NCBI GenBank assembly: GCA_000165345.1 | Contig: CM000431.1 | Span: forward strand, 992,001 to 1,056,000 | Direction: 5' to 3' | Length of the DNA: 64,000 nt | Notes under the pieces: model-generated | Database searches by the model: none | Told to the model about the DNA's origin: nothing | Seen by the model: the letters and a program-made list of their open reading frames with translations, nothing else | Shown here: positions 1 to 64,000 of the stretch, in pieces | Layout of the letters: every line of letters begins with the position of its first letter | Numbering within the stretch: the stretch's first letter is position 1 | Program-made: the position numbers and the translations under genes

Positions 1-373
1 TTAAGTCTAATGAACACCAAATTAAACTTGAAAAAGAACAATTCTGTCAAATTGTGAGAAGTATTCAAGAAAATACTTTATTTAACAAGAATTCATATCT
101 TAGTATTCCTATTTTATCCAGTGATTTAGTATGAATCTCATTTTATACTAATATTAACATCTATATATGTTTTTAATTTTCCATGTAAATCTTTAATTAA
201 TTCCTGTTATTTGTCTCTAAGTTGATACTGGTCCCGTTATGTCTCCATTTTAATTAATTTTGGGGGAGGGAGAAATTACACACAAAAATGCAGATCTGAA
301 AATACCCAGGATAAATAATAACAAGAGGTTGACCAGCCTTTCATGCATTTTTTTGTTGTAAAAGAAACAACAA

Positions 374-736
374 ATGAAAGAAAAAGAAGATTCAAACATT
401 TCAGAAAAAGAGAAAATTAATAGTTGGCTTGAGAAACAAATTCTAATTTGGAATGGGATTCCAATAAATAAGTTATCAGGAAAAAATAAAGTTTCTCAAC
501 TCAGCTCAAATATTAAAGTTAAGAATGAGGACAATTTAATTACTGACAAATGTAAAGAAACAAAAAAGCTTGATTTGGATGAGAAAAAGAAAGAAAATAT
601 AAGGCAAGAAATTTCATGTAGCAATACAAATAAAATAGAAAAGAATGAGAAGAATCAAAATGGTGATATGAGACTAAGATTCAAGGACTGGTCAGATTTA
701 CATAATTACTTACTAGTATCAATGAAACAAGGATAG
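374..736 (+). CDS. hypothetical K/E-rich low-complexity protein (120 aa); may be spurious or part of a gene that starts upstream of the window
   Basis: ORF only; lysine/glutamate-rich; no recognisable domain. A TCATGCATT (AP2-like) motif lies about 30 bp upstream. Confidence 0.2.
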   Translation: MKEKEDSNISEKEKINSWLEKQILIWNGIPINKLSGKNKVSQLSSNIKVKNEDNLITDKCKETKKLDLDEKKKENIRQEISCSNTNKIEKNEKNQNGDMRLRFKDWSDLHNYLLVSMKQG

Positions 737-934
737 AAATTAAAGTAATATTATGATTAATATATAAATGTAAAATTGTAGTTTTAGTGGTTGTAATGAA
801 ATGATCAAGTTATCAATTCATAAAGATGTTCTCACTAAGTAACTAATGTGAGTGATTAGTAGTAATAATAACAAAATTTGAATTTGAATAACTTTGATAA
901 ATGTTTGAATTGATAAAATTAATTAGACTTGTAA

Positions 935-1672
935 TTAAGGCATTTTCAAATTCTTACTCTGTGCTTCAGTCCAAGCCTTAGCAATAGTTCTCTTCATCTC
1001 ATCATCTCCTTCTTCATACATTTTTTTCATAAGGTCTTGGATTCCGGCCATAGGATCTTTCATTCCAGCTCCACCCATATCACCAAAGTTACCCATGCCT
1101 GAACTTGGATCAGAGGTAGCAGAAGTTTTCTTGAGAGGGCTATCCTTATAAGATAGTCTTGGCCATTTACTTGAATTATTAGCTTTTTTAAGAGTGATAA
1201 CAATCATATCTTTTTTAACTTTGTGAGAACACTCTTCGGGAGAAATAGTATCATGCAATTTGACAGTAAAAGAGTAGAATTTGTTATCCAAATTTTTGAC
1301 ATACATTTCAACATTGTCTTTTCCAAATTTTATCTCGATGCAATCAGGTTTGTCCTGAACTCCAACTAAATCAATATATATTTTAACACTTTTATCAGAT
1401 TGATCCCAGCTATATTTTGTTATAGAAGTATAAGCTTCTAGTGGAAGGTTTTCATTTTGTTTCTTTGAAATGCTTTCAGGTACGTTATTAACATTCAATT
1501 GATTATATTCCAAATTCTTTCTTCCTGCATCAGAAATACACATATTTCTTTGCTTCTCCTCTAACAATCTGATCTGATTACTTAAAATCATTTTAACTCC
1601 ATCTCTTTTGCATTGTGTTTTCAATGCTTTCAATTCATTTAAGTCGCCTTGTATTATACTTAGATTGCTCAT
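935..1672 (-). CDS. calcyclin-binding protein / Siah-interacting protein (CacyBP/SIP) homologue with CS and SGS domains
   Basis: ITKYSWDQSDKSVKIYIDLVGV aligns with human CacyBP [22 protein letters not shown] (start of the CS domain). The C-terminal DPMAGIQDLMKKMYEEGDDEMKRTIAKAWTEAQ matches the SGS motif [35 protein letters not shown]. Confidence 0.8.
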   Translation of the reverse strand: MSNLSIIQGDLNELKALKTQCKRDGVKMILSNQIRLLEEKQRNMCISDAGRKNLEYNQLNVNNVPESISKKQNENLPLEAYTSITKYSWDQSDKSVKIYIDLVGVQDKPDCIEIKFGKDNVEMYVKNLDNKFYSFTVKLHDTISPEECSHKVKKDMIVITLKKANNSSKWPRLSYKDSPLKKTSATSDPSSGMGNFGDMGGAGMKDPMAGIQDLMKKMYEEGDDEMKRTIAKAWTEAQSKNLKMP

Positions 1673-1816
1673 CCCTTGAATTTACACTTTTTTAAGAAAT
1701 TTACTCTTTTGAGAATATCAACACGAGCTTTTTATTAGAAGTTGACTATTTTTTAATTACTTGTTTTTCTTTTGACTTGTAATAACATTTACATATTTTC
1801 GTGAGACGTAAACTGT

Positions 1817-1827
1817 TTTGGCGCCAA
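1817..1827. promoter_or_regulatory. E2F-like site TTTGGCGCCAA in the spacer between the CacyBP and eIF3k genes
   Basis: Palindromic GGCGCC core flanked by T and A. The same motif recurs in other intergenic spacers of this window. An E2F/DP-like GGCGCC/TTTCCCGC element is a reported over-represented upstream motif in Cryptosporidium. Confidence 0.35.
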
Positions 1828-2165
1828 TTCATATTTGAGTAAAAAATTTTTAAAAAATCATGCAAGGAGTGAATATATAATGTGAGAAAATATTATTTGA
1901 TCAAATATTGATTAAATGGTTTGTGATAAATGCGAAATAAACATAGTAAAACAAACAGAATGTGTAATTTGCTATCACTTAGAGACTTTAGGCAAGAATA
2001 TCGAAAATACTTATATAGTAAACTGCGAACAAAATCGTAAAAATAAGATTTAATAATTAAAGAAAGGATTTAAAGTTTCTGAATAATGAAACTAATTTTA
2101 AAGCCAAAAGTGATAATATAAAGCAAAATTGACTATAATAATTGCAAAATTCTCTAATGAATTAA

Positions 2166-2939
2166 TTAGTTATTGCTAAGTAAATTCAAATAATTTTTGA
2201 AAATTACTTCATTGCATCCCAATGATTTGTTTTTATTTGCATTAGAGTCAACATTTTCAATTGGGTTTTCTGGTAATGGGATTCTAATAATTTCACAAGC
2301 ACTATCCAAAATCCACTTATTCTTTTCAATGATATTTTTAAGCTCAGTAGAATCTTTGGGGAAATCAAGTAACTCGCTTAAAACAGCAGTGCTAATGCAA
2401 CTGTGAGAACAATTAACTGAATAGATAATAATGTCACGAATAGAATCGTAAAATCCTTGTATCTTCTCAACCTTGCTTCTGAGTTGATCATTTGTTTTTA
2501 ATAAGTTCCACATATTTGCATATCTACAACTAGTTAATAAATCATTAAGTTGTATAATTTGCTTTATATTTGGGTCATTTTGAACTGACAATGGAATTTG
2601 ATAAGTGCATGATAGAAAGTCAGATGATAATGGACCTCTTATTATTGAGAGCAATAAAATATCCTGTACAATTTCTAGATTGGTTCTTTTAGGGTAAATT
2701 GAATATTGTAGTAAAACAACTAAATTATTTAAAATACTATATTGACCTTTAATAATCTGGTCTCTCACGCAATTCTCGAATATATCCAAATTTGAGACAT
2801 CATATCTAGATGCTGAGTTAAGTAAACTCGTAATTTTCTGATCAACTTGTGCCATTTTGAGTAAAAATAGATTTAAGATCAGCTCCTCGTCTTGATCAAT
2901 AACTGACTTTTTATAAATTTGTATTATTCCCAGGTTCAA
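2166..2939 (-). CDS. eukaryotic translation initiation factor 3 subunit K (eIF3k)-like
   Basis: IIQLNDLLTSCRYANMWNLL...GFYDSIRDIIIYSV...VLSELLDFPKDSTELKNIIEKNKW aligns with human eIF3k ILYLGDLLETCHFQAFWQAL...GFEDSVRKFICHVV...LLAEMLGDLSDSQLKVWMSKYGW (HEAT/winged-helix PCI-like region). Confidence 0.55.
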   Translation of the reverse strand: MNLGIIQIYKKSVIDQDEELILNLFLLKMAQVDQKITSLLNSASRYDVSNLDIFENCVRDQIIKGQYSILNNLVVLLQYSIYPKRTNLEIVQDILLLSIIRGPLSSDFLSCTYQIPLSVQNDPNIKQIIQLNDLLTSCRYANMWNLLKTNDQLRSKVEKIQGFYDSIRDIIIYSVNCSHSCISTAVLSELLDFPKDSTELKNIIEKNKWILDSACEIIRIPLPENPIENVDSNANKNKSLGCNEVIFKNYLNLLSNN

Positions 2940-4026
2940 ACAAAAACCGAAATTTTATACCTGAGTATCTTCTCCAACTAGTCCTTTAAAAAATATAAAT
3001 TTGGACAGATTATAAAAATTTGACAAATTTCTATTTTTTAAAAAGTGAATTTTATCCTTGGAAGTAATTATCAATTTCTTTAAATAATTATTTATATTAC
3101 TTTTTAATACTATAACTATCAAACATTTCAGAAATTGTTAGCAAGTTGCAATAAGACCTATTTAATACGCCTAATTTGACTTTAAATAATTAATTGTAAT
3201 TATTAATCTCTTTTTATTAATTAATAATTTATTTGTCAATTTATATTGTGTTTATGTGGGCGCCAATAAATTATTAGAAATTTGAATTAATAGAACATGA
3301 AAATTATTAAAAAGACAAGATTTATCAACAAGTAATAATTAAACACTTGTTCTTATAATAGTTTGTATAAGGAATATTACAGTTTTTTGTTTATTAGTAT
3401 ACATTCTTATTTTTTTAACTTCTAAATTAATTTTGAATGTGCTGATTGCCAATTAGTAACGCACACTTAGTTGCTTTTTATTGCTACCCTATAAAAACAT
3501 TATTTTCTCTTTAACTAAAAATCTGAGAAGGTATTTAATCATGCTTTTTAGTTTAACAGAAATGTATGAACCATTCTGCTCCATAAAAAAATAAGGAAGG
3601 TTTTTTAAAAAAAAAAGAAACAACACCGATTATTAATTAGATATTATGATGGGTAGTATGCAAGTAACACTACTGGACTTCGTATAAAATATTTCAAGAT
3701 ATAGTTTTAGAGAACCTAGTTGAAAAAAGCTAGAAGGTTAATATAATGAATCTGAAATTTTTTCTAAATCATATTCATCTAATAAAATAATTAATATAGT
3801 ATAAGAAAATTGTTGCCTTTTTTCTAAAAGAAATAAAAAAAACTCTATCCATAATTAAATACTTGTATATTAAATAGATATTTTAAACTATAAGCTATAT
3901 TAGCTTGATAACAGTATTCTCCAACTTAATTAGACTAGCGCTAGCTAAGTTATTAATATTAATACAAAATAATATATATTGTGTGCGTGTGTTTTTTTTA
4001 AATAAACTTATCCTAAATGGCTAATA

Positions 4027-4073
4027 TTTCCCGCCTATATGAAATAATTAGAGGCTACATAAAGTTGGCGGGC
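4027..4073. promoter_or_regulatory. inverted pair of E2F-like sites (TTTCCCGCC ... TTGGCGGGC) in the divergent promoter between the eIF3k and TMBIM genes
   Basis: TTTCCCGCC at 4027-4035 and its near reverse complement GGCGGGC at 4067-4073, about 30 bp apart; about 250 bp upstream of the ATG at 4322. Confidence 0.4.
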
Positions 4074-4169
4074 AGGCGGTAGATATTATGAAAGTTAGTC
4101 AAATATACAAGATTAAATATTACAATTTACCCCAAATTACCAGATAAAAAAAAAATATAAATATATATA

Positions 4170-4205
<36 letters not shown>

Positions 4206-4321
4206 TATATTGTTCATAATTATAAATCATTTACGAAGTACATATTTTCCAAGTAATATATACTACTGAATTACTATTTACAGCTGGAAATTTGCTTACA
4301 GGTTAATTACAAAGATCCGCA

Positions 4322-5071
4322 ATGGCTTCAACTAATATACATAGCCGTCGCAATGAGGACATAGATTTGGAAAGCCAAGAGTTTGAGTCCTTTTCTAAAA
4401 GTGTAAGACATGGCTTCATTCGTCGTGTGTACATGCTTGTAGCTCTACAAGTTTTGTTTGATTTGGCTTTATCATTAATGGTCATAAATGTTCCATCGTT
4501 GAAATTATTCATGCTTAGAAACTTATCAGTTATTAAAATGACTGCTTTTGCATTTGCATTAATTTCATCTTTGTTGTTCTTCTTCTTGTATAACTATTCA
4601 AACTTATTGCAAAATCATTCAAGTAAGATGGCATTTTTCTGTATAATGACAATTTCAGAAGGAGTACTTCTCTCACTATTAGCACTACTTGTTAATACAA
4701 AATATTTGCTAATGGCGCTTGCTTTTACTTCAATCATTGTTATCTCATTAACGATTTTCTCGTTCCAAACAAAGTATGACTTTACATCATATCAAGCATT
4801 CATATTTTATGGAACTATTGCATTTGCAGTATTCTCCACCATTTATATGTTCTTCCCAACTGTCAGAATTATCGAGTTAATTATATCACCGATCGCAATA
4901 TTTTTCTTTTCATTTGCACTTGTGCAAACAACACAAAGCATTATTGGTAATGGAAAGCAAATGATTTACGAGGATGATTATGTTCTGGGAGCCTTATTGA
5001 TTCACTCTTATATTATTGACATTTTCATATATATTTTGAGGTTTATTCTAGCAGTCTTCGAAAGAAACTAA
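4322..5071 (+). CDS. TMBIM / Bax inhibitor-1 / Lifeguard family multi-pass membrane protein
   Basis: 249 aa, about 7 predicted TM helices. The N-terminal RHGFIRRVYMLVALQVL matches the family signature (x-FIRKVY-x-IL-x-QL) that precedes TM1. The size is typical for the family. Confidence 0.6.
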   Translation: MASTNIHSRRNEDIDLESQEFESFSKSVRHGFIRRVYMLVALQVLFDLALSLMVINVPSLKLFMLRNLSVIKMTAFAFALISSLLFFFLYNYSNLLQNHSSKMAFFCIMTISEGVLLSLLALLVNTKYLLMALAFTSIIVISLTIFSFQTKYDFTSYQAFIFYGTIAFAVFSTIYMFFPTVRIIELIISPIAIFFFSFALVQTTQSIIGNGKQMIYEDDYVLGALLIHSYIIDIFIYILRFILAVFERN

Positions 5072-5246
5072 ATTTCTAAAATTTTTAGATTATTATTGTG
5101 GGAATATATGTAACAAGCTACCTGTAATTTTATTGGGATTGAACTTATTTAACTACTAATTATTTTTTATTTTTATTTTTTTTTTGTTATATTTGTTTGC
5201 TTTCTTCGATACTTTAAACCTGAACTATGAATTCAAAACAAAATCG

Positions 5247-5288
5247 TTCGGGCGCGCCAAAATTTACGTTGTGTGTTCCCGCCAATTT
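5247..5288. promoter_or_regulatory. E2F-like motif cluster (GGCGCGCCAAAA and TTCCCGCCAATTT) upstream of the Pro-repeat membrane protein gene
   Basis: Palindromic GGCGCGCC at 5251-5258 followed by CCAAAATTT, and TTCCCGCCAATTT at 5276-5288; 220-260 bp upstream of the ATG at 5510. Confidence 0.4.
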
Positions 5289-5509
5289 GCTTATTTTTGT
5301 TTTTTTTATTGTCCTTATGGGATTATTATAATTACTTCAATATCATCATTAAGAAGTTATTAATAAAAAAACAGTTTTCTAGGAAATTATTGGTGACTTT
5401 CAGAGGACCCAAATCAAGCAAGAAAATTTTGTTTTGTATTTGAGTATTGCTACTTTTAATTTTAAGTAGCTAATTAATATTTTTGTTGTTTATAGAAATA
5501 AAATGATAA

Positions 5510-6449
5510 ATGGCTGATTCTGATATGAATAATGATCTTCCCACTCTCAGTGGTGCAGATACAGAAACAAACTTTGTTGAAACTGTAAGTTTTACCTCTT
5601 TTCATTAAAATGAGTTACATTATGGGGGGAATATTTGTTTCCATTGAGATCTTGTCTTAAAGATCATTAATGTAACTAATGTTTAATGCAAATTAACAAT
5701 TGCCTTTATTATTAAAAATTATTAACTTATTTTTAATGTAGAACAACGAAATACCGTTATGGGCAATCATTACTATATCCGTCTTATCATGTATGCTAGT
5801 TTGTATTGTAATTGCATTTCTAATTATATACTTCAGAGAAAGGGAAAGAACTAAAACCCGAGAAAGAATTGAAAGACAATTCAGAATGGCAGAGACGAAG
5901 AAGCTGACCAGGTATTTGCAAACTTTAAGAGAAAGGATGATGTTTAGGAACCAAAATGCTCAAATTAACCGTCAGCCAAATTCCAATTTTCAGAATGGAT
6001 TTCCAGTTAATGTTGGACCCCCAAGGGGACAAATGCAGTTTAACCATCCTCCGCCTGTCGGACCACCTCCGCCTGTTGGCCCACCTCCACCTGTTGGTCC
6101 ACCTCCACCTGTTGGTCCACCTCCACCTGTTGGACCACCTCCACCTCAAATGTTTAATCAAATGGGTCATCCTGTCAACTATCCACCTCAAATCCAACAG
6201 CCAGTTTTTACCAATGCTCCTCCATTTGCCCCCCCAGTAATCCCACCACAAAACTTCGCACCTAATTGCTCTGCTCAGCCAATTAATATACCACCGCCAA
6301 ATTGTCCTCCAAACAACTCAAATATTACCCAAGGAACAATTTCTTTAACTGTTCATGACCCATCATTAATACCAGAAGGACCGCCTCCGACTCCACCTCC
6401 TGGATATGTGACTGTTCCGATTGTCTTGCAAAACGAAAACCACCAATAG
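5510..6449 (+). CDS. spliced gene for a single-pass membrane protein with a proline-rich (PPVGPP)x6 tail. Exon 1 is 5510-5584, the intron is 5585-5741, exon 2 is 5742-6449
   Basis: The ATG at 5510 sits in an A-rich Kozak-like context (aaaATGG). There are exactly 25 codons to a GTAAGT donor at 5585. A TAG acceptor ends at 5741. The downstream ORF is open in frame from 5742 exactly. Joining gives MADSDMNNDLPTLSGADTETNFVET|NNEIPLWAIITISVLSCMLVCIVIAFLIIYF..., which restores a complete TM helix. Without splicing that helix would be truncated at the M of the 5793 ORF. Confidence 0.5.
5585..5741 (+). other. predicted spliceosomal intron (157 nt, GTAAGT...TAG, phase 0)
   Basis: Canonical GTAAGT donor. 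ATTAACT branch-like element about 25 nt upstream of the AG, followed by a T-rich tract. The frame is preserved across the junction. Confidence 0.5.
6047..6146 (+). repeat. 18-nt coding tandem repeat (CCACCTCCACCTGTTGGN)x~6, encoding (PPVGPP)n
   Basis: Directly visible near-perfect 18-mer repeats. The antisense ORFs over this tract are mirror artefacts. Confidence 0.9.
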
Positions 6450-6967
6450 AGAGAAACTGTTATTTAAAGTTAAGAAAGGTTTTTTAATTCAAATTTTAAT
6501 TTAAGTTATAAAATAAATCCAGTAAAAAAAAATATTTTAATTTATCCTAAATTTTATACTTTTTTTCATTTATCTTTCTTTTTACTAATTTCTTAATTAA
6601 TTTTGTCACTATTATTTTTTTGCATGTGGACAAATTACTAATCATAATTACCATACCGGTTTTGTAATATATTACTAATACCGTGCATAATTCATGCGGC
6701 AAAATTATGATATTAAAAATAATAATAAAAAATTTGCATGTCATAGATTAAAGAGCAAGTGGATGAATTTATTTGGAATTAATGGTGGAATTTTAAGGAG
6801 AATTGGTTTGAGATTTGGTGTGAGATATTGTTTTTTGTATAATTAAAGAAAGTGTTCAAATACTAGAATTTTGTAAAAAATATAAAACAAAATAAAAATA
6901 AATTCTGTAAAAATTAGTGGAAATACATTGGAAAAAGTGAAATAAGAAAAAATCTTTATTATTTACT

Positions 6968-7975
6968 ATGGTAAAAAGGAGTGCAAAAGAAGTAACCAGT
7001 AATTACAATGAATCATATGAGAATGGAATATATTATAAACAATTAAATAAACAAGATACTAGAAATTCGGACTTCGTAAATGAATTTGAAATAAAGAATG
7101 TAACTACACTTCAAGAGGAAAAGAATAATTATAATAAAAAGTTGATTGAGAATGGGCTGAACAACATTTGCAGAGTAATTGTACTGGATTGGCTTATAGG
7201 GGTACATAGAAAGTTTCAATTCAGGCCTGCAACTATCCATATTGGGATAACTTTATTTGATAGATTTATCAGACTAAACAATAAACACGGATTGATAAAC
7301 TGTGACAATCTTCAATTAGTTGGAGCAACCTGTCTTCACATTGCATCCAAGTACGAAGATATGAACCCAGCGGTTCTATTAGATTACTGTATAATGAGTA
7401 ATTCAGAATTCAATCCTAAAGACATGATAAATATGGAAGTTGAAATACTAAATACTTTGCATTTCAAAATAGCAGATAATACTACACTTATTGACTATTT
7501 GGATTCATTTTTTGAATATGGAATTTTGAAAGGAGTAAATAAAAAAAAGCTACCAAAATATTTCTATTCAAGTGCTTTGTATATATCAGAATTATCTTTA
7601 CTTCACCAAGCAATGATATTTTACCGTCCAAAAGTACTTTCAACATCAATTTTACTACTTCTATGTCTGCTATTTGAAAAAGATGAGTCAGAAAGAAACA
7701 ATTTGTCCATATTAAAAGATTTAAAGTATTCATTAAAAAGATTTTCAAAAATTAATAATATCACAAAGGAAATTCGAATATGTATTAAAAGCTTATTAGG
7801 TATAATTAAAGAACAATTCTTTCTAGAGGTAAAAATTAAAGAAGGATTTGAAAATTCTATTATTGGGGTTAATCCAGAAGAAGAAATACCATTTATATAC
7901 TTGAAAGATTTAACAAGTAAGTGGAGAAATGCATATACAAACTTATATAAGAAAATTTCAAGTTTAAGAACTTGA
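6968..7975 (+). CDS. cyclin (cyclin-box protein, A/B-like)
   Basis: The cyclin N-terminal box at about 7166-7463, ICRVIVLDWLIGVHRKFQFRPATIHIGITLFDRFI...LQLVGATCLHIASKYEDMNPAV...MEVEILNTLHF, matches the consensus MRAILIDWLVEVH...ETLYLTVNIIDRFL...LQLVGVTAMLIASKYEE...MEHLILKVL. Confidence 0.75.
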   Translation: MVKRSAKEVTSNYNESYENGIYYKQLNKQDTRNSDFVNEFEIKNVTTLQEEKNNYNKKLIENGLNNICRVIVLDWLIGVHRKFQFRPATIHIGITLFDRFIRLNNKHGLINCDNLQLVGATCLHIASKYEDMNPAVLLDYCIMSNSEFNPKDMINMEVEILNTLHFKIADNTTLIDYLDSFFEYGILKGVNKKKLPKYFYSSALYISELSLLHQAMIFYRPKVLSTSILLLLCLLFEKDESERNNLSILKDLKYSLKRFSKINNITKEIRICIKSLLGIIKEQFFLEVKIKEGFENSIIGVNPEEEIPFIYLKDLTSKWRNAYTNLYKKISSLRT

Positions 7976-8095
7976 ATATTGCTAAAAGTTAATGTAAAGA
8001 AATGTGTTAAATTGCTTTGATTATTATCCTCATTTATCTTAATTACTATATTCGCATAAACTGGTAACTATAAAAAGTGGCAAACATCTAAAATG

Positions 8096-8106
8096 TTGGC
8101 GGAAAC
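8096..8106. promoter_or_regulatory. E2F-like half site TTGGCGGAAAC upstream of the 8231 gene
   Basis: GGCGG followed by AAA; about 130 bp upstream of the ATG at 8231. Confidence 0.3.
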
Positions 8107-8230
8107 TATGTAATTTTAATTTATTCAAATTAATAAAAATAATTAAATTTAATTAATAAAAATAATAATAATGAAGTATCAAATCCACATTAACAAGAAT
8201 CTCTAAAGTTTTGATTTTGAGTGTATATAG

Positions 8231-11200
8231 ATGAAAGTAGAAAAAATTAAAGAAATTAAAGCACCAGGAGATGGAATACTTTCAGTATCTTTCCAACCCC
8301 ATCCAATCACTGAAAGATGGGATAAAGAAAGAGTTGCTATTTGTGGAGAAAAGGGGGTTCATATTTGGTCATTTGAATATAATGGTAACCACAAAAAACT
8401 AGCATTTATTGAAAGTTCAACATGCGCTTTAATTAAGATGTGCAGATGGAGTCAAGATGGTAAGTATCTTGCAATTGTGGATATGGAACAAATCGCAATA
8501 TATTATAAAGAAGCTGGAACCTGTTCAGGAACTCCGAAAAATTTGAATTCTGTTGGATTTGGAGTTGAGGAAAAAGATACAGATTCAAATGAAGTATTTG
8601 AGAATTGGACAGTATATACGACATTTTCAAGTAGTGATGTGAATGAATGTGCAGATATCTGTTGGCTTAAAGGGTCAAAGGTATTAGTAAATGGAACCAT
8701 TTCTGGACATTTAATTGTTTATAATATGGAAGAAAGATGCCAGTCATGCAATTTATTTATTAGAGATATTGTTGAAACAAGTACACGTAATAAAAATATT
8801 CCAAATAGTCATACAGAAATTGGGCATGTAAGTGGGCTTTGTTCAGATACCCGAGGATTCTTTTTGGCATCCCAAATGAGTAGCCGTCGATTACTCGTTT
8901 TTAATGTAGAATATAATAAAGAATATGGGAAAGATACTTTATCAAAACGTAATTGTATTTCGTTATCATTTTTACTAGAAGAAGAACGATTAATAATTAA
9001 TTCCCCTTGTATATTAACATTCATTAGAAGACCTGTTTTTGATCCATTAACATGTTTGGTTGGTTGTCCATATGGAGAAGTTGGAACATCATATTTTTCT
9101 TGTCTCTATCCGTTTAGAGATATTTCAGATATCAAGCCATTCGGTTGGGAAGAGCTTTGTAAACTTGTAAATTATCAAGCAGAGAAGCAAATGGACGATA
9201 TTAAATCTGATATTTGGAATTTACATAATGAAGGAAAAACAAGTATTAAAGGTAAGCTCGAGCTTCCAGATGCATATAGATTACGGGGTCACCAAAGAAG
9301 AGTAAGATTATTTCAATTTTCTCAAACTGTTATTAAAGAAAAGGATGAGATATTTTCCTTATGTGCTCAAAGTTCTCAGGATGGCTCTTTAAGCTTTTGG
9401 AAGGTTATATATGACTTAAATTCTAAGTCTAAAATTAAGTCCATTGAATGTTTTTTGGTTTTAACTAATTTTATGGATGAGCAGGCCAGTGTTACAGATA
9501 TTTCATTCAATAATTTAAATAATACAGTTTTGATTGGATCAGATGACAACAAATTAACTCTAGTATCTTTTGAATTAGAAGAATTTTCACTTGCAAAAAA
9601 TTCTTCAAAAAACTCTCATGAGTTTTACTATTCAAGTTGGAACTATTGGAACTTTGAATTTACACCTGAAAAGCCTATTTTACAAAAAATGGATATAGAA
9701 TCATCGACAGAAGAACCCAGCTTATTCTCAAAACATGTTTCTTTACCTGTAATCACAGCAAATGAAATAAGAGAGCATCAAGAACGAACACAAGAAGCAG
9801 TTATAAGTAGTAAAGGTACAAAGATTAGGAGAATACAACCTTTGAACCTTACAGAAATGTATAGTAATAAATCTGACAGTAAGAATGAAACTAGCATGAA
9901 TGGAGTAAACTCTAGCATTAGTTCTAATATGCAAGAAGAAAAAAATCTGAATAAAACTTCTAATCAAAGTCTTGAATATACAACTAAGAAATCTTCAAAA
10001 AGAAGTCAGGAAACTAAGGAAAATAATTCAAATGAAATTAAAGAAACTTTAAAAGATCAAACTAGAAGTGATGAAAACAAATCTATAAGGAAATTATCTC
10101 AAAATGAAGAATTTGAAAGGAATTGTGAACAAGAAAATGCTAAAAATTCTATTAAAGGAGGAAATCAAGTTCAAATTAATCAAAATATTTCTGATTATCA
10201 AAATAATCAATTCATTAAAGAATGGATGGATAGTATTATTATTCCACCTAGATTAGCAATTGAAGCAAATATTTTAATTCATCAAAAAAAGTATAAAATG
10301 GTCATTTTTGCTGATAACAGACAAATTATTGAAAATATTAATAGAAATAGGTCTTCTTCAACTGAAATCATTTGTATGAGACAGGAAACTTTACAAGAAA
10401 ATCAAATCTCAAATATTTCAAAGGAAATGTTATGGTATAAACCTATAAGTATTAATCATGTAGTAACTCATATGATTCGTATTAAAGATGTTTTATTGAT
10501 CATATATTCCGATATTTTAGAGAAGAAAAATTCCATTCCAAGCTCTAATTTGGATTTTTTAAATTTTAATACTGGATCTATTTTAATTGGAGGAATCTCT
10601 TTACCTTTTGTATTAAAAGTTGTATTGAGTGAATCCCTTGATATGATTCTACTGGTTACAATTAATGGTAATATCAAAATTTTCCAAATCCATGGCTCAT
10701 TAAATGATTATGAATCATTTATACCTAAAGCATCAACTAATCATTTATCTTCTGGTTTTAGTATTAATTGGGTCTTAGATGCAGACTGGTCATTTTTAAA
10801 TAATCATAAACTTGTTAGAGTTGATTTATATTCAAACCATAAGTCTTATCCATGCAAGGATAATGCTGATTTCCCCATTATAATTCTTTATTTTGATGAT
10901 GGAAAGGTTTTTTCTTATTCGTTCAATATCTCAAGCTTTGTTAGAATTGATGATTTAGACCATTGTAGATCAGATTTTTGGTCTTTGGTTTTTCCAAAAA
11001 CCTATATGCAAATTTTAAAGAAGAGCAATCATCACTTCACTAAAGCTAAATTACTTGAACAAGTTTCTGAGGCTATATCTGCTGAACATCAGGAATCTGA
11101 GATAGAACTTAGTAGTGTTTGTTTGGATCCAAGGGGATGGCTTGATACTGATTCTAACCTTCAGACTCAAAAATGTTTTTTTTTAAGAGAAATCCAACAG

Positions 11201-12184
11201 AATTCTCGTCAAATACTGCTTAATCATCAGTATTCGAGAAAATCGGATAATCTTATTCAACAGAAAATGCAATGTATATTTGAAAGCATTCTAAGTACTT
11301 CTTTGTTTGATGATTACAATGACGAAGAAGAGGAAAAAAAGGATAATGATATTGTCGATGAAAAAAAGAAACTGGAACCAGAGTTAGACTTAGAACAAGC
11401 AAGTTTAAATGAAGATAAGATGAATGATTCCAATGATTTACAGAAACTCCAATTTCAAAGTGAAACTAAATCCGATCAAAATCACTCTTCTAATAAAAAA
11501 ACAGCCAAGATTAAAACAATTAAACAAGATTTAAATGGAAATATTCATCACACAAAAATGCATATTGAACACCAAATAGTATCTAGTATTATACTTAAAT
11601 CCAAGTCAGAATTTAGGTATTGGTTCAAAATTTATATCAAATTCTCTCTTGATTCTTTGGATTTGGAATGTATTAAAGAAATCACAAATAAAGTCTTATC
11701 TCTAGTAAGAGAAAGCATTCTAACTAATAAGAATCATATTCAAACACAGAAACAAGAACAAAGTCAAGGTTACAGTTATTATGCGCATACTCATACTCAA
11801 AACCAGTCAAATAGACAAGTTATTGCTCCTGTATGGTATAGTCTATCAATGTTGGAATCCATTGATGTTGATCCAGTACAAATTCTTATTGATGATATTG
11901 TTCCTGGAATAAATGATTTCATAAACCTTATGCAAAACCCACAAGGCATTCTGAAAATCAGCTTCGCAAAAGGGGGAGGTAAAGTTCAACCAAACATTGA
12001 AGAATTTCTAAACCAACTAAAAAAAATTAAGGAAAGAATAGAAAGTCAAGTAAAATCTATACAGGAAGAGTTTGAGACATATAAGAACGCTATGCTAAAT
12101 AATTCTCAATGTTTACATTCCTCTCAGAATTCAGACACAAACCATTCATTACGTCTTGACTTTCTCGATTCCATATTTTCTTAA
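8231..12184 (+). CDS. large (1317 aa) WD40-repeat-like protein with a long low-complexity, Ser/Asn/Lys-rich middle region; function unknown
   Basis: The N-terminal 400 aa show WD-repeat-like blades (GVHIWSF..., WSQDGKYLAIVD, DGSLSFWKV, LIGSDDNKLTLVSF). The remainder has no recognisable domain. There is a single uninterrupted ORF. Confidence 0.5.
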   Translation: MKVEKIKEIKAPGDGILSVSFQPHPITERWDKERVAICGEKGVHIWSFEYNGNHKKLAFIESSTCALIKMCRWSQDGKYLAIVDMEQIAIYYKEAGTCSGTPKNLNSVGFGVEEKDTDSNEVFENWTVYTTFSSSDVNECADICWLKGSKVLVNGTISGHLIVYNMEERCQSCNLFIRDIVETSTRNKNIPNSHTEIGHVSGLCSDTRGFFLASQMSSRRLLVFNVEYNKEYGKDTLSKRNCISLSFLLEEERLIINSPCILTFIRRPVFDPLTCLVGCPYGEVGTSYFSCLYPFRDISDIKPFGWEELCKLVNYQAEKQMDDIKSDIWNLHNEGKTSIKGKLELPDAYRLRGHQRRVRLFQFSQTVIKEKDEIFSLCAQSSQDGSLSFWKVIYDLNSKSKIKSIECFLVLTNFMDEQASVTDISFNNLNNTVLIGSDDNKLTLVSFELEEFSLAKNSSKNSHEFYYSSWNYWNFEFTPEKPILQKMDIESSTEEPSLFSKHVSLPVITANEIREHQERTQEAVISSKGTKIRRIQPLNLTEMYSNKSDSKNETSMNGVNSSISSNMQEEKNLNKTSNQSLEYTTKKSSKRSQETKENNSNEIKETLKDQTRSDENKSIRKLSQNEEFERNCEQENAKNSIKGGNQVQINQNISDYQNNQFIKEWMDSIIIPPRLAIEANILIHQKKYKMVIFADNRQIIENINRNRSSSTEIICMRQETLQENQISNISKEMLWYKPISINHVVTHMIRIKDVLLIIYSDILEKKNSIPSSNLDFLNFNTGSILIGGISLPFVLKVVLSESLDMILLVTINGNIKIFQIHGSLNDYESFIPKASTNHLSSGFSINWVLDADWSFLNNHKLVRVDLYSNHKSYPCKDNADFPIIILYFDDGKVFSYSFNISSFVRIDDLDHCRSDFWSLVFPKTYMQILKKSNHHFTKAKLLEQVSEAISAEHQESEIELSSVCLDPRGWLDTDSNLQTQKCFFLREIQQNSRQILLNHQYSRKSDNLIQQKMQCIFESILSTSLFDDYNDEEEEKKDNDIVDEKKKLEPELDLEQASLNEDKMNDSNDLQKLQFQSETKSDQNHSSNKKTAKIKTIKQDLNGNIHHTKMHIEHQIVSSIILKSKSEFRYWFKIYIKFSLDSLDLECIKEITNKVLSLVRESILTNKNHIQTQKQEQSQGYSYYAHTHTQNQSNRQVIAPVWYSLSMLESIDVDPVQILIDDIVPGINDFINLMQNPQGILKISFAKGGGKVQPNIEEFLNQLKKIKERIESQVKSIQEEFETYKNAMLNNSQCLHSSQNSDTNHSLRLDFLDSIFS

Positions 12185-12518
12185 ATTTGAATTAAATTAT
12201 CACAGTGTCTATAAAATGAATAAATTAGTAAATAAAAATACGTTTATATACCCCATATAATTAATTTTTATAATCAATTTTACTTAAACTATTTTAATTT
12301 AGACAGCGGGAAATTCCAATTTTTCTATTTAATATAAAAAAAAGGTAGAAAAAGTACCAGATTCTTAATAGTATCTCGGCAGGTGATAATATTCGTTTTT
12401 CGAATATTTATTATCTTTTTATAAAGAACTTTAATATCTTAATTTCATTTGATTATTAAAATAATAATCAGAAATATACTCAAAGATATAATATATTGGT
12501 TCTATATATACAGCAGAA

Positions 12519-13958
12519 ATGGCAAACTATAGTTTAAATTGCTGTTTAATAGCTTTAAGCGTTTCTTTGTTATTTGGGATAAACTTGTCCATATTAAACT
12601 TCACAGGTCCCTATGTGCTTTTGGATTATGAATTATGTGGGAAAGAAGGAACTCTCTTGGAGAGATCAAACTGTGAAAATGGATCTTATGCAATGTATAA
12701 GATGACTTTGGCATTCTTTACAGCATCTTTATTGAGTTGTTTTGCTGTTAAATATGTTGTAGGAAGAAGTCGTACTTTTGGACTTAAAGTGGCTTTAATT
12801 CCTTTTGCTGTTGGTGGAATTTTATCCAGTTTTGCCCCTAATTTCAAAATCTTTTGTATTGGAAGATTTATAAGTGGAGCCTCTTTAGGACTTTCAGCTG
12901 CTTCAGTTACATATATTTCCGAGATTTCACCAAAACATAGAAGAGGTTTGTATACAACTCTTTTTGGTCTATTTATCCCTGCAGGGCAAACAATTTCATA
13001 TATTTTGGGAGTATTTCTACCAATTATAAAGTATTTGGATGAATCTGATCTAGAATTTTATATTCTCTACTGTAGATTCCTTTTCTTAATTCCCACAATA
13101 ATCTCATTAATAATGATTATTGCAGTCCGCTTCTATTGTAAAGATGAAACTCCTTGTTTCTTATTATCAAAGGGAAGATTTTCAGAGGCTGAAGAGCTTC
13201 TTTATAAGATTTATCAAGATACTTCAGTTGTTTCAAGTGAAATGGAATCCTTATTAACAAGTAATAGGAGAAGCATTGAAGAGGATAAGATAAGTCAAAA
13301 TGTATCTTATTCAATGCTATTCAGCAGAAAGTACATTCTTCCAACATTTGTAACTCTTGTTATAACTGTTGGAGTAAGTGGAAGTGGAATTGGTATTTTC
13401 GCTCAAAAGATGAATTCATTAATTGAATCAGCCTCTGGTCTTCCTCAAGAAAAAGTTATTTATATTGTAATATTTACTTCAGCATTTGAGACAGTTTCTT
13501 GTTTCTTTGGAGGACATTTAATTGAGAAATTTGGAAGAAGAAATGTTGCAATTATTGGTTCTGCAACTAACTCACTATCTCTACTTCTTCTTGGATTATT
13601 TACAATTTTTAAGAACTACATTTCCAGCGTTGTTATTCCAGTTGTTTCAATTATTGTATTTTCTACCTTCCTTGCTTCATTCCAGCTAGCTCTTTCACCA
13701 GTATTATGGGCATATGTTCCAGAAGCACTTCCAACAGAAATCCGATCTACAGGAATGGGTCTATCGTCAATCTTAAATTGGTTGGTCAGTTTGATTTACA
13801 TACCTCTATCTTACATTATTTCGGATTTGAGTGTGTATGCTTTATCATCCATTTGTTGTGGTATTCTTTCCATTATTTGCTTCTTCTTTATGAAAGAAAC
13901 TAAGGGATGCTCAGTATCACCATATGAAGAAGATTCAGTTAAGAATCCAGATCTCTGA
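12519..13958 (+). CDS. MFS sugar-porter-family transporter (hexose-transporter-like), 479 aa, about 12 TM
   Basis: Sugar transporter signatures are present: GRFISGASLG (TM4 R-x-x-x-G), ETPCFLLSKGRFSEAEE (PESPR-x-L-x-KGR-x-EA-like motif after TM6), EALPTEIRSTGMGL (PE-x-xP-x-x-R-x-G after TM10) and a C-terminal KETKG (PETKG signature). Confidence 0.75.
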   Translation: MANYSLNCCLIALSVSLLFGINLSILNFTGPYVLLDYELCGKEGTLLERSNCENGSYAMYKMTLAFFTASLLSCFAVKYVVGRSRTFGLKVALIPFAVGGILSSFAPNFKIFCIGRFISGASLGLSAASVTYISEISPKHRRGLYTTLFGLFIPAGQTISYILGVFLPIIKYLDESDLEFYILYCRFLFLIPTIISLIMIIAVRFYCKDETPCFLLSKGRFSEAEELLYKIYQDTSVVSSEMESLLTSNRRSIEEDKISQNVSYSMLFSRKYILPTFVTLVITVGVSGSGIGIFAQKMNSLIESASGLPQEKVIYIVIFTSAFETVSCFFGGHLIEKFGRRNVAIIGSATNSLSLLLLGLFTIFKNYISSVVIPVVSIIVFSTFLASFQLALSPVLWAYVPEALPTEIRSTGMGLSSILNWLVSLIYIPLSYIISDLSVYALSSICCGILSIICFFFMKETKGCSVSPYEEDSVKNPDL

Positions 13959-14513
13959 GATGATCTGTTAGAACTTAATTTTTTCCTAAGGCCAACTTTG
14001 TAGAATAAGGAAGGGACTTAAAAGGAAGAAGAAGGGAGAAGTATTTATTCAGAGTGAATTGATTAGATTCCAACTTTTAATAAAATCCGTTAACACTTTG
14101 ATGTTGTGCCAAAGAAGTTCAATTCAGGATGAGGGGTAATGAATTTTTAGCCTTGGTTTCTACAGAGCTCACTTTTTCTTTAATATCAAGAAAATTGGAA
14201 AGTTTTCAGATTGTGTGTTGTGTTTTTTTTTAAATTTGAATAGGAGGGATTTTTTCTAAGAATTAACGACGATCCAAATATGATTTGGACTTATAAATTT
14301 TGAGTTATTACTCTACACAGTTCGTTGTGTTTGTTCATTCTTTTTAATTAGGAATACTACTACTTTTACTATTGCTAGAACATTATTGCTACTATTAGTT
14401 ATATTACTTATTCTCAGTAGTTATAGAATCCATATATTTTTTTGTTGTGGTGGCTCTTTTTTTTTTTCTTCGTTTTGTAATATTTTCTATTTTTGAGAGT
14501 TTTCTCGATTTCA

Positions 14514-15521
14514 CTATTTTTTCTCAGAATTTTTCCTTCTCATCCTTTCCATATGAAGCATTGCTAATTCAGAATTAATTGTTGGAACCTGTACTTGAGT
14601 ATTTGACTGAGATTGAAGTGAATCTTGACTTGAAAGAGTATCTTGAGGGGCTTGCGTAGTGCTAATACTGGTATTAGTAATAAAAGAATCGGAAGTTTGG
14701 TTAGAAACATTTGGAAGAATAGAATTAGTAGCTTCATGACTTGTACTGTTTGAATTGGTTGACATTCTATTAAAAGCTCTAAGTGTATTCTCAGACTCGA
14801 GAAATTCAATAATTTCGGAAGAAGCTGAAATAGAGTCTGAAAAAGATTTAGCAACATCCCAAACTTTGAGTTGTCTGCCTGTTCTAGGATCGACAACAGA
14901 AACATGTGGGAGCTTGGATATGTTATATAAATTCAACCATTCATTTCCTTCAGGAGTATTTGAACTTCTCTGCCAGAAAATGAAATGCTCTTGAATAAAT
15001 TCAATGATCAAAGAATCATTCCATATATCCCTGTTTAAAATCATGGAGGAGAACTCATTTGGGCTCTGAATATTAACTAAAATTAACTTTTTCTGAGACT
15101 TGGCCTTTTCTTTGGCAATTTCAAAAGGTTCACAAAACATAATAATTTGAGGTGGAGAAAACATTTGAGTAGAGAAATCATCAACTGGAGGAAGAAGATC
15201 ATCAGTGTGAACAACTCTTCCATTTTGCATGAATTGAGAAGAATTTAAGGCATTGTGGTCGTCAGGAATAAGTTGGTCATTAAAGGATGGTATTGGGGTT
15301 CTAACATCTTCTTCATCATGAAATAAATTATTTCCAGGATTGCTGTTATTTATATTGCTTGTGGTTTCATTACCTAAGTTCGAAAAATACTCATTAATTG
15401 CACTATTCATGTCTCCTGGATACATTTCCAAATACATCTTTGCAATTTGAGAGTCAGTGCAACCCGAAATATTAATAAAATTTTCAATTTCTTCGTTTGA
15501 AACCATATTTATATTGTCCAA
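14514..15521 (-). CDS. UBA-like plus UAS (thioredoxin-like) domain protein, FAF/UBXD7-family-like; no UBX domain detected
   Basis: N-terminal ISGCTDSQIAKMYLEMYPGDMNSAINEYF is UBA-like. The central FCEPFEIAKEKAKSQKKLILVNIQSPNEFSSMILNRDIWNDSLIIEFIQEHFIFWQ matches the UAS domain of FAF1/UBXD7/Ubx5 (KLLLVYLHSPxHxDTxxFCRxTLcxxxVIxFIxxNFLFW). Confidence 0.5.
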   Translation of the reverse strand: MDNINMVSNEEIENFINISGCTDSQIAKMYLEMYPGDMNSAINEYFSNLGNETTSNINNSNPGNNLFHDEEDVRTPIPSFNDQLIPDDHNALNSSQFMQNGRVVHTDDLLPPVDDFSTQMFSPPQIIMFCEPFEIAKEKAKSQKKLILVNIQSPNEFSSMILNRDIWNDSLIIEFIQEHFIFWQRSSNTPEGNEWLNLYNISKLPHVSVVDPRTGRQLKVWDVAKSFSDSISASSEIIEFLESENTLRAFNRMSTNSNSTSHEATNSILPNVSNQTSDSFITNTSISTTQAPQDTLSSQDSLQSQSNTQVQVPTINSELAMLHMERMRRKNSEKK

Positions 15522-15866
15522 TAAGATTAAATAATGATGAAATTATTGATCCAAATTAAGAATTACGTTGGAAATCAATTGTGTGTACTTTCTTTTTGAT
15601 TTTAAAGATGTAATTTAAATTTCATAATTAATTAACGAATTTTTTTTTCTTTTCTTAATACACCCAATTTTAAGCTAAAAAAAAATTTCCAGGTTGAAAA
15701 CTCTCAGGGTCGGAAAAATTTATTGTTTTGCTTATAAAGCGAGAGGGGGGAAATTGTAATAAATTAATCTAAAAATAATTAAACCAAAAATATTAAAGAA
15801 TAATATAATACAGTTTTTTTAAAAAAATTATACATTAAAATATTTATATATTTAAACTAGAATTTA

Positions 15867-18800
15867 TTAGTTTATTGATTGAAATTCAAAAGGTTGAAAT
15901 GAACGCCAATTTAAATTTGTATTTCTTCTGATATTAATTTTTTGAATAATATTCTGCAATTTAGTCCAACGGTAAGGACACAAAATCATAGGTTTTCCTC
16001 TAATCAAATGCTTATCCTCTTCTCCATATTCGTCCACATAAAGAGTAGAAAATTCACATGCCCTTGCACCATACAAAAATTGTTTATCCAATTCAATCCA
16101 ATTAAATAAATTGTTATTGGTTTCATTCTTTGTTGAAGTAATATCAATTCTAAATGATAGTATAATTGATGAAGAAACATGTAAGAAAAAAGATAATCCT
16201 TTTCCACATTTTGCAATATGATCTCTAATTGGTATTGACCTTAAAGATATATTTAAACCTGAACCAAATGGAATGGAGTATGATAATATATTTTTATTCC
16301 CAGTTTTTTCTGTTTCTCTTGAATAACAGTAGAAATAAGAATCCAAAATTGAAGATGACAAATTTGTACTAGTTTCAGTCTCATTACAACAACTATATTC
16401 CGTACATAATATACTTCCACATGAAATACAAATTAGTAAGTTATTAATATTATTAGAATATCTTCTACTCCAATGCTTTATTGGATTTGATAAAAGCTTG
16501 TTATAAAGATTGTGAAACATTTTAGGGGGTATTATTGTTGATTGATTAAAACCATTATATATAATAATATTTTGGCCACTTTCATTGATATTCAAAAACT
16601 TCTTTCCCAAACCTAGAAATGAACTCTTAAATATTTCAAACTCTTCAATGCTCAGACTTTTATAAAATGAATTAATATTACTATTAAATAGTGGTCTCTT
16701 TGAATTAACCATAATGTCATTAACAACTGTTACTTCCAAACAAGTTAAAGGAATTATTGCCTTCTTCTTTGAAATCAACTTTATGAAAAGGTTCTTTTCT
16801 AGCATTATAGTTAATAAAGAGTTCATCATTCCACTACTTTGGTTTATAAAGTTTTTATGTTTATCAATATCAGTATCATTATCAGTATTAATATTAAACT
16901 CTGTTAAAATTATCCAAGCAATCTCTAGTATATTTGTATTCATACAAAATCTACTAGAAATACATTGTAATAGTATAGAGATTTGTTCATCTAAGCTATT
17001 ATCCTCTTCATTTCCATTTATTCTTGTATTATTATTAACTGAATTTTCTATTTTCTTGTTTTTTTCTTTCATATAAATATTTTGAAATCTAACTATCAAC
17101 TTTAGCCAAACTATTATTCCAAGATTTACAATATCTTTAAGTTTTTTAATATCTCCAAGTTTAAATTCATCCATATTACACTCATCTTCTTGATTTTGTT
17201 TATACTTTTTAAATTTGTTCTTAGTATTTAAATAACTTGAATTTGTATTTAATATAAAATTCGGATATTTACTCAAATAAAATTCTCTCTTACTTTCATT
17301 TGATAATTTATTTATAGAATTCTTAACTTTGAAAGAATATATAATATCGCATTTATTCTTTTTCTCAGAAACTGAGATATCGCTATTTACTGGATTAATT
17401 TGGATTGGTAAAGTTCCAAAAATATTAACATTAATTCTTGAATCTGATATATTATTTATCTTCTGAGCTTTATACTCAATCTCTTCAGAACTTAAATCTA
17501 ATTTCTTATATAAGTGAAATCCATTTCCATAAATCAATTCCTGGAAAAAAGACATTGCCTCATTTTCATTTGATTGGTCTTCTTTCTGGTTATCATTTTC
17601 CTCATCAATATGAGATTTTCTGCATTTATTCAAATTTAATATAGCTTGGATTATTGGATTTCTTATTTTAGATACTTGTTCATCTTCATCCCATTCGGGG
17701 TTCCAAAATGTCCAAACAATTGAAAACACTTCCAAAACAAACATCATCAATAAAATATACATAACTCTCAAATCCCCTTGTTCTAAAGTCTCATAACCTT
17801 GACTTTCTCTTACAGAACTATCTCTAATACTATTATTTGAGTTATTATATTTATTGTTTGTTTTACTATAAAAATTATCAAAATGAGTGTCATTTTCTTT
17901 GACTTTTTGCTCCTTTAATGTTCTTGTACTATCAATCAGAATTATTAAATTTATAAGAATCTGAAATCTAGCTGAAGGCGATTGAAGCGAAATATAGTTC
18001 CAAATATCAATCTTATTTTCATCTCTAAGTATCTGAATTAAGTTAAAAATCATTGAAGTAGCCATGCACGGAAAATTATTAATAATACTTTTCAAAGATT
18101 TAATAACAATTTCATACATTAAATTTCTCGAAGAAGAAAATAAATTGGTTGAAGCAAATACACTCATATCATTTTCATAACATGAAATTGTATCAACTAT
18201 AATATTGTCACTTATAATCTTAGTTAAGAAACCTATTGGATTAATACTAGGAATTCCATTTATAGACAAATTAATGCTTGGAATATTGAAAGGAAGTAAA
18301 TTCTCAAATAAAGTCAATATTGAAAGAATTTGTTCAAGTATTGGAATACTTTCAACATCAATTTCTAAATTACCATTACAACTTCCTTCATAATAATCAC
18401 CAATCATATCACTTATTTCGTATTTTGTTTGGAGATCCAATAATAAATCCAAAATATCTATCAATTGATCATCTTTACAAGATTCAAAGTTATTTTGTAC
18501 TTCGTGACAAATATCCATCATTAATTCCTCATTCTTGAAGTACTTGAATGGAAGTATAATGTTGGAGAATGTATTGCAGTATGGGCATGTTAAGTTAGTT
18601 AAATGATAAATTTCTTTATTAATGTCGTATTTTCTAACTCTACCAGTAAATTTTGATCCAGTATTATCGGGTATAGAAGATAATATATGAACTGAGTTAT
18701 TAGAATTAGGCAAATTAAGCTCTTTAAAAGTCTCACCATTTTCTCTAATATTCATTTGTCTTACACTAACTCCTACTTTGTTTTTGTGGTAAGTTAATGG

Positions 18801-21800
18801 AAACCCTACGTATTGAATTTCAGATTTTTTCTCAAAATTACATTCTTCTGTCTGGATTTGTCTGGTTTCCTGGTCTGATCTCAAATTGGTATAATTTGAA
18901 CTTGAAGAATTTTGATTATTAAATAATTTATAATATTGTCCAACACATTTATAATGTATTAAATGTCCACATATTGTTAAATAGAAAGAAGTATATCCAA
19001 AATTTGGTTGGAATCCATCTAAACTTGTATCACTTTGAATATTTCTTTTTGAATCCAAACTAGAATTTTGTAAGTCTAAATAACCAAAAGTTGCAATATA
19101 ATTTTCATCCTTTTCACGATCTTGCTCAATATGAATTGGCTCATGGCAAAATACACAGAAATCAGAATGTTCTTCACCACCTACAATTTGGTTACTAACA
19201 TAAGGCTTGTCTGACATAACATCAATCTTGTCTTCATCAGAATTGATTTCTTCATCATTTAAAATCATAGACTTTTTAAGAATGTTCATAAAGTTTTTTT
19301 GCCTGTTCATATATTCCTGGAGAATGTTTTTTTGTTTCTCTTGTATCTTATCTTTGAGATTGGTTGGATTCAATTTTGCAGCTTTTTCTTGCAATAAAAG
19401 CCTTCTCTCATTATATAACTCTTCCAAATAGTTATTAAAATAAGATTCAATATCTGGACTTGTTTGGTTGGCAATAGATAGTCCCCATTCCAGAAATAAT
19501 GAAGATTCCATGGGAATTATCTTTAAAACTTCTTTGCTAACAAATTTGAACTTACTTGAATTTTTTCCTAAATGAATATCATTATCATTGATTCTCAAAG
19601 AATATAGTAATTCTACCAATATATCCATCAAACAAAATGGCTGTTCATATGTTAAGTTATTATCAAATCTTAAAATCAACGGAACCATTAATAGTTCAAA
19701 TACAGTTTCTACGTTGCCTCTTCTAAGTAAATCACAAATATTAGTCATATATAAATCCTTTAACTCAATTGGAGATCTATTCTGAATTAATTTCTCTCCT
19801 TGTTTCTTTCTCAACTCTTTCTTAATTTGATTACATAGACTTGGTTTAACTGCAAAGTACTGGTAATCATCATTCTCGCAATCCTGGTTTAAACAGTAAA
19901 ATGAAATATTTAATGAACCATCAGAATCTGATTCATTATATGTTTTTGAATTTACATTTCTAATTTCTGTAGAAGGTATAGAAAAGAATTCAAAATTTAA
20001 ATCATTTTCCAATGTTTCAGTACTGAGAGAAACTCTATTAAATGAAATCTTAAACTGGGATTCACCTTTCATATTAGCTTTGAATGCATTATAAACATAT
20101 TCCATGATTTCTATATTAATTAAGTTAAAGAGAAGAATGAAAGAATGTTGCATTATTCTTACATCATCCATTAGAGTTTGGCCCATAGTAACTTCAAATA
20201 ATTGAGGTAGAACCAAATGGAGTATATTTGAGAGAAGAATAGACTTTATATACATATTTTGGCTTGAATTGAAGTGTATTATAGAAGAGAAATGCTCATT
20301 TAATGGTATATGGCATAACTTAGTGGGAAATTTAACAAACTTATCACTTATAAACTTTTTCTCTGAATTTTCTGGAATTTCTTCTGATATATTTTTATTC
20401 ATAATACCATTTTGTTGCTCTTTATTTGTCTCTAAATTGTTACTCTCGCCTATTCGTCTCTTCTTTGGAGTGTTGTCTTCAGTACTTACCTTATTTCCAT
20501 CTATTCCATTGCCTATAATTAGACTATTATCCCAGCAATTAAAGTGTGAACAAATGGATTCATAGTTGGTTTCATCTTCGCTCCCAAAGAATTTAATAGG
20601 TAATAGAGGATCATATAACATCCAACCAATGGGTTGCTTAATTTTATATAGAATTGGCTTATTATCAGAAGCTGGGATCTTCTCGCAAAATGAGTCCAAG
20701 ATCTCATCAATTATATTATTAAGATTTGAAGATTTTATAGATTGAATGAAATTTCCATAATATAAAGACGAAGATGATGATATTGGAAGCCCATCCTGAA
20801 TTTCTGATCTAGATCTGTTTTTCCTTATTAGGTATTGAACAAGTAGATATCTATATATAGACTTATTAAAAGAGAGAGAATTAGGAAGGTCAAGAGATGT
20901 AACTTTGGTAAATATATCCATAATTAATAGTACAGCACAATTAACCTTCTTATCTATTGCTTTTCTTGAATGAATGACATTAAAACAAGAGTTTCTAGTT
21001 TCTTGTATATCCTTTAAATCACCTTTATCCTCTGTATTTGAATTTGATTGAATGCTATCCATTATATCAGCTTTTTGTTTAGAATGATTATCATTATTTT
21101 CACAGTTAGCTTCATCTTTTAATAAGTTGAAGTGGGATAATATTGAAGATATCATAAACAACAAGCTTTCTTCTTTCTTAAGAAGATTTAAAATCAATCT
21201 AATTGAGAATATATCTGGAAGTATATACATTGTTGACCAATGTGATTTCTTGTAGAATTGAGCTTCATTTATTGGACTTAATCCATTCCTAAGCCAAGAA
21301 CCATCGTTCAAATTAAATGCTTGATGAACAAAACAATATGATCTTAATGGATGTTCTAATAATGTTATTTTTAACACGTCATTTAAAATCCCAAGATTCT
21401 CCAGTAAATCGAAAATATTATTCAAATCTAAGTAACCTTTTGTTCTTGAAATATAATCCAGATAAATGTAAATTAGTTGAAGAGAAGTTCTATTTAGTGG
21501 AATATGTATAGAAGCTTGGCTTTCTAAAATACTATGATTATGTAAAATATAGTATTCTCCGTATTTACTTGAATCATGTTCAAAAGTAATAAAGTATTTA
21601 CAAAAATCCTGTTCTATATTGAAAGAATTGTTGTCCACATAGTCATATATAATGTTCCAGGATTCATTTATACTGGTAATGCGAATCCATTGAATTAATG
21701 ACTGAACAGTATTTAGTACAAGACGAAAAATACAGAAAGTAGTTAAATCTTGATTCTTATTTTCCAAAGATATGGAAACCAAGTTTGAATCGTCAGAAGT

Positions 21801-24503
21801 TCTGGTCAGAACAAAGATAATTTGAAGTAATATATCCACAGTAGATTGAATATCACAACAAAGAAGAAGACTTGAATGCCATTTCAAGTCTTCATATGGT
21901 TCAATAGCCTTACTTTTATGAGGATTCATACACTGTACTAACTTAAGCAAAGCTAACCATCCATTATACCATAATTCCATGTACAACTTTTTAATCAAGC
22001 ACCTTGCTTCTTCAAATGTTATTTTTCTACATGATAGTTCTTCCTGTATCATTTCAGTGCATTTATTGAGAAAAATAAAGTAAATCAAATCAATACATTG
22101 AAGTAAATACTTAGAATCGTGCATTGAATATGTATATTTTCTATTGATAACGGCACTGCTTTGAGAACTTAGGGTTGGGATTGAAATCTTAGATATTAAG
22201 TTGTCATTAACACTATTTTCATGATCAGTTTTCTGATATATAACAGAACTTTCAAGGATTTGAAAAGTTGTAAAAAATATATTTTGAATTAAATTGTTAT
22301 CAAGAGCCATAGAAACCAACATTCTATCAATTGTGAAAAGCTGTACAGCAATTCTAGTTAGAACTTTATCTTGTCTTTTCACTAATTCATTATAGTTTCT
22401 CATAAAAATATCAGGGAAAATCTCTTCTTTAAATACAGAATCAAACATCATAACAAGTAGAAGGTCAGTTAGATCATTTTGTTTATAAATCTTTGAAATT
22501 AAAGCCTGGTGAATCAAGGAATCATTTGTTTCATTAAGCTGTCTAGACCATTTCATCCAGAAAATATCCAAATATGTAAGGTCTTCAATTTTAAAATCTG
22601 TTTGCTCTGAAATGGATTCACTATTTTTTTCAAGATCTAACATGTAATTCTTGGAATTATTGCTGATATTCATTTTATTTTGAGATTCCATGGTGGTATC
22701 CTTTACCGAGGTAAATTGAAATTCAGAATGAATTGTTCTAAGAAGGTCCTTAACTTTATGAACTGTTAAAGAGTGGATTTTTTTGTTAATATAGTCATCA
22801 ATTAAAGGCTTAAGTAATTTACATGCAAATTTGTTTCTATATTTAATATCACTGCTCATATTCGACTTATTAGAAATTCCAAACATCAATAGCTTATGTA
22901 TTGGCGATCCAAAAATCTCACCCATTAAGGGTAAGAAGATTGATTGGTAGTTTTCACATAAACTAATAAACCATTGAAAGAAGTATGAGTCCATTTGGAA
23001 ATTCTTTTCCTGTTTAAATAAAAGCAATATAGGAATAGTACCATCACTTAAGTTTTGTCCCCTAATAGTTTGAAATTGAAGAATTGGCACTTCTTCAAAA
23101 GTATGGTTTCCTTGTGGAGGAGCAATTAATCTGTTGAATATACTAGGATTTTCTGAATTTGATTGTTGATCACTAATTTCAGTTTCATTTTCAATAGAAC
23201 TATCTTCCACATTGTTATCTACTGAATTCTCCATTCTAATGTCTTCAGAATTTAAATAGTCAGAGAACATATTAATTTCAGAATCATCTGAAAGATCTTC
23301 TTCTTGCATATAGAAGTCCAAAACATTAAAACTATCTTCTGATCTTTCTTCATTTCTTTTTTGTTCAACAATCTTTGATAATAACTTTGAATGAAATGGT
23401 AGGTATATCTCTTTTGTATTAGGAGCAGTACAATATAGCCTAGATAAGCAAACAACATGGCAAAGCACTCCATGAAAGAGTCCTTTCAAGTTAGATTTAA
23501 GTGTATTCCAATTAGAATTTACACTTGTATAAGTACTGTTCGTATCCGAAATAGTATGTTTTCTGCAAAATCCATCCCTGTTCCAGGCCTGCTCATCCCC
23601 ACAATCACAACAACCACCGTAGTCTGACTTATATATATAGTATTCATGATTTTCATGATTTCCGTTTTGGAAACAATCTACACAAATACACGACGAGGTT
23701 GAGGTTCCGCAAGTGATACATCTATAAGCAATATGCTGGCCACTCCAAATCTGAGAGCATCTACTTAATGTCCCCATTTCTTTTGGAAGCCTTAATCTTG
23801 AGAAGAATGTGGAATCAAGCTCACAATTCTTAAAGACACTGGTAAAATCATCAAATTCAGGACTCATCAAGAGTTCTAGAATAGAAATAATAACAAAATC
23901 TAGGGTTTCATTAGTAGGGTTCAAGGAGCTACAACTTGCAGATGAATATATTTCTGAATCAAGTTTTAATGCTTTTGCTTGATTTACCCATTTTTGTTTA
24001 CTTGATTTTGGCAGCTTAAATTCAATATTCTTGTTAGTTTCACATATAGCAGCATACCAATATACTTTTTCATCATCCAGAGAGTATGCAGTAGAGAATA
24101 ATTCAATAGCTAAAAGTGTGACCCAATCACTAGTGGGATTGTATTTATCATTAACTAACTCACAAATTAAAAAAATGATTTCTCCAAGCAATTCGCTTTG
24201 AAATTCATTTTCTTTATCATCAATAAATAATAAAATGTATTCATTATAAGATAAGTTCAAGTTAAAAGTAGAACCATTGTAAATGTTTTTCGGTAACACT
24301 GGACCACATTTAATTAAGTGAGCCCTTAAACATAAAAGCCTAAATTTCAAAGCTTGAAGAGATGAATAGCATGCCTTATTGATTGAAAACCATTGTTTCA
24401 TAATCGAATCTTTAAGCGCTATTTTAGGAACTTTAGTGAAATCAATAAAGTCATCATTTATCATTTGGGTACCATCTGTGTGCATTTCTGGAATTTTCAT
24501 CAT
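15867..24503 (-). CDS. UBR-box E3 ubiquitin ligase (N-recognin, UBR1/2/3 family), 2878 aa
   Basis: UBR-type zinc finger at about 23556-23759: CSQIWSGQHIAYRCITCGTSTSSCICVDCFQNGNHENHEYYIYKSDYGGCCDCGDEQAWNRDGFCRKH. The C-terminal RING-H2-like/UBR autoinhibitory region has CVFCHEP...CGHLIHYKCV...CPYCN. It is one continuous ORF. Confidence 0.8.
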   Translation of the reverse strand: MMKIPEMHTDGTQMINDDFIDFTKVPKIALKDSIMKQWFSINKACYSSLQALKFRLLCLRAHLIKCGPVLPKNIYNGSTFNLNLSYNEYILLFIDDKENEFQSELLGEIIFLICELVNDKYNPTSDWVTLLAIELFSTAYSLDDEKVYWYAAICETNKNIEFKLPKSSKQKWVNQAKALKLDSEIYSSASCSSLNPTNETLDFVIISILELLMSPEFDDFTSVFKNCELDSTFFSRLRLPKEMGTLSRCSQIWSGQHIAYRCITCGTSTSSCICVDCFQNGNHENHEYYIYKSDYGGCCDCGDEQAWNRDGFCRKHTISDTNSTYTSVNSNWNTLKSNLKGLFHGVLCHVVCLSRLYCTAPNTKEIYLPFHSKLLSKIVEQKRNEERSEDSFNVLDFYMQEEDLSDDSEINMFSDYLNSEDIRMENSVDNNVEDSSIENETEISDQQSNSENPSIFNRLIAPPQGNHTFEEVPILQFQTIRGQNLSDGTIPILLLFKQEKNFQMDSYFFQWFISLCENYQSIFLPLMGEIFGSPIHKLLMFGISNKSNMSSDIKYRNKFACKLLKPLIDDYINKKIHSLTVHKVKDLLRTIHSEFQFTSVKDTTMESQNKMNISNNSKNYMLDLEKNSESISEQTDFKIEDLTYLDIFWMKWSRQLNETNDSLIHQALISKIYKQNDLTDLLLVMMFDSVFKEEIFPDIFMRNYNELVKRQDKVLTRIAVQLFTIDRMLVSMALDNNLIQNIFFTTFQILESSVIYQKTDHENSVNDNLISKISIPTLSSQSSAVINRKYTYSMHDSKYLLQCIDLIYFIFLNKCTEMIQEELSCRKITFEEARCLIKKLYMELWYNGWLALLKLVQCMNPHKSKAIEPYEDLKWHSSLLLCCDIQSTVDILLQIIFVLTRTSDDSNLVSISLENKNQDLTTFCIFRLVLNTVQSLIQWIRITSINESWNIIYDYVDNNSFNIEQDFCKYFITFEHDSSKYGEYYILHNHSILESQASIHIPLNRTSLQLIYIYLDYISRTKGYLDLNNIFDLLENLGILNDVLKITLLEHPLRSYCFVHQAFNLNDGSWLRNGLSPINEAQFYKKSHWSTMYILPDIFSIRLILNLLKKEESLLFMISSILSHFNLLKDEANCENNDNHSKQKADIMDSIQSNSNTEDKGDLKDIQETRNSCFNVIHSRKAIDKKVNCAVLLIMDIFTKVTSLDLPNSLSFNKSIYRYLLVQYLIRKNRSRSEIQDGLPISSSSSLYYGNFIQSIKSSNLNNIIDEILDSFCEKIPASDNKPILYKIKQPIGWMLYDPLLPIKFFGSEDETNYESICSHFNCWDNSLIIGNGIDGNKVSTEDNTPKKRRIGESNNLETNKEQQNGIMNKNISEEIPENSEKKFISDKFVKFPTKLCHIPLNEHFSSIIHFNSSQNMYIKSILLSNILHLVLPQLFEVTMGQTLMDDVRIMQHSFILLFNLINIEIMEYVYNAFKANMKGESQFKISFNRVSLSTETLENDLNFEFFSIPSTEIRNVNSKTYNESDSDGSLNISFYCLNQDCENDDYQYFAVKPSLCNQIKKELRKKQGEKLIQNRSPIELKDLYMTNICDLLRRGNVETVFELLMVPLILRFDNNLTYEQPFCLMDILVELLYSLRINDNDIHLGKNSSKFKFVSKEVLKIIPMESSLFLEWGLSIANQTSPDIESYFNNYLEELYNERRLLLQEKAAKLNPTNLKDKIQEKQKNILQEYMNRQKNFMNILKKSMILNDEEINSDEDKIDVMSDKPYVSNQIVGGEEHSDFCVFCHEPIHIEQDREKDENYIATFGYLDLQNSSLDSKRNIQSDTSLDGFQPNFGYTSFYLTICGHLIHYKCVGQYYKLFNNQNSSSSNYTNLRSDQETRQIQTEECNFEKKSEIQYVGFPLTYHKNKVGVSVRQMNIRENGETFKELNLPNSNNSVHILSSIPDNTGSKFTGRVRKYDINKEIYHLTNLTCPYCNTFSNIILPFKYFKNEELMMDICHEVQNNFESCKDDQLIDILDLLLDLQTKYEISDMIGDYYEGSCNGNLEIDVESIPILEQILSILTLFENLLPFNIPSINLSINGIPSINPIGFLTKIISDNIIVDTISCYENDMSVFASTNLFSSSRNLMYEIVIKSLKSIINNFPCMATSMIFNLIQILRDENKIDIWNYISLQSPSARFQILINLIILIDSTRTLKEQKVKENDTHFDNFYSKTNNKYNNSNNSIRDSSVRESQGYETLEQGDLRVMYILLMMFVLEVFSIVWTFWNPEWDEDEQVSKIRNPIIQAILNLNKCRKSHIDEENDNQKEDQSNENEAMSFFQELIYGNGFHLYKKLDLSSEEIEYKAQKINNISDSRINVNIFGTLPIQINPVNSDISVSEKKNKCDIIYSFKVKNSINKLSNESKREFYLSKYPNFILNTNSSYLNTKNKFKKYKQNQEDECNMDEFKLGDIKKLKDIVNLGIIVWLKLIVRFQNIYMKEKNKKIENSVNNNTRINGNEEDNSLDEQISILLQCISSRFCMNTNILEIAWIILTEFNINTDNDTDIDKHKNFINQSSGMMNSLLTIMLEKNLFIKLISKKKAIIPLTCLEVTVVNDIMVNSKRPLFNSNINSFYKSLSIEEFEIFKSSFLGLGKKFLNINESGQNIIIYNGFNQSTIIPPKMFHNLYNKLLSNPIKHWSRRYSNNINNLLICISCGSILCTEYSCCNETETSTNLSSSILDSYFYCYSRETEKTGNKNILSYSIPFGSGLNISLRSIPIRDHIAKCGKGLSFFLHVSSSIILSFRIDITSTKNETNNNLFNWIELDKQFLYGARACEFSTLYVDEYGEEDKHLIRGKPMILCPYRWTKLQNIIQKINIRRNTNLNWRSFQPFEFQSIN

Positions 24504-24713
24504 TAATTCATAAGCTCCTTCTTATCAAAATATTTCATTCTTAAATAAAGCAAAAAAAAAGAAAGCTTCCTATTATTATTACACACAATTTACACTAGCT
24601 TTAATCAACCCCACTTATTCCCGAATAACTTTTTATTTATTATATTTTTTTGATCGTGATGCTCGGCTTTTAAAGACATTTTGCGGTATTTAATTAGGTA
24701 CCGAATAAATTTG

Positions 24714-24738
24714 AGGCGCCAAAAACTTTGGCGGTCAG
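24714..24738. promoter_or_regulatory. paired E2F-like sites GGCGCCAAAAACTTTGGCGG in the divergent promoter between the UBR ligase and NSA2 genes
   Basis: GGCGCCAAAA at 24716-24725 and TTTGGCGG at 24727-24734; 230 bp upstream of the NSA2 ATG and 210 bp upstream of the UBR gene ATG, which is on the opposite strand. Confidence 0.4.
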
Positions 24739-24970
24739 TGCACTTAGAGAGAAAATAAGTGGTGAAAATATATATATTTAATGGTTAATTAAATATTAGC
24801 GGAATAATAAAATCAAGATTGGACAGCAAAATTGATTGTTTGTAAAGAAAATAAGCAAAATTCTTTCTCATAGAATACAGAGAAAGTTTTGTATTAGAGG
24901 AAGGTGGAAAGACTTTTTCTTTTTTTTTTTTTTGTAATAAAAGATAGCATTGATACTTATTTGACCAAAT

Positions 24971-25753
24971 ATGCCTCAGAATGAATATATTGAATTACAC
25001 AGAAAACGCCACGGATATAGGTTTGATCACTTTGAAAAGAAAAGAAAGTTTGAATCACGAAAAGTCCACAAAGATTCTCAACATGCTCAAAAACTCAGAG
25101 GTATAAAGGCTAAGCTTTACAATAAGAAGAGATATGCTGAAAAGGCCACTTTGAGAAAGTTAGTCAAAGCTAACGAGGAGAAAGATGCAGTTGAAAAGGA
25201 CCCAGAAAATGTACAGAAAGGTGCAGTTCCATCATACTTGTTGGACCGTGAGGGAGTTAATCGAACAAAGATTCTAAGTAATATGATAAAGCAGAAAAGA
25301 AAGGAAAAATCTGCAAAGTGGCAAGTACCTATTCCAAAAATTAAGGCTTTGAATGAAGATGAAATGTTCAAAATCTTAAGAACTGGTAAGAGACAGAAGA
25401 AATCATGGAAGAGAGTTGTCAATAAAGTTTGTTTTGTCGGAAATGACTTTACTAGAAAACCACCAAAGCTCGAGAGATACATTAGGCCAACTGGGCTAAG
25501 ATTTAAAAAGGCTCATGTTACACATCCAGAACTTAAGACCACTTTTTACCTTGATATTGTTTCCATCAAGAAAAATCCACAAAGTCAACTATATACTACA
25601 TTAGGTGTAATTACTAAAGGTACTATAATTGAAGTAAATGTTAGTGAACTAGGTCTTGTTACACAAACCGGTAAAGTTGTATGGGCAAAGTATGCTCAGG
25701 TAACTAATAATCCAGAAATTGATGGTTGCATTAATGCTGTTTTATTAGTTTAA
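24971..25753 (+). CDS. NSA2: ribosome biogenesis protein NSA2 (TINP1) homologue
   Basis: Near-collinear match over the full 260 aa to eukaryotic NSA2: [26 protein letters not shown]..., [117 protein letters not shown]. Confidence 0.92.
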
Positions 25754-26039
25754 TTCAATACTATGTAACAAGGTTTATTATTAGATGGCAATACTAAGGT
25801 AAATTCACAAAATATATGATTTAGTCATTTTAATTTATATTAATTCTCGGATTAATTTTTTTTTTAATTTTCATTTTTGACCGGTACCTTATAATTAATA
25901 AATTAAAAATACCGGCGAATTTAGCCCCACTAATAATCAGAAAATACTCCAAAAAAAAGACATTTTCTTTCTTTCAATCTAAATAGCTTTTACAATGAAA
26001 TAAAATTCAAAAATAAATCTTCTTCGTCAGTCAAAGAAC

Positions 26040-28139
26040 ATGAAACCTAGCTTAGAATGTAAGCTTCTTTTAAAAACGAACACATACTTACCAGAGATAC
26101 CTACTTACTGGCTGGACTCTACAAATTTTCCAACATTTGATAGTGATACGTACGAAATTAAATCCAAAGAGATTAATGCCATAGATGCAGTTATTGATTC
26201 TACACAGATAGGTAACGGGCCCTTCACTTCTGCATGCTATAGTGAAGATGGAGAAATTTTGGCAGTGTCCAATTTAGAAGGGATTTATATATTAGGGTCT
26301 TATACTAGAACCTGTTTTGCAGCAATTCCATTTGGTTTATTGAAAAAAGAGCTTAAAATTGAAGACTCTGTGCTTCTTATTTGCAATGACATTTATATCT
26401 TTGGAAGAAACTGCTTACTTGGAGCCTTATTTAGTGAACATATTGTTTTCTGGGATTTATTCTCAAAGAAATTCAATAACTACGAATGCTATCTCCCAAA
26501 TTTTATTGGATCATTTAGTAATAAAGATCTTTTTCTGCATATCAATCAAAAGCAACAACTCTATAATTACCTACCACCTCAATACTTTAATATGATTGAT
26601 CCTGGAGACTTTGAAAGAAATAAATTTGTTTCAATTCAAGGAATTAAAACAAATCATGAAAAGGATGCCACTAAAACTGAGAGCCAAAATACGATCATTA
26701 TTGAATTTGTGCTTGAACTCTTCAACTCTTTGCCACTACTTGTACAAACAAAAACCAAATATATTACTCAAAATGAATTAAAAAATGAACTTTTAGATAA
26801 ATCATCAATTCAACAAGAATTTGCAATCCATTCTGTATCTTCAATATTTCCAGATTATATGTTGAATAATACTTCAACAAAATATGTAGACTTTAAAAAC
26901 AACAATAAATTGGTTTCTTTGGCTGTTTTTGAGAAGGAAGGACGTAGGGTTTATTCAAGTTTCGTTATAATTGGTGAAACAAATATATTACTTGTTTTTG
27001 ATGAATTTAAAACCATTCTTTCGCTAAAAACAATTCCGAGCTATGGAAAAAGGCATAACAAGTATCTTTATAGCTGTAATTTACAGTTTAACAAAGATGG
27101 AGATATTTTAGTATTACAGTACTCTGATAGGTTTACTGTTTATTCATTGAAACAAATAGATGACTCGAAATCTAGAGATAATTTTAGAGCAGATTCTGAC
27201 TTAAAACAGGTAAATGATTTGACTGAAAGTGAAAACTATAACGATACTGATGATGAAAGTGATCAAGAATATTTAACAGTATTGGGAATTAAATCTGAAA
27301 AATATGTTCCAACTATTAAGATTAAGCTACTCTACTCATATTCTCAAGTCATTCAAAAGGAATGGATTACTTCTATTTCTATATATAATGAAAAAATGTA
27401 TGACTCTCATCAAATTTGCACTGACAAGCTTTATGGTCCAATTAGTCAACTATACCCATGCGGTGTTTTGGCTATAACTACAATATCTTCAAATGGCCAA
27501 TCTTTTTATTACTTAATGAAAACTTGCTCTAACTCGGATGATAGAAGTTACGTTTCAAATTCTTTAAATATCAAGTGCGATCATTATTGTAATGATAATA
27601 CAGGATCAAATATGATAATTTGGAAGTTGGAGCTGACAAAGCTTAACGGAGTTAGAAAAATAATCTGGCAACCAGGAGATTCTATTTGTTTAGCAATTCA
27701 ATTTTCTGAAAGGCTTAAGAATACTAAACTCATGTATGATGACTACTATGAAATGAACAGTAAAAATGCGAGTTTATTAACTCATATAGATAAAAATAAT
27801 ATCTTTGGAAAAATATTCTTTATAGATTCTAGGTGTTCAAATGATGATATGTTACTTTGGTCGAGGTTGATGGAGGACTTTATTGCAATTCATAAAAACA
27901 AAGAATATATAGAGAAAGAGGATGAATTTGACAAAGTGGATGAGAAACAAGACGATTCAGAACTTGATGAAATTAAAAAGACTTTTCTTGATGAGTATTA
28001 TAAAGTAGTTTCAAAGCAAGACACACACCAACAAGGTTATAATGAAATACAAATACAAAAATTCTCGGAAGACTTACATGAGTTTAATAAGAATTTGGAT
28101 AAGAAAGTCTATTGGTTTGATATAAACAGAAAGGTTTAA
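26040..28139 (+). CDS. hypothetical protein, 699 aa, no recognisable domain
   Basis: Long uninterrupted ORF in a gene-dense region. The composition is typical of the neighbouring genes. There is an acidic stretch near the C-terminus. Confidence 0.4.
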   Translation: MKPSLECKLLLKTNTYLPEIPTYWLDSTNFPTFDSDTYEIKSKEINAIDAVIDSTQIGNGPFTSACYSEDGEILAVSNLEGIYILGSYTRTCFAAIPFGLLKKELKIEDSVLLICNDIYIFGRNCLLGALFSEHIVFWDLFSKKFNNYECYLPNFIGSFSNKDLFLHINQKQQLYNYLPPQYFNMIDPGDFERNKFVSIQGIKTNHEKDATKTESQNTIIIEFVLELFNSLPLLVQTKTKYITQNELKNELLDKSSIQQEFAIHSVSSIFPDYMLNNTSTKYVDFKNNNKLVSLAVFEKEGRRVYSSFVIIGETNILLVFDEFKTILSLKTIPSYGKRHNKYLYSCNLQFNKDGDILVLQYSDRFTVYSLKQIDDSKSRDNFRADSDLKQVNDLTESENYNDTDDESDQEYLTVLGIKSEKYVPTIKIKLLYSYSQVIQKEWITSISIYNEKMYDSHQICTDKLYGPISQLYPCGVLAITTISSNGQSFYYLMKTCSNSDDRSYVSNSLNIKCDHYCNDNTGSNMIIWKLELTKLNGVRKIIWQPGDSICLAIQFSERLKNTKLMYDDYYEMNSKNASLLTHIDKNNIFGKIFFIDSRCSNDDMLLWSRLMEDFIAIHKNKEYIEKEDEFDKVDEKQDDSELDEIKKTFLDEYYKVVSKQDTHQQGYNEIQIQKFSEDLHEFNKNLDKKVYWFDINRKV

Positions 28140-28234
28140 AGCAATATAGTACCTAATTAGCTGTATATATATACATTTATACAGTCCTTAATAAATTATT
28201 ATTAATTATACAATTTACTATTTAATGTTGAAAT

Positions 28235-28570
28235 TTACTCTTTTAACAACTCCTTATATCTTTGATTTGGTATTAAGAATAAATTAAAATCATTATTGAC
28301 TGCACAACTTGGATTCTCCATTTTAATCATATTTCTCAAGTTTTCATCCCTAATAACAAATCTACCATCTTCTGTTGTCTCTATACTTTTCTTTAAACAT
28401 TCTTCGATAAATTTTTGTCCTAAAATTGAAACAATTGAAAACAAATTAGGGTCTGATGACTTTGCACCTTGCCTATTCATAATATACTCAACACACTCCT
28501 TTGGGAAGATTATGCTTTCTATCTTTGCCTCGTCTGATTCTGTATTTGCAGATTTTCCTGGTAGTGTCAT
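28235..28570 (-). CDS. TAF13-like histone-fold protein (TFIID subunit 13 / SPT3 N-terminal-like), 111 aa
   Basis: IIFPKECVEYIMNRQGAKSSDPNLFSIVSILGQKFIEECLKKSIETTEDGRFVIRDENLRNMIKMENP aligns with human TAF13 LFSKELRCMMYGFGDDQNPYTESVDILEDLVIEFITEMTHKAMSIGRQGRVQVEDIVFLIRKDP. Confidence 0.45.
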   Translation of the reverse strand: MTLPGKSANTESDEAKIESIIFPKECVEYIMNRQGAKSSDPNLFSIVSILGQKFIEECLKKSIETTEDGRFVIRDENLRNMIKMENPSCAVNNDFNLFLIPNQRYKELLKE

Positions 28571-28716
28571 TCTTCCTTTCTATTAAATTTATTATTGGCT
28601 AAAAACAAAATAATGAATAAATTCAGTAAAGCAAGTCTGACTATATGCAACAGTACCCACTAATATTTACCCTAAACCGTCATAAGTTAATCCTGTGTTC
28701 CATTCCTTAATATAAA

Positions 28717-28857
28717 TTTCCCGCAATTAAAATAATTAGTTCTTAGAAAATATAAATTAATTTGTTCAACATTTCCCGCATTACTCATTTTTTTTAAATT
28801 ATTAGAATTGCAAAAAATGTCACAGAAAATTGAGAATGGTGGCGCCAATGGCGGCAA
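28717..28857. promoter_or_regulatory. cluster of E2F-like sites (TTTCCCGCAA, TTTCCCGCA, GGTGGCGCCAATGGCGGCAA) in the divergent promoter between the TAF13-like and APC4-like genes
   Basis: TTTCCCGC at 28717-28724 and 28772-28779; GGCGCCAATGGCGG at 28841-28854; all within the 486-bp spacer 200-340 bp upstream of the ATG at 29057. Confidence 0.45.
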
Positions 28858-29056
28858 CTTACTAATATGAGGGGTGTATACTAGCAAACAACTAGTATAG
28901 GCTGCAAATGGGAATTGAAGTATGGTGTGTGGAATAAGTATTAAAAAGATAATAGCTTGTGAATAATTTCATTAAAAATTAAATGACATTGACTAAATTA
29001 TCAAGAAAAGTCACTATTTAAGCCCAATTAGGACTTGAAGTAATGAAAATTATAAG

Positions 29057-31648
29057 ATGCCATGTATACATTATAGGAAAGAAAATGTAAGGTCAGGATT
29101 AATACATCCAAATGGCAAAATTGTCGCATTGTTGGTTTCTTCTAATATATATACAATCGAGTTGTACAGAATTGATGATCTTGATAAACCAATTAAACTG
29201 CTTTGGTCTTTCCAGATTAAAGATAAGCCAAGTTGTATGGATTGGTGTAATAATGCAAAAAGTATCTGTATCGGCGATACAAATGGTTCTGTTACTATCA
29301 TTGATATCAATGGTCAAGTAAATAGCTATAATAACCTTCATTCACAAAATAATGAGATCAAGGAAATGAGAAACTTTATGTTATCAGGAGAACTCTTAAA
29401 TTTAAGAAAGGAAGGAATATTTCCAAGAAAATTGCAAGAACTAATAGTAATTGAACCTTATTCTTTAAGTATTAGAAACTCAAATGGTTCAGAAAACATT
29501 GGATTAGATGAGCTATTGAATGAATTCGTTTTAGATCAAGAAGCGGATGATCATTTTGATGATTCTCAAATTGATGGCACTACAAATCAACTTGAAATAT
29601 CAAAAAGTAAAGTAGAAATACTTCCTGAAGATTCTCAAAATGCAAATAGAGGTAACTATAAGGAAGCACCAAAGTTACTCCCAGAATATTTGAACCTGGA
29701 GGAAGATGTATGCTTAATTTTGACTATTGACTCAAAAAATAATATGATTTGTTCTATTGGTGGCCACACGCCTGTTTGGGTTTATAATCTACATGATCTT
29801 GGTCAAGGTAAAGATAGAATATTGAAAGATATTAGCATTTGTAAAAATCATATATTTCTAACTTATTTCCCTGAAAGTGAAAAAAAGGAAGACTTATTTA
29901 TAGAAATGATTGATATGAAACAATTTATCGACTCTTTTACAATAATATTCAATACATTTGGATTCTTGCAATATATGAGGCAGTTACTTAATTATCTTAA
30001 AAATGTTTTTCAACAGATATTGTCTGTTTGGCTTACTGGGATTAAGCCATTTAGACAGTTTCTAAGTAATGATAAAACGGTTAAAAAAAGCAATTTTTCA
30101 ATATTTTTACTTTCAATCATTTCAGGAGCTCCAATAAATATGTTTCAACCCGGTAACTCTTCTACAACTGAACTATCTATTACAATTGATCAGTTAGTTA
30201 TGTTTGGTCAGAATATTAATGACTCTATGGTTTATATTGAAAATACTATTTCACAAACTGTGGAGCCTGTGATGCAACAGATTTTTATTATTTGGAGTAT
30301 TATTCAAAAAACAGAGATTATTGAAGATCAGGAAACTAACAAAGTTTCAGCGCAGATTCATCTTTTGAAAGAGTTTAGCAAAACCTTAAATTACGAGACT
30401 GAGCAAGTTAAACCAATTGTTCATACTTTTTTGCATCTATTAAGCATAGCTAAGACCTATAAAGATGATGTAAAGAAAACTTCAACCGATCATTTTTTAC
30501 CACCAAAAATTATTTCTTCTGTAAATTCCAATATTATCGCCTCTACTTTCAAAATTAGTTCAGATTCATACTTTGTATTAAAGGATTTTATCAAGAGAAA
30601 ACATCTTTTCACTGATGAAAATGTGAAGGAAATGGATGATGAATCTCAAATAAGCCACTTTTTGAATGAAATAGAATTCAGAAAAATTGATAAGCTTCTA
30701 AATGAAGATGCAGAAGGTTGTTCTTTATCTTGTATTTTTAATTTGAGCTCTGCCATTGAAGAACTTTATAGACTAGCTGTCAAGAAAGTCTCAAAGAATT
30801 TCATTTGTAGCTTTTCTTCCTTAAAGGTGAATTTAGATCCAGGATATTTTTCCAAACAAAAAATCTTCAACTGTACAAATGTATCAATGGATGATTTCCA
30901 AAATATAGTCGTTAAGTTAATTCATCCAATACAAACTGAAAACAATAAATATGTTATTTCTAAGATTTGTATTAAGAATGATGAATTTTCAAGCCCTATT
31001 TCTACATTTGGAAACAATCATACGCTCGAGTATCCAACAGATTTTTCAAACGGAAATATTCAAATTGAATATTGTTCCAAGGCATTTTCACCAAGTATTA
31101 ACAAAATATCAATTGAATATACAATTGTGTGCCTTCCAATTCATTTACAGAACTTTAAGATTTCTAGTGTAGTATGGACCCACACTAATGAGCTTTTAAT
31201 GCTTGTTGATGATGGCTTAAAATCATCTCTTCTTTTTGGATTTAATTTAGATCTGATCAAATTACATGCTTTAACTCCAAGAACAAATAATTTATTGGAC
31301 GATTCTTTACAAAATAATAATCTTGCTCAAAATTCACTCAGACTAATGTTCAGTATAATTAATTCCAAAGCTGGACAGGACATCACCAAGTCTTGTGCTA
31401 AATCTTGTCTAAATCTCACCAACTTGTCAAATATATTTCATTACTCTCAAGACATCTCTCGAATTCATAGGCCTCAGAAGTTTAGAAACTTGTCAATGAA
31501 CATTTCTGGAACCAATGAAAGTAACTCCTCTATTGAATTCAATGAATCTCAAAAGGAATTTTGTACAAGTACAATGATTCTCGACTTTCACTCAAAATTT
31601 AACCAAGTAAGTTTAATCATCATTAACAAAATAACTTTTACTTTTTAA
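29057..31648 (+). CDS. anaphase-promoting complex subunit 4 (APC4)-like protein, 863 aa
   Basis: The N-terminal WD40 propeller pattern IHPNGKIVALLVSSNIYTIELYRI...LLWSF...PSCMDWCNNAKSICIGDTNGSVTIIDINGQ parallels human ANAPC4 VWSPKRDLIALANTAGEVLLHRL...RVWSF...VTCLAWRPDGKLLAFALADTKKIVLCDVE. The middle region FLQYMRQLLNYLKNVFQQILSVW...IKPFRQF parallels LLQYINLSLTCMCEAWEEILMQM...LTKFVQE. Length and architecture fit. Confidence 0.5.
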   Translation: MPCIHYRKENVRSGLIHPNGKIVALLVSSNIYTIELYRIDDLDKPIKLLWSFQIKDKPSCMDWCNNAKSICIGDTNGSVTIIDINGQVNSYNNLHSQNNEIKEMRNFMLSGELLNLRKEGIFPRKLQELIVIEPYSLSIRNSNGSENIGLDELLNEFVLDQEADDHFDDSQIDGTTNQLEISKSKVEILPEDSQNANRGNYKEAPKLLPEYLNLEEDVCLILTIDSKNNMICSIGGHTPVWVYNLHDLGQGKDRILKDISICKNHIFLTYFPESEKKEDLFIEMIDMKQFIDSFTIIFNTFGFLQYMRQLLNYLKNVFQQILSVWLTGIKPFRQFLSNDKTVKKSNFSIFLLSIISGAPINMFQPGNSSTTELSITIDQLVMFGQNINDSMVYIENTISQTVEPVMQQIFIIWSIIQKTEIIEDQETNKVSAQIHLLKEFSKTLNYETEQVKPIVHTFLHLLSIAKTYKDDVKKTSTDHFLPPKIISSVNSNIIASTFKISSDSYFVLKDFIKRKHLFTDENVKEMDDESQISHFLNEIEFRKIDKLLNEDAEGCSLSCIFNLSSAIEELYRLAVKKVSKNFICSFSSLKVNLDPGYFSKQKIFNCTNVSMDDFQNIVVKLIHPIQTENNKYVISKICIKNDEFSSPISTFGNNHTLEYPTDFSNGNIQIEYCSKAFSPSINKISIEYTIVCLPIHLQNFKISSVVWTHTNELLMLVDDGLKSSLLFGFNLDLIKLHALTPRTNNLLDDSLQNNNLAQNSLRLMFSIINSKAGQDITKSCAKSCLNLTNLSNIFHYSQDISRIHRPQKFRNLSMNISGTNESNSSIEFNESQKEFCTSTMILDFHSKFNQVSLIIINKITFTF

Positions 31649-32050
31649 TTTAATTAAAATTTCTTTTTAGAAATGTTTTGTTATTTCTGATCATAACGCT
31701 GGAAGGATTGCTGTAGGATATTTGGAATAGCTTCTATTTTGTTCAAATATCTCTCAAAACATTCTAGATTTAAATCTAATATCTATTAAAGCTGCCTAAA
31801 TCATCTATTAGTAACATTCTAATCAATAAAAAAAAAGATTTGAAATATTCAATGGTTAATTCAATATAACTTTTAGCCAAATTTTTCCCAAAACTAAATA
31901 GAAATTTCGACAAAAAAATTCAAAAATACCTTTATAATAACCTCGAAGCCATTTAAAATAATCTATAATTATTCCGTTGTTATCTTTTAAAACATTCTAA
32001 TTAGTTCATCTCCCTCAAAGCTTCCTTGAGTATTATGATTTATAAGTGCT

Positions 32051-32056
32051 GAAAAA
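32051..32056 (-). terminator. RNA polymerase III terminator (T6 run) immediately 3' of tRNA-Met
   Basis: On the minus strand the tRNA discriminator base is followed directly by TTTTTT. Confidence 0.6.
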
Positions 32057-32130
32057 AGGAGCTGACGGGACTCGAACCCGTGACCTCGAGGGTATGAATC
32101 TCGCGCACTAGCCAACTATGCGACAGCTCC
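32057..32130 (-). tRNA. tRNA-Met (anticodon CAU), elongator type
   Basis: Minus-strand sequence GGAGCTG-TC-GCAT-AGTTGGCTA-GTGC-G-CGAGA-TTCATAC-CCTCG-AGGTC-ACGGG-TTCGAGT-CCCGT-CAGCTCC-T. It has a 7-bp acceptor stem, U8, A14, G18G19, a D stem GCAT/GTGC, a T-arm ACGGG/CCCGT with T54-T55-C56 loop GTTCGAGT, and an anticodon loop TTCATAC (U33, CAT, A37). G1:C72 and T54 argue against initiator identity. There is one A31-C39 mismatch at the loop-proximal pair. Confidence 0.7.
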
Positions 32131-32494
32131 TCATACTTGTCCTGGTGATAGTTCGAGGTTAAATTACTTAAAATTAAATTGAAAAAAAACTTAATGCAAA
32201 TCTTGGATCGTCTCTCCAATATAATTTGCCATTCACAAAACCAGTACAAAGATCAAACCAATAAATACGCGCAAATACTTATACAAATATTATAAAACCT
32301 AGATAATAGTAGGGCTCTAAAGTAGAATAAGCAATATTCATCAAAATAAATGTTCAAAATGCGAACGAGTAGGTCCATTTGGATAGTTAAAAAAATTTGT
32401 TAAAAATGTGAAAATTGCTTTAATAGGAAGTTCAAAAGTGAAAATAGGCATTTAATAATTAAGGATGCCTCAGTTCATATATAAAGGAAATTAA

Positions 32495-35400
32495 TTAAAA
32501 TTGTCTTTCAACGGATGTTTTTCGATCCTCCTTATGTTTTGTGATTAAAGAAAAGAGCGAAACCGTCAAAAACATGGTAGTTAGGCAAATGATCACAAAC
32601 TCGATTCTCCAACTAAAAGGAATAATATTGGAGCCGTTGGGTCCTGAAAAAGGTCTTGATGAAGGGTTAATCACAGTGACCCCAAATAACTTAAAAACTG
32701 AATTTTTAATATTTTCAGAGTCACAGTTGACTCTAAACATGCATGTGAAACTATTAGGTCCAGTAAAAATTAGTGTGCCATAAACTAATGCGTTAATTGT
32801 TACAGGAACTAATATAAACGGGTTCTTGAAGAAAGGATTTCTAAACTGGGATCCCATAGTATAGCATAATGCAGTGGCAATAATCTGGACTGCAGTGTAG
32901 ATCCAAGAGCATGTTGACTCAATATTATCCATACGCATAAACCAATTTTGAGCGGGTAATTGAACATTGAAGTTTTTAGAGGACTGAAACCAAGGCTTGG
33001 AGCTAAGTCTATTAAACATTATAAAATAACCAATAATGTAAGTAGTGATTGGGGTCAAAAAGGCTAAAGCAAAGCGGAAGCTTGCAATACTACCAAAAGG
33101 TCTGGCTGCTGCTAATCTTCTACATGGAGAGTTGAACAAAAGTCCAATTAGGAGAAGAGTCTGTGCAAAGAAAGCAACAAATGAGCTGGAAATATCTGGA
33201 ACTGCTGCATATGCAAAGTGTGTTAATAATGTTTCACTTAGAGATGTCATAATACCATACGCAACGAGATACAGTAAGATTGACATGGCTGAAGCTAGGC
33301 TACTCCTTCCTTCACGAATGATTTCTAATACAGAGTTCAAATTTGAGGTAGAGGAATTGAAGGGAGCTACCAAAGATGCGTCTCCCCTTGAAAATGAAAG
33401 CCCTACGTGGGAAATTCTGAGAGCTCCACAGTCGTTTCCACCATCCCCTACCATTCCAGTTATGATACCTCTCTTCATAAAAAGACTTATTACCTCAGAC
33501 TTGTTATTTGGAGACATTCTAGCATAGACACTAACGCGGTTTAATATGTGATCAATCTTGGTTTTTCCCCGAAGTAGGCCACATGAGGCCTCAATATCCA
33601 GTTTATCAAGATTCTTGGATCCTCTTATAGGCTCAAAGAAAACTATTGAAGAGTTATGCTCCTTTAATAATATGTTAAAGCAATCACCAGTCAAAATTAA
33701 GTTTCCAAATTTACTATCTTTAGTGTATATCTCGCTATCTGCAATTAATTCTCTTGATTCTCTGCATCTCCATTGTACATATTCAGACCCCATTTGATTT
33801 GTTGAAAGCTCAGAGACTGCAATTTTTCCATAAGTCTCGTCAACTATTCCAAGTTTCAAAGCAGCATTTAACCCTGTTAATGCAGAGTCCCCAGTAATCA
33901 TAATAGGTAGTACATCAGAGTCCACTAGTTGTTTTAGAACATGAGAGGCTTCTTTCCTCACAGTATTTTCAAACAGTAAAAGTCCAATTGGCGATAAATC
34001 AGTTTCTATATCATTTCTATTCAACGTCAGATACAAGTTTAGCAAACTCTTTTCTATTCTTTTGTAACCGGACATAATTAAATAATAACCTTTAGAAGAA
34101 AGCTCGTCAAGCTTCTGCTTAAATTCAGTTCCAATGGATCCGGTATAAATTTTTTGGATTGATTCAGGTGCTCCCTTGGTGAATAAATAGTATTCGTCAT
34201 TATACTTACAATGTACAATGATACTCATTAGTCTTCTATTGTAGTCAAACGGAAAAATTCGGAGTACCTCTAATGAGCTAATCGAAATATCTGTTTTTTC
34301 CAAACCGTCATATCCTGAACCAATGGACCGAATATAAACGCTGTCATTTGTTGGATCCTTTTCAAAAAAGCTGTTCGTAACTGAAAAAAGTGCTTTATCG
34401 GTATCGTTTCCATTCATACTCTCATAGTATTTTCTTGGATTAGTAATTACGTCACGAGAGATTCCAAAGTTTGTTGGAGAGTGGCTTAGCGATGTACAAC
34501 TTTTTATTGATAAGAATGCCAGCTTAAACTTATCTTGAATCTCATCTATATTGTAAACACTATCAGACAAAACATAATCAATGCTTTGGCTTCTTGTGTC
34601 ATGTTCAGATAAAACAATAGAATAATCCGTACTCATTTCTGTTGGTGTAACATCAGCATTGAGTAAGTAGCTTTGTTCATCACTACCAATGGTATTTATT
34701 GGAGACATACCAATAAAATCAAGATGATCATTAGTCAATGTTCCTGTTTTATCAAAACACATAATCCTAAGTTTCCCAGCGAGGATGATTCTAGTTGGAA
34801 TAAGAGCCTTGACATTGAAGTTCTTAAAAAGTCTTCTTGATGAAATATTTTGAGACAAAGTATTCAGTACCCCAAGATAAAGAGGGAAAGTGGAATTCAT
34901 AGATCCTAATGCAAAGAAGAATGTAAATAACCCCCAGCTGAACGAATTACCTTGTTTGAAAATGATCAATGCCACGATAATACTTAAAAAAAGCCAAACA
35001 ATGGGAAGTTGATCATATAGTCCAAAACTATATTTACTGGGATATAAAATTGATCTAATGATCTTTCCTCTAAGAGTAGAAATACCAGTTCGAATAACTA
35101 ATGCTGTAGTAGTAGATGGTTCATCTGATACAAGCTTTTGATTTCCAGGTAGTTCAGATAGGTCTGTACTTAAGTTAATAATTGAATCAGTGGATCTTGT
35201 TGATGATGTTTGGATATTCATAGATCCAATCGAACTGCTAAGAGCCATTCCTCTACCAACATTATTATAAACAGCAGTAACTTGTGTACCTGCATATAAA
35301 AAATACCTCTTTCCTGAATATGGCCCATCTTCTGGAGATATTTTTTCAGATTCACATTCAGAAATGGGCATTTTCAAAACCTCAGCAGATTCACCTGTCA

Positions 35401-36790
35401 ACATTGACTCATTAACAACGGCTGAACCTGATAAGAGTAGAAGATCACATGGTACTATAGAATTCTCATATACATGTATAATATCACCAGGTACTAATTC
35501 TAAGTTATGTAAAGTAACTAGCTTCCCATCCCTTATAACCTTGACATTATCACATCCCGTCATTTCTGCCAATTCTCTGATATTTCTAATTTTAATAAAG
35601 TGAATCCTTATATTTGCAATGATACTGATAATCATCATTGGGACCCATTTTACGGCAAAAAGTACGTATCCTTGGAATGTATATGAAGCTACAACAAGAA
35701 GTTGGAACACTGTTAGAGGATTAAGAATCTCATTCAAGAGACCCTCAATGAGAGAAGGCAATTCAATATTAATTTCATTTTTTCCATAAGATTGGTATTG
35801 TTCATGTACAAGTTCACTATTTAAACCTAAAATAGGGCTGAGAATCATTGTTCCGTCTTTATATTCCTTTTTTACACCTTCAGAATCTTCTTGTTTCTTT
35901 AAAGCTTTCAAATTCTCAAAGTTTGGTTTTAATTGTTCTAGCTCTGATATGTTTGGAACACTATAAATATCATTTTCCAAATAGGCTGTAAGATTAGCGA
36001 GTTCACCATTAGAACCCATTTGATCCTCTACACATGTGAACTTTTTTAAATTTTCTGAATACCAATATCTGACACAGAAAAGTTCAAAGTATGCTTTGCA
36101 AGTGTTGTCATCAGTACGTTCTCTTTGAACAGATATAGTGGAAAGTATATAGCCAGAAATCTCGTCATTCAGAACTCTTGAAAGTTTATTGAAAGGATCT
36201 AGAAAAAGGGAAAGAATTTTGTTAAGTTTTGTCTGCTTTTTACATGTGACATCAGAATCTACATTTATCTTTTGCCATATTGATACAAAATCAGCATCTT
36301 TTAAATCACAAGGATAATAAAAGAATTGTTCAAATGAAGATTTTGTTGATCTATAAAAGAAGCATAAAAAGAAGCACTCTAACCAAAGTGATATAAATAC
36401 AAGAGCTCTATTACTCCAGTAAGGCGCAAGCTCTCTTCTATTACAACCAGCCGTATCATATGTATGAATAATGATAAATAAAAATGGTAATATTGTGGAT
36501 AATGTAGTAATTGAGCGGAGAAGAGAGCCAATAACAGAATACTTATACCCAATTTGAAGACCATCGCGTCGTTCTTGCTTTTTTGCATTCCTATTTCTGT
36601 ATAAGCTCCAGCAGTATGCTAGAATAGCCGATACCAAAAGGCTAATGAATGTAGTCCATCCCAATTTAGCACTAATAATAGGATTAGCAGGAGAGTGAAG
36701 AGTTAATCTAGAAAGATCTCTATAAATTCTAACAAATAATCCCTTGCGTTCACCTGAAGGCACTAAATCAACTCCTTCATTATGGGCCAT
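32495..36790 (-). CDS. P5-type P-type cation-transporting ATPase (ATP13A/Spf1-like), 1431 aa
   Basis: P-type core motifs: TGES in PCDLLLLSGSAVVNESMLTGESAEV (P5-type CDxLLL...VNE-MLTGES); phosphorylation site MCFDKTGTLT at about 34733-34753; ITGDSALTG (TGD); MVGDGGNDCGALRISHVGLSF (GDGxND). There are N- and C-terminal multi-TM blocks. Confidence 0.85.
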   Translation of the reverse strand: MAHNEGVDLVPSGERKGLFVRIYRDLSRLTLHSPANPIISAKLGWTTFISLLVSAILAYCWSLYRNRNAKKQERRDGLQIGYKYSVIGSLLRSITTLSTILPFLFIIIHTYDTAGCNRRELAPYWSNRALVFISLWLECFFLCFFYRSTKSSFEQFFYYPCDLKDADFVSIWQKINVDSDVTCKKQTKLNKILSLFLDPFNKLSRVLNDEISGYILSTISVQRERTDDNTCKAYFELFCVRYWYSENLKKFTCVEDQMGSNGELANLTAYLENDIYSVPNISELEQLKPNFENLKALKKQEDSEGVKKEYKDGTMILSPILGLNSELVHEQYQSYGKNEINIELPSLIEGLLNEILNPLTVFQLLVVASYTFQGYVLFAVKWVPMMIISIIANIRIHFIKIRNIRELAEMTGCDNVKVIRDGKLVTLHNLELVPGDIIHVYENSIVPCDLLLLSGSAVVNESMLTGESAEVLKMPISECESEKISPEDGPYSGKRYFLYAGTQVTAVYNNVGRGMALSSSIGSMNIQTSSTRSTDSIINLSTDLSELPGNQKLVSDEPSTTTALVIRTGISTLRGKIIRSILYPSKYSFGLYDQLPIVWLFLSIIVALIIFKQGNSFSWGLFTFFFALGSMNSTFPLYLGVLNTLSQNISSRRLFKNFNVKALIPTRIILAGKLRIMCFDKTGTLTNDHLDFIGMSPINTIGSDEQSYLLNADVTPTEMSTDYSIVLSEHDTRSQSIDYVLSDSVYNIDEIQDKFKLAFLSIKSCTSLSHSPTNFGISRDVITNPRKYYESMNGNDTDKALFSVTNSFFEKDPTNDSVYIRSIGSGYDGLEKTDISISSLEVLRIFPFDYNRRLMSIIVHCKYNDEYYLFTKGAPESIQKIYTGSIGTEFKQKLDELSSKGYYLIMSGYKRIEKSLLNLYLTLNRNDIETDLSPIGLLLFENTVRKEASHVLKQLVDSDVLPIMITGDSALTGLNAALKLGIVDETYGKIAVSELSTNQMGSEYVQWRCRESRELIADSEIYTKDSKFGNLILTGDCFNILLKEHNSSIVFFEPIRGSKNLDKLDIEASCGLLRGKTKIDHILNRVSVYARMSPNNKSEVISLFMKRGIITGMVGDGGNDCGALRISHVGLSFSRGDASLVAPFNSSTSNLNSVLEIIREGRSSLASAMSILLYLVAYGIMTSLSETLLTHFAYAAVPDISSSFVAFFAQTLLLIGLLFNSPCRRLAAARPFGSIASFRFALAFLTPITTYIIGYFIMFNRLSSKPWFQSSKNFNVQLPAQNWFMRMDNIESTCSWIYTAVQIIATALCYTMGSQFRNPFFKNPFILVPVTINALVYGTLIFTGPNSFTCMFRVNCDSENIKNSVFKLFGVTVINPSSRPFSGPNGSNIIPFSWRIEFVIICLTTMFLTVSLFSLITKHKEDRKTSVERQF

Positions 36791-37021
36791 TATTAACTGC
36801 TAAAAACTAGAACAAGAAAAGGCACTTTAGCAAGAAACAACTCTCCTGTTCAATCAAAAAATAACTAAATCCCAATCTTAAATCTTTAATCAATCTTCAA
36901 GGGAGAATTTATTCTTTAATTTAATCCAATTATTTTTTTCAGCAAATACTTGGAGACATCTTTAATATAAATAGTTAATTTTTAACTATATTAAAAACCT
37001 TTTATTACCTTGTGGTCATCA

Positions 37022-37030
37022 GGCGCCAAT
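37022..37030. promoter_or_regulatory. E2F-like site GGCGCCAAT about 230 bp upstream of the P5-ATPase start
   Basis: GGCGCCAA core in the 635-bp spacer between the ATPase 5' end and the nucleolin-like gene 3' end. Confidence 0.3.
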
Positions 37031-37425
37031 GCACGATACTTTAACCTTGGGGTGACGCCAACGTCTTAATTTAATTTAATGGTTTGTTTTGGTAATAAAG
37101 CGATGAATAGTTAAAATGCATCGCAATTGTGTTGATCCCACACTAAATTTCGTTAAAGAATTGGTTAAAACCATTCATAAAATCATCCCAAGATGAAAGA
37201 TTAGCATGATCCTTTAACTAACGAATGAATGCAATAATAAATTTGTGCAATTTTAAGAATTAGATTCTTTAAATATACAAAAATTTCAAGTTGAACTAAT
37301 AATTAAAATAAAATCCTAAAACTAGTGTATCCTTTGTTTTAATATAGAATCCTTTGATATAGCTAATTACCTAATTATTAGACATTTCATTGATTAAAAA
37401 CCTAATGATACAATATAAAATTCAT

Positions 37426-39561
37426 TTAGTCACTATCATCAAATGTGGTACTTGTGCCCTGGAAGGTTGTAGATGAGTTATTCTTTGCAGGCCTGTTATT
37501 AGCACCGCCACGTCCTCCACCTGACCCTGCACCTCTTCCACCACCACCATTCTTTCCTAAGGCAATTTCAATAGTTACCTCTCTTCCATTCATTGAAGTA
37601 CCTGATAACTTGAGAGCATTTTGAATTTGTTCATCATTTTCAAATTCAACCATAGCGAAGCCTCTCATTTTTCCAGTATCAGAATATCTAGGAATAGAGA
37701 CTCTTTTGACTACACCACAACCATTGAAAAATGATTTAACTGATTCATCATCGCTTGAAAAAGGAATGTTTCTAACGATGACTGAAGGACCATATCCTCC
37801 GCTTGATAGACTTCCTGGTTGAGGCTTGTCTGCTGACATGTTAATCCTTAACATTCTACCTTTATATTCTGTTTGATTCCATTGGATTGCTGACTTGGCT
37901 CCTTCTTCTTGTTCGAAAGTAATAAAAGCGCATCCCTTATCAGAAAGAACTGATACTCTTTCAATAGATCCGCATTCTTCAAACAGACCTCTAATCTCCT
38001 CCTCAGTGCAAGAATATGGAAGGTTGCCACAATATACTTCTCTAGAGTCTTTGTTATTTGTATTCTGTCTCTTTCTTGGTTGACTGTTATCATCATTTCC
38101 TTGATAAGAACGCTTTGGAGTATCATTCTTTGTAATTTTGTTTTCCTTGTTATTGTTTAGCTCGCTTTCTGCTTTTCTCTTACTCTTATTCATTTCAACT
38201 TCTGATTCTGATGAAGAATTTGATGATTTCACAGATTTCGATACTTTTTTGGCTTTTTCATTATCGCTTTCAGAGTCTGATGAGCTGGATGAATCAGAAG
38301 AAGAGCTATCAGACATTGCTTTCTTTGCCGTAGTTGATGCTGCTGCTTTGGTATTCTTCTTTGGTTTCTCGTCTTCTGAAGATGAAGAATCAGAAGAGCT
38401 TGAAGAATCTGAAGAACTATTTGATATGTTCTTCTTCATTGGTGTTGCTGCTTTAGCATTCTTCTTTGGTTGTTCATCTTCAGAAGAAGAGTCTGAATCA
38501 GAAGATGAAGATGAAGAGGAGCTATTTGAAATATTCTTCTTCATTGGTGTTGCTGCTTTAGAATTCTTCTTTGGTTGTTCGTCCTCAGAAGATGAGGAAG
38601 AGTCTGAAGATGAGGAAGAGGAAGAGCTATCAGACATTGCTTTCTTTGCTGGAGTCGATGCTGCTGCTTTAGAATTCTTCTTTGGTTGTTCATCCTCAGA
38701 AGATGAAGAAGAGTCTGATGATGAAGAACTATCAGACATTGCTTTCTTTGCTGGAATCGATGCTGCTGCTTTGGTATTCTTCTTTGGTTGTTCGTCCTCA
38801 GAAGATGAAGAAGAGTCTGATGATGAGGAAGAGCTATCAGACACTGCCTTTTTTGCAGAAGCTTGTGTTGTTACCTTAATATTCTTCTTTGGTTGTTCGT
38901 CCTCAGAAGATGAGGAAGAGTCTGATGATGAAGAACTATCAGACATTGCTTTCTTTGCTGGAGTTGGAATTACTGCCTTAGTATTCTTCTTTGATTTCTC
39001 ATCCTCTGAAGATGAAGAATCAGAAGAGCTTGAAGAATCTGAGGAACTATTTGATATGTTCTTCTTCATTGGTGTTGCTGCTTTAGCATTCTTCTTTGGT
39101 TGTTCATCTTCAGAAGAAGAGTCTGAATCAGAAGATGAAGATGATGAAGAGCTGTTTGAGATACTCTTCTTCATCGGTGCTGCTGCTTTGGCATTCTTCT
39201 TTGGTTGTTCATCTTCAGAAGAAGAATCTGAGTCAGAAGATGAAGATGAGCTATTTGAGATGTTCTTCTTCACTGGTGCTGCTGCTTTGGTATTCTTCTT
39301 TGGTTGTTCATCCTCAGAAGATGAGGAAGAGTCTGATGATGAAGAACTATCAGACATTGCTTTCTTTGCTGGAGTTGGAATTACTGCCTTAGTATTCTTC
39401 TTTGATTTCTCATCCTCTGAAGATGAAGAAGAACCTGAAGAAGAATCAGTAGAAGATTCTGGAATCTTAGTATTATTCATTTCAGACTTCTTAGAACCCT
39501 TTTTATTATCGTTACTCTTATTCTTAATACTTGTTAGCTTCTTTTCAGCCTTCTTTACCAT
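37426..39561 (-). CDS. nucleolin-like nucleolar RNA-binding protein (NSR1/GAR2-like): Ser/acidic repeat N-terminus, two RRMs, C-terminal GAR (RGG) domain
   Basis: About 11 degenerate repeats of poly-Ser followed by SSEDEQPKKN[AT]KAA[AT]P[MV]KKNISN. RRM1 is VYCGNLPYSCTEEEIRGLFEECGSIERVSVLSDKGCAFITFEQEEGA (RNP2 and RNP1). RRM2 is VIVRNIPFSSDDESVKSFFNGCGVVKRVSIPRYSDTGKMRGFAMVEFEN. The C-terminal GGGGRGAGSGGGRGGANN is a GAR domain. Confidence 0.8.
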   Translation of the reverse strand: MVKKAEKKLTSIKNKSNDNKKGSKKSEMNNTKIPESSTDSSSGSSSSSEDEKSKKNTKAVIPTPAKKAMSDSSSSSDSSSSSEDEQPKKNTKAAAPVKKNISNSSSSSSDSDSSSEDEQPKKNAKAAAPMKKSISNSSSSSSSSDSDSSSEDEQPKKNAKAATPMKKNISNSSSDSSSSSDSSSSEDEKSKKNTKAVIPTPAKKAMSDSSSSSDSSSSSEDEQPKKNIKVTTQASAKKAVSDSSSSSSDSSSSSEDEQPKKNTKAAASIPAKKAMSDSSSSSDSSSSSEDEQPKKNSKAAASTPAKKAMSDSSSSSSSSDSSSSSEDEQPKKNSKAATPMKKNISNSSSSSSSSDSDSSSEDEQPKKNAKAATPMKKNISNSSSDSSSSSDSSSSEDEKPKKNTKAAASTTAKKAMSDSSSSDSSSSSDSESDNEKAKKVSKSVKSSNSSSESEVEMNKSKRKAESELNNNKENKITKNDTPKRSYQGNDDNSQPRKRQNTNNKDSREVYCGNLPYSCTEEEIRGLFEECGSIERVSVLSDKGCAFITFEQEEGAKSAIQWNQTEYKGRMLRINMSADKPQPGSLSSGGYGPSVIVRNIPFSSDDESVKSFFNGCGVVKRVSIPRYSDTGKMRGFAMVEFENDEQIQNALKLSGTSMNGREVTIEIALGKNGGGGRGAGSGGGRGGANNRPAKNNSSTTFQGTSTTFDDSD
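37950..39470 (-). repeat. in-frame coding tandem repeats (about 110-130 nt units) encoding serine-rich/acidic nucleolin N-terminal repeats
   Basis: The SSEDEQPKKN...KAA.P.KKNISNSSSS block is reiterated about 11 times with variation. The complementary strand gives a long spurious ORF (38138-39667) with matching periodicity. Confidence 0.8.
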
Positions 39562-40121
39562 TACAAAGCTAGAAGTATCAGAATCATCACTTGAAGTATC
39601 TGTTGAGTTTTCAACAATTTTTGTTTCAATTGGTTTTTTGGCGATTTTAACTGATTTTGATTTCTAAAAATAATTAATTAGATAAATGAAACTGTATTAT
39701 ATAAAGATGATTGACTTACCGACATGGTGATAGTACACTAAAGTTTAAATATTAATATTATTTTTTTGTTTTAATCAATATTGTCAAGCCTGACACTATT
39801 TTTAGTCTTTTTTGACTTTATTTTTTTTTTTTTATCGGCCATTAAATATATTATCTCACCCTAAAGACAGTACGAGACGGATACATTGCCGGTATATTTT
39901 TTTTTTAAATTATTAAAATATTTTTGAAACCTTAAATATAAAATTTTAGATTTATGTAAATTTTGACATTTGGCGAACTTAATTTTAAATTAATGAACTT
40001 TTTATTATCAAAAAAAATTTTAAATTAAAGGACTATATATTCTAGTTTCTTACATATACTGTAATTAGCTTTAATATACTAGAAAGAAAATCATATAAGA
40101 ATACAATATTGGAATTGAAAA

Positions 40122-41114
40122 ATGAGTAAAATAAAGACAAATATTAAGGAGAAATCTGAAAAAAAGAAGGAAAAACGATCTAAGGAGGTTGAAAAAAACT
40201 CTAAAAAGAAAGTATCAGAAATTTTAAATGAGCCAGTAAATATTGAAAAGACTCTTGAAAAAAAGAAAAAATCCAAGTCAAAACAATTAGATGAAAATCA
40301 TGAAGAAAAAAATATTTGTAGTGACAAACAGGCTAAAGAAGAGGATCTGAAGGTGAAAAAAAAATCTAAAGGATCAAAAAAGGCGAAGAAAATTAAAAGC
40401 GGATGTTGGACAACTGATATGATAAATGAAAGCATTCAAAATTTGGAAAGTATGTTAAATGATGAATCTGGAAAATTATCAAAATCCAAAAAGCGAAGAA
40501 TAATAATGAGACTCTCAAAACTAAAAAAGGGTCTTAGAGGAGAAGTTGAAATTGGAGGACAAATCCAAAAAAGTATTAAAACAATTAAGAGGGAAATGAA
40601 ACAAAAAAGTATGAATTCAAGTATATCACTTAGGAAAAATTCAAATGTAGTTTGTTTATGTTGTAGAAAGAAAGGTCATCAGATGTCTGATTGTAGGTAT
40701 TATAAACAAACAAATGAAGAAGCTGAAAATGGAGATAATGAAATAAATAGTATTAGTGAAAGAAATGCATCAGGAAAAGAAGTATTTAAATGCTTTTTAT
40801 GCGGAGAATTAGGACATACTCTTAAAGACTGTAAAAAACCAAGAAACGATAACTCTGTATTACCATTTGCTAGCTGTTTTAGATGTGGGAAAACTGGACA
40901 TATAGTCGCTTTTTGTCCAAATAACGAAACAGGATCTATATATCCAAGAGGAGGAAGCTGTAATATATGTGGGTCAGTTAAACATCTAGCTAGAAACTGT
41001 GATCAACAAATATCAAAAACTAACAAAAACAAGAAATCTATTGAAGGTAAAAATAAAGAAAAGATGAATATTGGAATGGATGATCCAGATTTAATGTGGA
41101 ATGAAGCAATGTAA
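40122..41114 (+). CDS. CCHC zinc-knuckle protein (four CX2CX4HX4C knuckles) with a lysine-rich N-terminus; Air1/2- or CNBP-like
   Basis: CLCCRKKGHQMSDC, CFLCGELGHTLKDC, CFRCGKTGHIVAFC and CNICGSVKHLARNC at about 40650-41010. The N-terminal 100 aa are extremely K/E-rich, with nuclear or nucleolar targeting character. Confidence 0.7.
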   Translation: MSKIKTNIKEKSEKKKEKRSKEVEKNSKKKVSEILNEPVNIEKTLEKKKKSKSKQLDENHEEKNICSDKQAKEEDLKVKKKSKGSKKAKKIKSGCWTTDMINESIQNLESMLNDESGKLSKSKKRRIIMRLSKLKKGLRGEVEIGGQIQKSIKTIKREMKQKSMNSSISLRKNSNVVCLCCRKKGHQMSDCRYYKQTNEEAENGDNEINSISERNASGKEVFKCFLCGELGHTLKDCKKPRNDNSVLPFASCFRCGKTGHIVAFCPNNETGSIYPRGGSCNICGSVKHLARNCDQQISKTNKNKKSIEGKNKEKMNIGMDDPDLMWNEAM

Positions 41115-41267
41115 TGAATAAGTGAATTATTGCTTTAAGATATTAGAAGAAAGAATTGATTAAAATTAAATAACTTAGATACAATTTAATTAGATTCTAG
41201 AATGATTAATTAACTTAGTTAAATTCTATATATATAAAAATTCTTGCTGATTTTAATTTGATTTTGA

Positions 41268-44200
41268 TTAAAACTCTTGGGATAAAATATTTCGTGAGAT
41301 AGCAATTGGTAATTTGTATATACTTAGGTTATCTTGATTAAGCAAATCATCTGTGCTGTTAAGCATTGTAAAGCCTCTAGGGACGTACTTATCAATTCTG
41401 TAGGCTCTATTAGATGCTTTGGACTGTATTGCAATCATAATTTGAGGTGCTTTGTTTAAAAACTTAATAGATTTAATAAATCTATCATATGAAAAATTCT
41501 CCAAAGTATGGATAACTTTTTCAATCCATTGGAATGGAAAATCAGTACCTTCAATAAATGTAAAGAATAAATTTGAAAAAAGCTCAATTTTATTAGGAAG
41601 ATTTTTGAATTTATTAATACAGTCCCTCTTAACTTTGTAGAAGAAGCTCTTATCAATAATGAATGGTGTCTCGAAAATCTCTTTTATAAATACAATAAGA
41701 AACTCAGAAAGACTTACTATATCTTTCGAGTAAGATTCGACTTGGACGACTGAAAAAGTAAGAGTAGAGTAATAAGATGTAGAAAAGACTACAACTGAAT
41801 AGTTTTTGTTTGAAATCTTCTTTAAAAATTTACTAGCCAGATCTGACAGTATAATACTTAAGAGAGTTACTAATGAAATAGTGAAAGGTGTCTTTGTTCC
41901 TATAAATAAGGCCAATGATGAAATTGACTTTTCTTCATCAATACTCGAGTATTCAAATCTATAACTTTTCCAAAGTCTAATAGGAAGGGTAGTCAAATCC
42001 AAAACCTCATAACTGTTAAAGTAATTTTCTCCTGCATGATAAATAGGAACAAGCATATTCTTAATAGAGTATTCTTTAGATTCTTTCCTAAAAGCATTTT
42101 TAAGAAGCTCATGATCCACTATTTCTGCATTATACTCATTAACTGACAAAGAAATAATACCTGAAATTATGATATTTCTTCCAAGACAATCCAGAAATTC
42201 ATTAACAACTAATCCAGCTTCAAAAGGATCAATATTGTTCATAAATAAACCCTCAACTTGTCCTTGCTTTGCAAAAAATTCACTTAGCTCTATAATATCC
42301 CGATAACTTATGTATTTGAGCTCATTTAATCTATCAAAAGGAGATAATGACTGATTTTCTGTGACAGATCGTAAAATTGTCAAAGATTTTATGATTGACG
42401 GAGTAAAGTAAACATATTGATATAAATATCTATTTACATGTTTGAATGCATCCTCAAATTGTTCAAGTGTGAAATATTTGTTTGGATGACTAAGATGTTT
42501 TGCAAATATTCTCAAAAACTTAGGAAGAACATCATGGAATCCTTTTAGGTGGATTTCAAACCCATTTGGGAGACCATTATAAGTGTAATCGTTGAAACTT
42601 GAAATCTTAAATTCATTCCTCGCAATTCTAAAGTCATATATTTCATCCTCAAGAGAATTATTTAATAAAACACAAAGGATTTCAATTGCCACTACTAGTC
42701 TTGGTAGTACTTTTAGTACTTTTGGATGTCTTCCTATTTTTGAATTGATATTTGGGGTTAGAATCCTGATTAAAATTGAAACCTCGGGGTAGGATTGTTT
42801 AACTGAATTCTTATAATAGAAGTAGACTATGTTCGAGTAAAAGTCAAAACGCTTAATATTCGCTTCATTTGATTCTTGTTCTATATTCTCACCAACAATA
42901 TTCTTAAGCATATCATTGCTATGCGTAGTCTCAATATCGGTCAAATTTTGGTAAATGCTTTTTGCAAGCTCTGAATTATTGTAGAGCTTATTTATTAATG
43001 CTCCTTTCTGATTTAAATCTGAATAATGACTTGCATCACTTTCATACCAAAAATTATATTTATTAATAATATCATTTTCCATAGAATTGAAACTTCTTAT
43101 GTTTTTATTCATGAATCTTTTAATACTCAGTATTAAAGGTTGAGGAACTATTTTTGTATCTTCATCACTTGGTCTTAAAGATAAGTCAAAAGGAGTGTAT
43201 GGGTTAAGAGTAGAAATATCCAAATTATAAGTACTTTTAATTGCAGAAAGTGATAAATTGTAGATATCTTCAAAGAATTCGCTGGGAAATCGATTAACAC
43301 AATAATCTGTGAGTAGATTCTTTGATTTGTAAACCATGTTACATTCAACAAAAGAATTTTCCTTGTTAATTTCATCAGACTCTTGATCAGAGTTTCCTTT
43401 GCCTATATCTTTTTTAATACTAGTATCTTCAGTCTGGAGTTCCTTCTGGAAAATAAATGTTAAAATTTTTATCAAGTATTGCTTAATTGTATTGTAAACC
43501 CATAGAATAATTTGAGTTACATCTCTTTTATTATTTTTAGGAGATTCAATACCAGCTGGGGTAACATTAGAGTTTAGTACATTAAATCCTCTAGAATAAA
43601 AGCTTGATCTAAATACTTTATGGCTACCTGTAATTTTTTTAATTAATAATACAGGTGTAAAAAAGAATATAGAAACTTGATCAATTTTTATTGAGCTAAT
43701 AAAAGCTTTAATAAATGAAATATCAACAATTTCCATAACTTCATCTGCATATATAATTTCCTGAGGTTTAATTCTGTATTTGCTAGCTTTGTAAACTATA
43801 TTATATGCAAGGTCTCTAGTAAATTCGGTCTCTCTATAATTGAAAATAATATCTGCTACATTTTTCGCCTCTTCTACAATTCTTTCTGATACTGGCAATT
43901 CAATGATATACTTTACTGCTGATATGACTGCTTTAACTAAATTCCACGAATGTCTTAATTGACTATTGTAGAGATCTATTGATATATCCAATGTTGAAAA
44001 CCCTTCATAATTTACTACTCCTACCTTAATTGGGTTAGAAATTCCAATAGACTTTAAGTATTTGCGTAATATTCCCTTATAATTTCCATCTAAAAGATAT
44101 TTAATATACATAGTAGGGATCCTTTTCCAATTAACAACTTGTATTTCAATTGGAAATCGGAGGTTGATTGTGTTAATCCCAGTTTTTTTAAATCTCCGTA

Positions 44201-45137
44201 TAGTCACAATGTTCTTTGAGATTCTAATGAAAGGGTTTACAATATATTTATAGCTATCATCAATTCTCACTATATTAAAACCGTTACTTTTAATATGAGC
44301 AAAGTTTTGAATTACATATTTTTCCAATTTGTCAAGAGGTTCTCTTCCAACTATAGCAAGTTTCATGTTATTAGGTGAATAGAATTTTGAGAAATAGTGA
44401 CGAACTTTTTCATAGATCTCTCCTTCTGATAGATGTGGGTTATTTAATAGAGTATTTTTATTTCCATAATAGAATGTGTCAAATTTAGCATTTAAGCCAA
44501 TTATTTCTCTTTCTATTTCTCTTTTTGCCCAGAACTCATTTCTTTTCATTCTATTTAACTGGCTAAATATTGTTAGCATTGCTTTGTTAATAGTATCATT
44601 ATTCAACAAAGGACTATGGAAATAGCTACTAAATCTGAATATGCTTTCACTAAGGTATTCAGTGCCTATTGTAAATGAATATACTGTAGATTTTTCATGA
44701 AGGTCCAAATACATTCTTCCATTCAACAGCTTTATAAAGTTATGGAACTCATTTATATTTGGATATTGATAAGAAGCCAGCAAAAGGCTATATTGTACTA
44801 AATTTGACAATCCAATAATTTTTGGAGGGTCGTAAAGAAACCCGACATCAACTAAAATTGCAACTTCAGACTTTTCTGCATCTTCTTTGCTTACTAAAAA
44901 AGCCTTCAAACCATTTTTCAATTTAATATAGCGATATTTTGCTTTATCAACTCTGGATTTTATAAATTTATCGTCATCAATAACTGATTTAATGTGTGGG
45001 CTCTTAGAATCGTAATTATGAGCCTGGCTTGAAAATGAAAAGCTTTTCACACAGTTTTCAGAATTATAGTAATTAAAGTTTAATGACAATAAATAAACCA
45101 ATCCAAAAAGAAATAGAAACTTCAAACTAATGAACAT
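41268..45137 (-). CDS. insulinase-like (peptidase M16A, insulysin/IDE-like) secreted protein, paralogue 1 of a tandem array; catalytic HxxEH motif lost (NLVQY)
   Basis: Signal peptide MFISLKFLFLFGLVYLLSL. YRYIKLKNGLKAFLVSKEDAEKSEVAILVDVGFLYDPPKIIGLSNLVQYSLLLAS aligns with IDE [55 protein letters not shown]. The C-terminal VPRGF motif is shared with the other paralogues. Confidence 0.8.
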   Translation of the reverse strand: MFISLKFLFLFGLVYLLSLNFNYYNSENCVKSFSFSSQAHNYDSKSPHIKSVIDDDKFIKSRVDKAKYRYIKLKNGLKAFLVSKEDAEKSEVAILVDVGFLYDPPKIIGLSNLVQYSLLLASYQYPNINEFHNFIKLLNGRMYLDLHEKSTVYSFTIGTEYLSESIFRFSSYFHSPLLNNDTINKAMLTIFSQLNRMKRNEFWAKREIEREIIGLNAKFDTFYYGNKNTLLNNPHLSEGEIYEKVRHYFSKFYSPNNMKLAIVGREPLDKLEKYVIQNFAHIKSNGFNIVRIDDSYKYIVNPFIRISKNIVTIRRFKKTGINTINLRFPIEIQVVNWKRIPTMYIKYLLDGNYKGILRKYLKSIGISNPIKVGVVNYEGFSTLDISIDLYNSQLRHSWNLVKAVISAVKYIIELPVSERIVEEAKNVADIIFNYRETEFTRDLAYNIVYKASKYRIKPQEIIYADEVMEIVDISFIKAFISSIKIDQVSIFFFTPVLLIKKITGSHKVFRSSFYSRGFNVLNSNVTPAGIESPKNNKRDVTQIILWVYNTIKQYLIKILTFIFQKELQTEDTSIKKDIGKGNSDQESDEINKENSFVECNMVYKSKNLLTDYCVNRFPSEFFEDIYNLSLSAIKSTYNLDISTLNPYTPFDLSLRPSDEDTKIVPQPLILSIKRFMNKNIRSFNSMENDIINKYNFWYESDASHYSDLNQKGALINKLYNNSELAKSIYQNLTDIETTHSNDMLKNIVGENIEQESNEANIKRFDFYSNIVYFYYKNSVKQSYPEVSILIRILTPNINSKIGRHPKVLKVLPRLVVAIEILCVLLNNSLEDEIYDFRIARNEFKISSFNDYTYNGLPNGFEIHLKGFHDVLPKFLRIFAKHLSHPNKYFTLEQFEDAFKHVNRYLYQYVYFTPSIIKSLTILRSVTENQSLSPFDRLNELKYISYRDIIELSEFFAKQGQVEGLFMNNIDPFEAGLVVNEFLDCLGRNIIISGIISLSVNEYNAEIVDHELLKNAFRKESKEYSIKNMLVPIYHAGENYFNSYEVLDLTTLPIRLWKSYRFEYSSIDEEKSISSLALFIGTKTPFTISLVTLLSIILSDLASKFLKKISNKNYSVVVFSTSYYSTLTFSVVQVESYSKDIVSLSEFLIVFIKEIFETPFIIDKSFFYKVKRDCINKFKNLPNKIELFSNLFFTFIEGTDFPFQWIEKVIHTLENFSYDRFIKSIKFLNKAPQIMIAIQSKASNRAYRIDKYVPRGFTMLNSTDDLLNQDNLSIYKLPIAISRNILSQEF

Positions 45138-45488
45138 TTTATTTCTTTATTTTTCATTGATTTATATGGGTTCATGCACCCTTTTTTCCCACAGTTTTTT
45201 TTTCCTTCACACGTGATAATTTTTTTAAAAATTATACGGTACCGGTAAATATATAAATGCCGGTATCGTGATTATAAGAAAAAATGTCAAATTTAATAAT
45301 TTCATATATGAGAAAAAGTTATTGAGAGAAATTCAACAGGCATAAACAAATTTTTTCAAAAGTAATTATAAATAAATATTTTGAGCTTTACTCTAGCGAA
45401 AACCTAAATTCGCAAATTTAAGTACTTGATATCTCTACCAGTCGTGCTAGATATATTAAAGTAGTGATAAGCGTCGTTCATTAGTATT

Positions 45489-48400
45489 TTATGCATCAAT
45501 CAATCTAATAGGGATCCTAATAAACTTGCAAACACCAGAACTAGTTACCTGGTCTAAGTCTTTAATACTAACAAATCCTGAGGGAATATAATTTTGTAGC
45601 TCTTCCCATTTCAAATTTTCTAAATCTTGTTGAGTTGCAATCAAGAACTTTTGCGAACTTAGAATTAAATTAAATGTATCAATAAATGTTTGAAAATCCA
45701 ATTTTTTCAAAGATGGCTTTATCTCTCGTAAAACATTAAATATGCTTATCCTGGAAGTTATTTTAAATAATAGTCTTGATTCGTAAGACCCAAGCTCAGA
45801 CCCTAAATCTTCATTCAAAAGTATTTTATTCTTTGCTTGGTCAAATATCTCTTTTCGAATATTTGTAATAAAAGTGATAAGATTATAAAAAATATCTAAA
45901 ACCTTTTCAGAGAGGACTGAAACATTGTCTAGCCCTGATAATTTAATAGCCAGTCCAATATGTAAAGCTTCATTAACATTTGGGAAAAATTCAATTTCTG
46001 CTCCAGATAAAGAAAGCTTTTCATTGAAAATGGTAAAAATATATTCAAATACGATTTGGAATGCAACTGATTGTGAATTAAAGTATGAAAATGGAACATA
46101 TAATAGTGAATTTGAGTTCAAAGAATTATTTAAGCTTATTTTATTTAAATAATAATAGTTTGTGGTAATTCGACAACAAAGAGGATCAATAACTTTCCAA
46201 GTTTGAATGGAGCTTTTAATGGGGCTAAGTTTCGAAGAAACTTGATTGTTCTTGCCACTTTTATTACGTATTCCTGACGTGAATTGATTCAATATTGTAT
46301 AAGCCTGAACTGGATTTGCGTTTCCAAGCAATGCGCCTTCCAATGATCCATTATTACATAATAGTAAGGACAGTTCCAAAATTTGTTCAAGAGTAATTGA
46401 ACTGTAATCGCTTTCCAAAGATAAAATCGATGTTTTCTGCTCTTCAAAAATTGATTTCAAGAATAACCGAGATACTTCGCTCAAACTTCGATGAATATTC
46501 TCAGATTTGACTTTGTTTTGAATAGCTTGTTTAATCTCTTCAAACTTTTCCTGAGAAATGATTCTGTTCAAATGAAGGATTTTTTTAGATAATGATCTAA
46601 TAGCTAAAAAAATTGAACCTAAGAATCCTTTGATTTTGATTTCAACTCCAAAAGGAACTCCACCAAGTTCTGATTTCAGGATACTTGAAATCAAAAAGAC
46701 TCCTTCAATGCTTTGCATTTGATTAATTATATCTCCAGCTGAATAATTAATACAAGCAACTAAAACTTCAAGTGATAAAATTAGATCTTTGATGGATTTA
46801 GTATGTACCAAATCAATAATAGGTCTGTTTAAAACACTTTTATTGTTTTCAAGCTTTTTTGGTTCTGGAAGCATTATTCTAAGGAAGAATGTTGCAGAAG
46901 GAGCCTGGTAATTTATGTTATTGAAAAAAATAAAGCTGCTATATACTGGATAATTAATATTGTCTTTAATCTTTTTATGAAGACTTTTAAACTTTGGTGA
47001 ACTTTCTGTTGATAAGTAATCTAAAACTGCATTTTTTAGAATTGTAGGTGTGTATATTCGATAGCTTGCACTGCTTGAAAAATTTAGTAAGGGAGTGTTA
47101 CCCAGAAGTTTGTTTCTTTTCCTGATTCTGAACTCAATAGACTTTGCACGAATCTGGCTAACTGCAGAATTTACTTGGGTGAAAAATTCGGCAGAGATCT
47201 TTTCTACAATGTACTTATTATTGAATATTGGGCAAGTTCTAAACTCAATATCCTTGTCTTTAGAACTGATCAATTTTGAACTTGGATTGGTCTCAATCCT
47301 CTTCTCTTGTTCCTGTGCCTGTTCTTGTTTCTGTACCTGTACCTGTTCTTGTTCTTGCTCCTGTCCCTGTTCCCGTTCCTGTTCTTGTTCCTGTTCCTGC
47401 TCTTGATCCTGCATAAAATTAAGTTCATGTTCTTGTTTTAAATATGAATCTTTCTCAATTTGAGAATCATCGTTATCCTGGCCTTTGCTTGCCAATAAGG
47501 GATTATTATTCCTATTCGGAATTATAGGGTTATTATTTATAGGAGTATTTACATTCAATTCTGGAATAATACCCTGGTCTTTATTCAATATACCAAAATT
47601 ACCTTTATGAAAATCCGTGAGTTTTACAAAAACGAGCAAATTTTCTATAGAAATTTTATTCAAAAATGCAGAAATCTCTTCAAAGCTTGAATCCCTTATA
47701 AGATTTCCAGCAATAAGAACCTCCTCGGGAGAGCATCCCTTAATATCAAAAGAATCAATAATCTGTTTAGATATCTGCCTTGGAGAAACATCAAAATAGT
47801 AATCGAACTTGTATTTGAGTATCTGCTTGATCTCAGCAAGAATCTCTTGATTTACGGGAGAAGATTTAATATGTTCTAAAGCAATAAAAGTTGTCTGAAT
47901 AATTGATTTAATCTTATCAATTCCTTTAGACGTAAGTAAAAACCTGATTTCAAAACTTGAAAATGAGTACCTGTGAGAATTGGTTACTGCATCCATCTTT
48001 GAGATCCATCCTTTTTTTATAAGAAAATTGCTCAAACTCTTCTCAGAATTATCTTTGAGTAAATATTCTAAATAGGAACTTGGAGAAGAATCCCAAAGAA
48101 CTTCCTGATAATCTATGGGAAACTCGAGAATTAGCTCATTAATAGAATGAGCTTTAACATAAATAGCGTTTCCAACTACTCCAAGGTGAGGATGGCGAAC
48201 TATTTTTGCTAAGTCAAATGGAAGTGGATTGGAAATATTCAAATTCTTAACCAAAGAAAAGTTTAAAACTACTTCATTTGACAATTTAGCTATAGTATGC
48301 TTACTGGCTACGACTAGAGTCATAATACTAGAGCTGTACTGTTGATAATAGAAATTCTTTACTTGTTCAAGTAAGTTAATCTCTGAAATCTCTCTAGCTT

Positions 48401-49094
48401 CTTTAATTGATTTATCAGTAAGAACATTTAATCTCTTAAATATATGGTCATCCAAAGAAATGTCTCTTATAACACATTGAAACAAAAACTCACTATTATT
48501 CAGTAAGCTCTCAAATGTACCAGAATATTCTTTAGTCTTGGCAAAAAATAATTTCTCAGGAAATGAAGGATTCCTAATCATGTCGCTCAATCTGTCCAAA
48601 ACTGTTGAAATATATTGACTTCCAACCTTTATAGTAAATACTGAATTTCTCTCATAAACTTCCATGTCTATTTCTCCATTAATTGAAATAATAAAGTTAC
48701 AAAAATTGGAATGATCGAAAAACCGATAGGTTCCTAAACAAAGTGATTCTTGTACCAAACTTACAAGACCTGGAAGATCCTCAGGGTCCATAACAGATCC
48801 AACTCCAACAGAGAGAGTAATTATTGAATATTCAAAGTTATTATTTGATACAAGAAACACTGACATCTGATTCTGAAGTTTCATGAATTTATATGTAGAA
48901 CCATCTATCTTTGATTTTATAAATGATGAGCTCTCTACCTCGCTTACTGTCCTCCCTAGTTTTGTTATTATAGGCTTCGCCAAACATGAGCTAAACCTTG
49001 AGATAACATCAAGTTTTTTTCCATTCTTAAATTTCTTCGCCGAAAATGCTAACACAATTTGAGTAAACAACCAAAAAATATGCAATAGCCTCAT
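45489..49094 (-). CDS. insulinase-like (M16A) secreted protein, paralogue 2; HxxEH replaced by SLVQE; contains an internal (QE)n low-complexity insert
   Basis: Signal peptide MRLLHIFWLFTQIVLAFSA. YKFMKLQNQMSVFLVSNNNFEYSIITLSVGVGSVMDPEDLPGLVSLVQESLCLGT corresponds to the M16 active-site region without the His residues. The C-terminus has IPSGF. Confidence 0.8.
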   Translation of the reverse strand: MRLLHIFWLFTQIVLAFSAKKFKNGKKLDVISRFSSCLAKPIITKLGRTVSEVESSSFIKSKIDGSTYKFMKLQNQMSVFLVSNNNFEYSIITLSVGVGSVMDPEDLPGLVSLVQESLCLGTYRFFDHSNFCNFIISINGEIDMEVYERNSVFTIKVGSQYISTVLDRLSDMIRNPSFPEKLFFAKTKEYSGTFESLLNNSEFLFQCVIRDISLDDHIFKRLNVLTDKSIKEAREISEINLLEQVKNFYYQQYSSSIMTLVVASKHTIAKLSNEVVLNFSLVKNLNISNPLPFDLAKIVRHPHLGVVGNAIYVKAHSINELILEFPIDYQEVLWDSSPSSYLEYLLKDNSEKSLSNFLIKKGWISKMDAVTNSHRYSFSSFEIRFLLTSKGIDKIKSIIQTTFIALEHIKSSPVNQEILAEIKQILKYKFDYYFDVSPRQISKQIIDSFDIKGCSPEEVLIAGNLIRDSSFEEISAFLNKISIENLLVFVKLTDFHKGNFGILNKDQGIIPELNVNTPINNNPIIPNRNNNPLLASKGQDNDDSQIEKDSYLKQEHELNFMQDQEQEQEQEQEREQGQEQEQEQVQVQKQEQAQEQEKRIETNPSSKLISSKDKDIEFRTCPIFNNKYIVEKISAEFFTQVNSAVSQIRAKSIEFRIRKRNKLLGNTPLLNFSSSASYRIYTPTILKNAVLDYLSTESSPKFKSLHKKIKDNINYPVYSSFIFFNNINYQAPSATFFLRIMLPEPKKLENNKSVLNRPIIDLVHTKSIKDLILSLEVLVACINYSAGDIINQMQSIEGVFLISSILKSELGGVPFGVEIKIKGFLGSIFLAIRSLSKKILHLNRIISQEKFEEIKQAIQNKVKSENIHRSLSEVSRLFLKSIFEEQKTSILSLESDYSSITLEQILELSLLLCNNGSLEGALLGNANPVQAYTILNQFTSGIRNKSGKNNQVSSKLSPIKSSIQTWKVIDPLCCRITTNYYYLNKISLNNSLNSNSLLYVPFSYFNSQSVAFQIVFEYIFTIFNEKLSLSGAEIEFFPNVNEALHIGLAIKLSGLDNVSVLSEKVLDIFYNLITFITNIRKEIFDQAKNKILLNEDLGSELGSYESRLLFKITSRISIFNVLREIKPSLKKLDFQTFIDTFNLILSSQKFLIATQQDLENLKWEELQNYIPSGFVSIKDLDQVTSSGVCKFIRIPIRLIDA
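47286..47412 (-). repeat. imperfect hexanucleotide (CTGTTC/CTGTWC)n coding repeat giving QEQEQEQEQEREQGQEQEQEQVQVQKQEQAQEQEK
   Basis: Directly visible tandem 6-mer repeats on the plus strand. They lie in frame inside paralogue 2. Confidence 0.85.
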
Positions 49095-49808
49095 TCTTAT
49101 TAGTAATAAACTGTTGTAAAGCTGGCTGTTCTTATACTATTTTAATCTACCTGTAAATTTATTCCAACTTTCATTACCCTTCTGCAAAAAATTTTTTACA
49201 GAATTACCAACCCTAATTGTAAATTTAAATTACTGGTATCGAAAATCTGGCGGGCTTTGCCTGACTAATTTTAGTTTGAAAATATGCAAAGAAATTTGCA
49301 AAGATTAACTTCAAATGTATTCAGTGAACAAAACTATATTTTGTCTCCATTGATTTTAGCTTCTTAAGCTTTATTTTTATTTACCTGTCGTTGGAACTAT
49401 TTATTAATTTTCTCCGTATGAGTAAATGATTCTACTTGTTCTAAATGCATTCATGCAAAATTCTAAATTAGATCAAAATCCAACTAATAAATATATAACT
49501 ACTATTTTCATATTGCTATGTATTTTTAACTATATTCAAATCTATTTTCTCAATGCTTGTAAGAATATACTCCATCTATATTAATCATTTAAACCCTTTA
49601 AATAAATAAAACTAATGTATAGAAATACATTTCAAAATTAGCAATTTTAAAGTAACTTAATAAATGGAAAAAAGACATTAAATTCATAGAGCTAATCTAC
49701 CTATGTTTATTGTTACAAAATAGTGTAATAAAACATTGCATCATTATACTATTTTGTAGCTATGTGATAGTTTTTGAATAACAAATAAATAAATATTCCA
49801 AATCACAT

Positions 49809-52800
49809 TCAATTGAAAACTGTATTTGGATGTTCAAGAAGGCATTTATAATCGTTTTTAATATCTTTATAACCACTTGGAATGAAGTCCAGAGAAGTCT
49901 TGGAAGCCTTCAAATTATTTACTTTTTGAGTGGCAATCATAATACGCGGAACAGTTTCTATATCAGATAACAAATTAGAGATGTCGGATGGCTTCATTTT
50001 ATTTAAATATTCTCTAGTACCACCAACAAGATTTAAAATACTAATTTTCGATAAAAGAAACTTTGTTTCAAAGACATTATCTGCAAAATTCATATTTTCG
50101 AAGATTTTATTAACATAACTCTTGGATTTATGGCTTTTAAGAACCTTGGAAATGGATTGATTTAATTCTTTGTCTAGAATTCTATTTAATGTTCCTGCCA
50201 AAAATTCAATGCTCCTGATGCTCAGCGACACTACAACAAAATTATTCGCAACAACTGATAAAGAGGAAGCGAAATCAATTTTTTTGTCTGACGAAACTCT
50301 AGATGAAATTTCATTAGACAAAGCTTCTTTGATAGCAGATGCCTTAATAATGCTTGGAACTGTTAATTGACCAATAAGTAATACAACTGTTGAGTAAGAA
50401 GCATCAGCAGTAAAGTCTAACTTATGAGTATACATACTTTTATATTCATTTGGAATAGTGGAAATATCCAAAATAGATGTATTAATTTCTATCGGAACGT
50501 AATTATTGGAATCATTCTTATCATTATTGTAAACTTCCTTGTTAAAGAAATTTAAACTGTTTTCTTCGTTAATTTCCATTGAGAAGAACTCATGGCCAAG
50601 ACCTTGAATAAACACATTCAAAATGTGATTGGCATGGAAAGGAGTGAGGTTACCTTGAATAAGGCCATAAATAGATGGAGATGCGAATAAAGAAGAATAT
50701 ACTATTCTGACAAGCTCGATATCGAAATCATTCTCAAGAAAAGCACCAAGTCTTAAAAATGAACAATGCTGGGAAGAAACTATTTGAGTAACAATTTTTA
50801 GATCCTTTTCAAATTGTGTATAACCTTTATAGAGCCTCAATAAAGTACTTTTAGCAGCTCTCTTCGCGCTAATAATTATTTCCTCTGTTAAGTAGCTATC
50901 AAAGGATAAAATAGTATTTAAAACGTCATTCATGATTAAAGTAAAATAGTCGATTGGTGCATTTACAACTAGAAATATTTCAAATGGATCTGAAATTATA
51001 TCGCTAAATGATTGAGCTGGAATAAAGCCAATATTTGATTTCAATCTATTTGTATAGTACAAAGTTTCACTTAGCTTAATGTTTAGAATTGCAGTCAAAA
51101 TGTGAATTGTAGCAAGAATTAAAAAAGAAGAAACTTCACCGTTAAACTTTTCTAATAAAGGACTCCACTTGCGTAAACCAAATTTCAGCTCAAGATTAAC
51201 GCTCTTGCTAAATGATCCATTATTGGAGAACCATATTCCAGATGTGGTAATCGATTTATATGCCATTGTACGAGATATTATGGTCTCACTGCCCGATTCC
51301 TTAAGATATTTGTAATGGATATCTAACGACTTGTGTAAATTAAGTAACTTTTCAAAAATAGGCATTGAGTGGAAAAATGGTAAAGAGATATTGCTGATTA
51401 AATCATTGTTCGGTAATTGTAAGCCAAATGTATCAACTGCATATGTTGGACTTAAGGAAGAAAGTTTATTGGATAAAATATCAGCCGTTTTAATTATAAA
51501 AACTCTAATATTCGTGTGAGGCTCAACTGTTTCAACTGGGAATATTTCAAACTTTTCATTTTTTTTAGTAATAACTGACAAAGGATTCAATTGATCAAGA
51601 ATATGAAGAGTAACTGTAATCGAATCCAAGTTCATTTTTGAAATGAAATGCTCAACATTTGCGCGTATAAACTGAGTGTTAATATTTGAATTGAGAATAT
51701 CGGATGAAGGTCTGGACATAATGAAATGCGAACTTAAATAGTTCTCTATAGCCTCCGACAAAATTACTGTTGACTTGGTAAGGTGATAATTGAATAAATT
51801 CTGTGCTTCAGCGAAAAGTCTGTCGCTAGCAACAGTCCTCTTTATTAAATTGAGGTAAGAAGCTATGGATTCAATTATAATTGGAATATTTTGTAATCCT
51901 TTTTTAGTCAGATTCACTTCCAAATACAAAATAGTGGTGGTATATTCAGAATAGTAGTAACTATTTACATTATTAGCAAATCTATTCATAAAAATAAAGT
52001 TCAAAATACCACTTCTATGTCTGGAATTGAGTATGCTTAATATAAAAGCCTGTCCATTGGATGCAAGTGATTCCAAATCATAAGTTTCAAATGGTATATA
52101 AAGCCTCAAAATATTTGTATGGAAGCCATTTCTTAAAACAATATTACTTGTCAAGTTTTTGATAGCCATGTTGGCTATATTGATTTTATTATAATCTAAA
52201 TCTTCTTTCTTTCTGAGCTTACCTTTTGTCAATGAAGAAAGCCCTTTAATGAGACTTGAATTATTTAATTTACCAATGAATATTGCGGACATGGCATGAG
52301 GCTTGAAGATACTATTAACAATTTGTCTTGAGTATTTTGGTAATTCAACATCCAATTTAATAGAACTCTTGAAACAGGATTGCGAGAAAATGCTCGAAAT
52401 TTGTAATTGTTCGCAACCAAGTGATGGTAAACTACCGTAAATCATTCTAATCATAAGCTTGTCAACCTCAATTGAACTTGGATCATCAAGAATTCTTTCA
52501 AATTCTTCCGATGCTTGTAGAATTTCGATTAAATAAGAACTATTTTCTAAATACGATTGGTTTTTAATAGTATTGAGAAAACAGTCAAAGAACTTATTTG
52601 TTTTTTCGGTTAAAAATGTGAATATCAAAGTAGATCTGGTTGCATCTATCTTAATTTTAAAATGAGCATGAGTCTCCTCCTTAAAAACCTTACTCATACA
52701 AACATTCACTTGTTTGCTGAATATAAATAGAGCAAAATATCTAATACCAGGTAACTGTATTGGATCGGAGGAACTTCCACTATTAAAAGTTATTCTAAAA

Positions 52801-53084
52801 TTAGAATAAGAACTTTCAAATGGCTGCTGAATGTTAAACAAAGTGAAGCCATTATTGAATGACTTTCTTGAGATTAAAACATCTTCATTAAGATAAACAT
52901 CTCTGTATTTAAAAGTTTCAAGGCCATTCTCGTCACTAACTTTTTCTAACTCTAATAAAGAATGGGAATAATGTAGCCTACTCTTTGAACCAATATTACT
53001 GCTAATTGGATTTTCATTAAATAAAAACAAGCATGCGACTGAAATCAAAATAATTAGTCGAAACATGCTTATATTCAATATCAA
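49809..53084 (-). CDS. insulinase-like (M16A) secreted protein, paralogue 3 (1091 aa); active-site motif degenerate (GIRYFALFIF)
   Basis: Signal peptide MILNISMFRLIILISVACLFLF. FKYRDVYLNEDVLISRKS...SGSSSDPIQLPGIRYFALFIFSKQ is the positional equivalent of the YRxLxLxNGLxVLLxSD...[11 protein letters not shown] block. The C-terminus has IPSGY. The size and architecture match the neighbouring copies. Confidence 0.7.
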   Translation of the reverse strand: MILNISMFRLIILISVACLFLFNENPISSNIGSKSRLHYSHSLLELEKVSDENGLETFKYRDVYLNEDVLISRKSFNNGFTLFNIQQPFESSYSNFRITFNSGSSSDPIQLPGIRYFALFIFSKQVNVCMSKVFKEETHAHFKIKIDATRSTLIFTFLTEKTNKFFDCFLNTIKNQSYLENSSYLIEILQASEEFERILDDPSSIEVDKLMIRMIYGSLPSLGCEQLQISSIFSQSCFKSSIKLDVELPKYSRQIVNSIFKPHAMSAIFIGKLNNSSLIKGLSSLTKGKLRKKEDLDYNKINIANMAIKNLTSNIVLRNGFHTNILRLYIPFETYDLESLASNGQAFILSILNSRHRSGILNFIFMNRFANNVNSYYYSEYTTTILYLEVNLTKKGLQNIPIIIESIASYLNLIKRTVASDRLFAEAQNLFNYHLTKSTVILSEAIENYLSSHFIMSRPSSDILNSNINTQFIRANVEHFISKMNLDSITVTLHILDQLNPLSVITKKNEKFEIFPVETVEPHTNIRVFIIKTADILSNKLSSLSPTYAVDTFGLQLPNNDLISNISLPFFHSMPIFEKLLNLHKSLDIHYKYLKESGSETIISRTMAYKSITTSGIWFSNNGSFSKSVNLELKFGLRKWSPLLEKFNGEVSSFLILATIHILTAILNIKLSETLYYTNRLKSNIGFIPAQSFSDIISDPFEIFLVVNAPIDYFTLIMNDVLNTILSFDSYLTEEIIISAKRAAKSTLLRLYKGYTQFEKDLKIVTQIVSSQHCSFLRLGAFLENDFDIELVRIVYSSLFASPSIYGLIQGNLTPFHANHILNVFIQGLGHEFFSMEINEENSLNFFNKEVYNNDKNDSNNYVPIEINTSILDISTIPNEYKSMYTHKLDFTADASYSTVVLLIGQLTVPSIIKASAIKEALSNEISSRVSSDKKIDFASSLSVVANNFVVVSLSIRSIEFLAGTLNRILDKELNQSISKVLKSHKSKSYVNKIFENMNFADNVFETKFLLSKISILNLVGGTREYLNKMKPSDISNLLSDIETVPRIMIATQKVNNLKASKTSLDFIPSGYKDIKNDYKCLLEHPNTVFN

Positions 53085-53934
53085 CTATCTTCCACTTAAT
53101 GCTGGGTATAAGATTTCTCGGAAAAACAAAACTGACTTCTTATATTGAAAATAACCTGCGGAATAGATCGTAACTATGATTTGAATTAAGATATCAATAA
53201 CTCTTACTCCAAAAATTAATTCCGCCTTTAACTCTATATATTGGTACCCTTCTATTAAGCTTAAATTAATGGAAAATGAAGTGCTGTCTACTAGGCGCCA
53301 ATCCTCTAAAGAATAGAAAAACATTCAAATTTTAACAATATGAAATGATAATGCAATTAATTGCACGTAAATTCAATCACTATAATATTGAATCTTTTTT
53401 TCATTCTGATTTTTATATATTGAATCTAAGCTGCTATTAAATGTTTATCTCGTAACTACCATCGAAATTGAGCTACTTTGTCACTTTTGTATCTGAAGAA
53501 TGTACGAATTTGATCAAGTGGGCGGATTTAATTGTTCAATTATTTTTTTAAATATTTATTTGTTCTAGAGAGTGCGATTTTATTTGCATTAAATAAGTGA
53601 ATTCAGCTTCATTGTTCTGAAATACTCATTTTTTGTAGTACTACTAGATATCAATTACAAATGGTTGTGTTAGAAGCAGTAAATTTGAAATAATACATTA
53701 AGTTGAGAAACAGCACTTAGTTTTTTCAATTCTAGAGGTTTTATAGAAATTTACGATTTACTACGGTTCCCATTAAGCTAGAATTGGTTTTTTAAGAGAA
53801 AAAAACATTGTGAAAATTTTTCAATGAATGAGTGAATTCATTGGTATCATTTCATTTTTAACACTCATTAATACATGAAATATGTAGCTGTTATTATTTA
53901 AAGAAAATTTACTTGAATACACTTTTTACATCTA

Positions 53935-56900
53935 TTAAGTAATAAAATTGTTTTCAATTGCGATCTTTTTTACAATACTTGTTGAGTTTATTCTGTTAAA
54001 CCCTTCTAGTTTGAATGAATTTGCTTCTGCCAATTCAATGGCTGAAACATGAGTCTTTACAATAGAAATAAGAACTTTAGCAGGTTTAACAAAAACTCCC
54101 CATTTGTTAAGGAATTCATTATAGTTAAGATTAAGTAAATATGCAACTTGAATATACTTCCAGTTTGGATCTGATTTTCTATCAAGTAGAGAGCCGGAAT
54201 ACTGATCAAGAAGTTCAACCATATTTATATGAGGAATTTCAATACTAGCAACAGCACGATTAACCCCTTTCTTGAATTCATCTCTGGAAATGAGAGGAGT
54301 GACAAGAGTAAAGTACTTATTATAGAATTGTACTGCCAAACTAGTTAACTTGATGATGCTATATTCTGGTGAGGAAATCATGATTTTGAGCAACAAATAG
54401 CTTGTTCCTATACTATAGGGAGAAATTGCAAACTCAGTTTTTGGATACTCTGAAGATGTAAACTCTTTGAATGCGTTTTTAATATCCAAGTTCACCACAA
54501 GCTGTAAAAATGCGAGCATTTCTTCTGAATATTTACCAACCTGGACTTCCATATATACAACAGAAAGATCTTCATTTGAATTAGAGCATTGCTTAAGATA
54601 AAATATATCCTTATATTCAACAGGCAAAGAGTCCATATTTATCCTATTAATCCATTTTCCTTTATAACTTCCTTCTGGTAAGAATGCTTTTTCTGAGTAG
54701 TCAGTAGTTGAGATTTTTCTTGTAGAGTTTGTTTCAGAGTAACTTTCATCATTACTTGTAACATAAACAATTGTATTATTGTTAAACTCTAATAACTGAT
54801 TTGAATTAGTTGAATTTAACTTATTTGTTAAATTGAAATCATTATATTCAATTATACTATCTTCTATATCAGCAAAGTTAGTGGAAACATTCAAAAATCT
54901 AAGGTTGCTTACATCGCTCACTGCTACAAAGTCTCTATTAAGCATTCTCCCAATCTTTAATAAGTAAGAGTTAACCTGCATTGGAGTACAGTTTCCAATA
55001 ACTAATGATTCAATGGAGCCCATTTTTATTATGTAAGATGCAAAATCGACAACATCTTTAAATTTAATACTTTTTAGAGCTTGAGAGAACATTGAAGGAG
55101 TCATCATATAAAAATTAAGAATTTCAAAAGAAGTATATTCTGCCAGAGTTTTGCTTTGTAGAGAGGAAATTTTATTTAGTATTAGCTGGAAATCTGACTT
55201 TGCATCATTAAAATGGTTCTTATTGACAAAAGTTCCATACTTTCTTAAGCCATTAAATACCGTTAAGAAGAAGTTATCAAAAGATGAAGTGTAATTCGTC
55301 CACTTAAATTCTATTCCCAAGAAAGAATTCTGAAGCTCTGAAATTGATTTATAATTACTTTCAACAATACATTCCCTGTATTCTGATGGAATTGCATATT
55401 TGAAGGACTTCATGAAAAGATAAGATAGGGTTACAAGCCTAGCATTTGTTTTTGGAAGAGATTGAAACCCATATACCACCAAAGATTTTGGCTGAATGAA
55501 AATTCTTGAGCTTAAGGAAATCTTTGGAACCCCAACATTAATAGGGAAGTAGAATGTGGAATAAGCAATTGGTGAAACAAACTCATTAAATCCTGATAAG
55601 ACATTATTCATTAGCGTCTCATCAATATCTTCCGTCGTATTTGATGTATATTTGATATAAGATGCCAAAGATTCAACCAAAAGTTTTGGATGCACTTGTG
55701 GAGGTATATCATAAGTATAGATTTTATATTGTTTTGGATAATTTATTACAATCTCAGTAATATTGAAACCCAAATGCTCAAATGCTAAATTCTTATTACT
55801 ACCTTCAAATACCTCTAAAGTCTTTGTTGGGATATCAGTAATTAAATAGTTTGCATTCAAGTATCTTTCTATTTTGAAATTTGGATATTCTCCAGGTTTT
55901 GCTCTCATAAATGACCTACGAATTATTCTCATGAATGACATAAACTTTCTAGAGAACCAACCCCATCCTGATTCACCATAAACTTCACTAGATAATAAAA
56001 AGTCTTTAGAGTTTCTATTAAATGAGCTAGATGAAAATGTAACTACCATATTAAATGGATTTAAATATTCTAATAGCATCCTTACATAGCCATGATTTAT
56101 AGCTTCAAGCTCATAAGGTACTAAAAGTACATTTTCTGGAGAACATTCACTTTCAAAAAGTGACTTTACGATATTCTTGGAGTATCTGTAATATCCTGTA
56201 CTTTTATACTGTTTGAGTATTCCTTGTTCTACACGTCTTATTTGCTCATTTAAATATTTATTATATCTTGCAGTCTTTACAGCATCTAAAGTTCCAAAAA
56301 TAGCTTGTATTACTCTAACTAACTTATCCCTATCAGAATCCACCAAAATTGCTTTTATAACCAAGTTAGAGAAACCTGTATCATGATTTACTATATCAAC
56401 CTCGATTTCTCTAACCCAGCCCAGATTTGTCATCTTATCCAAGAATCCATCATGGAATCGTTGAGTTAAGAAGTATTTGACATATGATCCTAACTTATAT
56501 TTCCAAAGCTTACTCTGATTTGGTATTGGAAATTCCATTGTAATGTATGCTTCTGGAGTTCGAGATTTAACTTCTATAAATTTCCCAATTAATGTATCAT
56601 AAGGGTGAGTCACATTTCCAGAAAACTCTTCTGGCTTTCCTGGAGTGACACCAGTACTGAATAAGTCAGAAAACTCATTTCTTACTAGCTCTTCTACAGT
56701 TTCTAGACTTAAACTAGTTGCAATACTTAACACCATTAAGTGGGGACTATAGTATTTTTTTTTAAACCTTATGGCTTCCTCATGAACTGAGAGATTATTC
56801 TTCGAAGGAATCTCTCTCAATGTTTCATTTGTGCCATATGGAAATCTATGGAAGGCATGAGAAGAATTTGAAAGTTCTCGCTTTAATTGTAGTTCTTGCA

Positions 56901-57807
56901 AAGAATCAACACGTTTAAATATTTCAGTCAGCTCTGTAACCTGAGAAATTGATTCGTCCAATGAACTCCAAGTAATTTTTGTCTTATCAAGTCTTTTTCT
57001 AAAAGCACTGACAGAAGACATGAAATACTTTGATTTAATATTATATGAGTAAATTGTAGAAAATTTGTTTGATTCAACATTAAAGTAGCCGTTGTTATCA
57101 TCCAAAAGTTTCCTAAAATCTGTGTCGCTTGTAACATTCTGTTCTTTTTTAAACAGTTCTTGTGTTATTAAATAAGATACGCCATCAATTCCTTTTGGGT
57201 CATGAGCACTCCCTACTTCTATTCCCAATGACAAAGAGGATGTGTAAAGTAAACTGTTTGATACCAAAAAAACTTTGAGTCCGTTATCTAGTTTGATATA
57301 TCTATACTTATTTTCATCACCAAAATATTTATTAAATTGATCATTATCAATTAATGTTTGGTATCTTAAAGGGCTCTGATTTTCTTGAAACTCTTCTTCA
57401 TTTATCAATTCATCCATTGAATCTAGGCCATATAAACAGTTCAATCCATAAAAGCATTTTTTTCCACTTTCTTTTAATTTCAAATACTCTTCTTCTGAAT
57501 GAAGCCTCTCTTTAAGGTTCTGTAAATCATTAATATCCGTTTGATTGAAGATGATATTTTCTGCAATATCATCTATATCTGTAACGTTAATAAATAACTT
57601 ATCCAAATCGAATTGATCTATTGGGTTTCCTTTTTCATCTGTAATCACCTCTATAAGACTAATTTCAATAGGATGCCTTGATCCGGCCTTTTGGCTCAAG
57701 CAAATTAGAACAAATAAAGCCCCTGCTAAAACAAAGAGCCTCTTCAAAAAACACATAGTTTGATAAAAAAGTTTAAATAATGAATGTTTATTCATTTGAA
57801 ATACCAA
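53935..57807 (-). CDS. insulinase-like (M16A) secreted protein, paralogue 4 (1290 aa); HxxEH replaced by SYLITQE
   Basis: Signal/anchor MNKHSLFKLFYQTMCFLKRLFVLAGALFVLICLS. YRYIKLDNGLKVFLVSNSLLYTSSLSLGIEVGSAHDPKGIDGVSYLITQELFKK. KYYSPHLMVLSIATSLSLETVEELVRNEF aligns with IDE [29 protein letters not shown]. Confidence 0.8.
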   Translation of the reverse strand: MVFQMNKHSLFKLFYQTMCFLKRLFVLAGALFVLICLSQKAGSRHPIEISLIEVITDEKGNPIDQFDLDKLFINVTDIDDIAENIIFNQTDINDLQNLKERLHSEEEYLKLKESGKKCFYGLNCLYGLDSMDELINEEEFQENQSPLRYQTLIDNDQFNKYFGDENKYRYIKLDNGLKVFLVSNSLLYTSSLSLGIEVGSAHDPKGIDGVSYLITQELFKKEQNVTSDTDFRKLLDDNNGYFNVESNKFSTIYSYNIKSKYFMSSVSAFRKRLDKTKITWSSLDESISQVTELTEIFKRVDSLQELQLKRELSNSSHAFHRFPYGTNETLREIPSKNNLSVHEEAIRFKKKYYSPHLMVLSIATSLSLETVEELVRNEFSDLFSTGVTPGKPEEFSGNVTHPYDTLIGKFIEVKSRTPEAYITMEFPIPNQSKLWKYKLGSYVKYFLTQRFHDGFLDKMTNLGWVREIEVDIVNHDTGFSNLVIKAILVDSDRDKLVRVIQAIFGTLDAVKTARYNKYLNEQIRRVEQGILKQYKSTGYYRYSKNIVKSLFESECSPENVLLVPYELEAINHGYVRMLLEYLNPFNMVVTFSSSSFNRNSKDFLLSSEVYGESGWGWFSRKFMSFMRIIRRSFMRAKPGEYPNFKIERYLNANYLITDIPTKTLEVFEGSNKNLAFEHLGFNITEIVINYPKQYKIYTYDIPPQVHPKLLVESLASYIKYTSNTTEDIDETLMNNVLSGFNEFVSPIAYSTFYFPINVGVPKISLSSRIFIQPKSLVVYGFQSLPKTNARLVTLSYLFMKSFKYAIPSEYRECIVESNYKSISELQNSFLGIEFKWTNYTSSFDNFFLTVFNGLRKYGTFVNKNHFNDAKSDFQLILNKISSLQSKTLAEYTSFEILNFYMMTPSMFSQALKSIKFKDVVDFASYIIKMGSIESLVIGNCTPMQVNSYLLKIGRMLNRDFVAVSDVSNLRFLNVSTNFADIEDSIIEYNDFNLTNKLNSTNSNQLLEFNNNTIVYVTSNDESYSETNSTRKISTTDYSEKAFLPEGSYKGKWINRINMDSLPVEYKDIFYLKQCSNSNEDLSVVYMEVQVGKYSEEMLAFLQLVVNLDIKNAFKEFTSSEYPKTEFAISPYSIGTSYLLLKIMISSPEYSIIKLTSLAVQFYNKYFTLVTPLISRDEFKKGVNRAVASIEIPHINMVELLDQYSGSLLDRKSDPNWKYIQVAYLLNLNYNEFLNKWGVFVKPAKVLISIVKTHVSAIELAEANSFKLEGFNRINSTSIVKKIAIENNFIT

Positions 57808-58326
57808 GGAAAATGCTTTGTCGTTTATTCTAATAATTAAACGCCCAACAATTTAAATGAACTTCTTCATTTCAATTAAAATTCAAGTTTAGCATTCACT
57901 GCCTATTATTGGCCTGATTAAAATTCCATTTATTTATTAACCTGTTGTTTTTCCTGATTTTACTATTCATATCCCACACCCCCACAAATATTTACAACTT
58001 GATCAAATCTCAAGTTAATTCTCACAGGGATTTCTAATACAAATTCTGATACCTAAATGATTTTTCTATTTTATCATTTTCTTGTAAAAATTGAATTTTA
58101 TTTAAATCATAAAATCTGTATCTTTCTATTCCATTTAAACCCTAATTTAGGATTGCTCGAATGCTCATGTATCCCGCCAACAAACAATTTCAAGATATCT
58201 AAGGAATCAAAAGGTGAAAAAATAAAAATTATTCGGAGAGGGAATTTCTAAATCATTAAGATTTGTATGTTTATCGCCTACTAAATTTAAGTTTTCTTAT
58301 AAGTGTTTGAACCCTTGAAAAAGAAC

Positions 58327-61300
58327 TTATGTGTTAAATATATCTTGCTGCTCGTTAATGTCATAAAGACTTTCTGCAAATAAAAGTTTGGTAAACCCTT
58401 GAGGCAAATATGACTCAAGGGACTCAAAAAGTTCATAGTTTGTGTTTTGTGATTGATATGAAATAAATAGTTTTGATGAGCTACCGAAATACTGCCAATA
58501 TTTATAAAACTGGTCAAATGTTAAAGCATCAATAAATTCTAAATAATCTTTTTTCCATGAGCAAGAAAAGTGGGTATGTTTGGAAGCTCCCATATGTAAA
58601 GATGCTAGTGTGAATAAATCTTCTGACTCCGACCCTTCGTAGTATATTTTATTGGTTTTTGATGTGATTTGGCTGCCAAGGTTGTTTTCTATTAATCTTG
58701 CGTTTCTGGAAAGTAATAATAAAAATTCTTTGGCTTTATTAAACCCTGACCTAGAAATCATCTTTGAAGGCCTGGAATAATATGTTAGGAAGAAATTGTT
58801 AAGGAGCTCGCCAAGTTCTCTAATGTTTTTAGTTGGGGACTGTAGCTTGAACTCAAGAACTAAATATTTACCAAGTATTATTCTAGGGAGCACTTTTAAA
58901 GAACAATCTGGACAAACTTTATCTGAGAACTCTATAAAATACTTATATGAATTGAGCTCTGAAACTATTTGAAGGAATGCCAAGTTCTGCTCGCTATAAA
59001 ACCCATAATGAATTTGGAGGAGAACCATATTATCCTTGCTATTTTTGCTTGAATTAATGTAAAAGAAGTAAGAATTGCTGTAGTTGTATGGCAATCTACT
59101 CATATCACTGAATGAATTTCTTGTGTATCCAAGATTCTCAATATTCATAGCATTGTATGTGTTTGTATGAGTAGCTCCATTTGGCTTTCCAATTTGATTA
59201 TTATTGTCGCTTTTAAGATCTTTAGATGTTGATTTTTTGCTTCCAGATCTAAGCATTCTTCCTTTCTCTTCAAAGCTAAATTCTTCAAATCCAAGAGTAT
59301 TAAAATCTTCATTTATGTCTGAATTGACTTGTTTTGTTGAATTGAACATATTTTCCGTTGTGTTCAAAGAAAGCTCTAAAGATGAACTGTCCATTCCTCG
59401 AATGGTATTTACAAAACTGGATAGGTAATATTTTATTTGTATCGGAGTTGCATTTCCAAGTACTGATCCTGAAATTGAGAAGTTTTTAATAAAAAAGTTA
59501 GCAAAATCAATGAGGCTTTGAATGGTTATTTTGGACATTTCATCTTCTAGCCTGCTAATTTTCATAAATCCTGGGTCAAGCAACTGGTAGGAAAGCGAAA
59601 GAAGTCTGAGATTATCATTTTCTGACTTGAACGAATTAATAATATCTTGGAAACGTTGTTTGGCATTCTGAAAGCTGGACTGCTTAATAGAAGTTTGGAA
59701 TGTGGATAGAATATTTGCAATCTCATTCAAACTGTCGGGAAAAATAGAGGAATAACCCCTCCAACTAAATTCTATGCCATAGAAGAACTCTTGTAGCTCC
59801 CAATGGTGATAACTTCTTTCAAAAGAAAAGTTCTCATTTAGGTGGCTAGGCAAAACATCGTAAAGGGTATTTTGGAATAAGAACATTAGTATTGCTAGCT
59901 TTTCTGGGCAGCTGAATTCTTTTGGAGGATTGCTCGGGACCTGAAGTCTTACAGAAATCATTACATCAGGATTGAATGATGTCGGAAGGTAACAAAAACT
60001 TCTTGAAATTGAATCCATTTTGTTTGTACTTAAAGCAACTACCAAATCTCTTGGATTTATTGGAGTTGATAAATTTAAATAAGAAAAGTCCGTAGAATTA
60101 TTGGAAGCTTCTGATAAGCTTATTTCAGTAAGATTTTTAGCCTGTTTAAACTCTTTAACTGCATAGTAGAGAGGAATAGGAAACTCTTTCTTGGGAACAT
60201 CTTCCGTATAAATAACGAAATTTCTCGGGAATTTGGGGTCTATTTCAGGCATTTGTAACTTTAAAATATCATTAGCCAACGTGGAATTAACAGACTGCAG
60301 TACCTCAATGACTTTACTTGGAATGTCCTCTAATAAATATTCTCCACCTAGGTATTCCTCTTTCAAAAACTTCGGAAATGTGCCTACTTTTGTCCTATGA
60401 AAAGCTGTGTTTACACTTCTGAAGAAGGAAGATATTGACTTTCTTGCACTCTTCCACTTACTATCCAAGAAAAATTGACTGGAAAGGAGGATATTGGAAG
60501 CACTCTTTTTGAATTCTTTCTTTTCAAGAATCAATATTAAATTATCATACTTCATATGGTCTATTATCTCCTTTACATGATTAAATTCTATCTTATTCAT
60601 TGATACTCCTGCATGTAAAACTTCTGGAGGTGAACAGTTCGTTCTCAAAAATGTGTTAACAATTTTTCTGGATAGATCTGAGTAAAGAGAATCAATAGAA
60701 GCCTCTAAGATTGATTGTCTCTTCTTTCTGATCTGATTAATTATTGTTTCTGAAATGGAAACTTCTTTAATCAGTTTTAGGAAAGATAAAGTGATCTCTA
60801 AAATCTTTACAATGGCTTTTTCACCTTTAGAGTTTAACTTAAATCTAATAATAAAGTTTGAAAAACCATTGTCATTTACCTCAATCATAGTCTCTAAGCC
60901 TAATATTATTCCAATTCCCTTTAAATAACTGTAAAGACTTTTATTTGAATAATCTGTAAAGAAGAATGAAATATACTCAGCAGGTTTGTACTTCCAAAGT
61001 GGGCTCTGGTGTGGAATAGGGAATATCACCGTAAAATAAGTGTTTTCTTCCGCAGATTTTACCTGTATTACTTTATTATTTAAATCAATATAAGGATGAA
61101 TGATTTCATTTGAAAGGTCAAATGGAGTAATTAGTTGTTTGCTCTGGTTTGGAATTTCATCAAAAAATGTTCTTGCAAGACCTTCAAGCTCATCTATGCT
61201 TTTATCTGAAACAATTGAAATAGTCATCAAATTTGAACTGTAGTAAGAGCCGTAAAACTTAATTAGTTCAAAAAGAAGAGCTTCTGTATCGAAATCTATA

Positions 61301-62100
61301 TTTGCCATCAACCTTTTCATATTGCCCATATGAAAACCATGGTTAACATGGCCTTCAACAGAAAGTTCCTTAAGAATTTGTTTAAGTTTTATAGAACTCA
61401 TACCCATTAAGGCTTCAAAGTCTGATTGCAATGCTTCCATTGCTGGGTCTAAATGAATTCTTTTGGGGCTAAAACTTTTCAAGTAAGAACAGAATTTTAT
61501 TAGTGCTTCAGAAAAATACTCATGCTTGATAGATAGATGGTATTCCGTTAAAAATGGAGCAACTTTAGTCTTGAAAATCCCAGAGTTACTGGAAATAAAA
61601 AGATCATATGGTGTCTCCCTGCCAACATCAGGCCTCTTCCAATCGTAAAACAACAATTCACTTAATAAAGTTGCCAAGCCTGGGAATTTCTTAGGTTCCA
61701 TGGAGCTACCCACTCTAACCCCTAAAGTAATTGAAGAAAATAAACTGGATCTCTGTGATACAAGAAAAACCTGAATATCATTTTTTAATCTAATAAAACT
61801 GTATTTGTTTGAATCCTTGACTGATTTTATAAAGTCTTCATCGTAGAAACGGCTATAAGCATCATTAATGTTCTTTTTAGCTCGATATTCTGATATTCTA
61901 TTCATTCCCCCTATATAATATTGACCATCCAGAGCTAAAGAGTCGTTCTTTATCATTCTGGTACTTGATTCTACCAAAATATCACTAAAAGATGAATTGT
62001 TTGCTGTTAATGCAATATTAGAAGCTAGACATCTCTCTAAACTAAGAGAAAGCTGAACTAAAAGTCCGAATAAAAATATTTTTGAGGTCATTTTTACCAA
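58327..62100 (-). CDS. insulinase-like (M16A) secreted protein, paralogue 5 (1257 aa); HxxEH replaced by TLLSE
   Basis: Signal peptide [111 protein letters not shown] aligns with IDE [48 protein letters not shown] aligns with FPIPDLQKYYKSNP. The C-terminus has LPQGF. Confidence 0.85.
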   Translation of the reverse strand: [1257 protein letters not shown]

Positions 62101-62578
62101 CTTCTGATCAATTTCTTAGAAATCCCTAATTTATAATCAGATCTTTAAGTTATTTAAAAGTTATATACAGAATGGTGAATTCTAAATAGCTAATTTGCAT
62201 CCAAATCTTTCTTAATAGTTTGCATGGATGAGCCCAAAGTGGTTGCAGAAGACTGCTGAATTTTATTCAACCAGATTCACTAATATTTAATTACTTTTTT
62301 AAAATAATATTTTCTTTAAGGACAATTTTTCTTGGTGCCTCTCTAATCCTAAATTACCGCTGGAAAATATTAAAGCTTCAATAATTAGAAAAAAAATGCT
62401 AAGAAAATTAGTAATAGATGTAGAGTAAATATTATCTAATTAACCTAATTATAAAATAAGGTCTTTCTCACGAAAACATAGAGAAAATACTATCATTCCC
62501 AGCAAGTTATTGGGAGGAGCACGTTTGAACCAATTATGCTATTTACAAAAAATCGGTGAATGCCCACACATTAGCAAA

Positions 62579-62596
62579 GTTCCGCCAATTGGGGGA
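62579..62596. promoter_or_regulatory. E2F-like site TTCCGCCAATTGGGGGAG about 480 bp upstream of paralogue 5
   Basis: A CCGCCAA core like the other intergenic GGCGCCAA/TTCCCGCCAA sites in the window. Confidence 0.25.
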
Positions 62597-62753
62597 GTGA
62601 AAAAAAAATTGTATAAAAAGCTCAGTTCCAATAACTTAACAGAATAATTGACAATATTAGACTATAATTTGCATCATATGTATTGAAACATATGAGTAGA
62701 ACTTTTCCGCATTAACGGCAGAAAATGTAAGCATTATATTAATTTATATTTCT

Positions 62754-64000
62754 TCAATGTACGTTGAAAGAATCTTTGAATTGATAAATAGACTTGAGTC
62801 TAGTATATCCCTCAGGAACAAATTCTGATAGCTGATTAGACTGATCATCTTGGTTCCTGTTCGATTGAATTACGACTAAAATTGTAGGTGCGGTTCTGAA
62901 TGAGCTCCAAAGTTCAAGAAAACCTAAGTAGCAGAAACTTTGAAGTAAAACTGTCTCTTTTATCTGCCAATCGCTACCTAAATTTCCTCGAATGATCCTT
63001 TCGTAATGCATTTGAACGAGTTTACTAGGCTTTAGTGAGACCTTCTGAAGATTACTAAGCAGCATACTTTTCAAAGATAAGAAATCTCTTTTAGAAAAAA
63101 CTTTTTCTGGATTTAGGAAATAAATATCGAAAAACTCGAGAATAACATTTACCATGGGAATGATCTTATTAGAAAGGAATGTTACCTTAATTTGGAAGCT
63201 TGCAACATCGCGAGTAATAAACAAAGATCCAATTTGAATCGAAGAGTAACGAAGAGATTTTTTGTTTGCAATGAAGGAGTTCAAGACTTTGTGAAAATCC
63301 ACCAGCTCTAAAAGATCCAAAAGGACCATATTTCTCTCCGCATTCCCAAGGTAAATGTATAGTAGAACTGTATTGAATGGATCAGAGCTTGAAGCTCTTT
63401 GCTTAAAAAAGTAGTTTTTATGATACATAGAAGGAAGTAATTCCATATTAATAAATTTGCTATTAAATAAATTTCCTTTGTTTTCAGTATTCATTAGCAT
63501 AGGACCCATATAGCTCCGCTTAATCATTTCATCTGTTAAATCTTTATCAGATATCCAACCATAACTTTTAGTATCAAAAGCCATACTAAATTGTCCAGAA
63601 TTTATCTGCTTAAATGAATTTAACAAGCTAGCTGATGGTCTAATCATCTTTATGAATTTATTAATTCGAGCATAAATTTGGGACGGGGTAGTGTTTCCAA
63701 TGGCAACGCCATGAACTTCGCCATACTTAAGAAGAATTTTGCCAAAAAGTTTAACATCTTCAAGAGTTAAATGTTTGGCATCATTTTCTAATGACCACGA
63801 TTTAACACTTTCTAGATGCGTTATTTGCATTAATAGCATTAGAGAATAATCCTCGTTACTAGCATAGCTCAGTCTTTCTAGCAATTTCTTAAGTGCAGTA
63901 ATCGATTTTTGAAAATAACAATTAGTTATTATTGTTCTGTAATTGATTAAATTATGCGCAAAAACCATAAAGAAGTCATCAAAATATTTGGTAATACCAT
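62754..64000 (-). CDS. insulinase-like (M16A) paralogue 6, C-terminal about 415 aa only; the 5' end lies beyond the window
   Basis: The ORF stays open to the window edge. The C-terminal VPEGYTRLKS motif matches the [VI]P.G[FY] C-termini of paralogues 1-5. Same strand and same spacing as the array. Confidence 0.65.
   Translation of the reverse strand, partial: GITKYFDDFFMVFAHNLINYRTIITNCYFQKSITALKKLLERLSYASNEDYSLMLLMQITHLESVKSWSLENDAKHLTLEDVKLFGKILLKYGEVHGVAIGNTTPSQIYARINKFIKMIRPSASLLNSFKQINSGQFSMAFDTKSYGWISDKDLTDEMIKRSYMGPMLMNTENKGNLFNSKFINMELLPSMYHKNYFFKQRASSSDPFNTVLLYIYLGNAERNMVLLDLLELVDFHKVLNSFIANKKSLRYSSIQIGSLFITRDVASFQIKVTFLSNKIIPMVNVILEFFDIYFLNPEKVFSKRDFLSLKSMLLSNLQKVSLKPSKLVQMHYERIIRGNLGSDWQIKETVLLQSFCYLGFLELWSSFRTAPTILVVIQSNRNQDDQSNQLSEFVPEGYTRLKSIYQFKDSFNVH

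Follow-up and report, generated by a model that had tools for sequence, protein, structure and literature searches.

Conserved two-exon structure of cgd3_4040, a Cryptosporidium parvum gene for a predicted single-pass membrane protein

Positions 5510–6449 of the window, the 64,000-nucleotide stretch of DNA that was analysed, contain the two-exon gene cgd3_4040 of C. parvum chromosome 3, which lies between the Bax-inhibitor gene cgd3_4030 and a cyclin gene (Table 1). The assignment follows from the flanking genes and the published gene order: the ORF at 4322–5071 is an exact match to the C. parvum 'Cgd3_4030 protein / Bax1-related' (Bax1-I), the ORF at 6968–7975 exactly matches a C. parvum cyclin, and CHUDEA3_4030, CHUDEA3_4040 and CHUDEA3_4050 pair consecutively with cgd3_4030, cgd3_4040 and cgd3_4050 in the supplement to the C. 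hominis annotation, which also gives 96.2% identity and a dN/dS of 0.07 for cgd3_4040 between C. parvum and C. hominis (Isaza et al., 2015; PMC4637869). The order Bax1-I, cgd3_4040, Cyclin_N is identical in every locus that spans both neighbours; on L010, a short Logan contig, Bax1-I lies upstream of the cgd3_4040-like gene and is the only neighbour shown. A literature search for the name cgd3_4040 found no paper.

Table 1. Positions of the features at the cgd3_4040 locus, numbered from the first letter of the window.
Feature	Positions	Strand	Description
Promoter-like block	5254–5283	+	GCGCC (5254–5258) and ACGTTGTGTGTTCCCGCC (5266–5283)
uORF	5503–5517	+	ATG ATA AAT GGC TGA; out of frame, overlaps the main ATG; its ATG is within the 10-mer AAAATGATAA (5500–5509)
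Exon 1	5510–5584	+	Start codon and 24 codons, encodes MADSDMNNDLPTLSGADTETNFVET; acidic, 6 D/E, no K/R
Intron	5585–5741	+	157 nt, phase 0, GT-AG spliceosomal
Exon 2	5742–6449	+	Codons 26–260 and the stop codon (6447–6449)
Single transmembrane helix (predicted)	5751–5834	+	Residues 29–56 (IPLWAIITISVLSCMLVCIVIAFLIIYF); one Kyte-Doolittle peak, 2.93
Tandem repeat, (PPPPVG)n in the tail	6043–6146	+	Tandem Repeats Finder: 18-bp period, 5.7 copies
C-terminal motif	6357–6428	+	DPSLIPEGPPPTPPPGYVTVPIVL; nearly invariant in all Cryptosporidium orthologues

The elements of the splice model are all present in the C. parvum sequence. As the initial annotation had proposed, an ATG (5510–5512) opens an exon of exactly 25 codons (75 nt) that ends at 5584 and is followed by a GTAAGT donor (5585–5590). 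An in-frame TAA (5507–5509) directly precedes the ATG. The intron ends with TTATTTTTAATGTAG at 5741, its AG preceded by a T-rich tract. The TAG at 5739–5741 has the dual role that had been ascribed to it, since it contains the acceptor AG and, read in the exon-2 frame, is also the stop at which that frame closes upstream, leaving it open back to 5742. Joining 5584 to 5742 excises 157 nt and gives a coding sequence of 783 nt and a protein of 260 aa with the N-terminus that had been written out. The intron has a G+C content of 24%, compared with 43% in the spliced coding sequence, and 4–5 stops in each frame; if it is retained, translation stops after 32 aa (codon 33). ATTAACT at 5721–5727 places a branch-like A 16 nt from the intron 3′ end.

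Other splice sites were considered and set aside. The donors GTTGAA (5576), GTGGTG (5550), GTGCAG (5553) and GTTTCC (5637) are frame-compatible and were rejected as non-consensus, and acceptors upstream of 5741 were excluded because the in-frame TAG at 5739–5741 would then enter the coding sequence.

A second C. parvum assembly, GCA_048859185.1, differs from the window at a single site across the whole gene, a 1-nt indel in an intronic G run at 5624 (G6 in the window, G5 in the other assembly). As a 1-nt change would shift the frame if this stretch were coding, the indel supports the intron.

How widely is this structure shared? We compared the locus with those of C. meleagridis, C. ubiquitum, C. 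felis, C. bovis, C. ryanae, C. canis, C. muris and two Logan contigs. For annotated orthologues, the intron was solved as the one that reproduces each annotated protein; three loci in which exon 1 is unannotated were added, namely the Logan contigs L010 and L011 and a C. canis assembly whose model is truncated to 168 aa. Eleven Cryptosporidium genomes have a short ATG-initiated exon 1, a phase-0 intron ending in AG and the same exon 2 start, with exon 2 opening in all eleven just before the motif [EDN]-[VI]-P-[LIT]-W-A-I, and the orthologous proteins align to that of C. parvum from the first exon-2 codon onward. Exon 1 is open and ATG-initiated in the ten other genomes, with a length of 72 or 75 nt except in C. 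muris, where it is 33 nt (11 codons). In the nine exons from species other than C. muris, the encoded peptide has 4–6 D/E and lacks K/R, and both alternative frames are interrupted by stops in all nine. The donor is GTAAGT in nine of the other genomes and GTATGT in C. muris. Intron lengths across the eleven genomes are 78, 81, 93, 156, 157, 165, 166, 167, 168, 177 and 180 nt, and the most diverged intron is only 41% identical to that of C. parvum. The introns end in TAG, CAG or AAG after T-rich tracts and have stops in all three frames, such that retention truncates the protein in every species.

Because nucleotide identity is a poor guide here (C. ubiquitum and C. parvum are 73% identical in exon 1 and 77% identical in the intron), the coding status of exon 1 rests on its ATG, length, open frame and acidity. 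Exon 1 substitutions show a modest third-position excess (259 vs 184 and 122). In the codons of the hydrophobic helix encoded by exon 2, substitutions are mostly at third positions (563 vs 184 and 81), which is indicative of purifying selection.

The ORF that begins at ATG 5793 encodes 218 aa and starts within the hydrophobic segment. With a start at this methionine, MLVCIVIAFLIIYF leaves just 14 hydrophobic residues ahead of RERER, in keeping with the earlier remark that the annotated ORF begins in the middle of a helix; splicing restores, as was also claimed, a complete transmembrane (TM) helix formed by the one hydrophobic segment of the protein. Met 5793 is confined to the group of C. parvum, C. 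meleagridis and C. ubiquitum and is leucine or absent in seven of the ten other genomes, in which the first exon-2 methionine falls late in, or past, the TM helix. Since this methionine is lost and the helix is conserved, translation must begin upstream, and exon 1 offers the only conserved start.

The cgd3_4040 intron is much like other Cryptosporidium introns, of which 84% begin with GTAAGT (Irimia and Roy, 2008; PMC2483917) and which average 99 nt and 22% G+C (Isaza et al., 2015; PMC4637869). It shares the GTAAGT donor, the AG acceptor and a G+C content near the typical ~22%, and it is short, single and near the 5′ end of the gene. At 157 nt, however, it is longer than the reported means of 82–99 nt and the median of 61 nt (PMC2483917; PMC4637869). 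It also has a YTRAY at −16, whereas the introns of C. parvum lack a clear branch-point consensus (PMC2483917), and the branch-like motif is for that reason weak evidence. A YTRAY lies 16–24 nt from the intron 3′ end in 9 of the 11 genomes and 32–33 nt from it in C. ubiquitum and C. muris, and such a motif is common in AT-rich DNA; in C. canis the branch-like motif is TACTAAC.

The spliced two-exon model is already known: it became public no later than 2015, with the C. hominis UdeA01 annotation. In that annotation, CUV05344.1 (CHUDEA3_4040, 253 aa, 2015) has the identical spliced N-terminus, MADSDMNNDLPTLSGADTETNFVETNNEIPLWAI. The C. parvum assembly GCA_048859185.1 annotates the same range from ATG to stop with a 260-aa product, as judged by gene range and product length, and excision of a 156-nt intron from it reproduces exactly the protein of the initial annotation. 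The gene is also annotated as spliced in C. meleagridis, C. ubiquitum, C. felis, C. bovis, C. ryanae and C. muris, and the orthologue gene ranges exceed the coding sequence length by exactly the intron; some of these annotations may be homology transfers and hence not independent. The UdeA01 and IGA annotations were built with RNA-seq and cDNA, and with such data the share of intron-containing genes in C. parvum rose from 4.3% to 10.8%, for a total of 688 introns (Isaza et al., 2015; PMC4637869). Baptista et al. (2022; PMC8744675) state that RNA-seq supports 100% of the introns in their C. parvum IOWA-ATCC (CpIA) annotation. A search of JGI metagenome contigs for the exon-exon junction returned 0 matches, a result that is uninformative on splicing. 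The C. tyzzeri model TRY52652.1 (242 aa) has as its start the second exon-1 methionine (MNNDLPTLSG...).

Two elements upstream of the coding sequence are conserved. The 10-mer AAAATGATAA, which abuts the start ATG, is identical in nine of ten Cryptosporidium genomes and differs in C. muris; it is conserved although the intergenic DNA around it has diverged. It carries an upstream ATG at −7, out of frame with the gene, which opens a 4-codon uORF in C. parvum and is missing from C. muris. The exact 13-mer at the uORF and start occurs once in the window. Conservation of the 10-mer may reflect translational control or a strong start context.

Farther upstream, ~230–255 nt from the ATG, is a block of columns that do not vary in an alignment of seven genomes, although the intergenic region around it has diverged; a conserved TGTCCTTA comes after it (5310–5317). 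The 18-mer ACGTTGTGTGTTCCCGCC within the block occurs nowhere else in the window, and none of 100 shuffles matched it. The E2F consensus is TTTSSCGC, and the TTCCCGCC and GGCGCC cores of the block appear to resemble E2F sites. On the basis of these E2F-like cores, the block is probably the cgd3_4040 promoter.

Our preferred reading, to which we assign a probability of roughly 0.93, is that a canonical U2-type phase-0 GT-AG intron at 5585–5741 is removed and that translation from ATG 5510 yields 260 aa. This reading is supported by conservation across the genus, a strain polymorphism confined to the intron and matching public annotations. The pre-mRNA would lose the intron, apparently by constitutive splicing, and the 25-codon exon 1 would be joined to exon 2; translation starting at ATG 5510 would then produce a full-length single-pass membrane protein.

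Could the features of the splice model line up by accident in AT-rich intergenic DNA? The initial annotation had considered the agreement of four features (the consensus donor, the branch-like ATTAACT, the frame-preserving junction and an ORF opening exactly at the acceptor) unlikely to be coincidental. To gauge chance, we made 5000 dinucleotide-preserving shuffles of 5072–5738 with the acceptor fixed and scored as successes those with an open exon that began at an ATG, spanned 10 or more codons and ended at a frame-compatible donor. When any GT was allowed as donor, 71% of shuffles yielded a model, and the window contains GTAAGT 13 and 12 times on its two strands, so that a coincidence is not absurd at face value. 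However, the fraction fell to 3.1% with a relaxed GTRNGT donor and to just 0.5% with GTAAGT, and it is this difference between 71% and 0.5% that identifies the consensus donor as the carrier of the signal. The opening of the ORF at the acceptor is weak evidence, as it is a by-product of the TAG acceptor and differs in C. felis and L010, where the acceptor is CAG, and in C. bovis, where it is AAG. Thus the part of the argument that stands is the GTAAGT donor, now joined by conservation, while the branch motif and the position of the ORF may well be coincidental. The recurrence of the architecture in 11 genomes, with introns down to 41% identical, effectively refutes chance coincidence, and we give it almost no weight. 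Another alternative is that there is no intron and that the gene is the single ORF at 5793–6449, its hydrophobic stretch serving as a signal peptide. This ORF is the one returned by a mechanical ORF listing, the C. hominis TU502 protein XP_666995.1 (211 aa) starts at the same methionine, inside the TM helix, and two C. canis assemblies annotate a still shorter 168-aa model, beginning at MAETKK and named 'signal peptide-containing protein'. Yet the 17 codons that precede Met 5793 are under purifying selection even though the methionine itself is lost in most of the other genomes, a start there would leave only the 14 hydrophobic residues, and the DNA between 5510 and 5793 contains eleven other ATGs. 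Moreover, in C. canis the genomic DNA that precedes the truncated model (L012 1116–1355, from GCA_027243985.1) contains an intact exon 1, a GTAAGT donor and an acceptor, and the unspliced model has been superseded in newer annotations. An intronless gene is therefore highly improbable, and the truncated C. hominis TU502 and C. canis models, which survive in older or automatically made records, are correctable annotation errors.

If the intron is removed, is its removal regulated? Retention, or transcription from an internal start, could give rise to an additional isoform or to a transcript that is not productive, and the overlapping uORF could add translational control. A retained intron would end translation early in every species, which fits a non-productive isoform, and the 10-mer bearing the upstream ATG is kept in nine of ten genomes. 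However, stops within a retained intron are the default expectation in AT-rich DNA, and only three C. parvum genes are reported as putatively alternatively spliced, none of them bearing a chromosome-3-style identifier that could be linked to cgd3_4040 (Baptista et al., 2022; PMC8744675). We consider regulation of this kind distinctly unlikely; it would in any case not be exclusive of the preferred reading, in which the intron is spliced out and ATG 5510 is the start.

What kind of protein would the spliced mRNA encode? The predicted product has a short acidic extracytoplasmic N-terminus and a TM helix that would run into a basic juxtamembrane helix, followed by a tail of ~165 residues, 33% of them proline, that is predicted to be disordered and cytoplasmic. 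AlphaFold2 modelling of the C. meleagridis orthologue gave one helix (residues 31–96) and a disordered remainder; the mean pLDDT was 54, with block means of 79–92 over residues 31–60. The protein had been described as type-I-like, and the acidic N-terminus, single TM helix and proline-rich tail on which that description was based are all present. However, the charges flanking the helix (−7 on the N-terminal side, +8 on the C-terminal side) and the lack of a cleavable signal peptide predict an N-out, C-in orientation of type III rather than type I. The likeliest class for the product is thus a single-pass membrane protein of type III (N-exo signal anchor, C-in).

The tail contains two distinct elements, the PPPPVG repeat and the C-terminal motif. 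The number of PPPPVG copies varies among C. parvum, C. hominis, C. meleagridis and C. tyzzeri and is greatest in C. parvum. Short-read assemblies probably break at this repeat, and a 99-aa ENA fragment starts right after it. An exact look-up of the 260-aa spliced protein and the 218-aa ORF in a protein collection found neither, and broken contigs at the repeat are the probable reason. The 18-bp repeat is also a possible length-polymorphic marker. At the C-terminus, the orthologues share the almost invariant sequence DPSL[IV]PEGPPPxPPPG[YF]VTVPIVL.

A homology search with the spliced protein matched Cryptosporidium proteins only, several of which start with the exon-1 peptide; the orthologues are 46–87% identical, with E-values from 1e-43 to 1e-141. 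The orthologue set comprises CUV05344.1, CmeUKMEL1_06750 (C. meleagridis), cubi_01210 (C. ubiquitum), HWI79_857 (C. felis), FG379_001297 (C. bovis), FG386_001716 (C. ryanae) and CMU_032200 (C. muris). These share with cgd3_4040 the two-exon structure and phase-0 N-terminal intron, synteny, the TM and basic juxtamembrane helices and the C-terminal motif, and the C. hominis product is identical to that of C. parvum over the first ~130 residues. The orthologues differ from C. parvum in PPPPVG copy number and intron length (78–180 nt) and, in C. muris, in the 11-codon exon 1 and the GTATGT donor. The Logan contigs L010 (SRR31861040) and L011 (SRR31860986) both carry syntenic Bax1-I and cgd3_4040-like genes, and L011 also has the cyclin gene. 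Their cgd3_4040-like proteins are ~69% identical to that of C. parvum, and neither contig matches any named Cryptosporidium genome retrieved.

A Pfam scan of the product found no family; the best match, DUF3290, scored 14.8 bits where the gathering threshold is 31.3, and the sub-threshold matches all cover only the TM helix and basic stretch. Among 1.84 billion representative proteins, a profile search returned only Cryptosporidium proteins, including C. muris CMU_032200, and one weak match from Selenidium. The Selenidium pygospionis (archigregarine) sequences, GHVN01074855-61, have a short N-terminus, a single TM helix, a basic juxtamembrane segment and a proline/glutamine-rich tail, and they carry a C-terminal PEGPxPxPPPGFVxVP motif; one transcript has PEGPAPVPPPGFVAVPMV, which matches the Cryptosporidium C-terminal motif in part. 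As these sequences come from a transcriptome, an architecture of this type exists on mature mRNA. The match is weak, with a profile E of 8e-5, and in a pairwise BLASTP comparison the alignment is confined to the C-terminal 14 residues.

What might the C-terminal motif bind? A PPxY-type ligand for WW domains was rejected, as PPGY is replaced by PPGF in C. bovis, C. muris and Selenidium. Ligands of GYF domains carry PPG-Phi, as in TNRC6, TTP and ZNF598 (PPPPGF) (PMC10187677), and the C-terminal PPPG[YF], which is invariant in all homologues, fits this consensus (PMC10187677). This fit is no more than a lead. The match is a short linear motif in proline-rich sequence, and the known ligands are soluble RNA-associated proteins rather than membrane proteins. 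We speculate that the tail is probably a membrane-anchored docking site for proline-recognition modules.

The value of this analysis lies mainly in curation, and the cgd3_4040 intron, already in public annotations, opens no new biological question. The correct model restores the full TM helix and the N-terminal ectodomain, and it shifts the predicted class of the product from 'signal-peptide protein' to single-pass membrane anchor. Our results also indicate that the initial annotation, made from the DNA letters by combining the GTAAGT donor with frame logic, recovered a true intron in an intron-poor genome. Unlike the intron, the 10-mer, which gives rise to an overlapping, out-of-frame uORF in nine of ten Cryptosporidium genomes, and the PPPG[YF] anchor may be previously undescribed. 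It is conceivable, if rather doubtful, that the conserved overlapping uORF could throttle translation of cgd3_4040 and that the protein may be a membrane anchor, specific to Cryptosporidium and gregarines, that recruits a GYF-type partner to a membrane through PPPG[YF].

Follow-up and report, generated by a model that had tools for sequence, protein, structure and literature searches.

The polyproline array of a small membrane protein of Cryptosporidium parvum is probably a tolerated expansion, specific to this species, in the linker of a putative adaptor, and the conserved functional element of the protein lies outside the repeat; we put the probability of this reading at roughly 0.7. Most orthologues lack the (PPPPVG)n motif, which therefore cannot carry the function that the protein has conserved. 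A more promising candidate for that function is a proline motif at the extreme C-terminus, which is kept throughout the sequences aligned.

The window, that is, the whole stretch of 64,000 nucleotides that was analysed, belongs to chromosome 3 of C. parvum. Four proteins encoded in the neighborhood of the repeat match annotated C. parvum proteins exactly (Table 1), which bears out the guess of a first-pass annotation that the DNA comes from an apicomplexan. The G+C content of the window is about 29%, and its long open reading frames are tightly packed. The repeat-bearing gene has the Bax-inhibitor gene cgd3_4030 on one side and a cyclin gene on the other, comprises two exons on the + strand, and encodes a product of 260 amino acids. 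By its position the gene is presumably cgd3_4040 and, likewise by position, CPATCC_001431. A literature search by this gene name retrieved no paper, and both the array and the protein family appear to be undescribed in the searchable literature.

Table 1. Features of the repeat-bearing gene and its neighbors (positions within the window; strand given where reported).
Feature	Position	Strand	Sequence or content	Basis or remark
Bax1-related protein Cgd3_4030 (Bax-inhibitor gene cgd3_4030)	4322-5071			exact C. parvum protein match
Exon 1	5510-5584	+	MADSDMNNDLPTLSGADTETNFVET; acidic N-terminus, predicted non-cytoplasmic	translation
Intron, 157 nt, 24% GC	5585-5741	+	GTAAGT...TAG	GT-AG conserved in position
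Exon 2 with stop codon	5742-6449	+	transmembrane helix, juxtamembrane helix, Pro-rich linker, C-terminal motif	translation, ORF list, orthologue alignments
Transmembrane helix, aa 31-56	5757-5834	+	LWAIITISVLSCMLVCIVIAFLIIYF	Kyte-Doolittle peak; pLDDT >90
Basic juxtamembrane helix	5835-5966	+	RERERTKTRERIERQFRMAETKKLTRYLQTLRERMMFRN...	almost invariant in the genus; helical in the AlphaFold2 model
Linker, predicted cytoplasmic and disordered	5967-6353	+	Pro/Gln/Asn-rich, contains the array	pLDDT mostly <60, no secondary structure
18-nt tandem array, 5.7 copies, in exon 2	6045-6146	+	HPPPVG + 4 x PPPPVG + PPPP	Tandem Repeats Finder and in-frame reading
Unit 1	6045	+	CAT CCT CCG CCT GTC GGA = HPPPVG
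Unit 2	6063	+	CCA CCT CCG CCT GTT GGC = PPPPVG
Unit 3	6081	+	CCA CCT CCA CCT GTT GGT = PPPPVG
Unit 4	6099	+	CCA CCT CCA CCT GTT GGT = PPPPVG	identical to unit 3
Unit 5	6117	+	CCA CCT CCA CCT GTT GGA = PPPPVG
Partial sixth copy	6135	+	CCA CCT CCA CCT = PPPP	followed by CAA ATG
C-terminal module	6354-6446	+	HDPSLIPEGPPPTPPPGYVTVPIVLQNENHQ	invariant; core PEGPxPxPPPG[FY]VxVP
Cyclin gene	6968-7975			exact C. parvum protein match
Hexose transporter 1	12519-13958			exact C. parvum protein match
NSA2	24971-25753			exact C. parvum protein match

The gene is real and under purifying selection, with orthologues, a conserved intron, and a low dN/dS. Exon 1 opens with the ATG at 5510 and is 25 codons long. 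The GT-AG intron that follows it occupies the same position in all five loci compared (C. parvum, C. hominis, C. tyzzeri, C. meleagridis, and C. muris). The junction that splicing creates, MADSD...ET/NNE, is common to the annotated proteins of C. hominis, C. meleagridis, and C. ubiquitum, in agreement with the spliced model. The annotated C. hominis protein (P0048) has the same N-terminus and that of C. meleagridis a near-identical one, and a product of 260 amino acids is annotated at the same position in the assemblies GCA_048859185.1 and GCA_015245375.1. For exon 2, the dN/dS (Nei-Gojobori) is 0.06 with respect to C. hominis, 0.17 with respect to C. tyzzeri, and 0.15 with respect to C. meleagridis. 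An exact look-up of the spliced 260-residue C. parvum protein in the protein collection gave no match, and the same was true of the start variants MLVCIV, MNNDL, NNEIPLW, and MAETKK. The listed open reading frame begins at the methionine at 5793, within the hydrophobic segment, and its frame is open back to the TAG at 5739-5741. Four frames are open across the repeat, namely the three on the forward strand and one antisense. Two overlapping frames were considered as genes and rejected: an antisense ORF of 108 amino acids (5925-6251), which is open only through the repeat, and an ORF in the +2 frame (5956-6240), whose openness is due to the repeat only.

Regarding the architecture of the product, the Kyte-Doolittle profile (19-residue window) reaches its maximum, 2.93, at residues 31-56, and no other segment exceeds 1.6. 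The protein is thus predicted to cross the membrane once. The 30-residue N-terminus contains no Lys or Arg and seven Asp or Glu, while the 30 residues past the helix contain 11 Lys or Arg and five Asp or Glu. According to the positive-inside rule, these flanking charges predict a short N-terminus outside and a cytoplasmic tail of 204 residues, as in a type III signal-anchor; the single N-proximal helix, the lack of a cleavable signal peptide, and the charge difference all agree with such an anchor at the level of prediction. The first-pass annotation, which described a single-pass membrane protein with the repeat in its cytoplasmic tail, is consistent with this topology. In the AlphaFold2 model, computed with the orthologue alignment, one continuous helix (residues 6-75 of exon 2) spans the transmembrane and juxtamembrane regions, and what lies beyond the helix is unstructured and of low confidence (mean pLDDT of 56 for the model). 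The tail distal to the juxtamembrane helix consists of approximately 32% proline. A Pfam scan of the C. parvum protein and two orthologues found nothing above the cut-off, the weak matches being driven by the transmembrane helix. Likewise, the only matches in a profile search of the sequences of solved structures (PDB) were transmembrane segments of integrins, which matched by chance, with E >0.2.

The family is found throughout the genus. A search for orthologues, proposed as a check in the first-pass annotation, recovered them in C. hominis, C. tyzzeri, C. meleagridis, C. ubiquitum, C. canis, C. felis, C. bovis, C. xiaoi, and C. ryanae by homology, and in two more Cryptosporidium species from sequencing runs (Logan). 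A profile search of 1.84 billion representatives gave five matches at E <=0.001, three of them Cryptosporidium representatives. This search added the C. muris orthologue and a distant homologue of 280 amino acids (P0056) which has the same architecture and C-terminal motif as the C. parvum protein. The fifth match is weak and corresponds to an unrelated-looking protein of 1,435 amino acids (P0057). P0056 is a transcriptome sequence with the accession prefix GHVN01, which in a published table is that of the archigregarine Selenidium pygospionis (PMC10304595); the assignment of P0056 to Selenidium is made solely via this prefix. C. meleagridis, C. hominis, C. tyzzeri, and C. muris all have the Bax-inhibitor gene, the repeat-bearing gene, and the cyclin gene in the same order as C. 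parvum.

The alignments of these orthologues contain two near-invariant blocks. The first is the juxtamembrane helix, in which YFRERERTKTRERIERQFRMAETKKLTRYLQxLRERMM is essentially invariant and residues 57-95 form a run of invariant columns. The second is the C-terminal DPSLIPEGPPPxPPPG[YF]VTVPIVL, whose core, PEGPxPxPPPG[FY]VxVP, is identical even in the Selenidium homologue and in C. muris. The linker is the least conserved region and, in the two orthologue alignments, accommodates all the length variation. It also contains every non-synonymous difference from C. tyzzeri (six) and from C. hominis (four), the transmembrane and juxtamembrane segment and the C-terminus having none in either comparison. 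The dN/dS is 0.10-0.19 in the linker with respect to C. hominis, C. tyzzeri, and C. meleagridis, and, in the transmembrane and juxtamembrane segment, 0 with respect to C. tyzzeri and C. hominis but 0.25 with respect to C. meleagridis.

Within the C-terminal block, PPPG[FY] is invariant in 14 of 14 distinct sequences from the two orthologue alignments. The aromatic residue is Tyr in C. parvum and Phe (PPGF) in C. bovis, C. xiaoi, C. muris, and the Selenidium homologue. A motif scan of the C. parvum protein found exactly one PPxY (PPGY, residues 244-247), which overlaps YVTV, a match to the YxxPhi pattern. The peptide around G246 and Y247 reads DPSLIPEGPPPTPPPGYVTVPIVL. A conserved PPxY, the mark of a WW group I adaptor, is not found, given that Tyr and Phe alternate among orthologues; a conserved PPG followed by a hydrophobic residue, the mark of a GYF-domain ligand, is present across the aligned sequences. 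The PPG[FY] core is therefore a closer fit to the PPG-hydrophobic class of GYF ligands than to the strict PPxY class that WW domains recognize. In this sense, PPGF is an experimentally defined ligand of a GYF domain (PMC5657617), and the invariant PPPG[FY] resembles PPGF-type ligands such as plant SMG7, which binds PSIG1.

A functional analogy may also be drawn with CD2. This is a single-pass receptor whose cytoplasmic tail binds the GYF domain of CD2BP2, and the C. parvum protein is predicted to share with it the single membrane passage, the proline-rich cytosolic tail, and a PPPG-x motif. Known GYF ligands act mostly in RNA biology and not at membranes, the CD2 tail being the exception. Unlike CD2, to which it has no sequence homology, the C. 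parvum protein carries its candidate motif embedded in the longer invariant PEGPxPxPPPG[FY]VxVP, an indication that the interface would be more extended. The conserved C-terminal PPG[FY] motif is, in any case, a better functional lead than the repeat.

The same residues could be read as those of a PY-motif adaptor of the Ndfip/Bsd2 type, in which PPPGY would recruit a WW-HECT ubiquitin ligase, or YVTV would serve as a sorting signal, and the repeat would be a mere linker. A small membrane protein with a proline-rich cytosolic tail and a PY motif is indeed typical of such adaptors; Ndfip1/2, yeast Bsd2, PMEPA1, and WBP1 are built in this way, and the single PPGY of C. parvum, overlapping YVTV, falls inside the invariant C-terminal block. 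However, the C. parvum protein differs from all of them in having one motif only, in lacking homology, and in that several orthologues have Phe in place of the Tyr. Both the recognition of PPxY by WW domains and that of YxxPhi by the adaptor mu subunit need the Tyr hydroxyl. A strict PPxY-WW interaction or a Tyr-based sorting signal is for this reason disfavored, and we regard this alternative as unlikely.

The repeat itself is a tandem array with a period of 18 nucleotides. Tandem Repeats Finder placed it at 6043-6146, with 5.7 copies, 93% matches, and a score of 157, and none of 20 shuffles of the window gave any array with a score >=100. The array is in codon register and is the sole run of four or more prolines in the 64 kb, considering any frame open for at least 100 amino acids. 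The existence of the tandem array where the first-pass annotation had located it is thereby corroborated; its count of six perfect PPVGPP repeats has to be corrected, since there are five full VG units (or five non-overlapping PPVGPP) and a sixth copy that is only partial. The same annotation called the array nearly perfect at the DNA level, which is a fair description of an identity of approximately 92-93% but an overstatement in that eight of the 102 bases differ from the consensus unit and only units 3 and 4 are identical. Of these eight mismatches, six are synonymous third-position changes, and the remaining two create the His codon of the first unit, at the 5' end of the array. The identical pair is central and most of the divergence is found in the edge units, which is the pattern expected of recent internal duplication. 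The fact that the full PPPPVG units differ by synonymous changes only is compatible both with purifying selection on the peptide and with youth of the array.

The number and type of units vary among closely related species. At the codon level, C. parvum has five VG units and no IV unit. C. hominis, with a protein of 253 amino acids, has the arrangement VG-IV-VG-VG (three VG units and one IV unit), with the last proline changed to leucine. C. tyzzeri and C. meleagridis have PPPVG-PPPPIV-PPPVG-PPPP (two VG units and one IV unit), so that C. hominis contains one additional PPPPVG with respect to both. At the protein level, C. ubiquitum has units of the PPPPQ type, and the (PPPPVG)n repeat is absent from the remaining species, including C. 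felis, C. bovis, C. ryanae, and C. muris. On either side of the array, C. parvum, C. hominis, C. tyzzeri, and C. meleagridis have the same protein sequence (QFNH... and ...QMFNQMG). The state of C. parvum is explained by the loss of a 15-nucleotide segment encoding IVPPP and the gain of two units, which accounts for the seven additional residues with respect to C. hominis (260 versus 253). As the number of units differs among close species while the flanks are conserved, the comparison supports a recent expansion by slippage, with homogenization, that is specific to C. parvum in its five-unit form. The claim of the first-pass annotation that the expansion is recent agrees with the copy numbers observed across species (five, three plus one, two plus one, and zero); an invariant number among divergent species, which would have spoken against recent slippage, was not seen.

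For variation within C. parvum, two independent chromosome-level assemblies (GCA_048859185.1 and GCA_015245375.1) were inspected. The array is identical base for base in both, and the suggestion of the first-pass annotation that the tract is a likely length-polymorphic marker found no positive evidence in this pair. Exact look-ups of C. parvum alleles with three, four, six, or seven VG units found none in the protein collection, from which the five-unit protein is absent as well, and so they say nothing about polymorphism. Short-read Logan contigs obtained from many C. parvum runs are interrupted in the array: L007 stops at the two identical units, L012 and L013 begin at them, and there are approximately 20 more contigs of this kind. 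These breaks show only that the isolates concerned have at least two identical units.

The explanation that we propose is that replication slippage or unequal exchange expanded and homogenized an older, short PPPVG/PPPPIV motif in the linker. The array would most likely act as a stiff polyproline-II spacer, lengthening the tether between the two invariant modules, namely the membrane-proximal basic helix and the C-terminal PEGPxPxPPPG[FY]VxVP. At most, it may offer a multivalent polyproline surface of low affinity. The protein as a whole may be a membrane-anchored adaptor that displays its C-terminal motif to a cytosolic proline-recognition domain. It is important to note that every orthologue retains at least one run of three to five prolines in the linker. 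For this reason, selection for some polyproline is possible, and adaptation instead of neutrality could lie behind the C. parvum expansion.

A bolder version of the adaptor model goes further in this direction. The protein would then belong to a new adaptor family found only in Cryptosporidium and gregarines, its C-terminal motif would dock a GYF-type or otherwise unusual proline-recognition module at a membrane of the parasite, and the (PPPPVG)5 of C. parvum would have been selected as a multivalent platform, for example for profilin. We consider this combination improbable as a whole; if it were true, the expanded tract would contribute to species-specific biology.

The first-pass annotation had looked for the function in the repeat, as polyproline of the class bound by profilin, EVH1, WW, and SH3 domains, and had suggested that it could be involved in actin or formin recruitment at membranes, in gliding, or in invasion. 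According to this proposal, (PPPPVG)n would be an FH1/VASP-like ligand at the membrane, recruiting profilin-actin or EVH1/SH3/WW proteins for actin assembly, gliding, or invasion. In favor of this proposal, GPPPPV units at six-residue spacing are like the profilin-binding motifs of FH1 and VASP, the array has its GPPPP-x units in tandem at a spacing of about six residues and in a disordered segment, as the proline-rich regions of formins and VASP do, the tail is predicted to be cytosolic, and all orthologues retain a proline run in the linker. Plasmodium profilin, moreover, binds proline-rich peptides (PMC4427158). However, unlike formins and VASP, the C. parvum protein is membrane-anchored, lacks FH2, EVH1, EVH2, or any other Pfam domain, and contains runs of four prolines only. 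A regular-expression scan of the 260 residues found neither the EVH1 consensus ([FWYL]PxPhiP) nor the SH3 consensuses ([RK]xxPxxP and PxxPx[RK]). Nor is the repeat conserved: C. parvum has five units, its closest relative C. tyzzeri has two, and C. felis, C. bovis, C. ryanae, and C. muris have none, and so the conservation of polyproline among orthologues that a profilin ligand should display is not observed. According to a review of the apicomplexan actin system (PMC4427158), the profilins of this group bind polyproline weakly, binding to proline-rich peptides is apparently absent in that of Toxoplasma gondii, and the FH1 domains of apicomplexan formins are only rudimentary. The weak binding, the rudimentary FH1 domains, and the lack of conservation of the repeat together make a role in profilin or formin recruitment, or in gliding, quite unlikely.

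Finally, it is hardly credible that faulty assembly produced the copy number, or that the polyproline peptide is unreal because the coding frame lies on the other strand, despite the breaks of L007, L012, and L013 inside the array and the four frames open over it, since the two chromosome-level assemblies agree base for base, de Bruijn assemblers break at a duplicated 31-mer, which itself needs at least two identical units, and the + strand frame has conserved orthologues, a conserved intron, and a low dN/dS.

The preferred reading, a tolerated expansion in a linker, places the array in a well-known kind of feature, in which an in-frame repeat has expanded in one lineage within a disordered linker. 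The closest parallels are the coding minisatellites and microsatellites of Cryptosporidium, such as the poly-Ser tract of gp60 and the MLVA loci. As in these, a short unit is repeated in frame, its copy number varies between close species, the inner units are identical, and the array lies in a low-complexity, unconserved part of a conserved protein. Unlike gp60 and the MLVA loci, its unit encodes polyproline instead of Ser/Thr, and the array is the same in the two C. parvum assemblies inspected. Published typing loci, to the extent that they could be searched, do not include the C. parvum array. The array provides a clean difference in length between species, and flanking primers might be used to size it, the flanks having been compared at the protein level; in addition, it is a site at which short-read assemblies break. 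Its practical value is modest.

From a biological point of view, these results correct the tempting reading of a conspicuous polyproline repeat as the functional core of a protein, given that the repeat is the least conserved part of this one. They draw attention instead to an uncharacterised small membrane protein, present throughout the genus, with an invariant juxtamembrane helix and an invariant C-terminal proline motif. Both modules are leads for an adaptor that may be specific to the lineage of Cryptosporidium and the gregarines.

In C. parvum, assemblies built from short reads (Logan) are consistently interrupted inside the PPPPVG array, at its two identical units. Because the contigs break there, the repeat-bearing gene is divided, and its full-length protein is absent, in about 20 public C. 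parvum assemblies. The two other open frames that span the proline repeat (108 and 94 aa) were rejected as genes, their openness being due only to the repeat, which is stop-free in both frames. For length polymorphism, the (AT)28 microsatellite is a more obvious candidate than the proline repeat. A further simple repeat, (TGTTCC)17, encodes an (EQ)n tract in an insulinase-like (Peptidase_M16) protein.

Features of the window, with positions in the window
Feature	Position	Strand	Context
(AT)28 dinucleotide microsatellite	4155-4210		intergenic, immediately upstream of Bax-inhibitor gene
Overlapping ORF, 108 aa, RWRW-rich	5925-6251	-	spans proline repeat
Overlapping ORF, 94 aa, HLHLL-rich	5956-6240	+, other frame	spans proline repeat
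Break points of C. parvum contigs (L007 end; L012 and L013 start)	about 6104-6110		two identical PPPPVG units
Long ORF, 1317 aa	8231-12184	+	no Pfam domain
ORF, 2878 aa	15867-24503	-	UBR box, PRT6 C-terminal domain
Long ORF, 699 aa	26040-28139	+	no Pfam domain
Long ORF, 863 aa	29057-31648	+	no Pfam domain
Large imperfect tandem array	38300-39444	-	within ORF 37426-39561
Five large ORFs, 1091-1290 aa	41268-62100	-	head-to-tail
(TGTTCC)17 hexanucleotide repeat	47308-47411	-	within ORF 45489-49094

Among the other large ORFs, the 2878-aa product is, from its UBR box and PRT6 C-terminal domain, an E3 ubiquitin ligase of the N-recognin type. The absence of Pfam domains from the three long plus-strand ORFs refers to matches at E <= 1e-5; for the 1317-aa ORF, faint Hira / CAF1B beta-propeller matches appear in related loci, as annotation or flanking. 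The large imperfect array (periods of 102, 105 and 207 nt; 71-76% identity) encodes about 10 acidic Ser-rich / Lys-rich modules (SSSSSEDEQPKKN.KAA...KK). The protein is nucleolin/Nopp140-like, carries two RRM domains and has a GGRG-rich tail at the C-terminus. Peptidase_M16 / M16_C domains are present in four of the five head-to-tail ORFs, the fifth (49809-53084) giving no Pfam match; the cluster therefore represents insulinase-like protease paralogues arranged in tandem.

With regard to the repeat-bearing gene, the orthologues differ at the N-terminus. The C. muris protein CMU_032200 starts with MGTTTSQ (within 3001-3033 of the C. muris locus L014), which is similar to an N-myristoylation signal, whereas the orthologues of intestinal Cryptosporidium species start with MADSD or MSELE. 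If this putative signal is used in C. muris, it would clash with the predicted topology, in which the N-terminus lies outside.

Follow-up and report, generated by a model that had tools for sequence, protein, structure and literature searches.

E2F-like boxes in the shared promoter of TAF10-family and APC4-like genes of Cryptosporidium parvum belong to a published upstream motif family

Introduction

Of the motifs over-represented upstream of genes in Cryptosporidium parvum, the E2F-like motif is the most abundant (PMC4117751). As 5'-TGGCGCCA-3', [C/G]GCGC[G/C] or GGCGGG, it is over-represented upstream in 163 of 200 expression clusters (2,379 genes), and among the clusters that carry it, peaks occur at all seven time points (PMC3734150). 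Bankier et al. 2003 first noticed the motif, according to Oberstaller et al. 2013 (PMC3734150). Mullapudi et al. 2007 (PMC1779779) described a GGCG-core motif upstream of glycolytic genes without using the term E2F, and glycolytic and ribosomal genes are both among the carriers (PMC3734150, PMC1779779). Sporozoite ATAC-seq peaks are dominated by E2F motifs, with AP2 motifs reported absent (Xiao et al. 2025, bioRxiv 10.1101/2025.01.17.633476). Among apicomplexans, E2F/DP genes are retained in Cryptosporidium only; those of C. parvum (E2F, cgd1_1560 and cgd6_1430; DP, cgd7_3650 and cgd8_1850) all lie on chromosomes other than the one studied here (PMC12246861), and no pRb orthologue has been reported in this species (PMC3734150). 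According to a 2025 review, most Cryptosporidium regulatory components are without functional validation (PMC12246861), and in the literature searched we found no direct binding of E2F/DP to any Cryptosporidium site.

E2F/DP sites of animals and plants conform to TTTSSCGC (TTTCCCGCC and TTTGGCGGG in Arabidopsis). Classical E2F targets often have tandem or paired sites. The boxes described below resemble the animal and plant sites in their exact consensus (TTTCCCGC twice), symmetric GC core, T-rich flank and promoter-proximal position. The C. parvum motif differs in lying upstream of ∼ 70% of assayed genes instead of a cell-cycle regulon, in the lack of a reported pRb orthologue, and in a flank that often reads ATTGGCGCC instead of TTTGGCGC; its recognition by parasite E2F/DP is putative. 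The motifs bound by ApiAP2 proteins (TGCATGCA, the G-box G.GGGG and CACACA) are likewise short and over-represented upstream, but have other sequences and belong to another protein family. ApiAP2 proteins are known to bind both the G-box and the CACACA type, the G.GGGG family being bound by ApiAP2 cgd8_810 in PBM (PMC3734150); the published [A/C]AACTA motif has no known binding factor.

The window throughout this report is the whole 64-kb stretch of DNA (64,000 nucleotides) that was analysed. It belongs to C. parvum chromosome 3 (cgd3_4120/cgd3_4130), with exact protein matches to Iowa II chromosome 3. We focus on one divergent spacer, whose boxes are ordinary copies of the already published E2F-like motif and not a new element. 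Organism and sequences are the same as in the published family (5'-TGGCGCCA-3', [C/G]GCGC[G/C], GGCGGG / TTTCCCGCC; PMC3734150), as are the common traits of upstream non-coding location, occurrence on either strand, multiple copies and frequent placement in bidirectional promoters. There is no essential difference, the focal boxes being individual members. Two locus-level additions were not found in those papers: orthologous conservation of individual sites out to C. canis, and a conserved tandem pair in a GCAAAAAATGTCA - E2F x2 - GAGGGG module.

Results

The divergent spacer and its flanking genes

The focal spacer is divergent and 486 bp long (28571-29056), bounded on one side by the ATG of a - strand ORF and on the other by that of a + strand ORF.

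28235..28570, - strand: 111-aa TAF10-family gene (TFIID 23-30 kDa histone-fold), cgd3_4120-type, Pfam PF03540
29057..31648, + strand: 863-aa APC4-like gene, XP_626957.1, a WD40 propeller with a long helical-bundle insert (label cgd3_4130 inferred from locus tag cpbgf_3004130)

The first of these had been called TAF13-like in the first-pass annotation. Its only family match is TAF10 (PF03540, E 6.5e-7), at 29.9 bits above the gathering cut-off of 28, and the source annotation reads 'TFIID 23-30kDa subunit family'. TAF13 (TFIID 18 kDa) was rejected for this ORF, as no TAF13 profile matched. The naming of the second gene as APC4-like held up, with sequence searches remaining below threshold. Pfam searches, with the single sequence and orthologue by orthologue, gave only sub-threshold matches to the ANAPC4_WD40 and ANAPC4 families (PF12894, best E 0.0015, in 7 of 11 orthologues; PF12896, E 0.17), and a profile search of the protein against PDB sequences returned only a chance WD40 match (E 0.93). 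The AF2 model (pLDDT 64.8, pTM 0.67) consists of a propeller with helices at 294-582. When it was submitted to Foldseek, the top 16 PDB matches were all APC4 (E 6e-11 to 6e-9, ∼ 750-820 alignment columns), including human chain I, 5bpw/5bpt and yeast 8a3t_Q, with TM 0.42-0.53 normalised on target length; the first non-APC4 fold followed at E 2e-4. The modelled structure confirms a predicted APC4 fold for the downstream gene.

Direct reading and pattern searches placed TTTCCCGC twice in the spacer, both on the + strand, and the composite TGGCGCCAATGGCGGCAA at 28840-28857. The slightly longer GGTGGCGCCAATGGCGGCAA (28838-28857) consists of the palindrome TGGCGCCA and GGCGGCAA, the latter reading TTGCCGCC on the - strand. 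Compared with the literature consensus for C. parvum (TGGCGCCA / [A/T][C/G]GCGC[G/C][A/T]; PMC3734150), all boxes are of the E2F/DP type: those at 28717 and 28772 are exact TTTCCCGC (TTTSSCGC), that at 28840 is exact TGGCGCCA, and 28850-57 supplies TTGCCGCC on the - strand. Three E2F-like sites had been proposed for this spacer; the boxes are present as described, but the E2F-type sites number four.

28717..28724, + strand: E2F-like site a, TTTCCCGC (canonical TTTSSCGC), 148 bp from the TAF10-like ATG
28772..28779, + strand: E2F-like site b, TTTCCCGC, 55 bp downstream of site a; the same 10-mer ATTTCCCGCA occurs in a and b
28806..28830, + strand: conserved block AATTGCAAAAAATGTCACAGAAAAT, no known motif matched, just upstream of the E2F pair (c/d); single occurrence in the window
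28840..28847, no strand assigned: E2F-like site c, palindrome TGGCGCCA, identical to the published C. parvum E2F consensus (PMC3734150)
28850..28857, - strand: E2F-like site d, GGCGGCAA (TTGCCGCC on the - strand), 200 bp from the APC4-like ATG
28869..28875, + strand: G-box-like GAGGGGT, downstream of the E2F pair (c/d), of the published G.GGGG family (PMC3734150)
28889..28904, + strand: conserved block CAACTAGTATAGGCTG, which includes the published 'unknown' [A/C]AACTA motif
28924..28932, + strand: conserved GGTGTGTGG, a CACACA / AP2_2-type motif on the other strand (motif family from PMC4117751)

The cores of sites c and d lie 9-10 bp apart, about one helical turn. Other pairs in the window start 13, 25, 34 and 37 bp apart; the one-turn spacing is therefore peculiar to the focal promoter within the window. 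The APC4-proximal half is ordered as GCAAAAAATGTCA, ∼ 20 bp, the two E2F sites, ∼ 12 bp, GAGGGG, CAACTAGTATAGGCTG and GGTGTGTGG, so that conserved G-box-like and CACACA-like boxes adjoin the E2F pair. The search for structured RNA or RNA families in or near the spacer gave only a chance snoRNA-like match (E 0.34) within the TAF10 coding sequence, and a whole-window Rfam scan found nothing but one tRNA.

Distribution of the motif across the window

The motif family had been described as almost exclusively intergenic. This is true of the strict motif: 15 of the 16 TTSSCGC occurrences in the window fall within the non-coding 18.7% (binomial p = 1.6e-10), where 0.72 (order-1 Markov) or 1.61 (order-2) would be expected, while coding sequence holds one against ∼ 2.1 expected (analytic Markov). 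Dinucleotide shuffles predict 0.32 copies of TTTCCCGC and 0.16 of GGCGCCAA for the window, which contains four and seven. All eight TTTSSCGC sites are intergenic, exact canonical TTTCCCGC and TTTGGCGC forms among them; a looser definition of the family gives 23 intergenic and 9 coding sites. Since intergenic DNA has a lower GC content (25.1%) than coding DNA (31.1%), composition runs counter to this enrichment. A raw intergenic-vs-coding k-mer contrast was uninformative, being swamped by AT-rich words, and was replaced by a Markov-corrected expectation within intergenic DNA. In the resulting de novo ranking the top words that are not of low complexity are GGCGCC, TTGGCG, TGGCGC, TGGCGG, GGCGGG and TCCCGC. 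The family is thus enriched in upstream non-coding DNA against composition and depleted in coding sequence. Equal frequencies in the two after correction for composition had been named beforehand as evidence against the first-pass interpretation; in the window they are unequal, with an intergenic excess.

Chance, or a compositional artefact in which short GC-rich words merely seem to cluster, might be suspected for motifs of only 7-8 bp that were picked by eye. We discount it entirely. The excess is 10- to 40-fold over the dinucleotide-shuffle and Markov expectations, the enrichment is found in the more AT-rich fraction, and orthologous positions are conserved at saturating divergence (see below).

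Every further site listed in the first-pass annotation is present, within 1-3 bp of the position given there; the confirmed positions are 1818-1827, 3259, 4028, 4065, 5251, 5276, 8096, 24715, 24728, 37022, 53294 and 62582. Sites at 6696, 12306 (exact TTTCCCGC, - strand), 37056, 49248 and 58172 were absent from that list. Individual instances are as follows.

1818..1827, no strand assigned: perfect 10-bp palindrome TTGGCGCCAA, 146 bp upstream of a CS-domain gene; C. canis has TTTGGCGCCAAA 156 bp upstream of the orthologue
4028..4072, no strand assigned: TTTCCCGCC (4028) and TTGGCGGG (4065), upstream of a Bax-inhibitor gene; ATTTTCCCGCCTATA retained in C. canis
5251..5285, no strand assigned: GGCGCGCCAA (5251) and TTCCCGCCAA (5276); GTGTTCCCGCCA retained in C. 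canis
8096..8102, + strand: TTGGCGG, 129 bp upstream of a HIRA-like gene; C. canis has ATGTTGGCGGAA 138 bp upstream
12306..12313, - strand: TTTCCCGC, 207 bp upstream of a sugar-transporter gene; ACAGCGGGAA retained in C. canis
24715..24734, no strand assigned: GGCGCCAA and TTGGCGG, in the divergent spacer between a UBR-box gene and an S8e-domain gene
37022..37029, + strand: GGCGCCAA, 232 bp upstream of a P-type ATPase gene
53294..53301, + strand: GGCGCCAA, 228 bp upstream of the 1085-aa ORF 49809-53066 of an insulinase-like gene array (this ORF has no Pfam match of its own)

At least one site is present in 14 of the 17 promoter-bearing spacers, 77-533 bp from the ATG, and the five convergent spacers contain none of the 23 sites (P = 0.02). 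The promoters concerned include those of Bax-inhibitor, sugar-transporter, P-type ATPase, ribosomal S8e-domain, RRM, UBR and insulinase-like peptidase genes. Promoter-bearing spacers add up to ∼ 10.1 kb and contain 23 merged sites, from which a Poisson model predicts ∼ 1.1 merged sites for 486 bp; the focal spacer has three (P ∼ 0.1, uncorrected for multiple testing). Its site density has P ∼ 0.03-0.1 before correction for 17 spacers. The focal cluster is not exceptional among window promoters.

These counts bear on the proposal that a cell-cycle gene carrying a cell-cycle element is internally consistent, an argument left with little information by the presence of the motif in 14 of 17 promoter-bearing spacers. 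We regard a dedicated S/M-phase E2F module timing APC4 expression, as E2F does for animal and plant cell-cycle genes, as distinctly unlikely. The downstream gene does have the APC4 fold, its spacer is the richest in the window (four strict sites), the c/d pair and the flanking module are unusually well conserved, and E2F and DP transcripts are reported in the literature to have two maxima, one early in asexual development and one late in the asexual stage. However, the motif occurs at window promoters whatever the gene function, the density of the focal sites is not significantly above promoter background, and the cyclin promoter in the window has one weak site only (GCGGCAA, 6696). Glycolytic and ribosomal genes are published carriers of the motif too, and a pRb orthologue has not been reported in C. 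parvum. A lack of association with S/M-phase expression had likewise been named as evidence against the idea; because published clusters peak at any of the seven time points, this is close to what is seen for the family as a whole. The motif does not mark a cell-cycle-specific regulon in the metazoan or plant sense, and cell-cycle control of APC4 by the focal boxes is not specifically supported. Of the overall first-pass interpretation, the assignment to Cryptosporidium, the E2F/DP-consensus boxes, the divergent promoter, the confinement to non-coding DNA and the APC4-like gene stand; TAF13 and the cell-cycle specificity do not.

Conservation among Cryptosporidium species

Within the region syntenic with window positions 1-15,900, all seven promoter spacers that bear sites in C. 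parvum also bear them in C. canis, at similar distances from the ATG and with mostly conserved flanks; the sole site-less promoter spacer is site-less in both species. Outside the focal spacer, seven sites of the window have positional counterparts in C. canis. Identity between the two is 85% (60/71) for motif columns and 47% for other spacer columns (Fisher p = 1.6e-10), a contrast somewhat inflated by the global alignments being themselves optimised and biased the opposite way by one misaligned true counterpart (12306). At the cross-species syntenic locus, site density is 4.4/kb in the promoter spacer, 0.8/kb in convergent spacers and 0.25/kb in coding sequence.

The tandem pair c/d is kept in six further taxa (C. 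meleagridis, chipmunk genotype I, C. ubiquitum, SRR18693150, SRR31860986 and C. canis), where its cores are 9-10 bp apart and the APC4-like ATG follows ∼ 205-225 bp downstream. C. parvum and the first five of these have GCGG[C/G/T]AA at -206 to -223 with a GCGC core 9-10 bp upstream, and C. canis has TTGGCGGGAA from -207, 10 bp downstream of a TTGGCGCC site. The GGCGC core of site c is retained in five of the six pair-bearing taxa and reads AGCGC in SRR18693150. At least two pair-bearing taxa are saturated at synonymous sites, four-fold-site identity to C. parvum being 0.33 for SRR31860986 and 0.36 for C. canis. Conservation is weaker at sites a and b than at c and d. Site a is conserved in C. 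meleagridis, has one flank change in chipmunk genotype I (AATTCCCGC) and is lost in C. ubiquitum and SRR18693150. Site b is conserved in C. meleagridis and chipmunk genotype I; its aligned position in C. ubiquitum holds ACCGCCAA instead, an opposite-strand E2F-like site, and in C. canis TTGGCGCCAA occurs at a comparable distance. In C. felis, GCGGCAA is found at -265. In distant species the footprint is weaker: a GGCGCC pair at ∼ -400 is all that is seen in C. bovis, C. andersoni has only the near-match GGCGCT, and in the C. ryanae focal spacer E2F-like sites are not above chance.

The neighbouring boxes are conserved as well. In the block at 28806..28830, the best 20-column segment has 16 invariant columns, identity to C. 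ubiquitum and SRR18693150 is 0.93-0.96 (vs. 0.67-0.68 at four-fold sites), and its GCAAAAATGTCA is found in C. canis too. GAGGGGT is present in all five aligned species and SRR31860986, with GGAGGGG in C. felis, and CAACTAGTATAGGCTG has 0.94-1.00 identity out to C. ubiquitum. The core of the module (upstream block, E2F pair and G-box) is thus preserved across Cryptosporidium lineages with saturated synonymous sites. Together, the focal pair in six further taxa and the seven of seven C. canis spacers show individual sites, the tandem pair included, to be under what the alignments mark as purifying selection across Cryptosporidium species, and the focal sites appear functional.

The alignments also bear on whether the composite could be a GC-flanked CCAAT box of the NF-Y type (GGCGCCAATGGCGG) rather than an E2F pair. 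CCAAT does occur at 28845-28849, five of the seven GGCGCCAA sites in the window run on as CCAAT, CCAAT-binding factors are encoded by C. parvum, and a CAAT-box motif family has been published (PMC3734150, PMC12246861). At this position, however, the pentamer is found only in C. parvum and is replaced in five compared taxa, by CCATT (C. meleagridis), GCTGC (chipmunk genotype I), GCTTA (C. ubiquitum) and CCTTT (C. canis and SRR31860986), whereas both GC cores and their spacing are retained. We rejected the CCAAT box, which is extremely improbable.

Discussion

As a discovery the focal boxes are of small value: no cis element of Cryptosporidium is better documented than the E2F-like motif, and the focal spacer is one of well over a thousand carrier promoters. 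An E2F-like motif upstream of a cell-cycle gene in C. parvum is no evidence of cell-cycle regulation. Conservation site by site out to C. canis nevertheless argues that individual copies of the motif are functional, beyond the statistical enrichment of the family.

The focal spacer is, with good probability, the shared promoter of the TAF10-family and APC4-like genes, its boxes being ordinary E2F-like elements, the commonest upstream motif of the genome. From the literature and general E2F biology, we suggest that parasite E2F/DP winged-helix heterodimers would bind the boxes, which may lie in a nucleosome-depleted region at the 5' ends of both transcription units. Their role in asexual-stage transcription would be a general one, to define or activate promoters, and not that of a cell-cycle-specific switch. 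Timing would likely come from the adjoining conserved boxes GAGGGG, CAACTA and GTGTGTG, which belong to other published motif families.

A more specific reading of the APC4-proximal half is that its conserved order represents a fixed 'grammar' of an E2F-dimer pair and ApiAP2 boxes that confers cell-cycle timing on APC4. We consider this unlikely; if true, the module would be a tractable first model promoter for the cooperation of E2F/DP with AP2 factors in the sole apicomplexan E2F/DP system. With its conserved tandem pair beside G-box and CACACA-type boxes, the 486-bp spacer is a convenient bidirectional promoter for E2F/DP binding and mutagenesis work.

The boxes might instead form a functional promoter element that is not read by E2F/DP, but by another GC-box factor or, in an AT-rich genome, through DNA structure or nucleosome exclusion, their E2F likeness being coincidental. 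Several observations fit: no binding experiment was found in the literature searched, the C. parvum variant favours (A/T)TTGGCGCC and GCGCCAAT above the canonical TTTSSCGC with its full T-run, intergenic CGCCAAT occurs seven times against 0.4 expected, and the CpG observed/expected ratio is higher in spacers (0.76) than in coding sequence (0.40). We nonetheless consider it very unlikely, and prefer recognition by E2F/DP. The exact canonical forms TTTCCCGC and TTTGGCGC exist among the intergenic TTTSSCGC sites, and the palindromic GGCGCC core suits heterodimeric E2F-DP recognition (structural basis cited in PMC3734150). The sole apicomplexan genus to retain E2F/DP is also the genus whose promoters the motif dominates (PMC4117751, PMC12246861), and the conservation of the boxes is base-specific, beyond general GC content.

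Locus and flanking genes

The window is ∼30% GC and 81% open reading frame, essentially without introns. Three of its ORF products, including both that flank the divergent spacer at 28571-29056, match C. parvum proteins exactly, which places it on C. parvum chromosome 3. Coding DNA was defined as the longest non-overlapping ATG ORFs, and the resulting gene order agrees with gene calls for the syntenic regions of C. canis and other species. The 863-aa ORF is XP_626957.1 (C. parvum Iowa II); a closely related gene model in strain BGF has the locus tag cpbgf_3004130, from which we infer that cgd3_4130 is the older name of the gene. The ORFs whose ATGs bound the spacer, and the four E2F-like boxes within it (sites a to d), are:

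28235-28570 (-), 111-aa ORF
29057-31648 (+), 863-aa ORF
28717-28724, site a, TTTCCCGC, by sequence reading and pattern search
28772-28779, site b, TTTCCCGC, by sequence reading and pattern search
28840-28847, site c, TGGCGCCA, by sequence reading and pattern search
28850-28857, site d, GGCGGCAA, which is TTGCCGCC on the other strand

The first-pass annotation had described the upstream neighbour as TAF13-like. Its Pfam match is to TAF10 (PF03540, E 6.5e-7, at a score over the gathering threshold), not to TAF13, and database names also point to TAF10. The APC4-like designation of the downstream gene has held up. Sequence matches to the 863-aa protein are all sub-threshold (the best, among orthologues, is ANAPC4_WD40 at E 0.0015). 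The AlphaFold model, for which 11 species were aligned (pLDDT 64.8, pTM 0.67), consists of a β-propeller with a long helical insert; in a Foldseek search of the PDB its top 16 matches are all APC4 chains (E 6e-11 to 6e-9 over ∼750–820 alignment columns), with the next fold at E 2e-4. These structural matches support the assignment.

In GenBank the C. felis and C. tyzzeri (TRY52472.1) orthologues of the APC4-like protein are named 'Transcription initiation factor TFIID subunit', apparently because the annotation was carried over from the adjoining TAF10 gene or the two gene models were merged; no minus-strand TAF10 gene is called at the C. felis locus. Other C. parvum and C. hominis models of the APC4-like protein are 869–872 aa long, compared with 863 here. 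The annotated start at 29057 is preceded by an ATG in another frame, at 29043, which opens a 15-codon uORF (29043-29090 region) extending over the main start codon. Across five species, the 28 bp in front of the main ATG are highly conserved.

Motif enrichment and restriction to promoters

Three motif sites had been reported in the spacer; they are present, but resolve into the four boxes. The other positions listed are all real (within 1–3 bp), although a few sites were overlooked, such as the exact TTTCCCGC at 12306. Occurrence of the motif exceeds chance: compared with dinucleotide shuffles, TTTCCCGC is found 4 times (0.32 expected) and GGCGCCAA 7 times (0.16 expected). The claim that the family is almost exclusively intergenic is borne out by the strict pattern TTSSCGC, for which 15 of 16 window sites fall in the 18.7% of the sequence that is intergenic (binomial p = 1.6e-10). 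Markov models predict 0.72 (order 1) or 1.61 (order 2) intergenic sites, and about 2.1 coding sites where one is observed. Composition opposes this enrichment, since intergenic DNA is poorer in GC than coding DNA (25.1% and 31.1%). An unbiased ranking of intergenic words against Markov expectation is led among non-low-complexity words by GGCGCC, TTGGCG, TGGCGC, TGGCGG, GGCGGG and TCCCGC.

A broader definition of the family gives 23 merged intergenic sites; all five convergent (3'-3') spacers are free of them (P = 0.02). At least one site lies in 14 of the 17 promoter-bearing spacers, 77–533 bp from the nearest 5'-facing ATG. At the syntenic loci of eight taxa, strict sites occur at 4.4 per kb in the promoter spacer, 0.8 in convergent spacers and 0.25 in coding sequence.

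For the window as a whole, the observed/expected ratio of CpG is 0.40 within coding sequence and 0.76 between genes, and that of GpC 0.97 and 1.31; CpG is strongly depleted inside coding sequence. The intergenic excess stems in part from the E2F-like motif itself.

Conservation of the boxes

The syntenic locus was taken from ten other Cryptosporidium taxa, with identity to C. parvum at four-fold degenerate sites as the neutral benchmark (chipmunk genotype I, 0.75; C. ubiquitum, 0.67; SRR18693150, 0.68; SRR31860986, 0.33, and C. canis, 0.36, both saturated). Sites c and d form a core pair, GGCGC followed 9–10 bp on by GCGG[C/G/T]AA, at -206 to -223 from the APC4 ATG. It is kept in C. parvum, C. 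meleagridis, chipmunk genotype I, C. ubiquitum, SRR18693150 (where the first core is AGCGC) and SRR31860986. In C. canis TTGGCGCC is likewise followed by TTGGCGGGAA, which lies 10 bp downstream, at -207. A partial pair remains in C. felis and C. bovis; for C. ryanae and C. andersoni the syntenic loci gave nothing convincing. Conservation of sites a and b is limited to the closest species; near the position of site b, C. ubiquitum (on the opposite strand) and C. canis have an E2F-like site. The c/d pair sits in a conserved module with GCAAAAAATGTCA upstream and GAGGGG (G-box), CAACTAGTATAGGCTG and GGTGTGTGG downstream. Identity to C. ubiquitum is 0.79 in the APC4-proximal half of the spacer, which exceeds the neutral 0.67, and 0.48 in the TAF10-proximal half.

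A wider comparison took in a 17-kb stretch of C. canis that is syntenic with window positions 1-17,000. All seven site-bearing C. parvum promoter spacers are also site-bearing in C. canis at similar distances from the ATG, mostly with identical flanks (e.g. GTGTTCCCGCCA, ATGTTGGCGGAA, ACAGCGGGAA, TTTCCCGCCTATA), and the single site-free promoter spacer is site-free in both. In pairwise spacer alignments 85% of motif columns (60/71) are identical, compared with 47% of all others (Fisher p = 1.6e-10). The boxes match the consensus, are restricted to promoters and are under selection.

The most conserved stretch of the spacer is the block AATTGCAAAAAATGTCACAGAAAAT (28806-28830), 0.93–0.96 identical to C. 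ubiquitum and SRR18693150; its GCAAAAATGTCA is kept in C. canis. It occurs once in the window and matched no nameable motif family. A CCAAT-box reading is ruled out, since the CCAAT that arises by overlap in C. parvum is not conserved in orthologous spacers.

Proposed recognition by E2F/DP and the cell-cycle question

The feature belongs to a published, already known motif family of C. parvum, whose boxes resemble canonical E2F sites at the sequence level. The E2F motif (5'-TGGCGCCA-3', [C/G]GCGC[G/C], GGCGGG) was found in 163 of 200 expression clusters, comprising 2,379 genes (PMC3734150), and is the commonest over-represented upstream motif (PMC3734150; PMC4117751). It also stands out most among the motifs of sporozoite ATAC-seq regulatory peaks, a majority of these peaks being bidirectional promoters (bioRxiv 10.1101/2025.01.17.633476), and Cryptosporidium alone among apicomplexan genera retains E2F/DP (PMC12246861). 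On these three grounds, the boxes would be read by parasite E2F/DP heterodimers and would mark an accessible region from which both divergent genes are transcribed. We infer the trans-factor, since the literature yielded no direct E2F/DP binding experiment. What this locus adds is that individual sites are conserved between orthologues where divergence is saturating, that two sites stand in tandem about one helical turn apart, and that E2F-like sites and a G-box form a conserved module.

The pairing first proposed, a cell-cycle gene with a cell-cycle element, is true as stated but uninformative in this genome, because the motif precedes genes of many functions and the expression peak of clusters that bear it can fall at any of seven time points (PMC3734150). 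Within the window it precedes CS-domain, CSN8/PSMD8-family, Bax inhibitor-1, HIRA-like, sugar transporter, UBR-box, S8e-domain, P-type ATPase and insulinase-like peptidase genes, and the cyclin gene has one weak site only; published motif-bearing clusters include ribosomal and glycolytic genes. The site count of the spacer does not significantly exceed the local promoter background (P ∼0.03–0.1 before correction for 17 spacers). Membership of a cell-cycle-specific regulon failed against both the window genes and the published clusters, and the cell-cycle interpretation is not specifically supported. It seems unlikely that the c/d pair and G-box form a specific E2F + ApiAP2 promoter grammar timing APC4 expression. 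The observation is confirmed, its earlier interpretation is supported in part, and the biology is ordinary for C. parvum.

Other elements in the window

Intergenic DNA is also enriched in a second GC-containing word family, CCGGTA/GGTACC/CGGTACC (TACCGGTA-like): GGTACC has 8 counts over both strands (4 palindromic sites; 0.85 expected) and CGGTACC 4 (0.08 expected). Words of this type lie at:

25881-25888, 25910-25915, 45238-45265 and 6654-6659
39889-39894, 24697-24702 and 53243-53248

They are found chiefly in two of three internal promoter spacers without E2F-like sites (the two preceding the genes that start at 26040 and 45137) and may act as an alternative promoter element.

Five large paralogous ORFs stand head to tail in an array (41268-62091, -) and correspond to cgd3_4170/4180-type 'secreted insulinase-like peptidases'. 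Pfam insulinase/Peptidase_M16 domains are found in four of the five; the 1085-aa ORF at 49809-53066 had no Pfam match. Most inter-paralogue spacers have one E2F-like site each (49248, 53294, 58172, 62582), and spacer 45138-45488 has CCGGTA-type words in its place.

The 846-bp 'convergent' spacer that separates the APC4-like gene from the P-type ATPase gene holds a tRNA-Met (CAT) gene (32056-32131, -; Rfam 59.5 bits; ARAGORN), with no E2F-like site beside it. The divergent spacer 2856-4321 is unusually long (1,466 bp; 1,338 bp in C. canis, fetched locus 2033-3370) and has three conserved E2F-like sites divided between its two ends. It contains no ORF of at least 90 aa and no Rfam match, and could hide an unannotated small gene or non-coding transcript. 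A 509-aa TTG-initiated ORF (38138-39667, +) runs antisense to an RRM-protein gene (37426-39561, -), where the GC content of the window is highest (0.38) and its AT skew strongest (-0.26). This ORF is probably an artefact that arises from composition or low complexity in the sense gene.

What the first reader, a model, noticed from the sequence alone, without database searches (positions are those of the whole stretch)
41268..64000. Head-to-tail array of six secreted insulinase-like (M16A) paralogues, all lacking the HxxEH zinc site
Five complete genes of 1091-1290 aa, plus a sixth truncated by the window edge, sit on the same strand with 350-850 bp spacers. Each complete copy begins with a hydrophobic signal peptide. 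Each aligns with insulysin/IDE across both M16 halves (YRxLxLxNGLxVxLVS...DP...GL..., YYSSNLM..., FPIP...). In every complete copy the catalytic HxxEH zinc-binding motif is substituted, and differently each time: NLVQY, SLVQE, RYFAL, SYLITQE, TLLSE. That is the pattern expected for long-standing, independently drifting pseudoproteases. It is not one recent inactivating event copied by duplication. Expanded insulinase-like (INS) families with inactive members are known from Cryptosporidium. This window appears to capture an INS cluster that is inactive throughout. Candidate roles are secreted binding, scaffolding or decoy proteins at the host interface.
Basis: partly seen in the sequence, partly recalled or inferred. 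Interest (0 to 1): 0.75.

Follow-up and report, generated by a model that had tools for sequence, protein, structure and literature searches.

The report
Known Cryptosporidium inactive insulinase-like gene array
This is the first half of the already described tandem array of insulinase-like (INS) genes near one end of Cryptosporidium parvum chromosome 3; the six copies seen here have all lost the zinc site, yet selection keeps them intact, so they are working non-enzymes and not decaying relics.

Summary
Six same-strand (minus) genes lie at 41268-64000, and the sixth is cut by the window edge. Their products are identical to annotated C. parvum chromosome 3 'secreted insulinase-like peptidases'. 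All six lack both histidines and the catalytic glutamate of HxxEH: NLVQY, SLVQE, RYF plus a 3-residue deletion, YLITQ, TLLSE, ILLKN. None shows the distal glutamate at the aligned position.

1. The copies are not drifting. Each degenerate motif is fixed within its orthologue group across Cryptosporidium species. The NLVQH helix of copy 1 lies among the top 0.3% most conserved 15-residue windows. dN/dS is 0.11-0.34, against 0.15-0.24 for a neighbouring housekeeping gene.

2. The array is not inactive throughout. Just beyond the window, copy 8 keeps HFLEH and copy 10 (INS15) keeps HYLEH. Copy 9 is dead.

3. A single old loss before the duplications fits the tree as well as repeated losses do.

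Predicted structures keep the full four-domain IDE clamshell.

The cluster (cgd3_4170-4280), and the fact that more than half of the INS family lacks HxxEH, have been published since 2004-2012. The finding is therefore already known. The likely role is non-catalytic peptide or protein binding in the secretory pathway; this is inferred, not shown.

The parts
41268..45137 (-). c1: 1289-aa secreted insulinase-like pseudopeptidase. By position it is the first gene of the array (inferred cgd3_4170; CPATCC_001446). Motif NLVQY in place of HxxEH.
   Evidence: Exact match to EAK88952.1/QOY42769.1. Pfam M16 48 bits and M16_C 65 bits. IDE E = 9e-39. AF2 model pLDDT 68.5 with TM 0.78 to open IDE 7rzh_A. 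dN/dS 0.13/0.16.
45489..49094 (-). c2: 1201-aa paralogue (CPATCC_001447). Motif SLVQE. Contains a (Q/E)n low-complexity insert in the inter-half linker.
   Evidence: dN/dS 0.29/0.22.
47308..47411 (-). Hexanucleotide repeat (GGAACA on the coding strand) that encodes the Q/E-rich insert of c2.
   Evidence: TRF: period 6, 17.3 copies. c2 length varies between species: 1201, 1227 and 1253 aa. Whether the extra residues lie in this repeat was not checked.
49809..53066 (-). c3: 1085-aa highly divergent paralogue (CPATCC_001448). The motif region reads RYF followed by a 3-residue deletion that removes xEH. It is the fastest-evolving copy.
   Evidence: No Pfam or PDB sequence hit. hhalign against the c1 group: probability 94%, E = 1.3e-7. 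AF2/Foldseek match to IDE at 7e-30. dN/dS 0.32/0.34.
53935..57795 (-). c4: 1286-aa paralogue (CPATCC_001449). Motif YLITQ. Long N-terminal extension before the M16 domain.
   Evidence: dN/dS 0.11/0.16. Full-length similarity to c5: 375 bits.
58327..62091 (-). c5: 1254-aa paralogue (CPATCC_001453). Motif TLLSE.
   Evidence: dN/dS 0.12/0.13.
62754..64000 (-). c6: C-terminal 414 aa of a 1275-aa paralogue. Its N-terminus lies beyond the window. Motif ILLKN in the full protein.
   Evidence: Frame stays open to the window edge. Full gene read from L001:5511-9338. Motif.

Best explanation
The region is the proximal half of the known subtelomeric INS array of C. parvum chromosome 3. The window corresponds to about 995-1059 kb of the 1.10-Mb chromosome. 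By position the genes are inferred to be cgd3_4170 to cgd3_4220.

Shown here:
- The six genes encode single-chain, four-domain M16A (insulysin-fold) proteins with N-terminal hydrophobic leaders.
- All six have lost both zinc-binding histidines and the catalytic glutamate. None shows the distal glutamate at the aligned position.
- They are therefore non-peptidase homologues (pseudopeptidases).
- They are old, stable genes under purifying selection, with orthologues across the intestinal Cryptosporidium species.
- The remodelled 'active-site' helix is among their best conserved parts.

Inferred:
- They enter the secretory pathway.
- They work without catalysis by using the retained clamshell chamber to bind peptides or unfolded protein segments. 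They could do this alone, as holders or decoys, or as partners or regulators of the active INS encoded further along the same array (c8, INS15, INS16).
- The loss of the zinc site most likely happened once or a few times before the duplications that produced c1-c6. After that, each copy settled on its own fixed variant of the helix.
For: Identity: exact protein matches to C. parvum entries, and location on CP044420.1.

M16 homology: Pfam, phmmer to IDE at 9e-39, hhalign for c3.

Four-domain fold: the c1 model was built from an alignment without IDE-like sequences. It gives Foldseek E = 7e-41 and TM 0.78 to open-state IDE over about 1200 alignment columns. The c3 model gives 7e-30.

Loss of ligands.

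[quoted passage not shown] Motifs are conserved within orthologue groups. The c1 motif helix is at the 99.7th percentile of conservation.

Expression: all 12 genes of the cluster are transcribed in vitro (PMC3305300).

One or a few old losses: the c4+c5+c6 clade has 100% bootstrap. The split {c1-c6} versus {active copies plus IDE-like outgroup} has 72%.

Active neighbours: c8 has HFLEH and c10 has HYLEH in C. parvum.
Against: - No experiment here or in the papers read shows binding, localisation or a phenotype for any of these six proteins.
- Signal peptides were judged only by a hydrophobicity heuristic and by database names.
- The models have modest confidence (pLDDT 62 and 68). The c3 alignment included M16 paralogues, so its fold match is not fully independent.
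- The 72% split appears only with the full-length alignment in a neighbour-joining tree. It disappears when the N-half or C-half is analysed alone (6% and 2%). The number of independent losses is therefore unresolved.
- c3 shows relaxed constraint (omega 0.32-0.43 in parts).
- The mapping to cgd numbers is by position, not from a record that carries those tags.
Confidence: 0.75

Rival explanations
1. The six copies are decaying relics of gene duplication, drifting neutrally towards pseudogenes with no function of their own. This is the strong reading of the first reader's 'independently drifting'.
For: The canonical catalytic residues are gone and differ between paralogues. c3 no longer scores against Pfam M16 models. 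c3 evolves about three times faster than c1, c4 and c5.
Against: ORFs of 1085-1289 codons are intact in three species. dN/dS is 0.11-0.34, similar to the flanking housekeeping gene at 0.15-0.24. One-to-one orthologues are found down to 37-50% identity. Each degenerate motif is conserved within its orthologue group. All cluster genes are transcribed (PMC3305300).
Confidence: 0.03
2. Some copies are still metalloproteases that use a non-canonical metal site. For example, the Glu that replaces the second His in c2 (SLVQE), c5 (TLLSE) and c4 (YLITQ-E) might serve as a ligand.
For: An acidic residue sits at or next to the H112 position in three copies. A Glu lies within one residue of the E189 position in c4. 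The helix is strongly conserved. The clamshell fold is retained.
Against: H108 and the general-base E111 are replaced in all six, by N/S/Y/T/I and by Q/T/S/K (or removed by the deletion in c3) respectively. No copy keeps even two of the four canonical residues in register. In IDE the single change E111Q abolishes catalysis (cited in PMC8092296).
Confidence: 0.04
3. Each dead copy is an obligate non-catalytic subunit of a hetero-oligomer with an active INS (c8, INS15 or INS16). In that complex it would supply substrate recognition, as alpha-MPP does for beta-MPP. It would not act as a free-standing binder.
For: Dead and active copies are interleaved in one array. Non-catalytic M16 partners that contribute substrate binding are established for M16B enzymes, and IDE itself works as a dimer (general knowledge of the family; review PMC12731061).
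Against: The 12 genes fall into five different expression patterns and very different transcript levels (PMC3305300), which does not suggest fixed stoichiometric pairs. c8 lacks an N-terminal hydrophobic leader, so it may not share a compartment with c1-c6. These are full four-domain chains, not half-size M16B-type subunits.
Confidence: 0.15

Closest known systems
Cryptosporidium parvum INS family, chromosome 3 subtelomeric cluster cgd3_4170-cgd3_4280 (Abrahamsen 2004 genome paper as cited in PMC7225287; Mauzy 2012, PMC3305300; Xu 2021, PMC8092296)
   Same: It is this cluster. The protein sequences are identical to annotated C. parvum entries. The tandem same-strand layout and the position near the chromosome end match. 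The published statements fit: 22 INS genes, only 10 with HXXEH, and more than half likely inactive.
   Different: Nothing differs in kind. This analysis adds per-copy motif states, conservation of each degenerate motif within its orthologue group, dN/dS values, and the order dead x6 / degenerate 558-aa gene / active / dead / active along the array.
Human insulin-degrading enzyme (IDE) and E. coli pitrilysin (MEROPS M16A)
   Same: Same four-domain clamshell fold in the models. Clear sequence homology over domains 1-2.
   Different: No HxxEH and no aligned distal Glu. A secretory leader is present. About 150-300 extra residues lie mostly in low-confidence inserts between the two halves. The C-terminal half is not recognisable by sequence.
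INS15 (cgd3_4260), INS16 (cgd3_4270) and INS1 (cgd1_1680): active C. parvum INS with genetic phenotypes
   Same: Same family. INS15 and INS16 are in the same array, and they carry signal peptides.
   Different: These keep HYLEH or HLIEH (PMC6843835; PMC8092296). They have measured knock-out or active-site-mutant phenotypes (PMC11478815; PMC8092296). No comparable data were found for c1-c6.
Non-catalytic M16 proteins: alpha-MPP, and core proteins 1/2 of the cytochrome bc1 complex
   Same: M16 fold that has lost the zinc site but is kept for binding or structural roles. This is the precedent for a pseudopeptidase function.
   Different: Those are two-domain M16B-type subunits of defined mitochondrial complexes. 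c1-c6 are four-domain single chains with secretory leaders, and no partner is known.

Membership tests
MEROPS M16A (insulysin/pitrilysin) active peptidase | Sequence homology to Peptidase_M16 and Peptidase_M16_C (domains 1-2) | tested here: met
   c1, c2 and c4 score above the Pfam cut-offs for both domains. c5 passes M16_C, with M16 at 20.0 bits against a cut-off of 22.3. Full-length c6 has M16_C plus a faint M16 hit. c3 is placed only by hhalign at 94%, E = 1.3e-7.
MEROPS M16A (insulysin/pitrilysin) active peptidase | Single chain of four alpha/beta domains forming a clamshell | tested here: met
   Predicted structures only. c1: Foldseek E = 7e-41, TM 0.78 to open IDE 7rzh_A. c3: E = 7e-30 to IDE and pitrilysin. 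c2, c4, c5 and c6 were not modelled; they align collinearly with c1 and c3.
MEROPS M16A (insulysin/pitrilysin) active peptidase | Inverted zinc motif HxxEH (two His ligands plus the catalytic Glu) | tested here: not met
   NLVQY, SLVQE, RYF plus deletion, YLITQ, TLLSE, ILLKN. No H..EH string occurs in any copy at the aligned site.
MEROPS M16A (insulysin/pitrilysin) active peptidase | Distal Glu zinc ligand (IDE E189) and E182 about 70-77 residues downstream | tested here: not met
   Replaced in all six in the alignments. c4 has a Glu one position away, so that copy is ambiguous. The active neighbours c8 and c10 keep both.
Cryptosporidium INS family, chromosome 3 array | Sequence identity to annotated INS proteins and position in the subtelomeric tandem array of chromosome 3 | tested here: met
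   Exact matches for c1-c5. The locus lies on CP044420.1 at about 1.04-1.06 Mb of 1.10 Mb, and the array continues beyond the window. The cgd numbers are inferred from position, using PMC3305300 and PMC12688253.
Secreted protein (classical signal peptide) | Cleavable N-terminal signal peptide; localisation to secretory organelles | tested here: inconclusive
   A hydrophobic h-region preceded by a basic residue is present in all six, and the annotation names agree. SignalP was not available and no localisation data were found. The hyperLOPIT paper is not held.
Functional pseudoenzyme (non-peptidase homologue under selection) | Purifying selection and conserved orthologues despite loss of the catalytic residues | tested here: met
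   dN/dS 0.11-0.34. Orthologues found in 5 to 8 further species or lineages. Motif helix conserved.
M16B alpha-subunit-like partner (alpha-MPP type) | Half-size (about 450-500 aa) two-domain subunit that forms a heterodimer with a catalytic beta subunit | tested here: not met
   The proteins are 1085-1289 aa with four domains. Heteromer formation cannot be tested with these tools.

The most novel reading that the evidence does not exclude
c1-c6 descend from one ancient loss of the zinc site and have since specialised as a set of catalytically dead 'peptide cages'. Each would have its own fixed version of the former active-site helix, tuned to a different ligand. They would be secreted at the parasite-host interface to capture host peptides (for example antimicrobial or signalling peptides of the gut epithelium) or to hold parasite effectors. 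They would not simply be silent partners of the active INS.
Probability: 0.12. Interest if true: 0.6.

Novelty: already known. Interest (0 to 1): 0.2.

Why it matters
INS genes are one of the very few expanded families in a 9-Mb streamlined parasite genome. They are repeatedly proposed as determinants of host range and virulence. More than half of them cannot be proteases, and what those copies do is still open. The cluster and the missing motif have been documented since 2004-2012, so the finding adds no new object. The useful point from this re-analysis is that the dead copies are constrained, with the remodelled active-site helix among the most conserved parts. That argues for a real non-catalytic function worth testing genetically, for instance by deleting the contiguous 23-kb c1-c6 block.

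Tried and rejected
- c3 alone against the PDB sequences gave nothing relevant. A profile of the c3 orthologue group against the PDB gave only sub-threshold, collinear hits to pitrilysin (E = 0.08) and IDE.
- Pfam gave no hit for c3 or for the c6 fragment.
I walked instead through c5 and c8.
- The 558-aa gene between c6 and c8 could not be shown to be M16-related: hhalign probability 1.7%, E = 0.03, although the alignment is collinear.
- The literature search for INS7-INS11 returned only unrelated papers.
- The spatial-proteomics paper (Guerin 2023) is not held, and the 2025 review has no supplements held. No localisation data could therefore be obtained for cgd3_4170-4220.
- Neighbour-joining trees on the N-half or C-half alone did not resolve the deep branching. 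No maximum-likelihood program was available.
- The 'decaying pseudogene' reading was rejected on dN/dS and ORF integrity.
- The 'array inactive throughout' reading was rejected after reading c8-c10.
Full report
**What is in the sequence**

The region holds six long ORFs on the minus strand. The organism is a eukaryote, so I used ATG starts:

| Copy | Coordinates | Length |
|---|---|---|
| c1 | 41268-45137 | 1289 aa |
| c2 | 45489-49094 | 1201 aa |
| c3 | 49809-53066 | 1085 aa |
| c4 | 53935-57795 | 1286 aa |
| c5 | 58327-62091 | 1254 aa |
| c6 | 62754 to window edge | 414 of 1275 aa |

- The c6 reading frame is still open at base 64000.
- Spacers between the genes are 351-868 bp.
- G+C content is about 30%.
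Three of its lengths were taken from non-ATG ORF starts.

**Identity**

- An exact-sequence look-up found all five complete proteins in public data. They are annotated as 'secreted insulinase like peptidase' of Cryptosporidium parvum: EAK88952.1, EAK89233.1/XP_626961.1, EAK88948.1, EAK88949.1/XP_626963.1, EAK88951.1; locus tags CPATCC_001446-1449 and 001453.
- They lie on chromosome 3 (CP044420.1, 1,102,616 bp) at about 1.04-1.06 Mb. The window corresponds to roughly 995-1059 kb of that record.
- Upstream of the array, the window carries ordinary housekeeping genes: a cyclin, an MFS sugar transporter, a UBR-box E3 ligase, a P-type ATPase, an RRM protein and a zinc-knuckle protein.

**Homology to M16**

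- By Pfam, c1, c2 and c4 pass both Peptidase_M16 and Peptidase_M16_C. c5 passes M16_C and falls just short on M16. c3 and the c6 fragment score nothing.
- c1 matches human IDE at E = 9e-39 over residues 47-488, which are domains 1-2 only.
- The paralogues are only 22-28% identical to one another. c3 is barely detectable by BLAST.
- c3 was placed in the family in two ways. A profile of its orthologues aligns collinearly with the c1 orthologue profile over 931 columns (hhalign probability 94%, E = 1.3e-7). Its AlphaFold model (pLDDT 62) finds IDE and pitrilysin as top hits over its whole length (E = 7e-30). The alignment used for that model contained M16 paralogues, so the fold match is supportive but not independent.
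- For c1 I built the alignment without any IDE-like sequence. The model has pLDDT 68.5 and pTM 0.62. It matches IDE at E = 7e-41, and it superposes best on the open state (7rzh_A, TM 0.78, rmsd 7 Å).
- The full four-domain clamshell therefore appears to be retained. The extra length sits mostly in low-confidence inserts between the two halves.

**The catalytic site**

Residues aligned on IDE G-L-S-H108-F-L-E111-H112:

| Copy | Residues at the HxxEH position |
|---|---|
| c1 | NLVQY |
| c2 | SLVQE |
| c3 | RYF, then a three-residue deletion that removes xEH |
| c4 | YLITQ |
| c5 | TLLSE |
| c6 (full protein from L001) | ILLKN |

- The positions of E182 and E189 are also replaced in all six. In c4 a Glu lies one residue off the E189 position, so that copy is ambiguous there.
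- No copy keeps two canonical residues in register.

**N-termini**

- All six begin with a strongly hydrophobic 12-residue stretch preceded by a basic residue.
- No comparably hydrophobic 19-residue stretch occurs further in, apart from one marginal stretch in c1.
- The neighbouring zinc-knuckle gene has no such stretch.
- This is a heuristic. It agrees with the database names but does not replace SignalP or localisation data.

**Are they drifting?** They are not.

- A word-based search with c1 returned one-to-one orthologues in C. meleagridis (93%), chipmunk genotype I (79%), C. ubiquitum (72%), C. canis (64%), C. felis (59%), and C. ryanae and C. bovis (47%).
- All of these read G-L-S-N-L-V-Q-H-S/T-L-L-L-A-S at the former active site. 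Only the C. parvum and C. meleagridis sequences have changed the last His to Tyr.
- That 15-residue window is at the 99.7th percentile of conservation along the c1 protein.
- A profile search of 1.84 billion representative proteins recovered more distant members of each orthologue group. They show the same pattern: c5 TLLSE/TLLSE/SLLSE, c6 ILLKN/VLLKN/HLLKN, c2 SLVQE/SLVQE/NFVQK, and c3 RYF/RHF/GHF, each with the same deletion.
- I fetched the syntenic loci of C. hominis and C. meleagridis and computed Nei-Gojobori dN/dS:

| Gene | dN/dS vs C. hominis | dN/dS vs C. meleagridis |
|---|---|---|
| c1 | 0.13 | 0.16 |
| c2 | 0.29 | 0.22 |
| c3 | 0.32 | 0.34 |
| c4 | 0.11 | 0.16 |
| c5 | 0.12 | 0.13 |
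| flanking zinc-knuckle gene (control) | 0.15 | 0.24 |

- All ORFs are intact in the three species.
- These are constrained genes. c3 is the least constrained: 91% amino-acid identity to C. hominis, against 95-98% for the other copies.

**One loss or several?**

- I built a neighbour-joining tree with 200 bootstraps. It included the six copies, their distant orthologues, other Cryptosporidium-type family members and IDE-like outgroups.
- c4+c5+c6 (with three unnamed relatives) form a clade at 100%.
- With the full-length alignment, all six window copies fall on one side of a split from the HxxEH-bearing copies and the outgroup, at 72%.
- That split is not recovered from either half alone.
- A separate loss inside the HYLEH clade is well supported: P0059 with NLLKS, at 99%.
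- The family has therefore lost the site more than once. For c1-c6, one or a few ancestral losses followed by divergence fit at least as well as six separate losses.
- c1 and c2 share LVQ. c5 and c6, like several unnamed relatives in their clade, share LL followed by S or K. This points the same way.
- No maximum-likelihood software was available, so this part remains tentative.

**Beyond the window**

Walking along the C. parvum chromosome gives this order after c6:

| Gene | Length | State |
|---|---|---|
| 558-aa gene | 558 aa | has a hydrophobic leader; relation to M16 could not be established |
| c8 | 1110 aa | HFLEH at residue 73, both distal glutamates kept, no hydrophobic N-terminus |
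| c9 | 1198 aa | FYLMN, dead, no Pfam hit |
| c10 | 1172 aa | HYLEH at residue 114, all four Pfam M16 domains |

- By position and motif, c10 is INS15 (cgd3_4260; PMC6843835).
- A further copy follows (INS16 according to the literature).
- 'Inactive throughout' is therefore true only of the part that happens to lie in the window.

**What is already published**

- Mauzy et al. 2012 (PMC3305300) described 12 consecutive genes, cgd3_4170-cgd3_4280, spanning 57 kb near the chromosome 3 telomere. They graded the conservation of the protease motifs and showed that all 12 genes are transcribed, with five different temporal patterns.
- PMC7225287 states, citing the 2004 genome paper, that over half of the INS lack HXXEH, are probably inactive, and may act in protein-protein interactions.
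- Xu et al. 2021 (PMC8092296) counted 22 INS, 10 of them with the active site.
- A 2025 review repeats this and places 11 INS in the chromosome 3 block (PMC12688253).
- Functional work exists for INS1, 4, 5, 6, 15, 16, 19/20, 21 and 23. I found none for the six genes in this window.

**Mechanism**

Shown:
- M16A fold.
- Loss of the metal and catalytic residues.
- Purifying selection.
- A conserved remodelled helix.
- Hydrophobic leaders.
- Transcription (from the literature).

Inferred:
- The proteins enter the secretory pathway and act without catalysis. They would use the retained clamshell to bind peptides or extended protein segments.
- I rate a free-standing binder, holder or decoy as somewhat more likely than an obligate partner of an active INS. 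The array members are expressed at very different levels and times (PMC3305300), and the nearest active copy, c8, lacks a leader.
- Residual non-canonical catalysis and neutral decay are both unlikely.

**Verdict**

It overstates drift and the extent of inactivity.
- The object is already known, so interest is low.
- The constraint on the dead copies and on their former active-site helix is the one point that sharpens an open question.

Noticed in passing
window 47308-47411 (inside c2): A hexanucleotide tandem repeat (17 copies) encodes a Q/E-rich insert in the linker between the two halves of c2. The length of c2 differs between species: 1201 aa in C. parvum, 1227 in C. hominis, 1253 in C. 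meleagridis. Whether the extra residues lie in this repeat was not checked.
   Followed up: partly
window 49809-53066 (c3): c3 evolves much faster than its neighbours: 91% amino-acid identity to C. hominis and 80% to C. meleagridis. Its dN/dS is 0.32-0.34, rising to 0.43 in the N-half against C. hominis. It has lost all Pfam-detectable M16 signal. Relaxed constraint and positive selection were not separated.
   Followed up: partly
L001:3372-5048 / L006:13641-15317 (just beyond the window, between c6 and c8): A 558-aa protein with a hydrophobic leader interrupts the array. It aligns collinearly with the first half of c1, but without significance (hhalign E = 0.03, probability 1.7%). It may be the twelfth, 'non-peptidase' gene of the published 12-gene cluster.
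   Followed up: partly
L006:10001-13333 (c8), 5872-9468 (c9), 1967-5485 (c10): Beyond the window the array alternates: c8 is active (HFLEH) and has no hydrophobic N-terminus, c9 is dead (FYLMN, no Pfam hit), and c10 is active (HYLEH, four Pfam domains, INS15 by position).
   Followed up: yes
window about 57800-58330 (spacer between c4 and c5): The CPATCC locus tags jump from 001449 (c4) to 001453 (c5). The newer annotation therefore seems to place three further features here or nearby (possibly non-coding RNAs). No long ORF is present.
   Followed up: no
window 38138-39667 (+), overlapping 37426-39561 (-): A 509-codon ORF with a TTG start runs antisense to the RRM-protein gene, in a stretch with strong AT skew (-0.21). 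It is most likely a compositional artefact, not a gene.
   Followed up: no
protein P0061 (unknown organism): An 1835-aa relative appears to carry two M16 N-terminal halves in tandem. The copy aligned reads HLCQH: both histidines are kept and the catalytic Glu is replaced by Gln.
   Followed up: no
c1 model m92dd2d5ba418: The AlphaFold model of c1 superposes far better on open-state IDE (7rzh_A, TM 0.78) than on closed IDE structures (TM about 0.55-0.60). Model confidence is modest, so this may not reflect a real preference.
   Followed up: no
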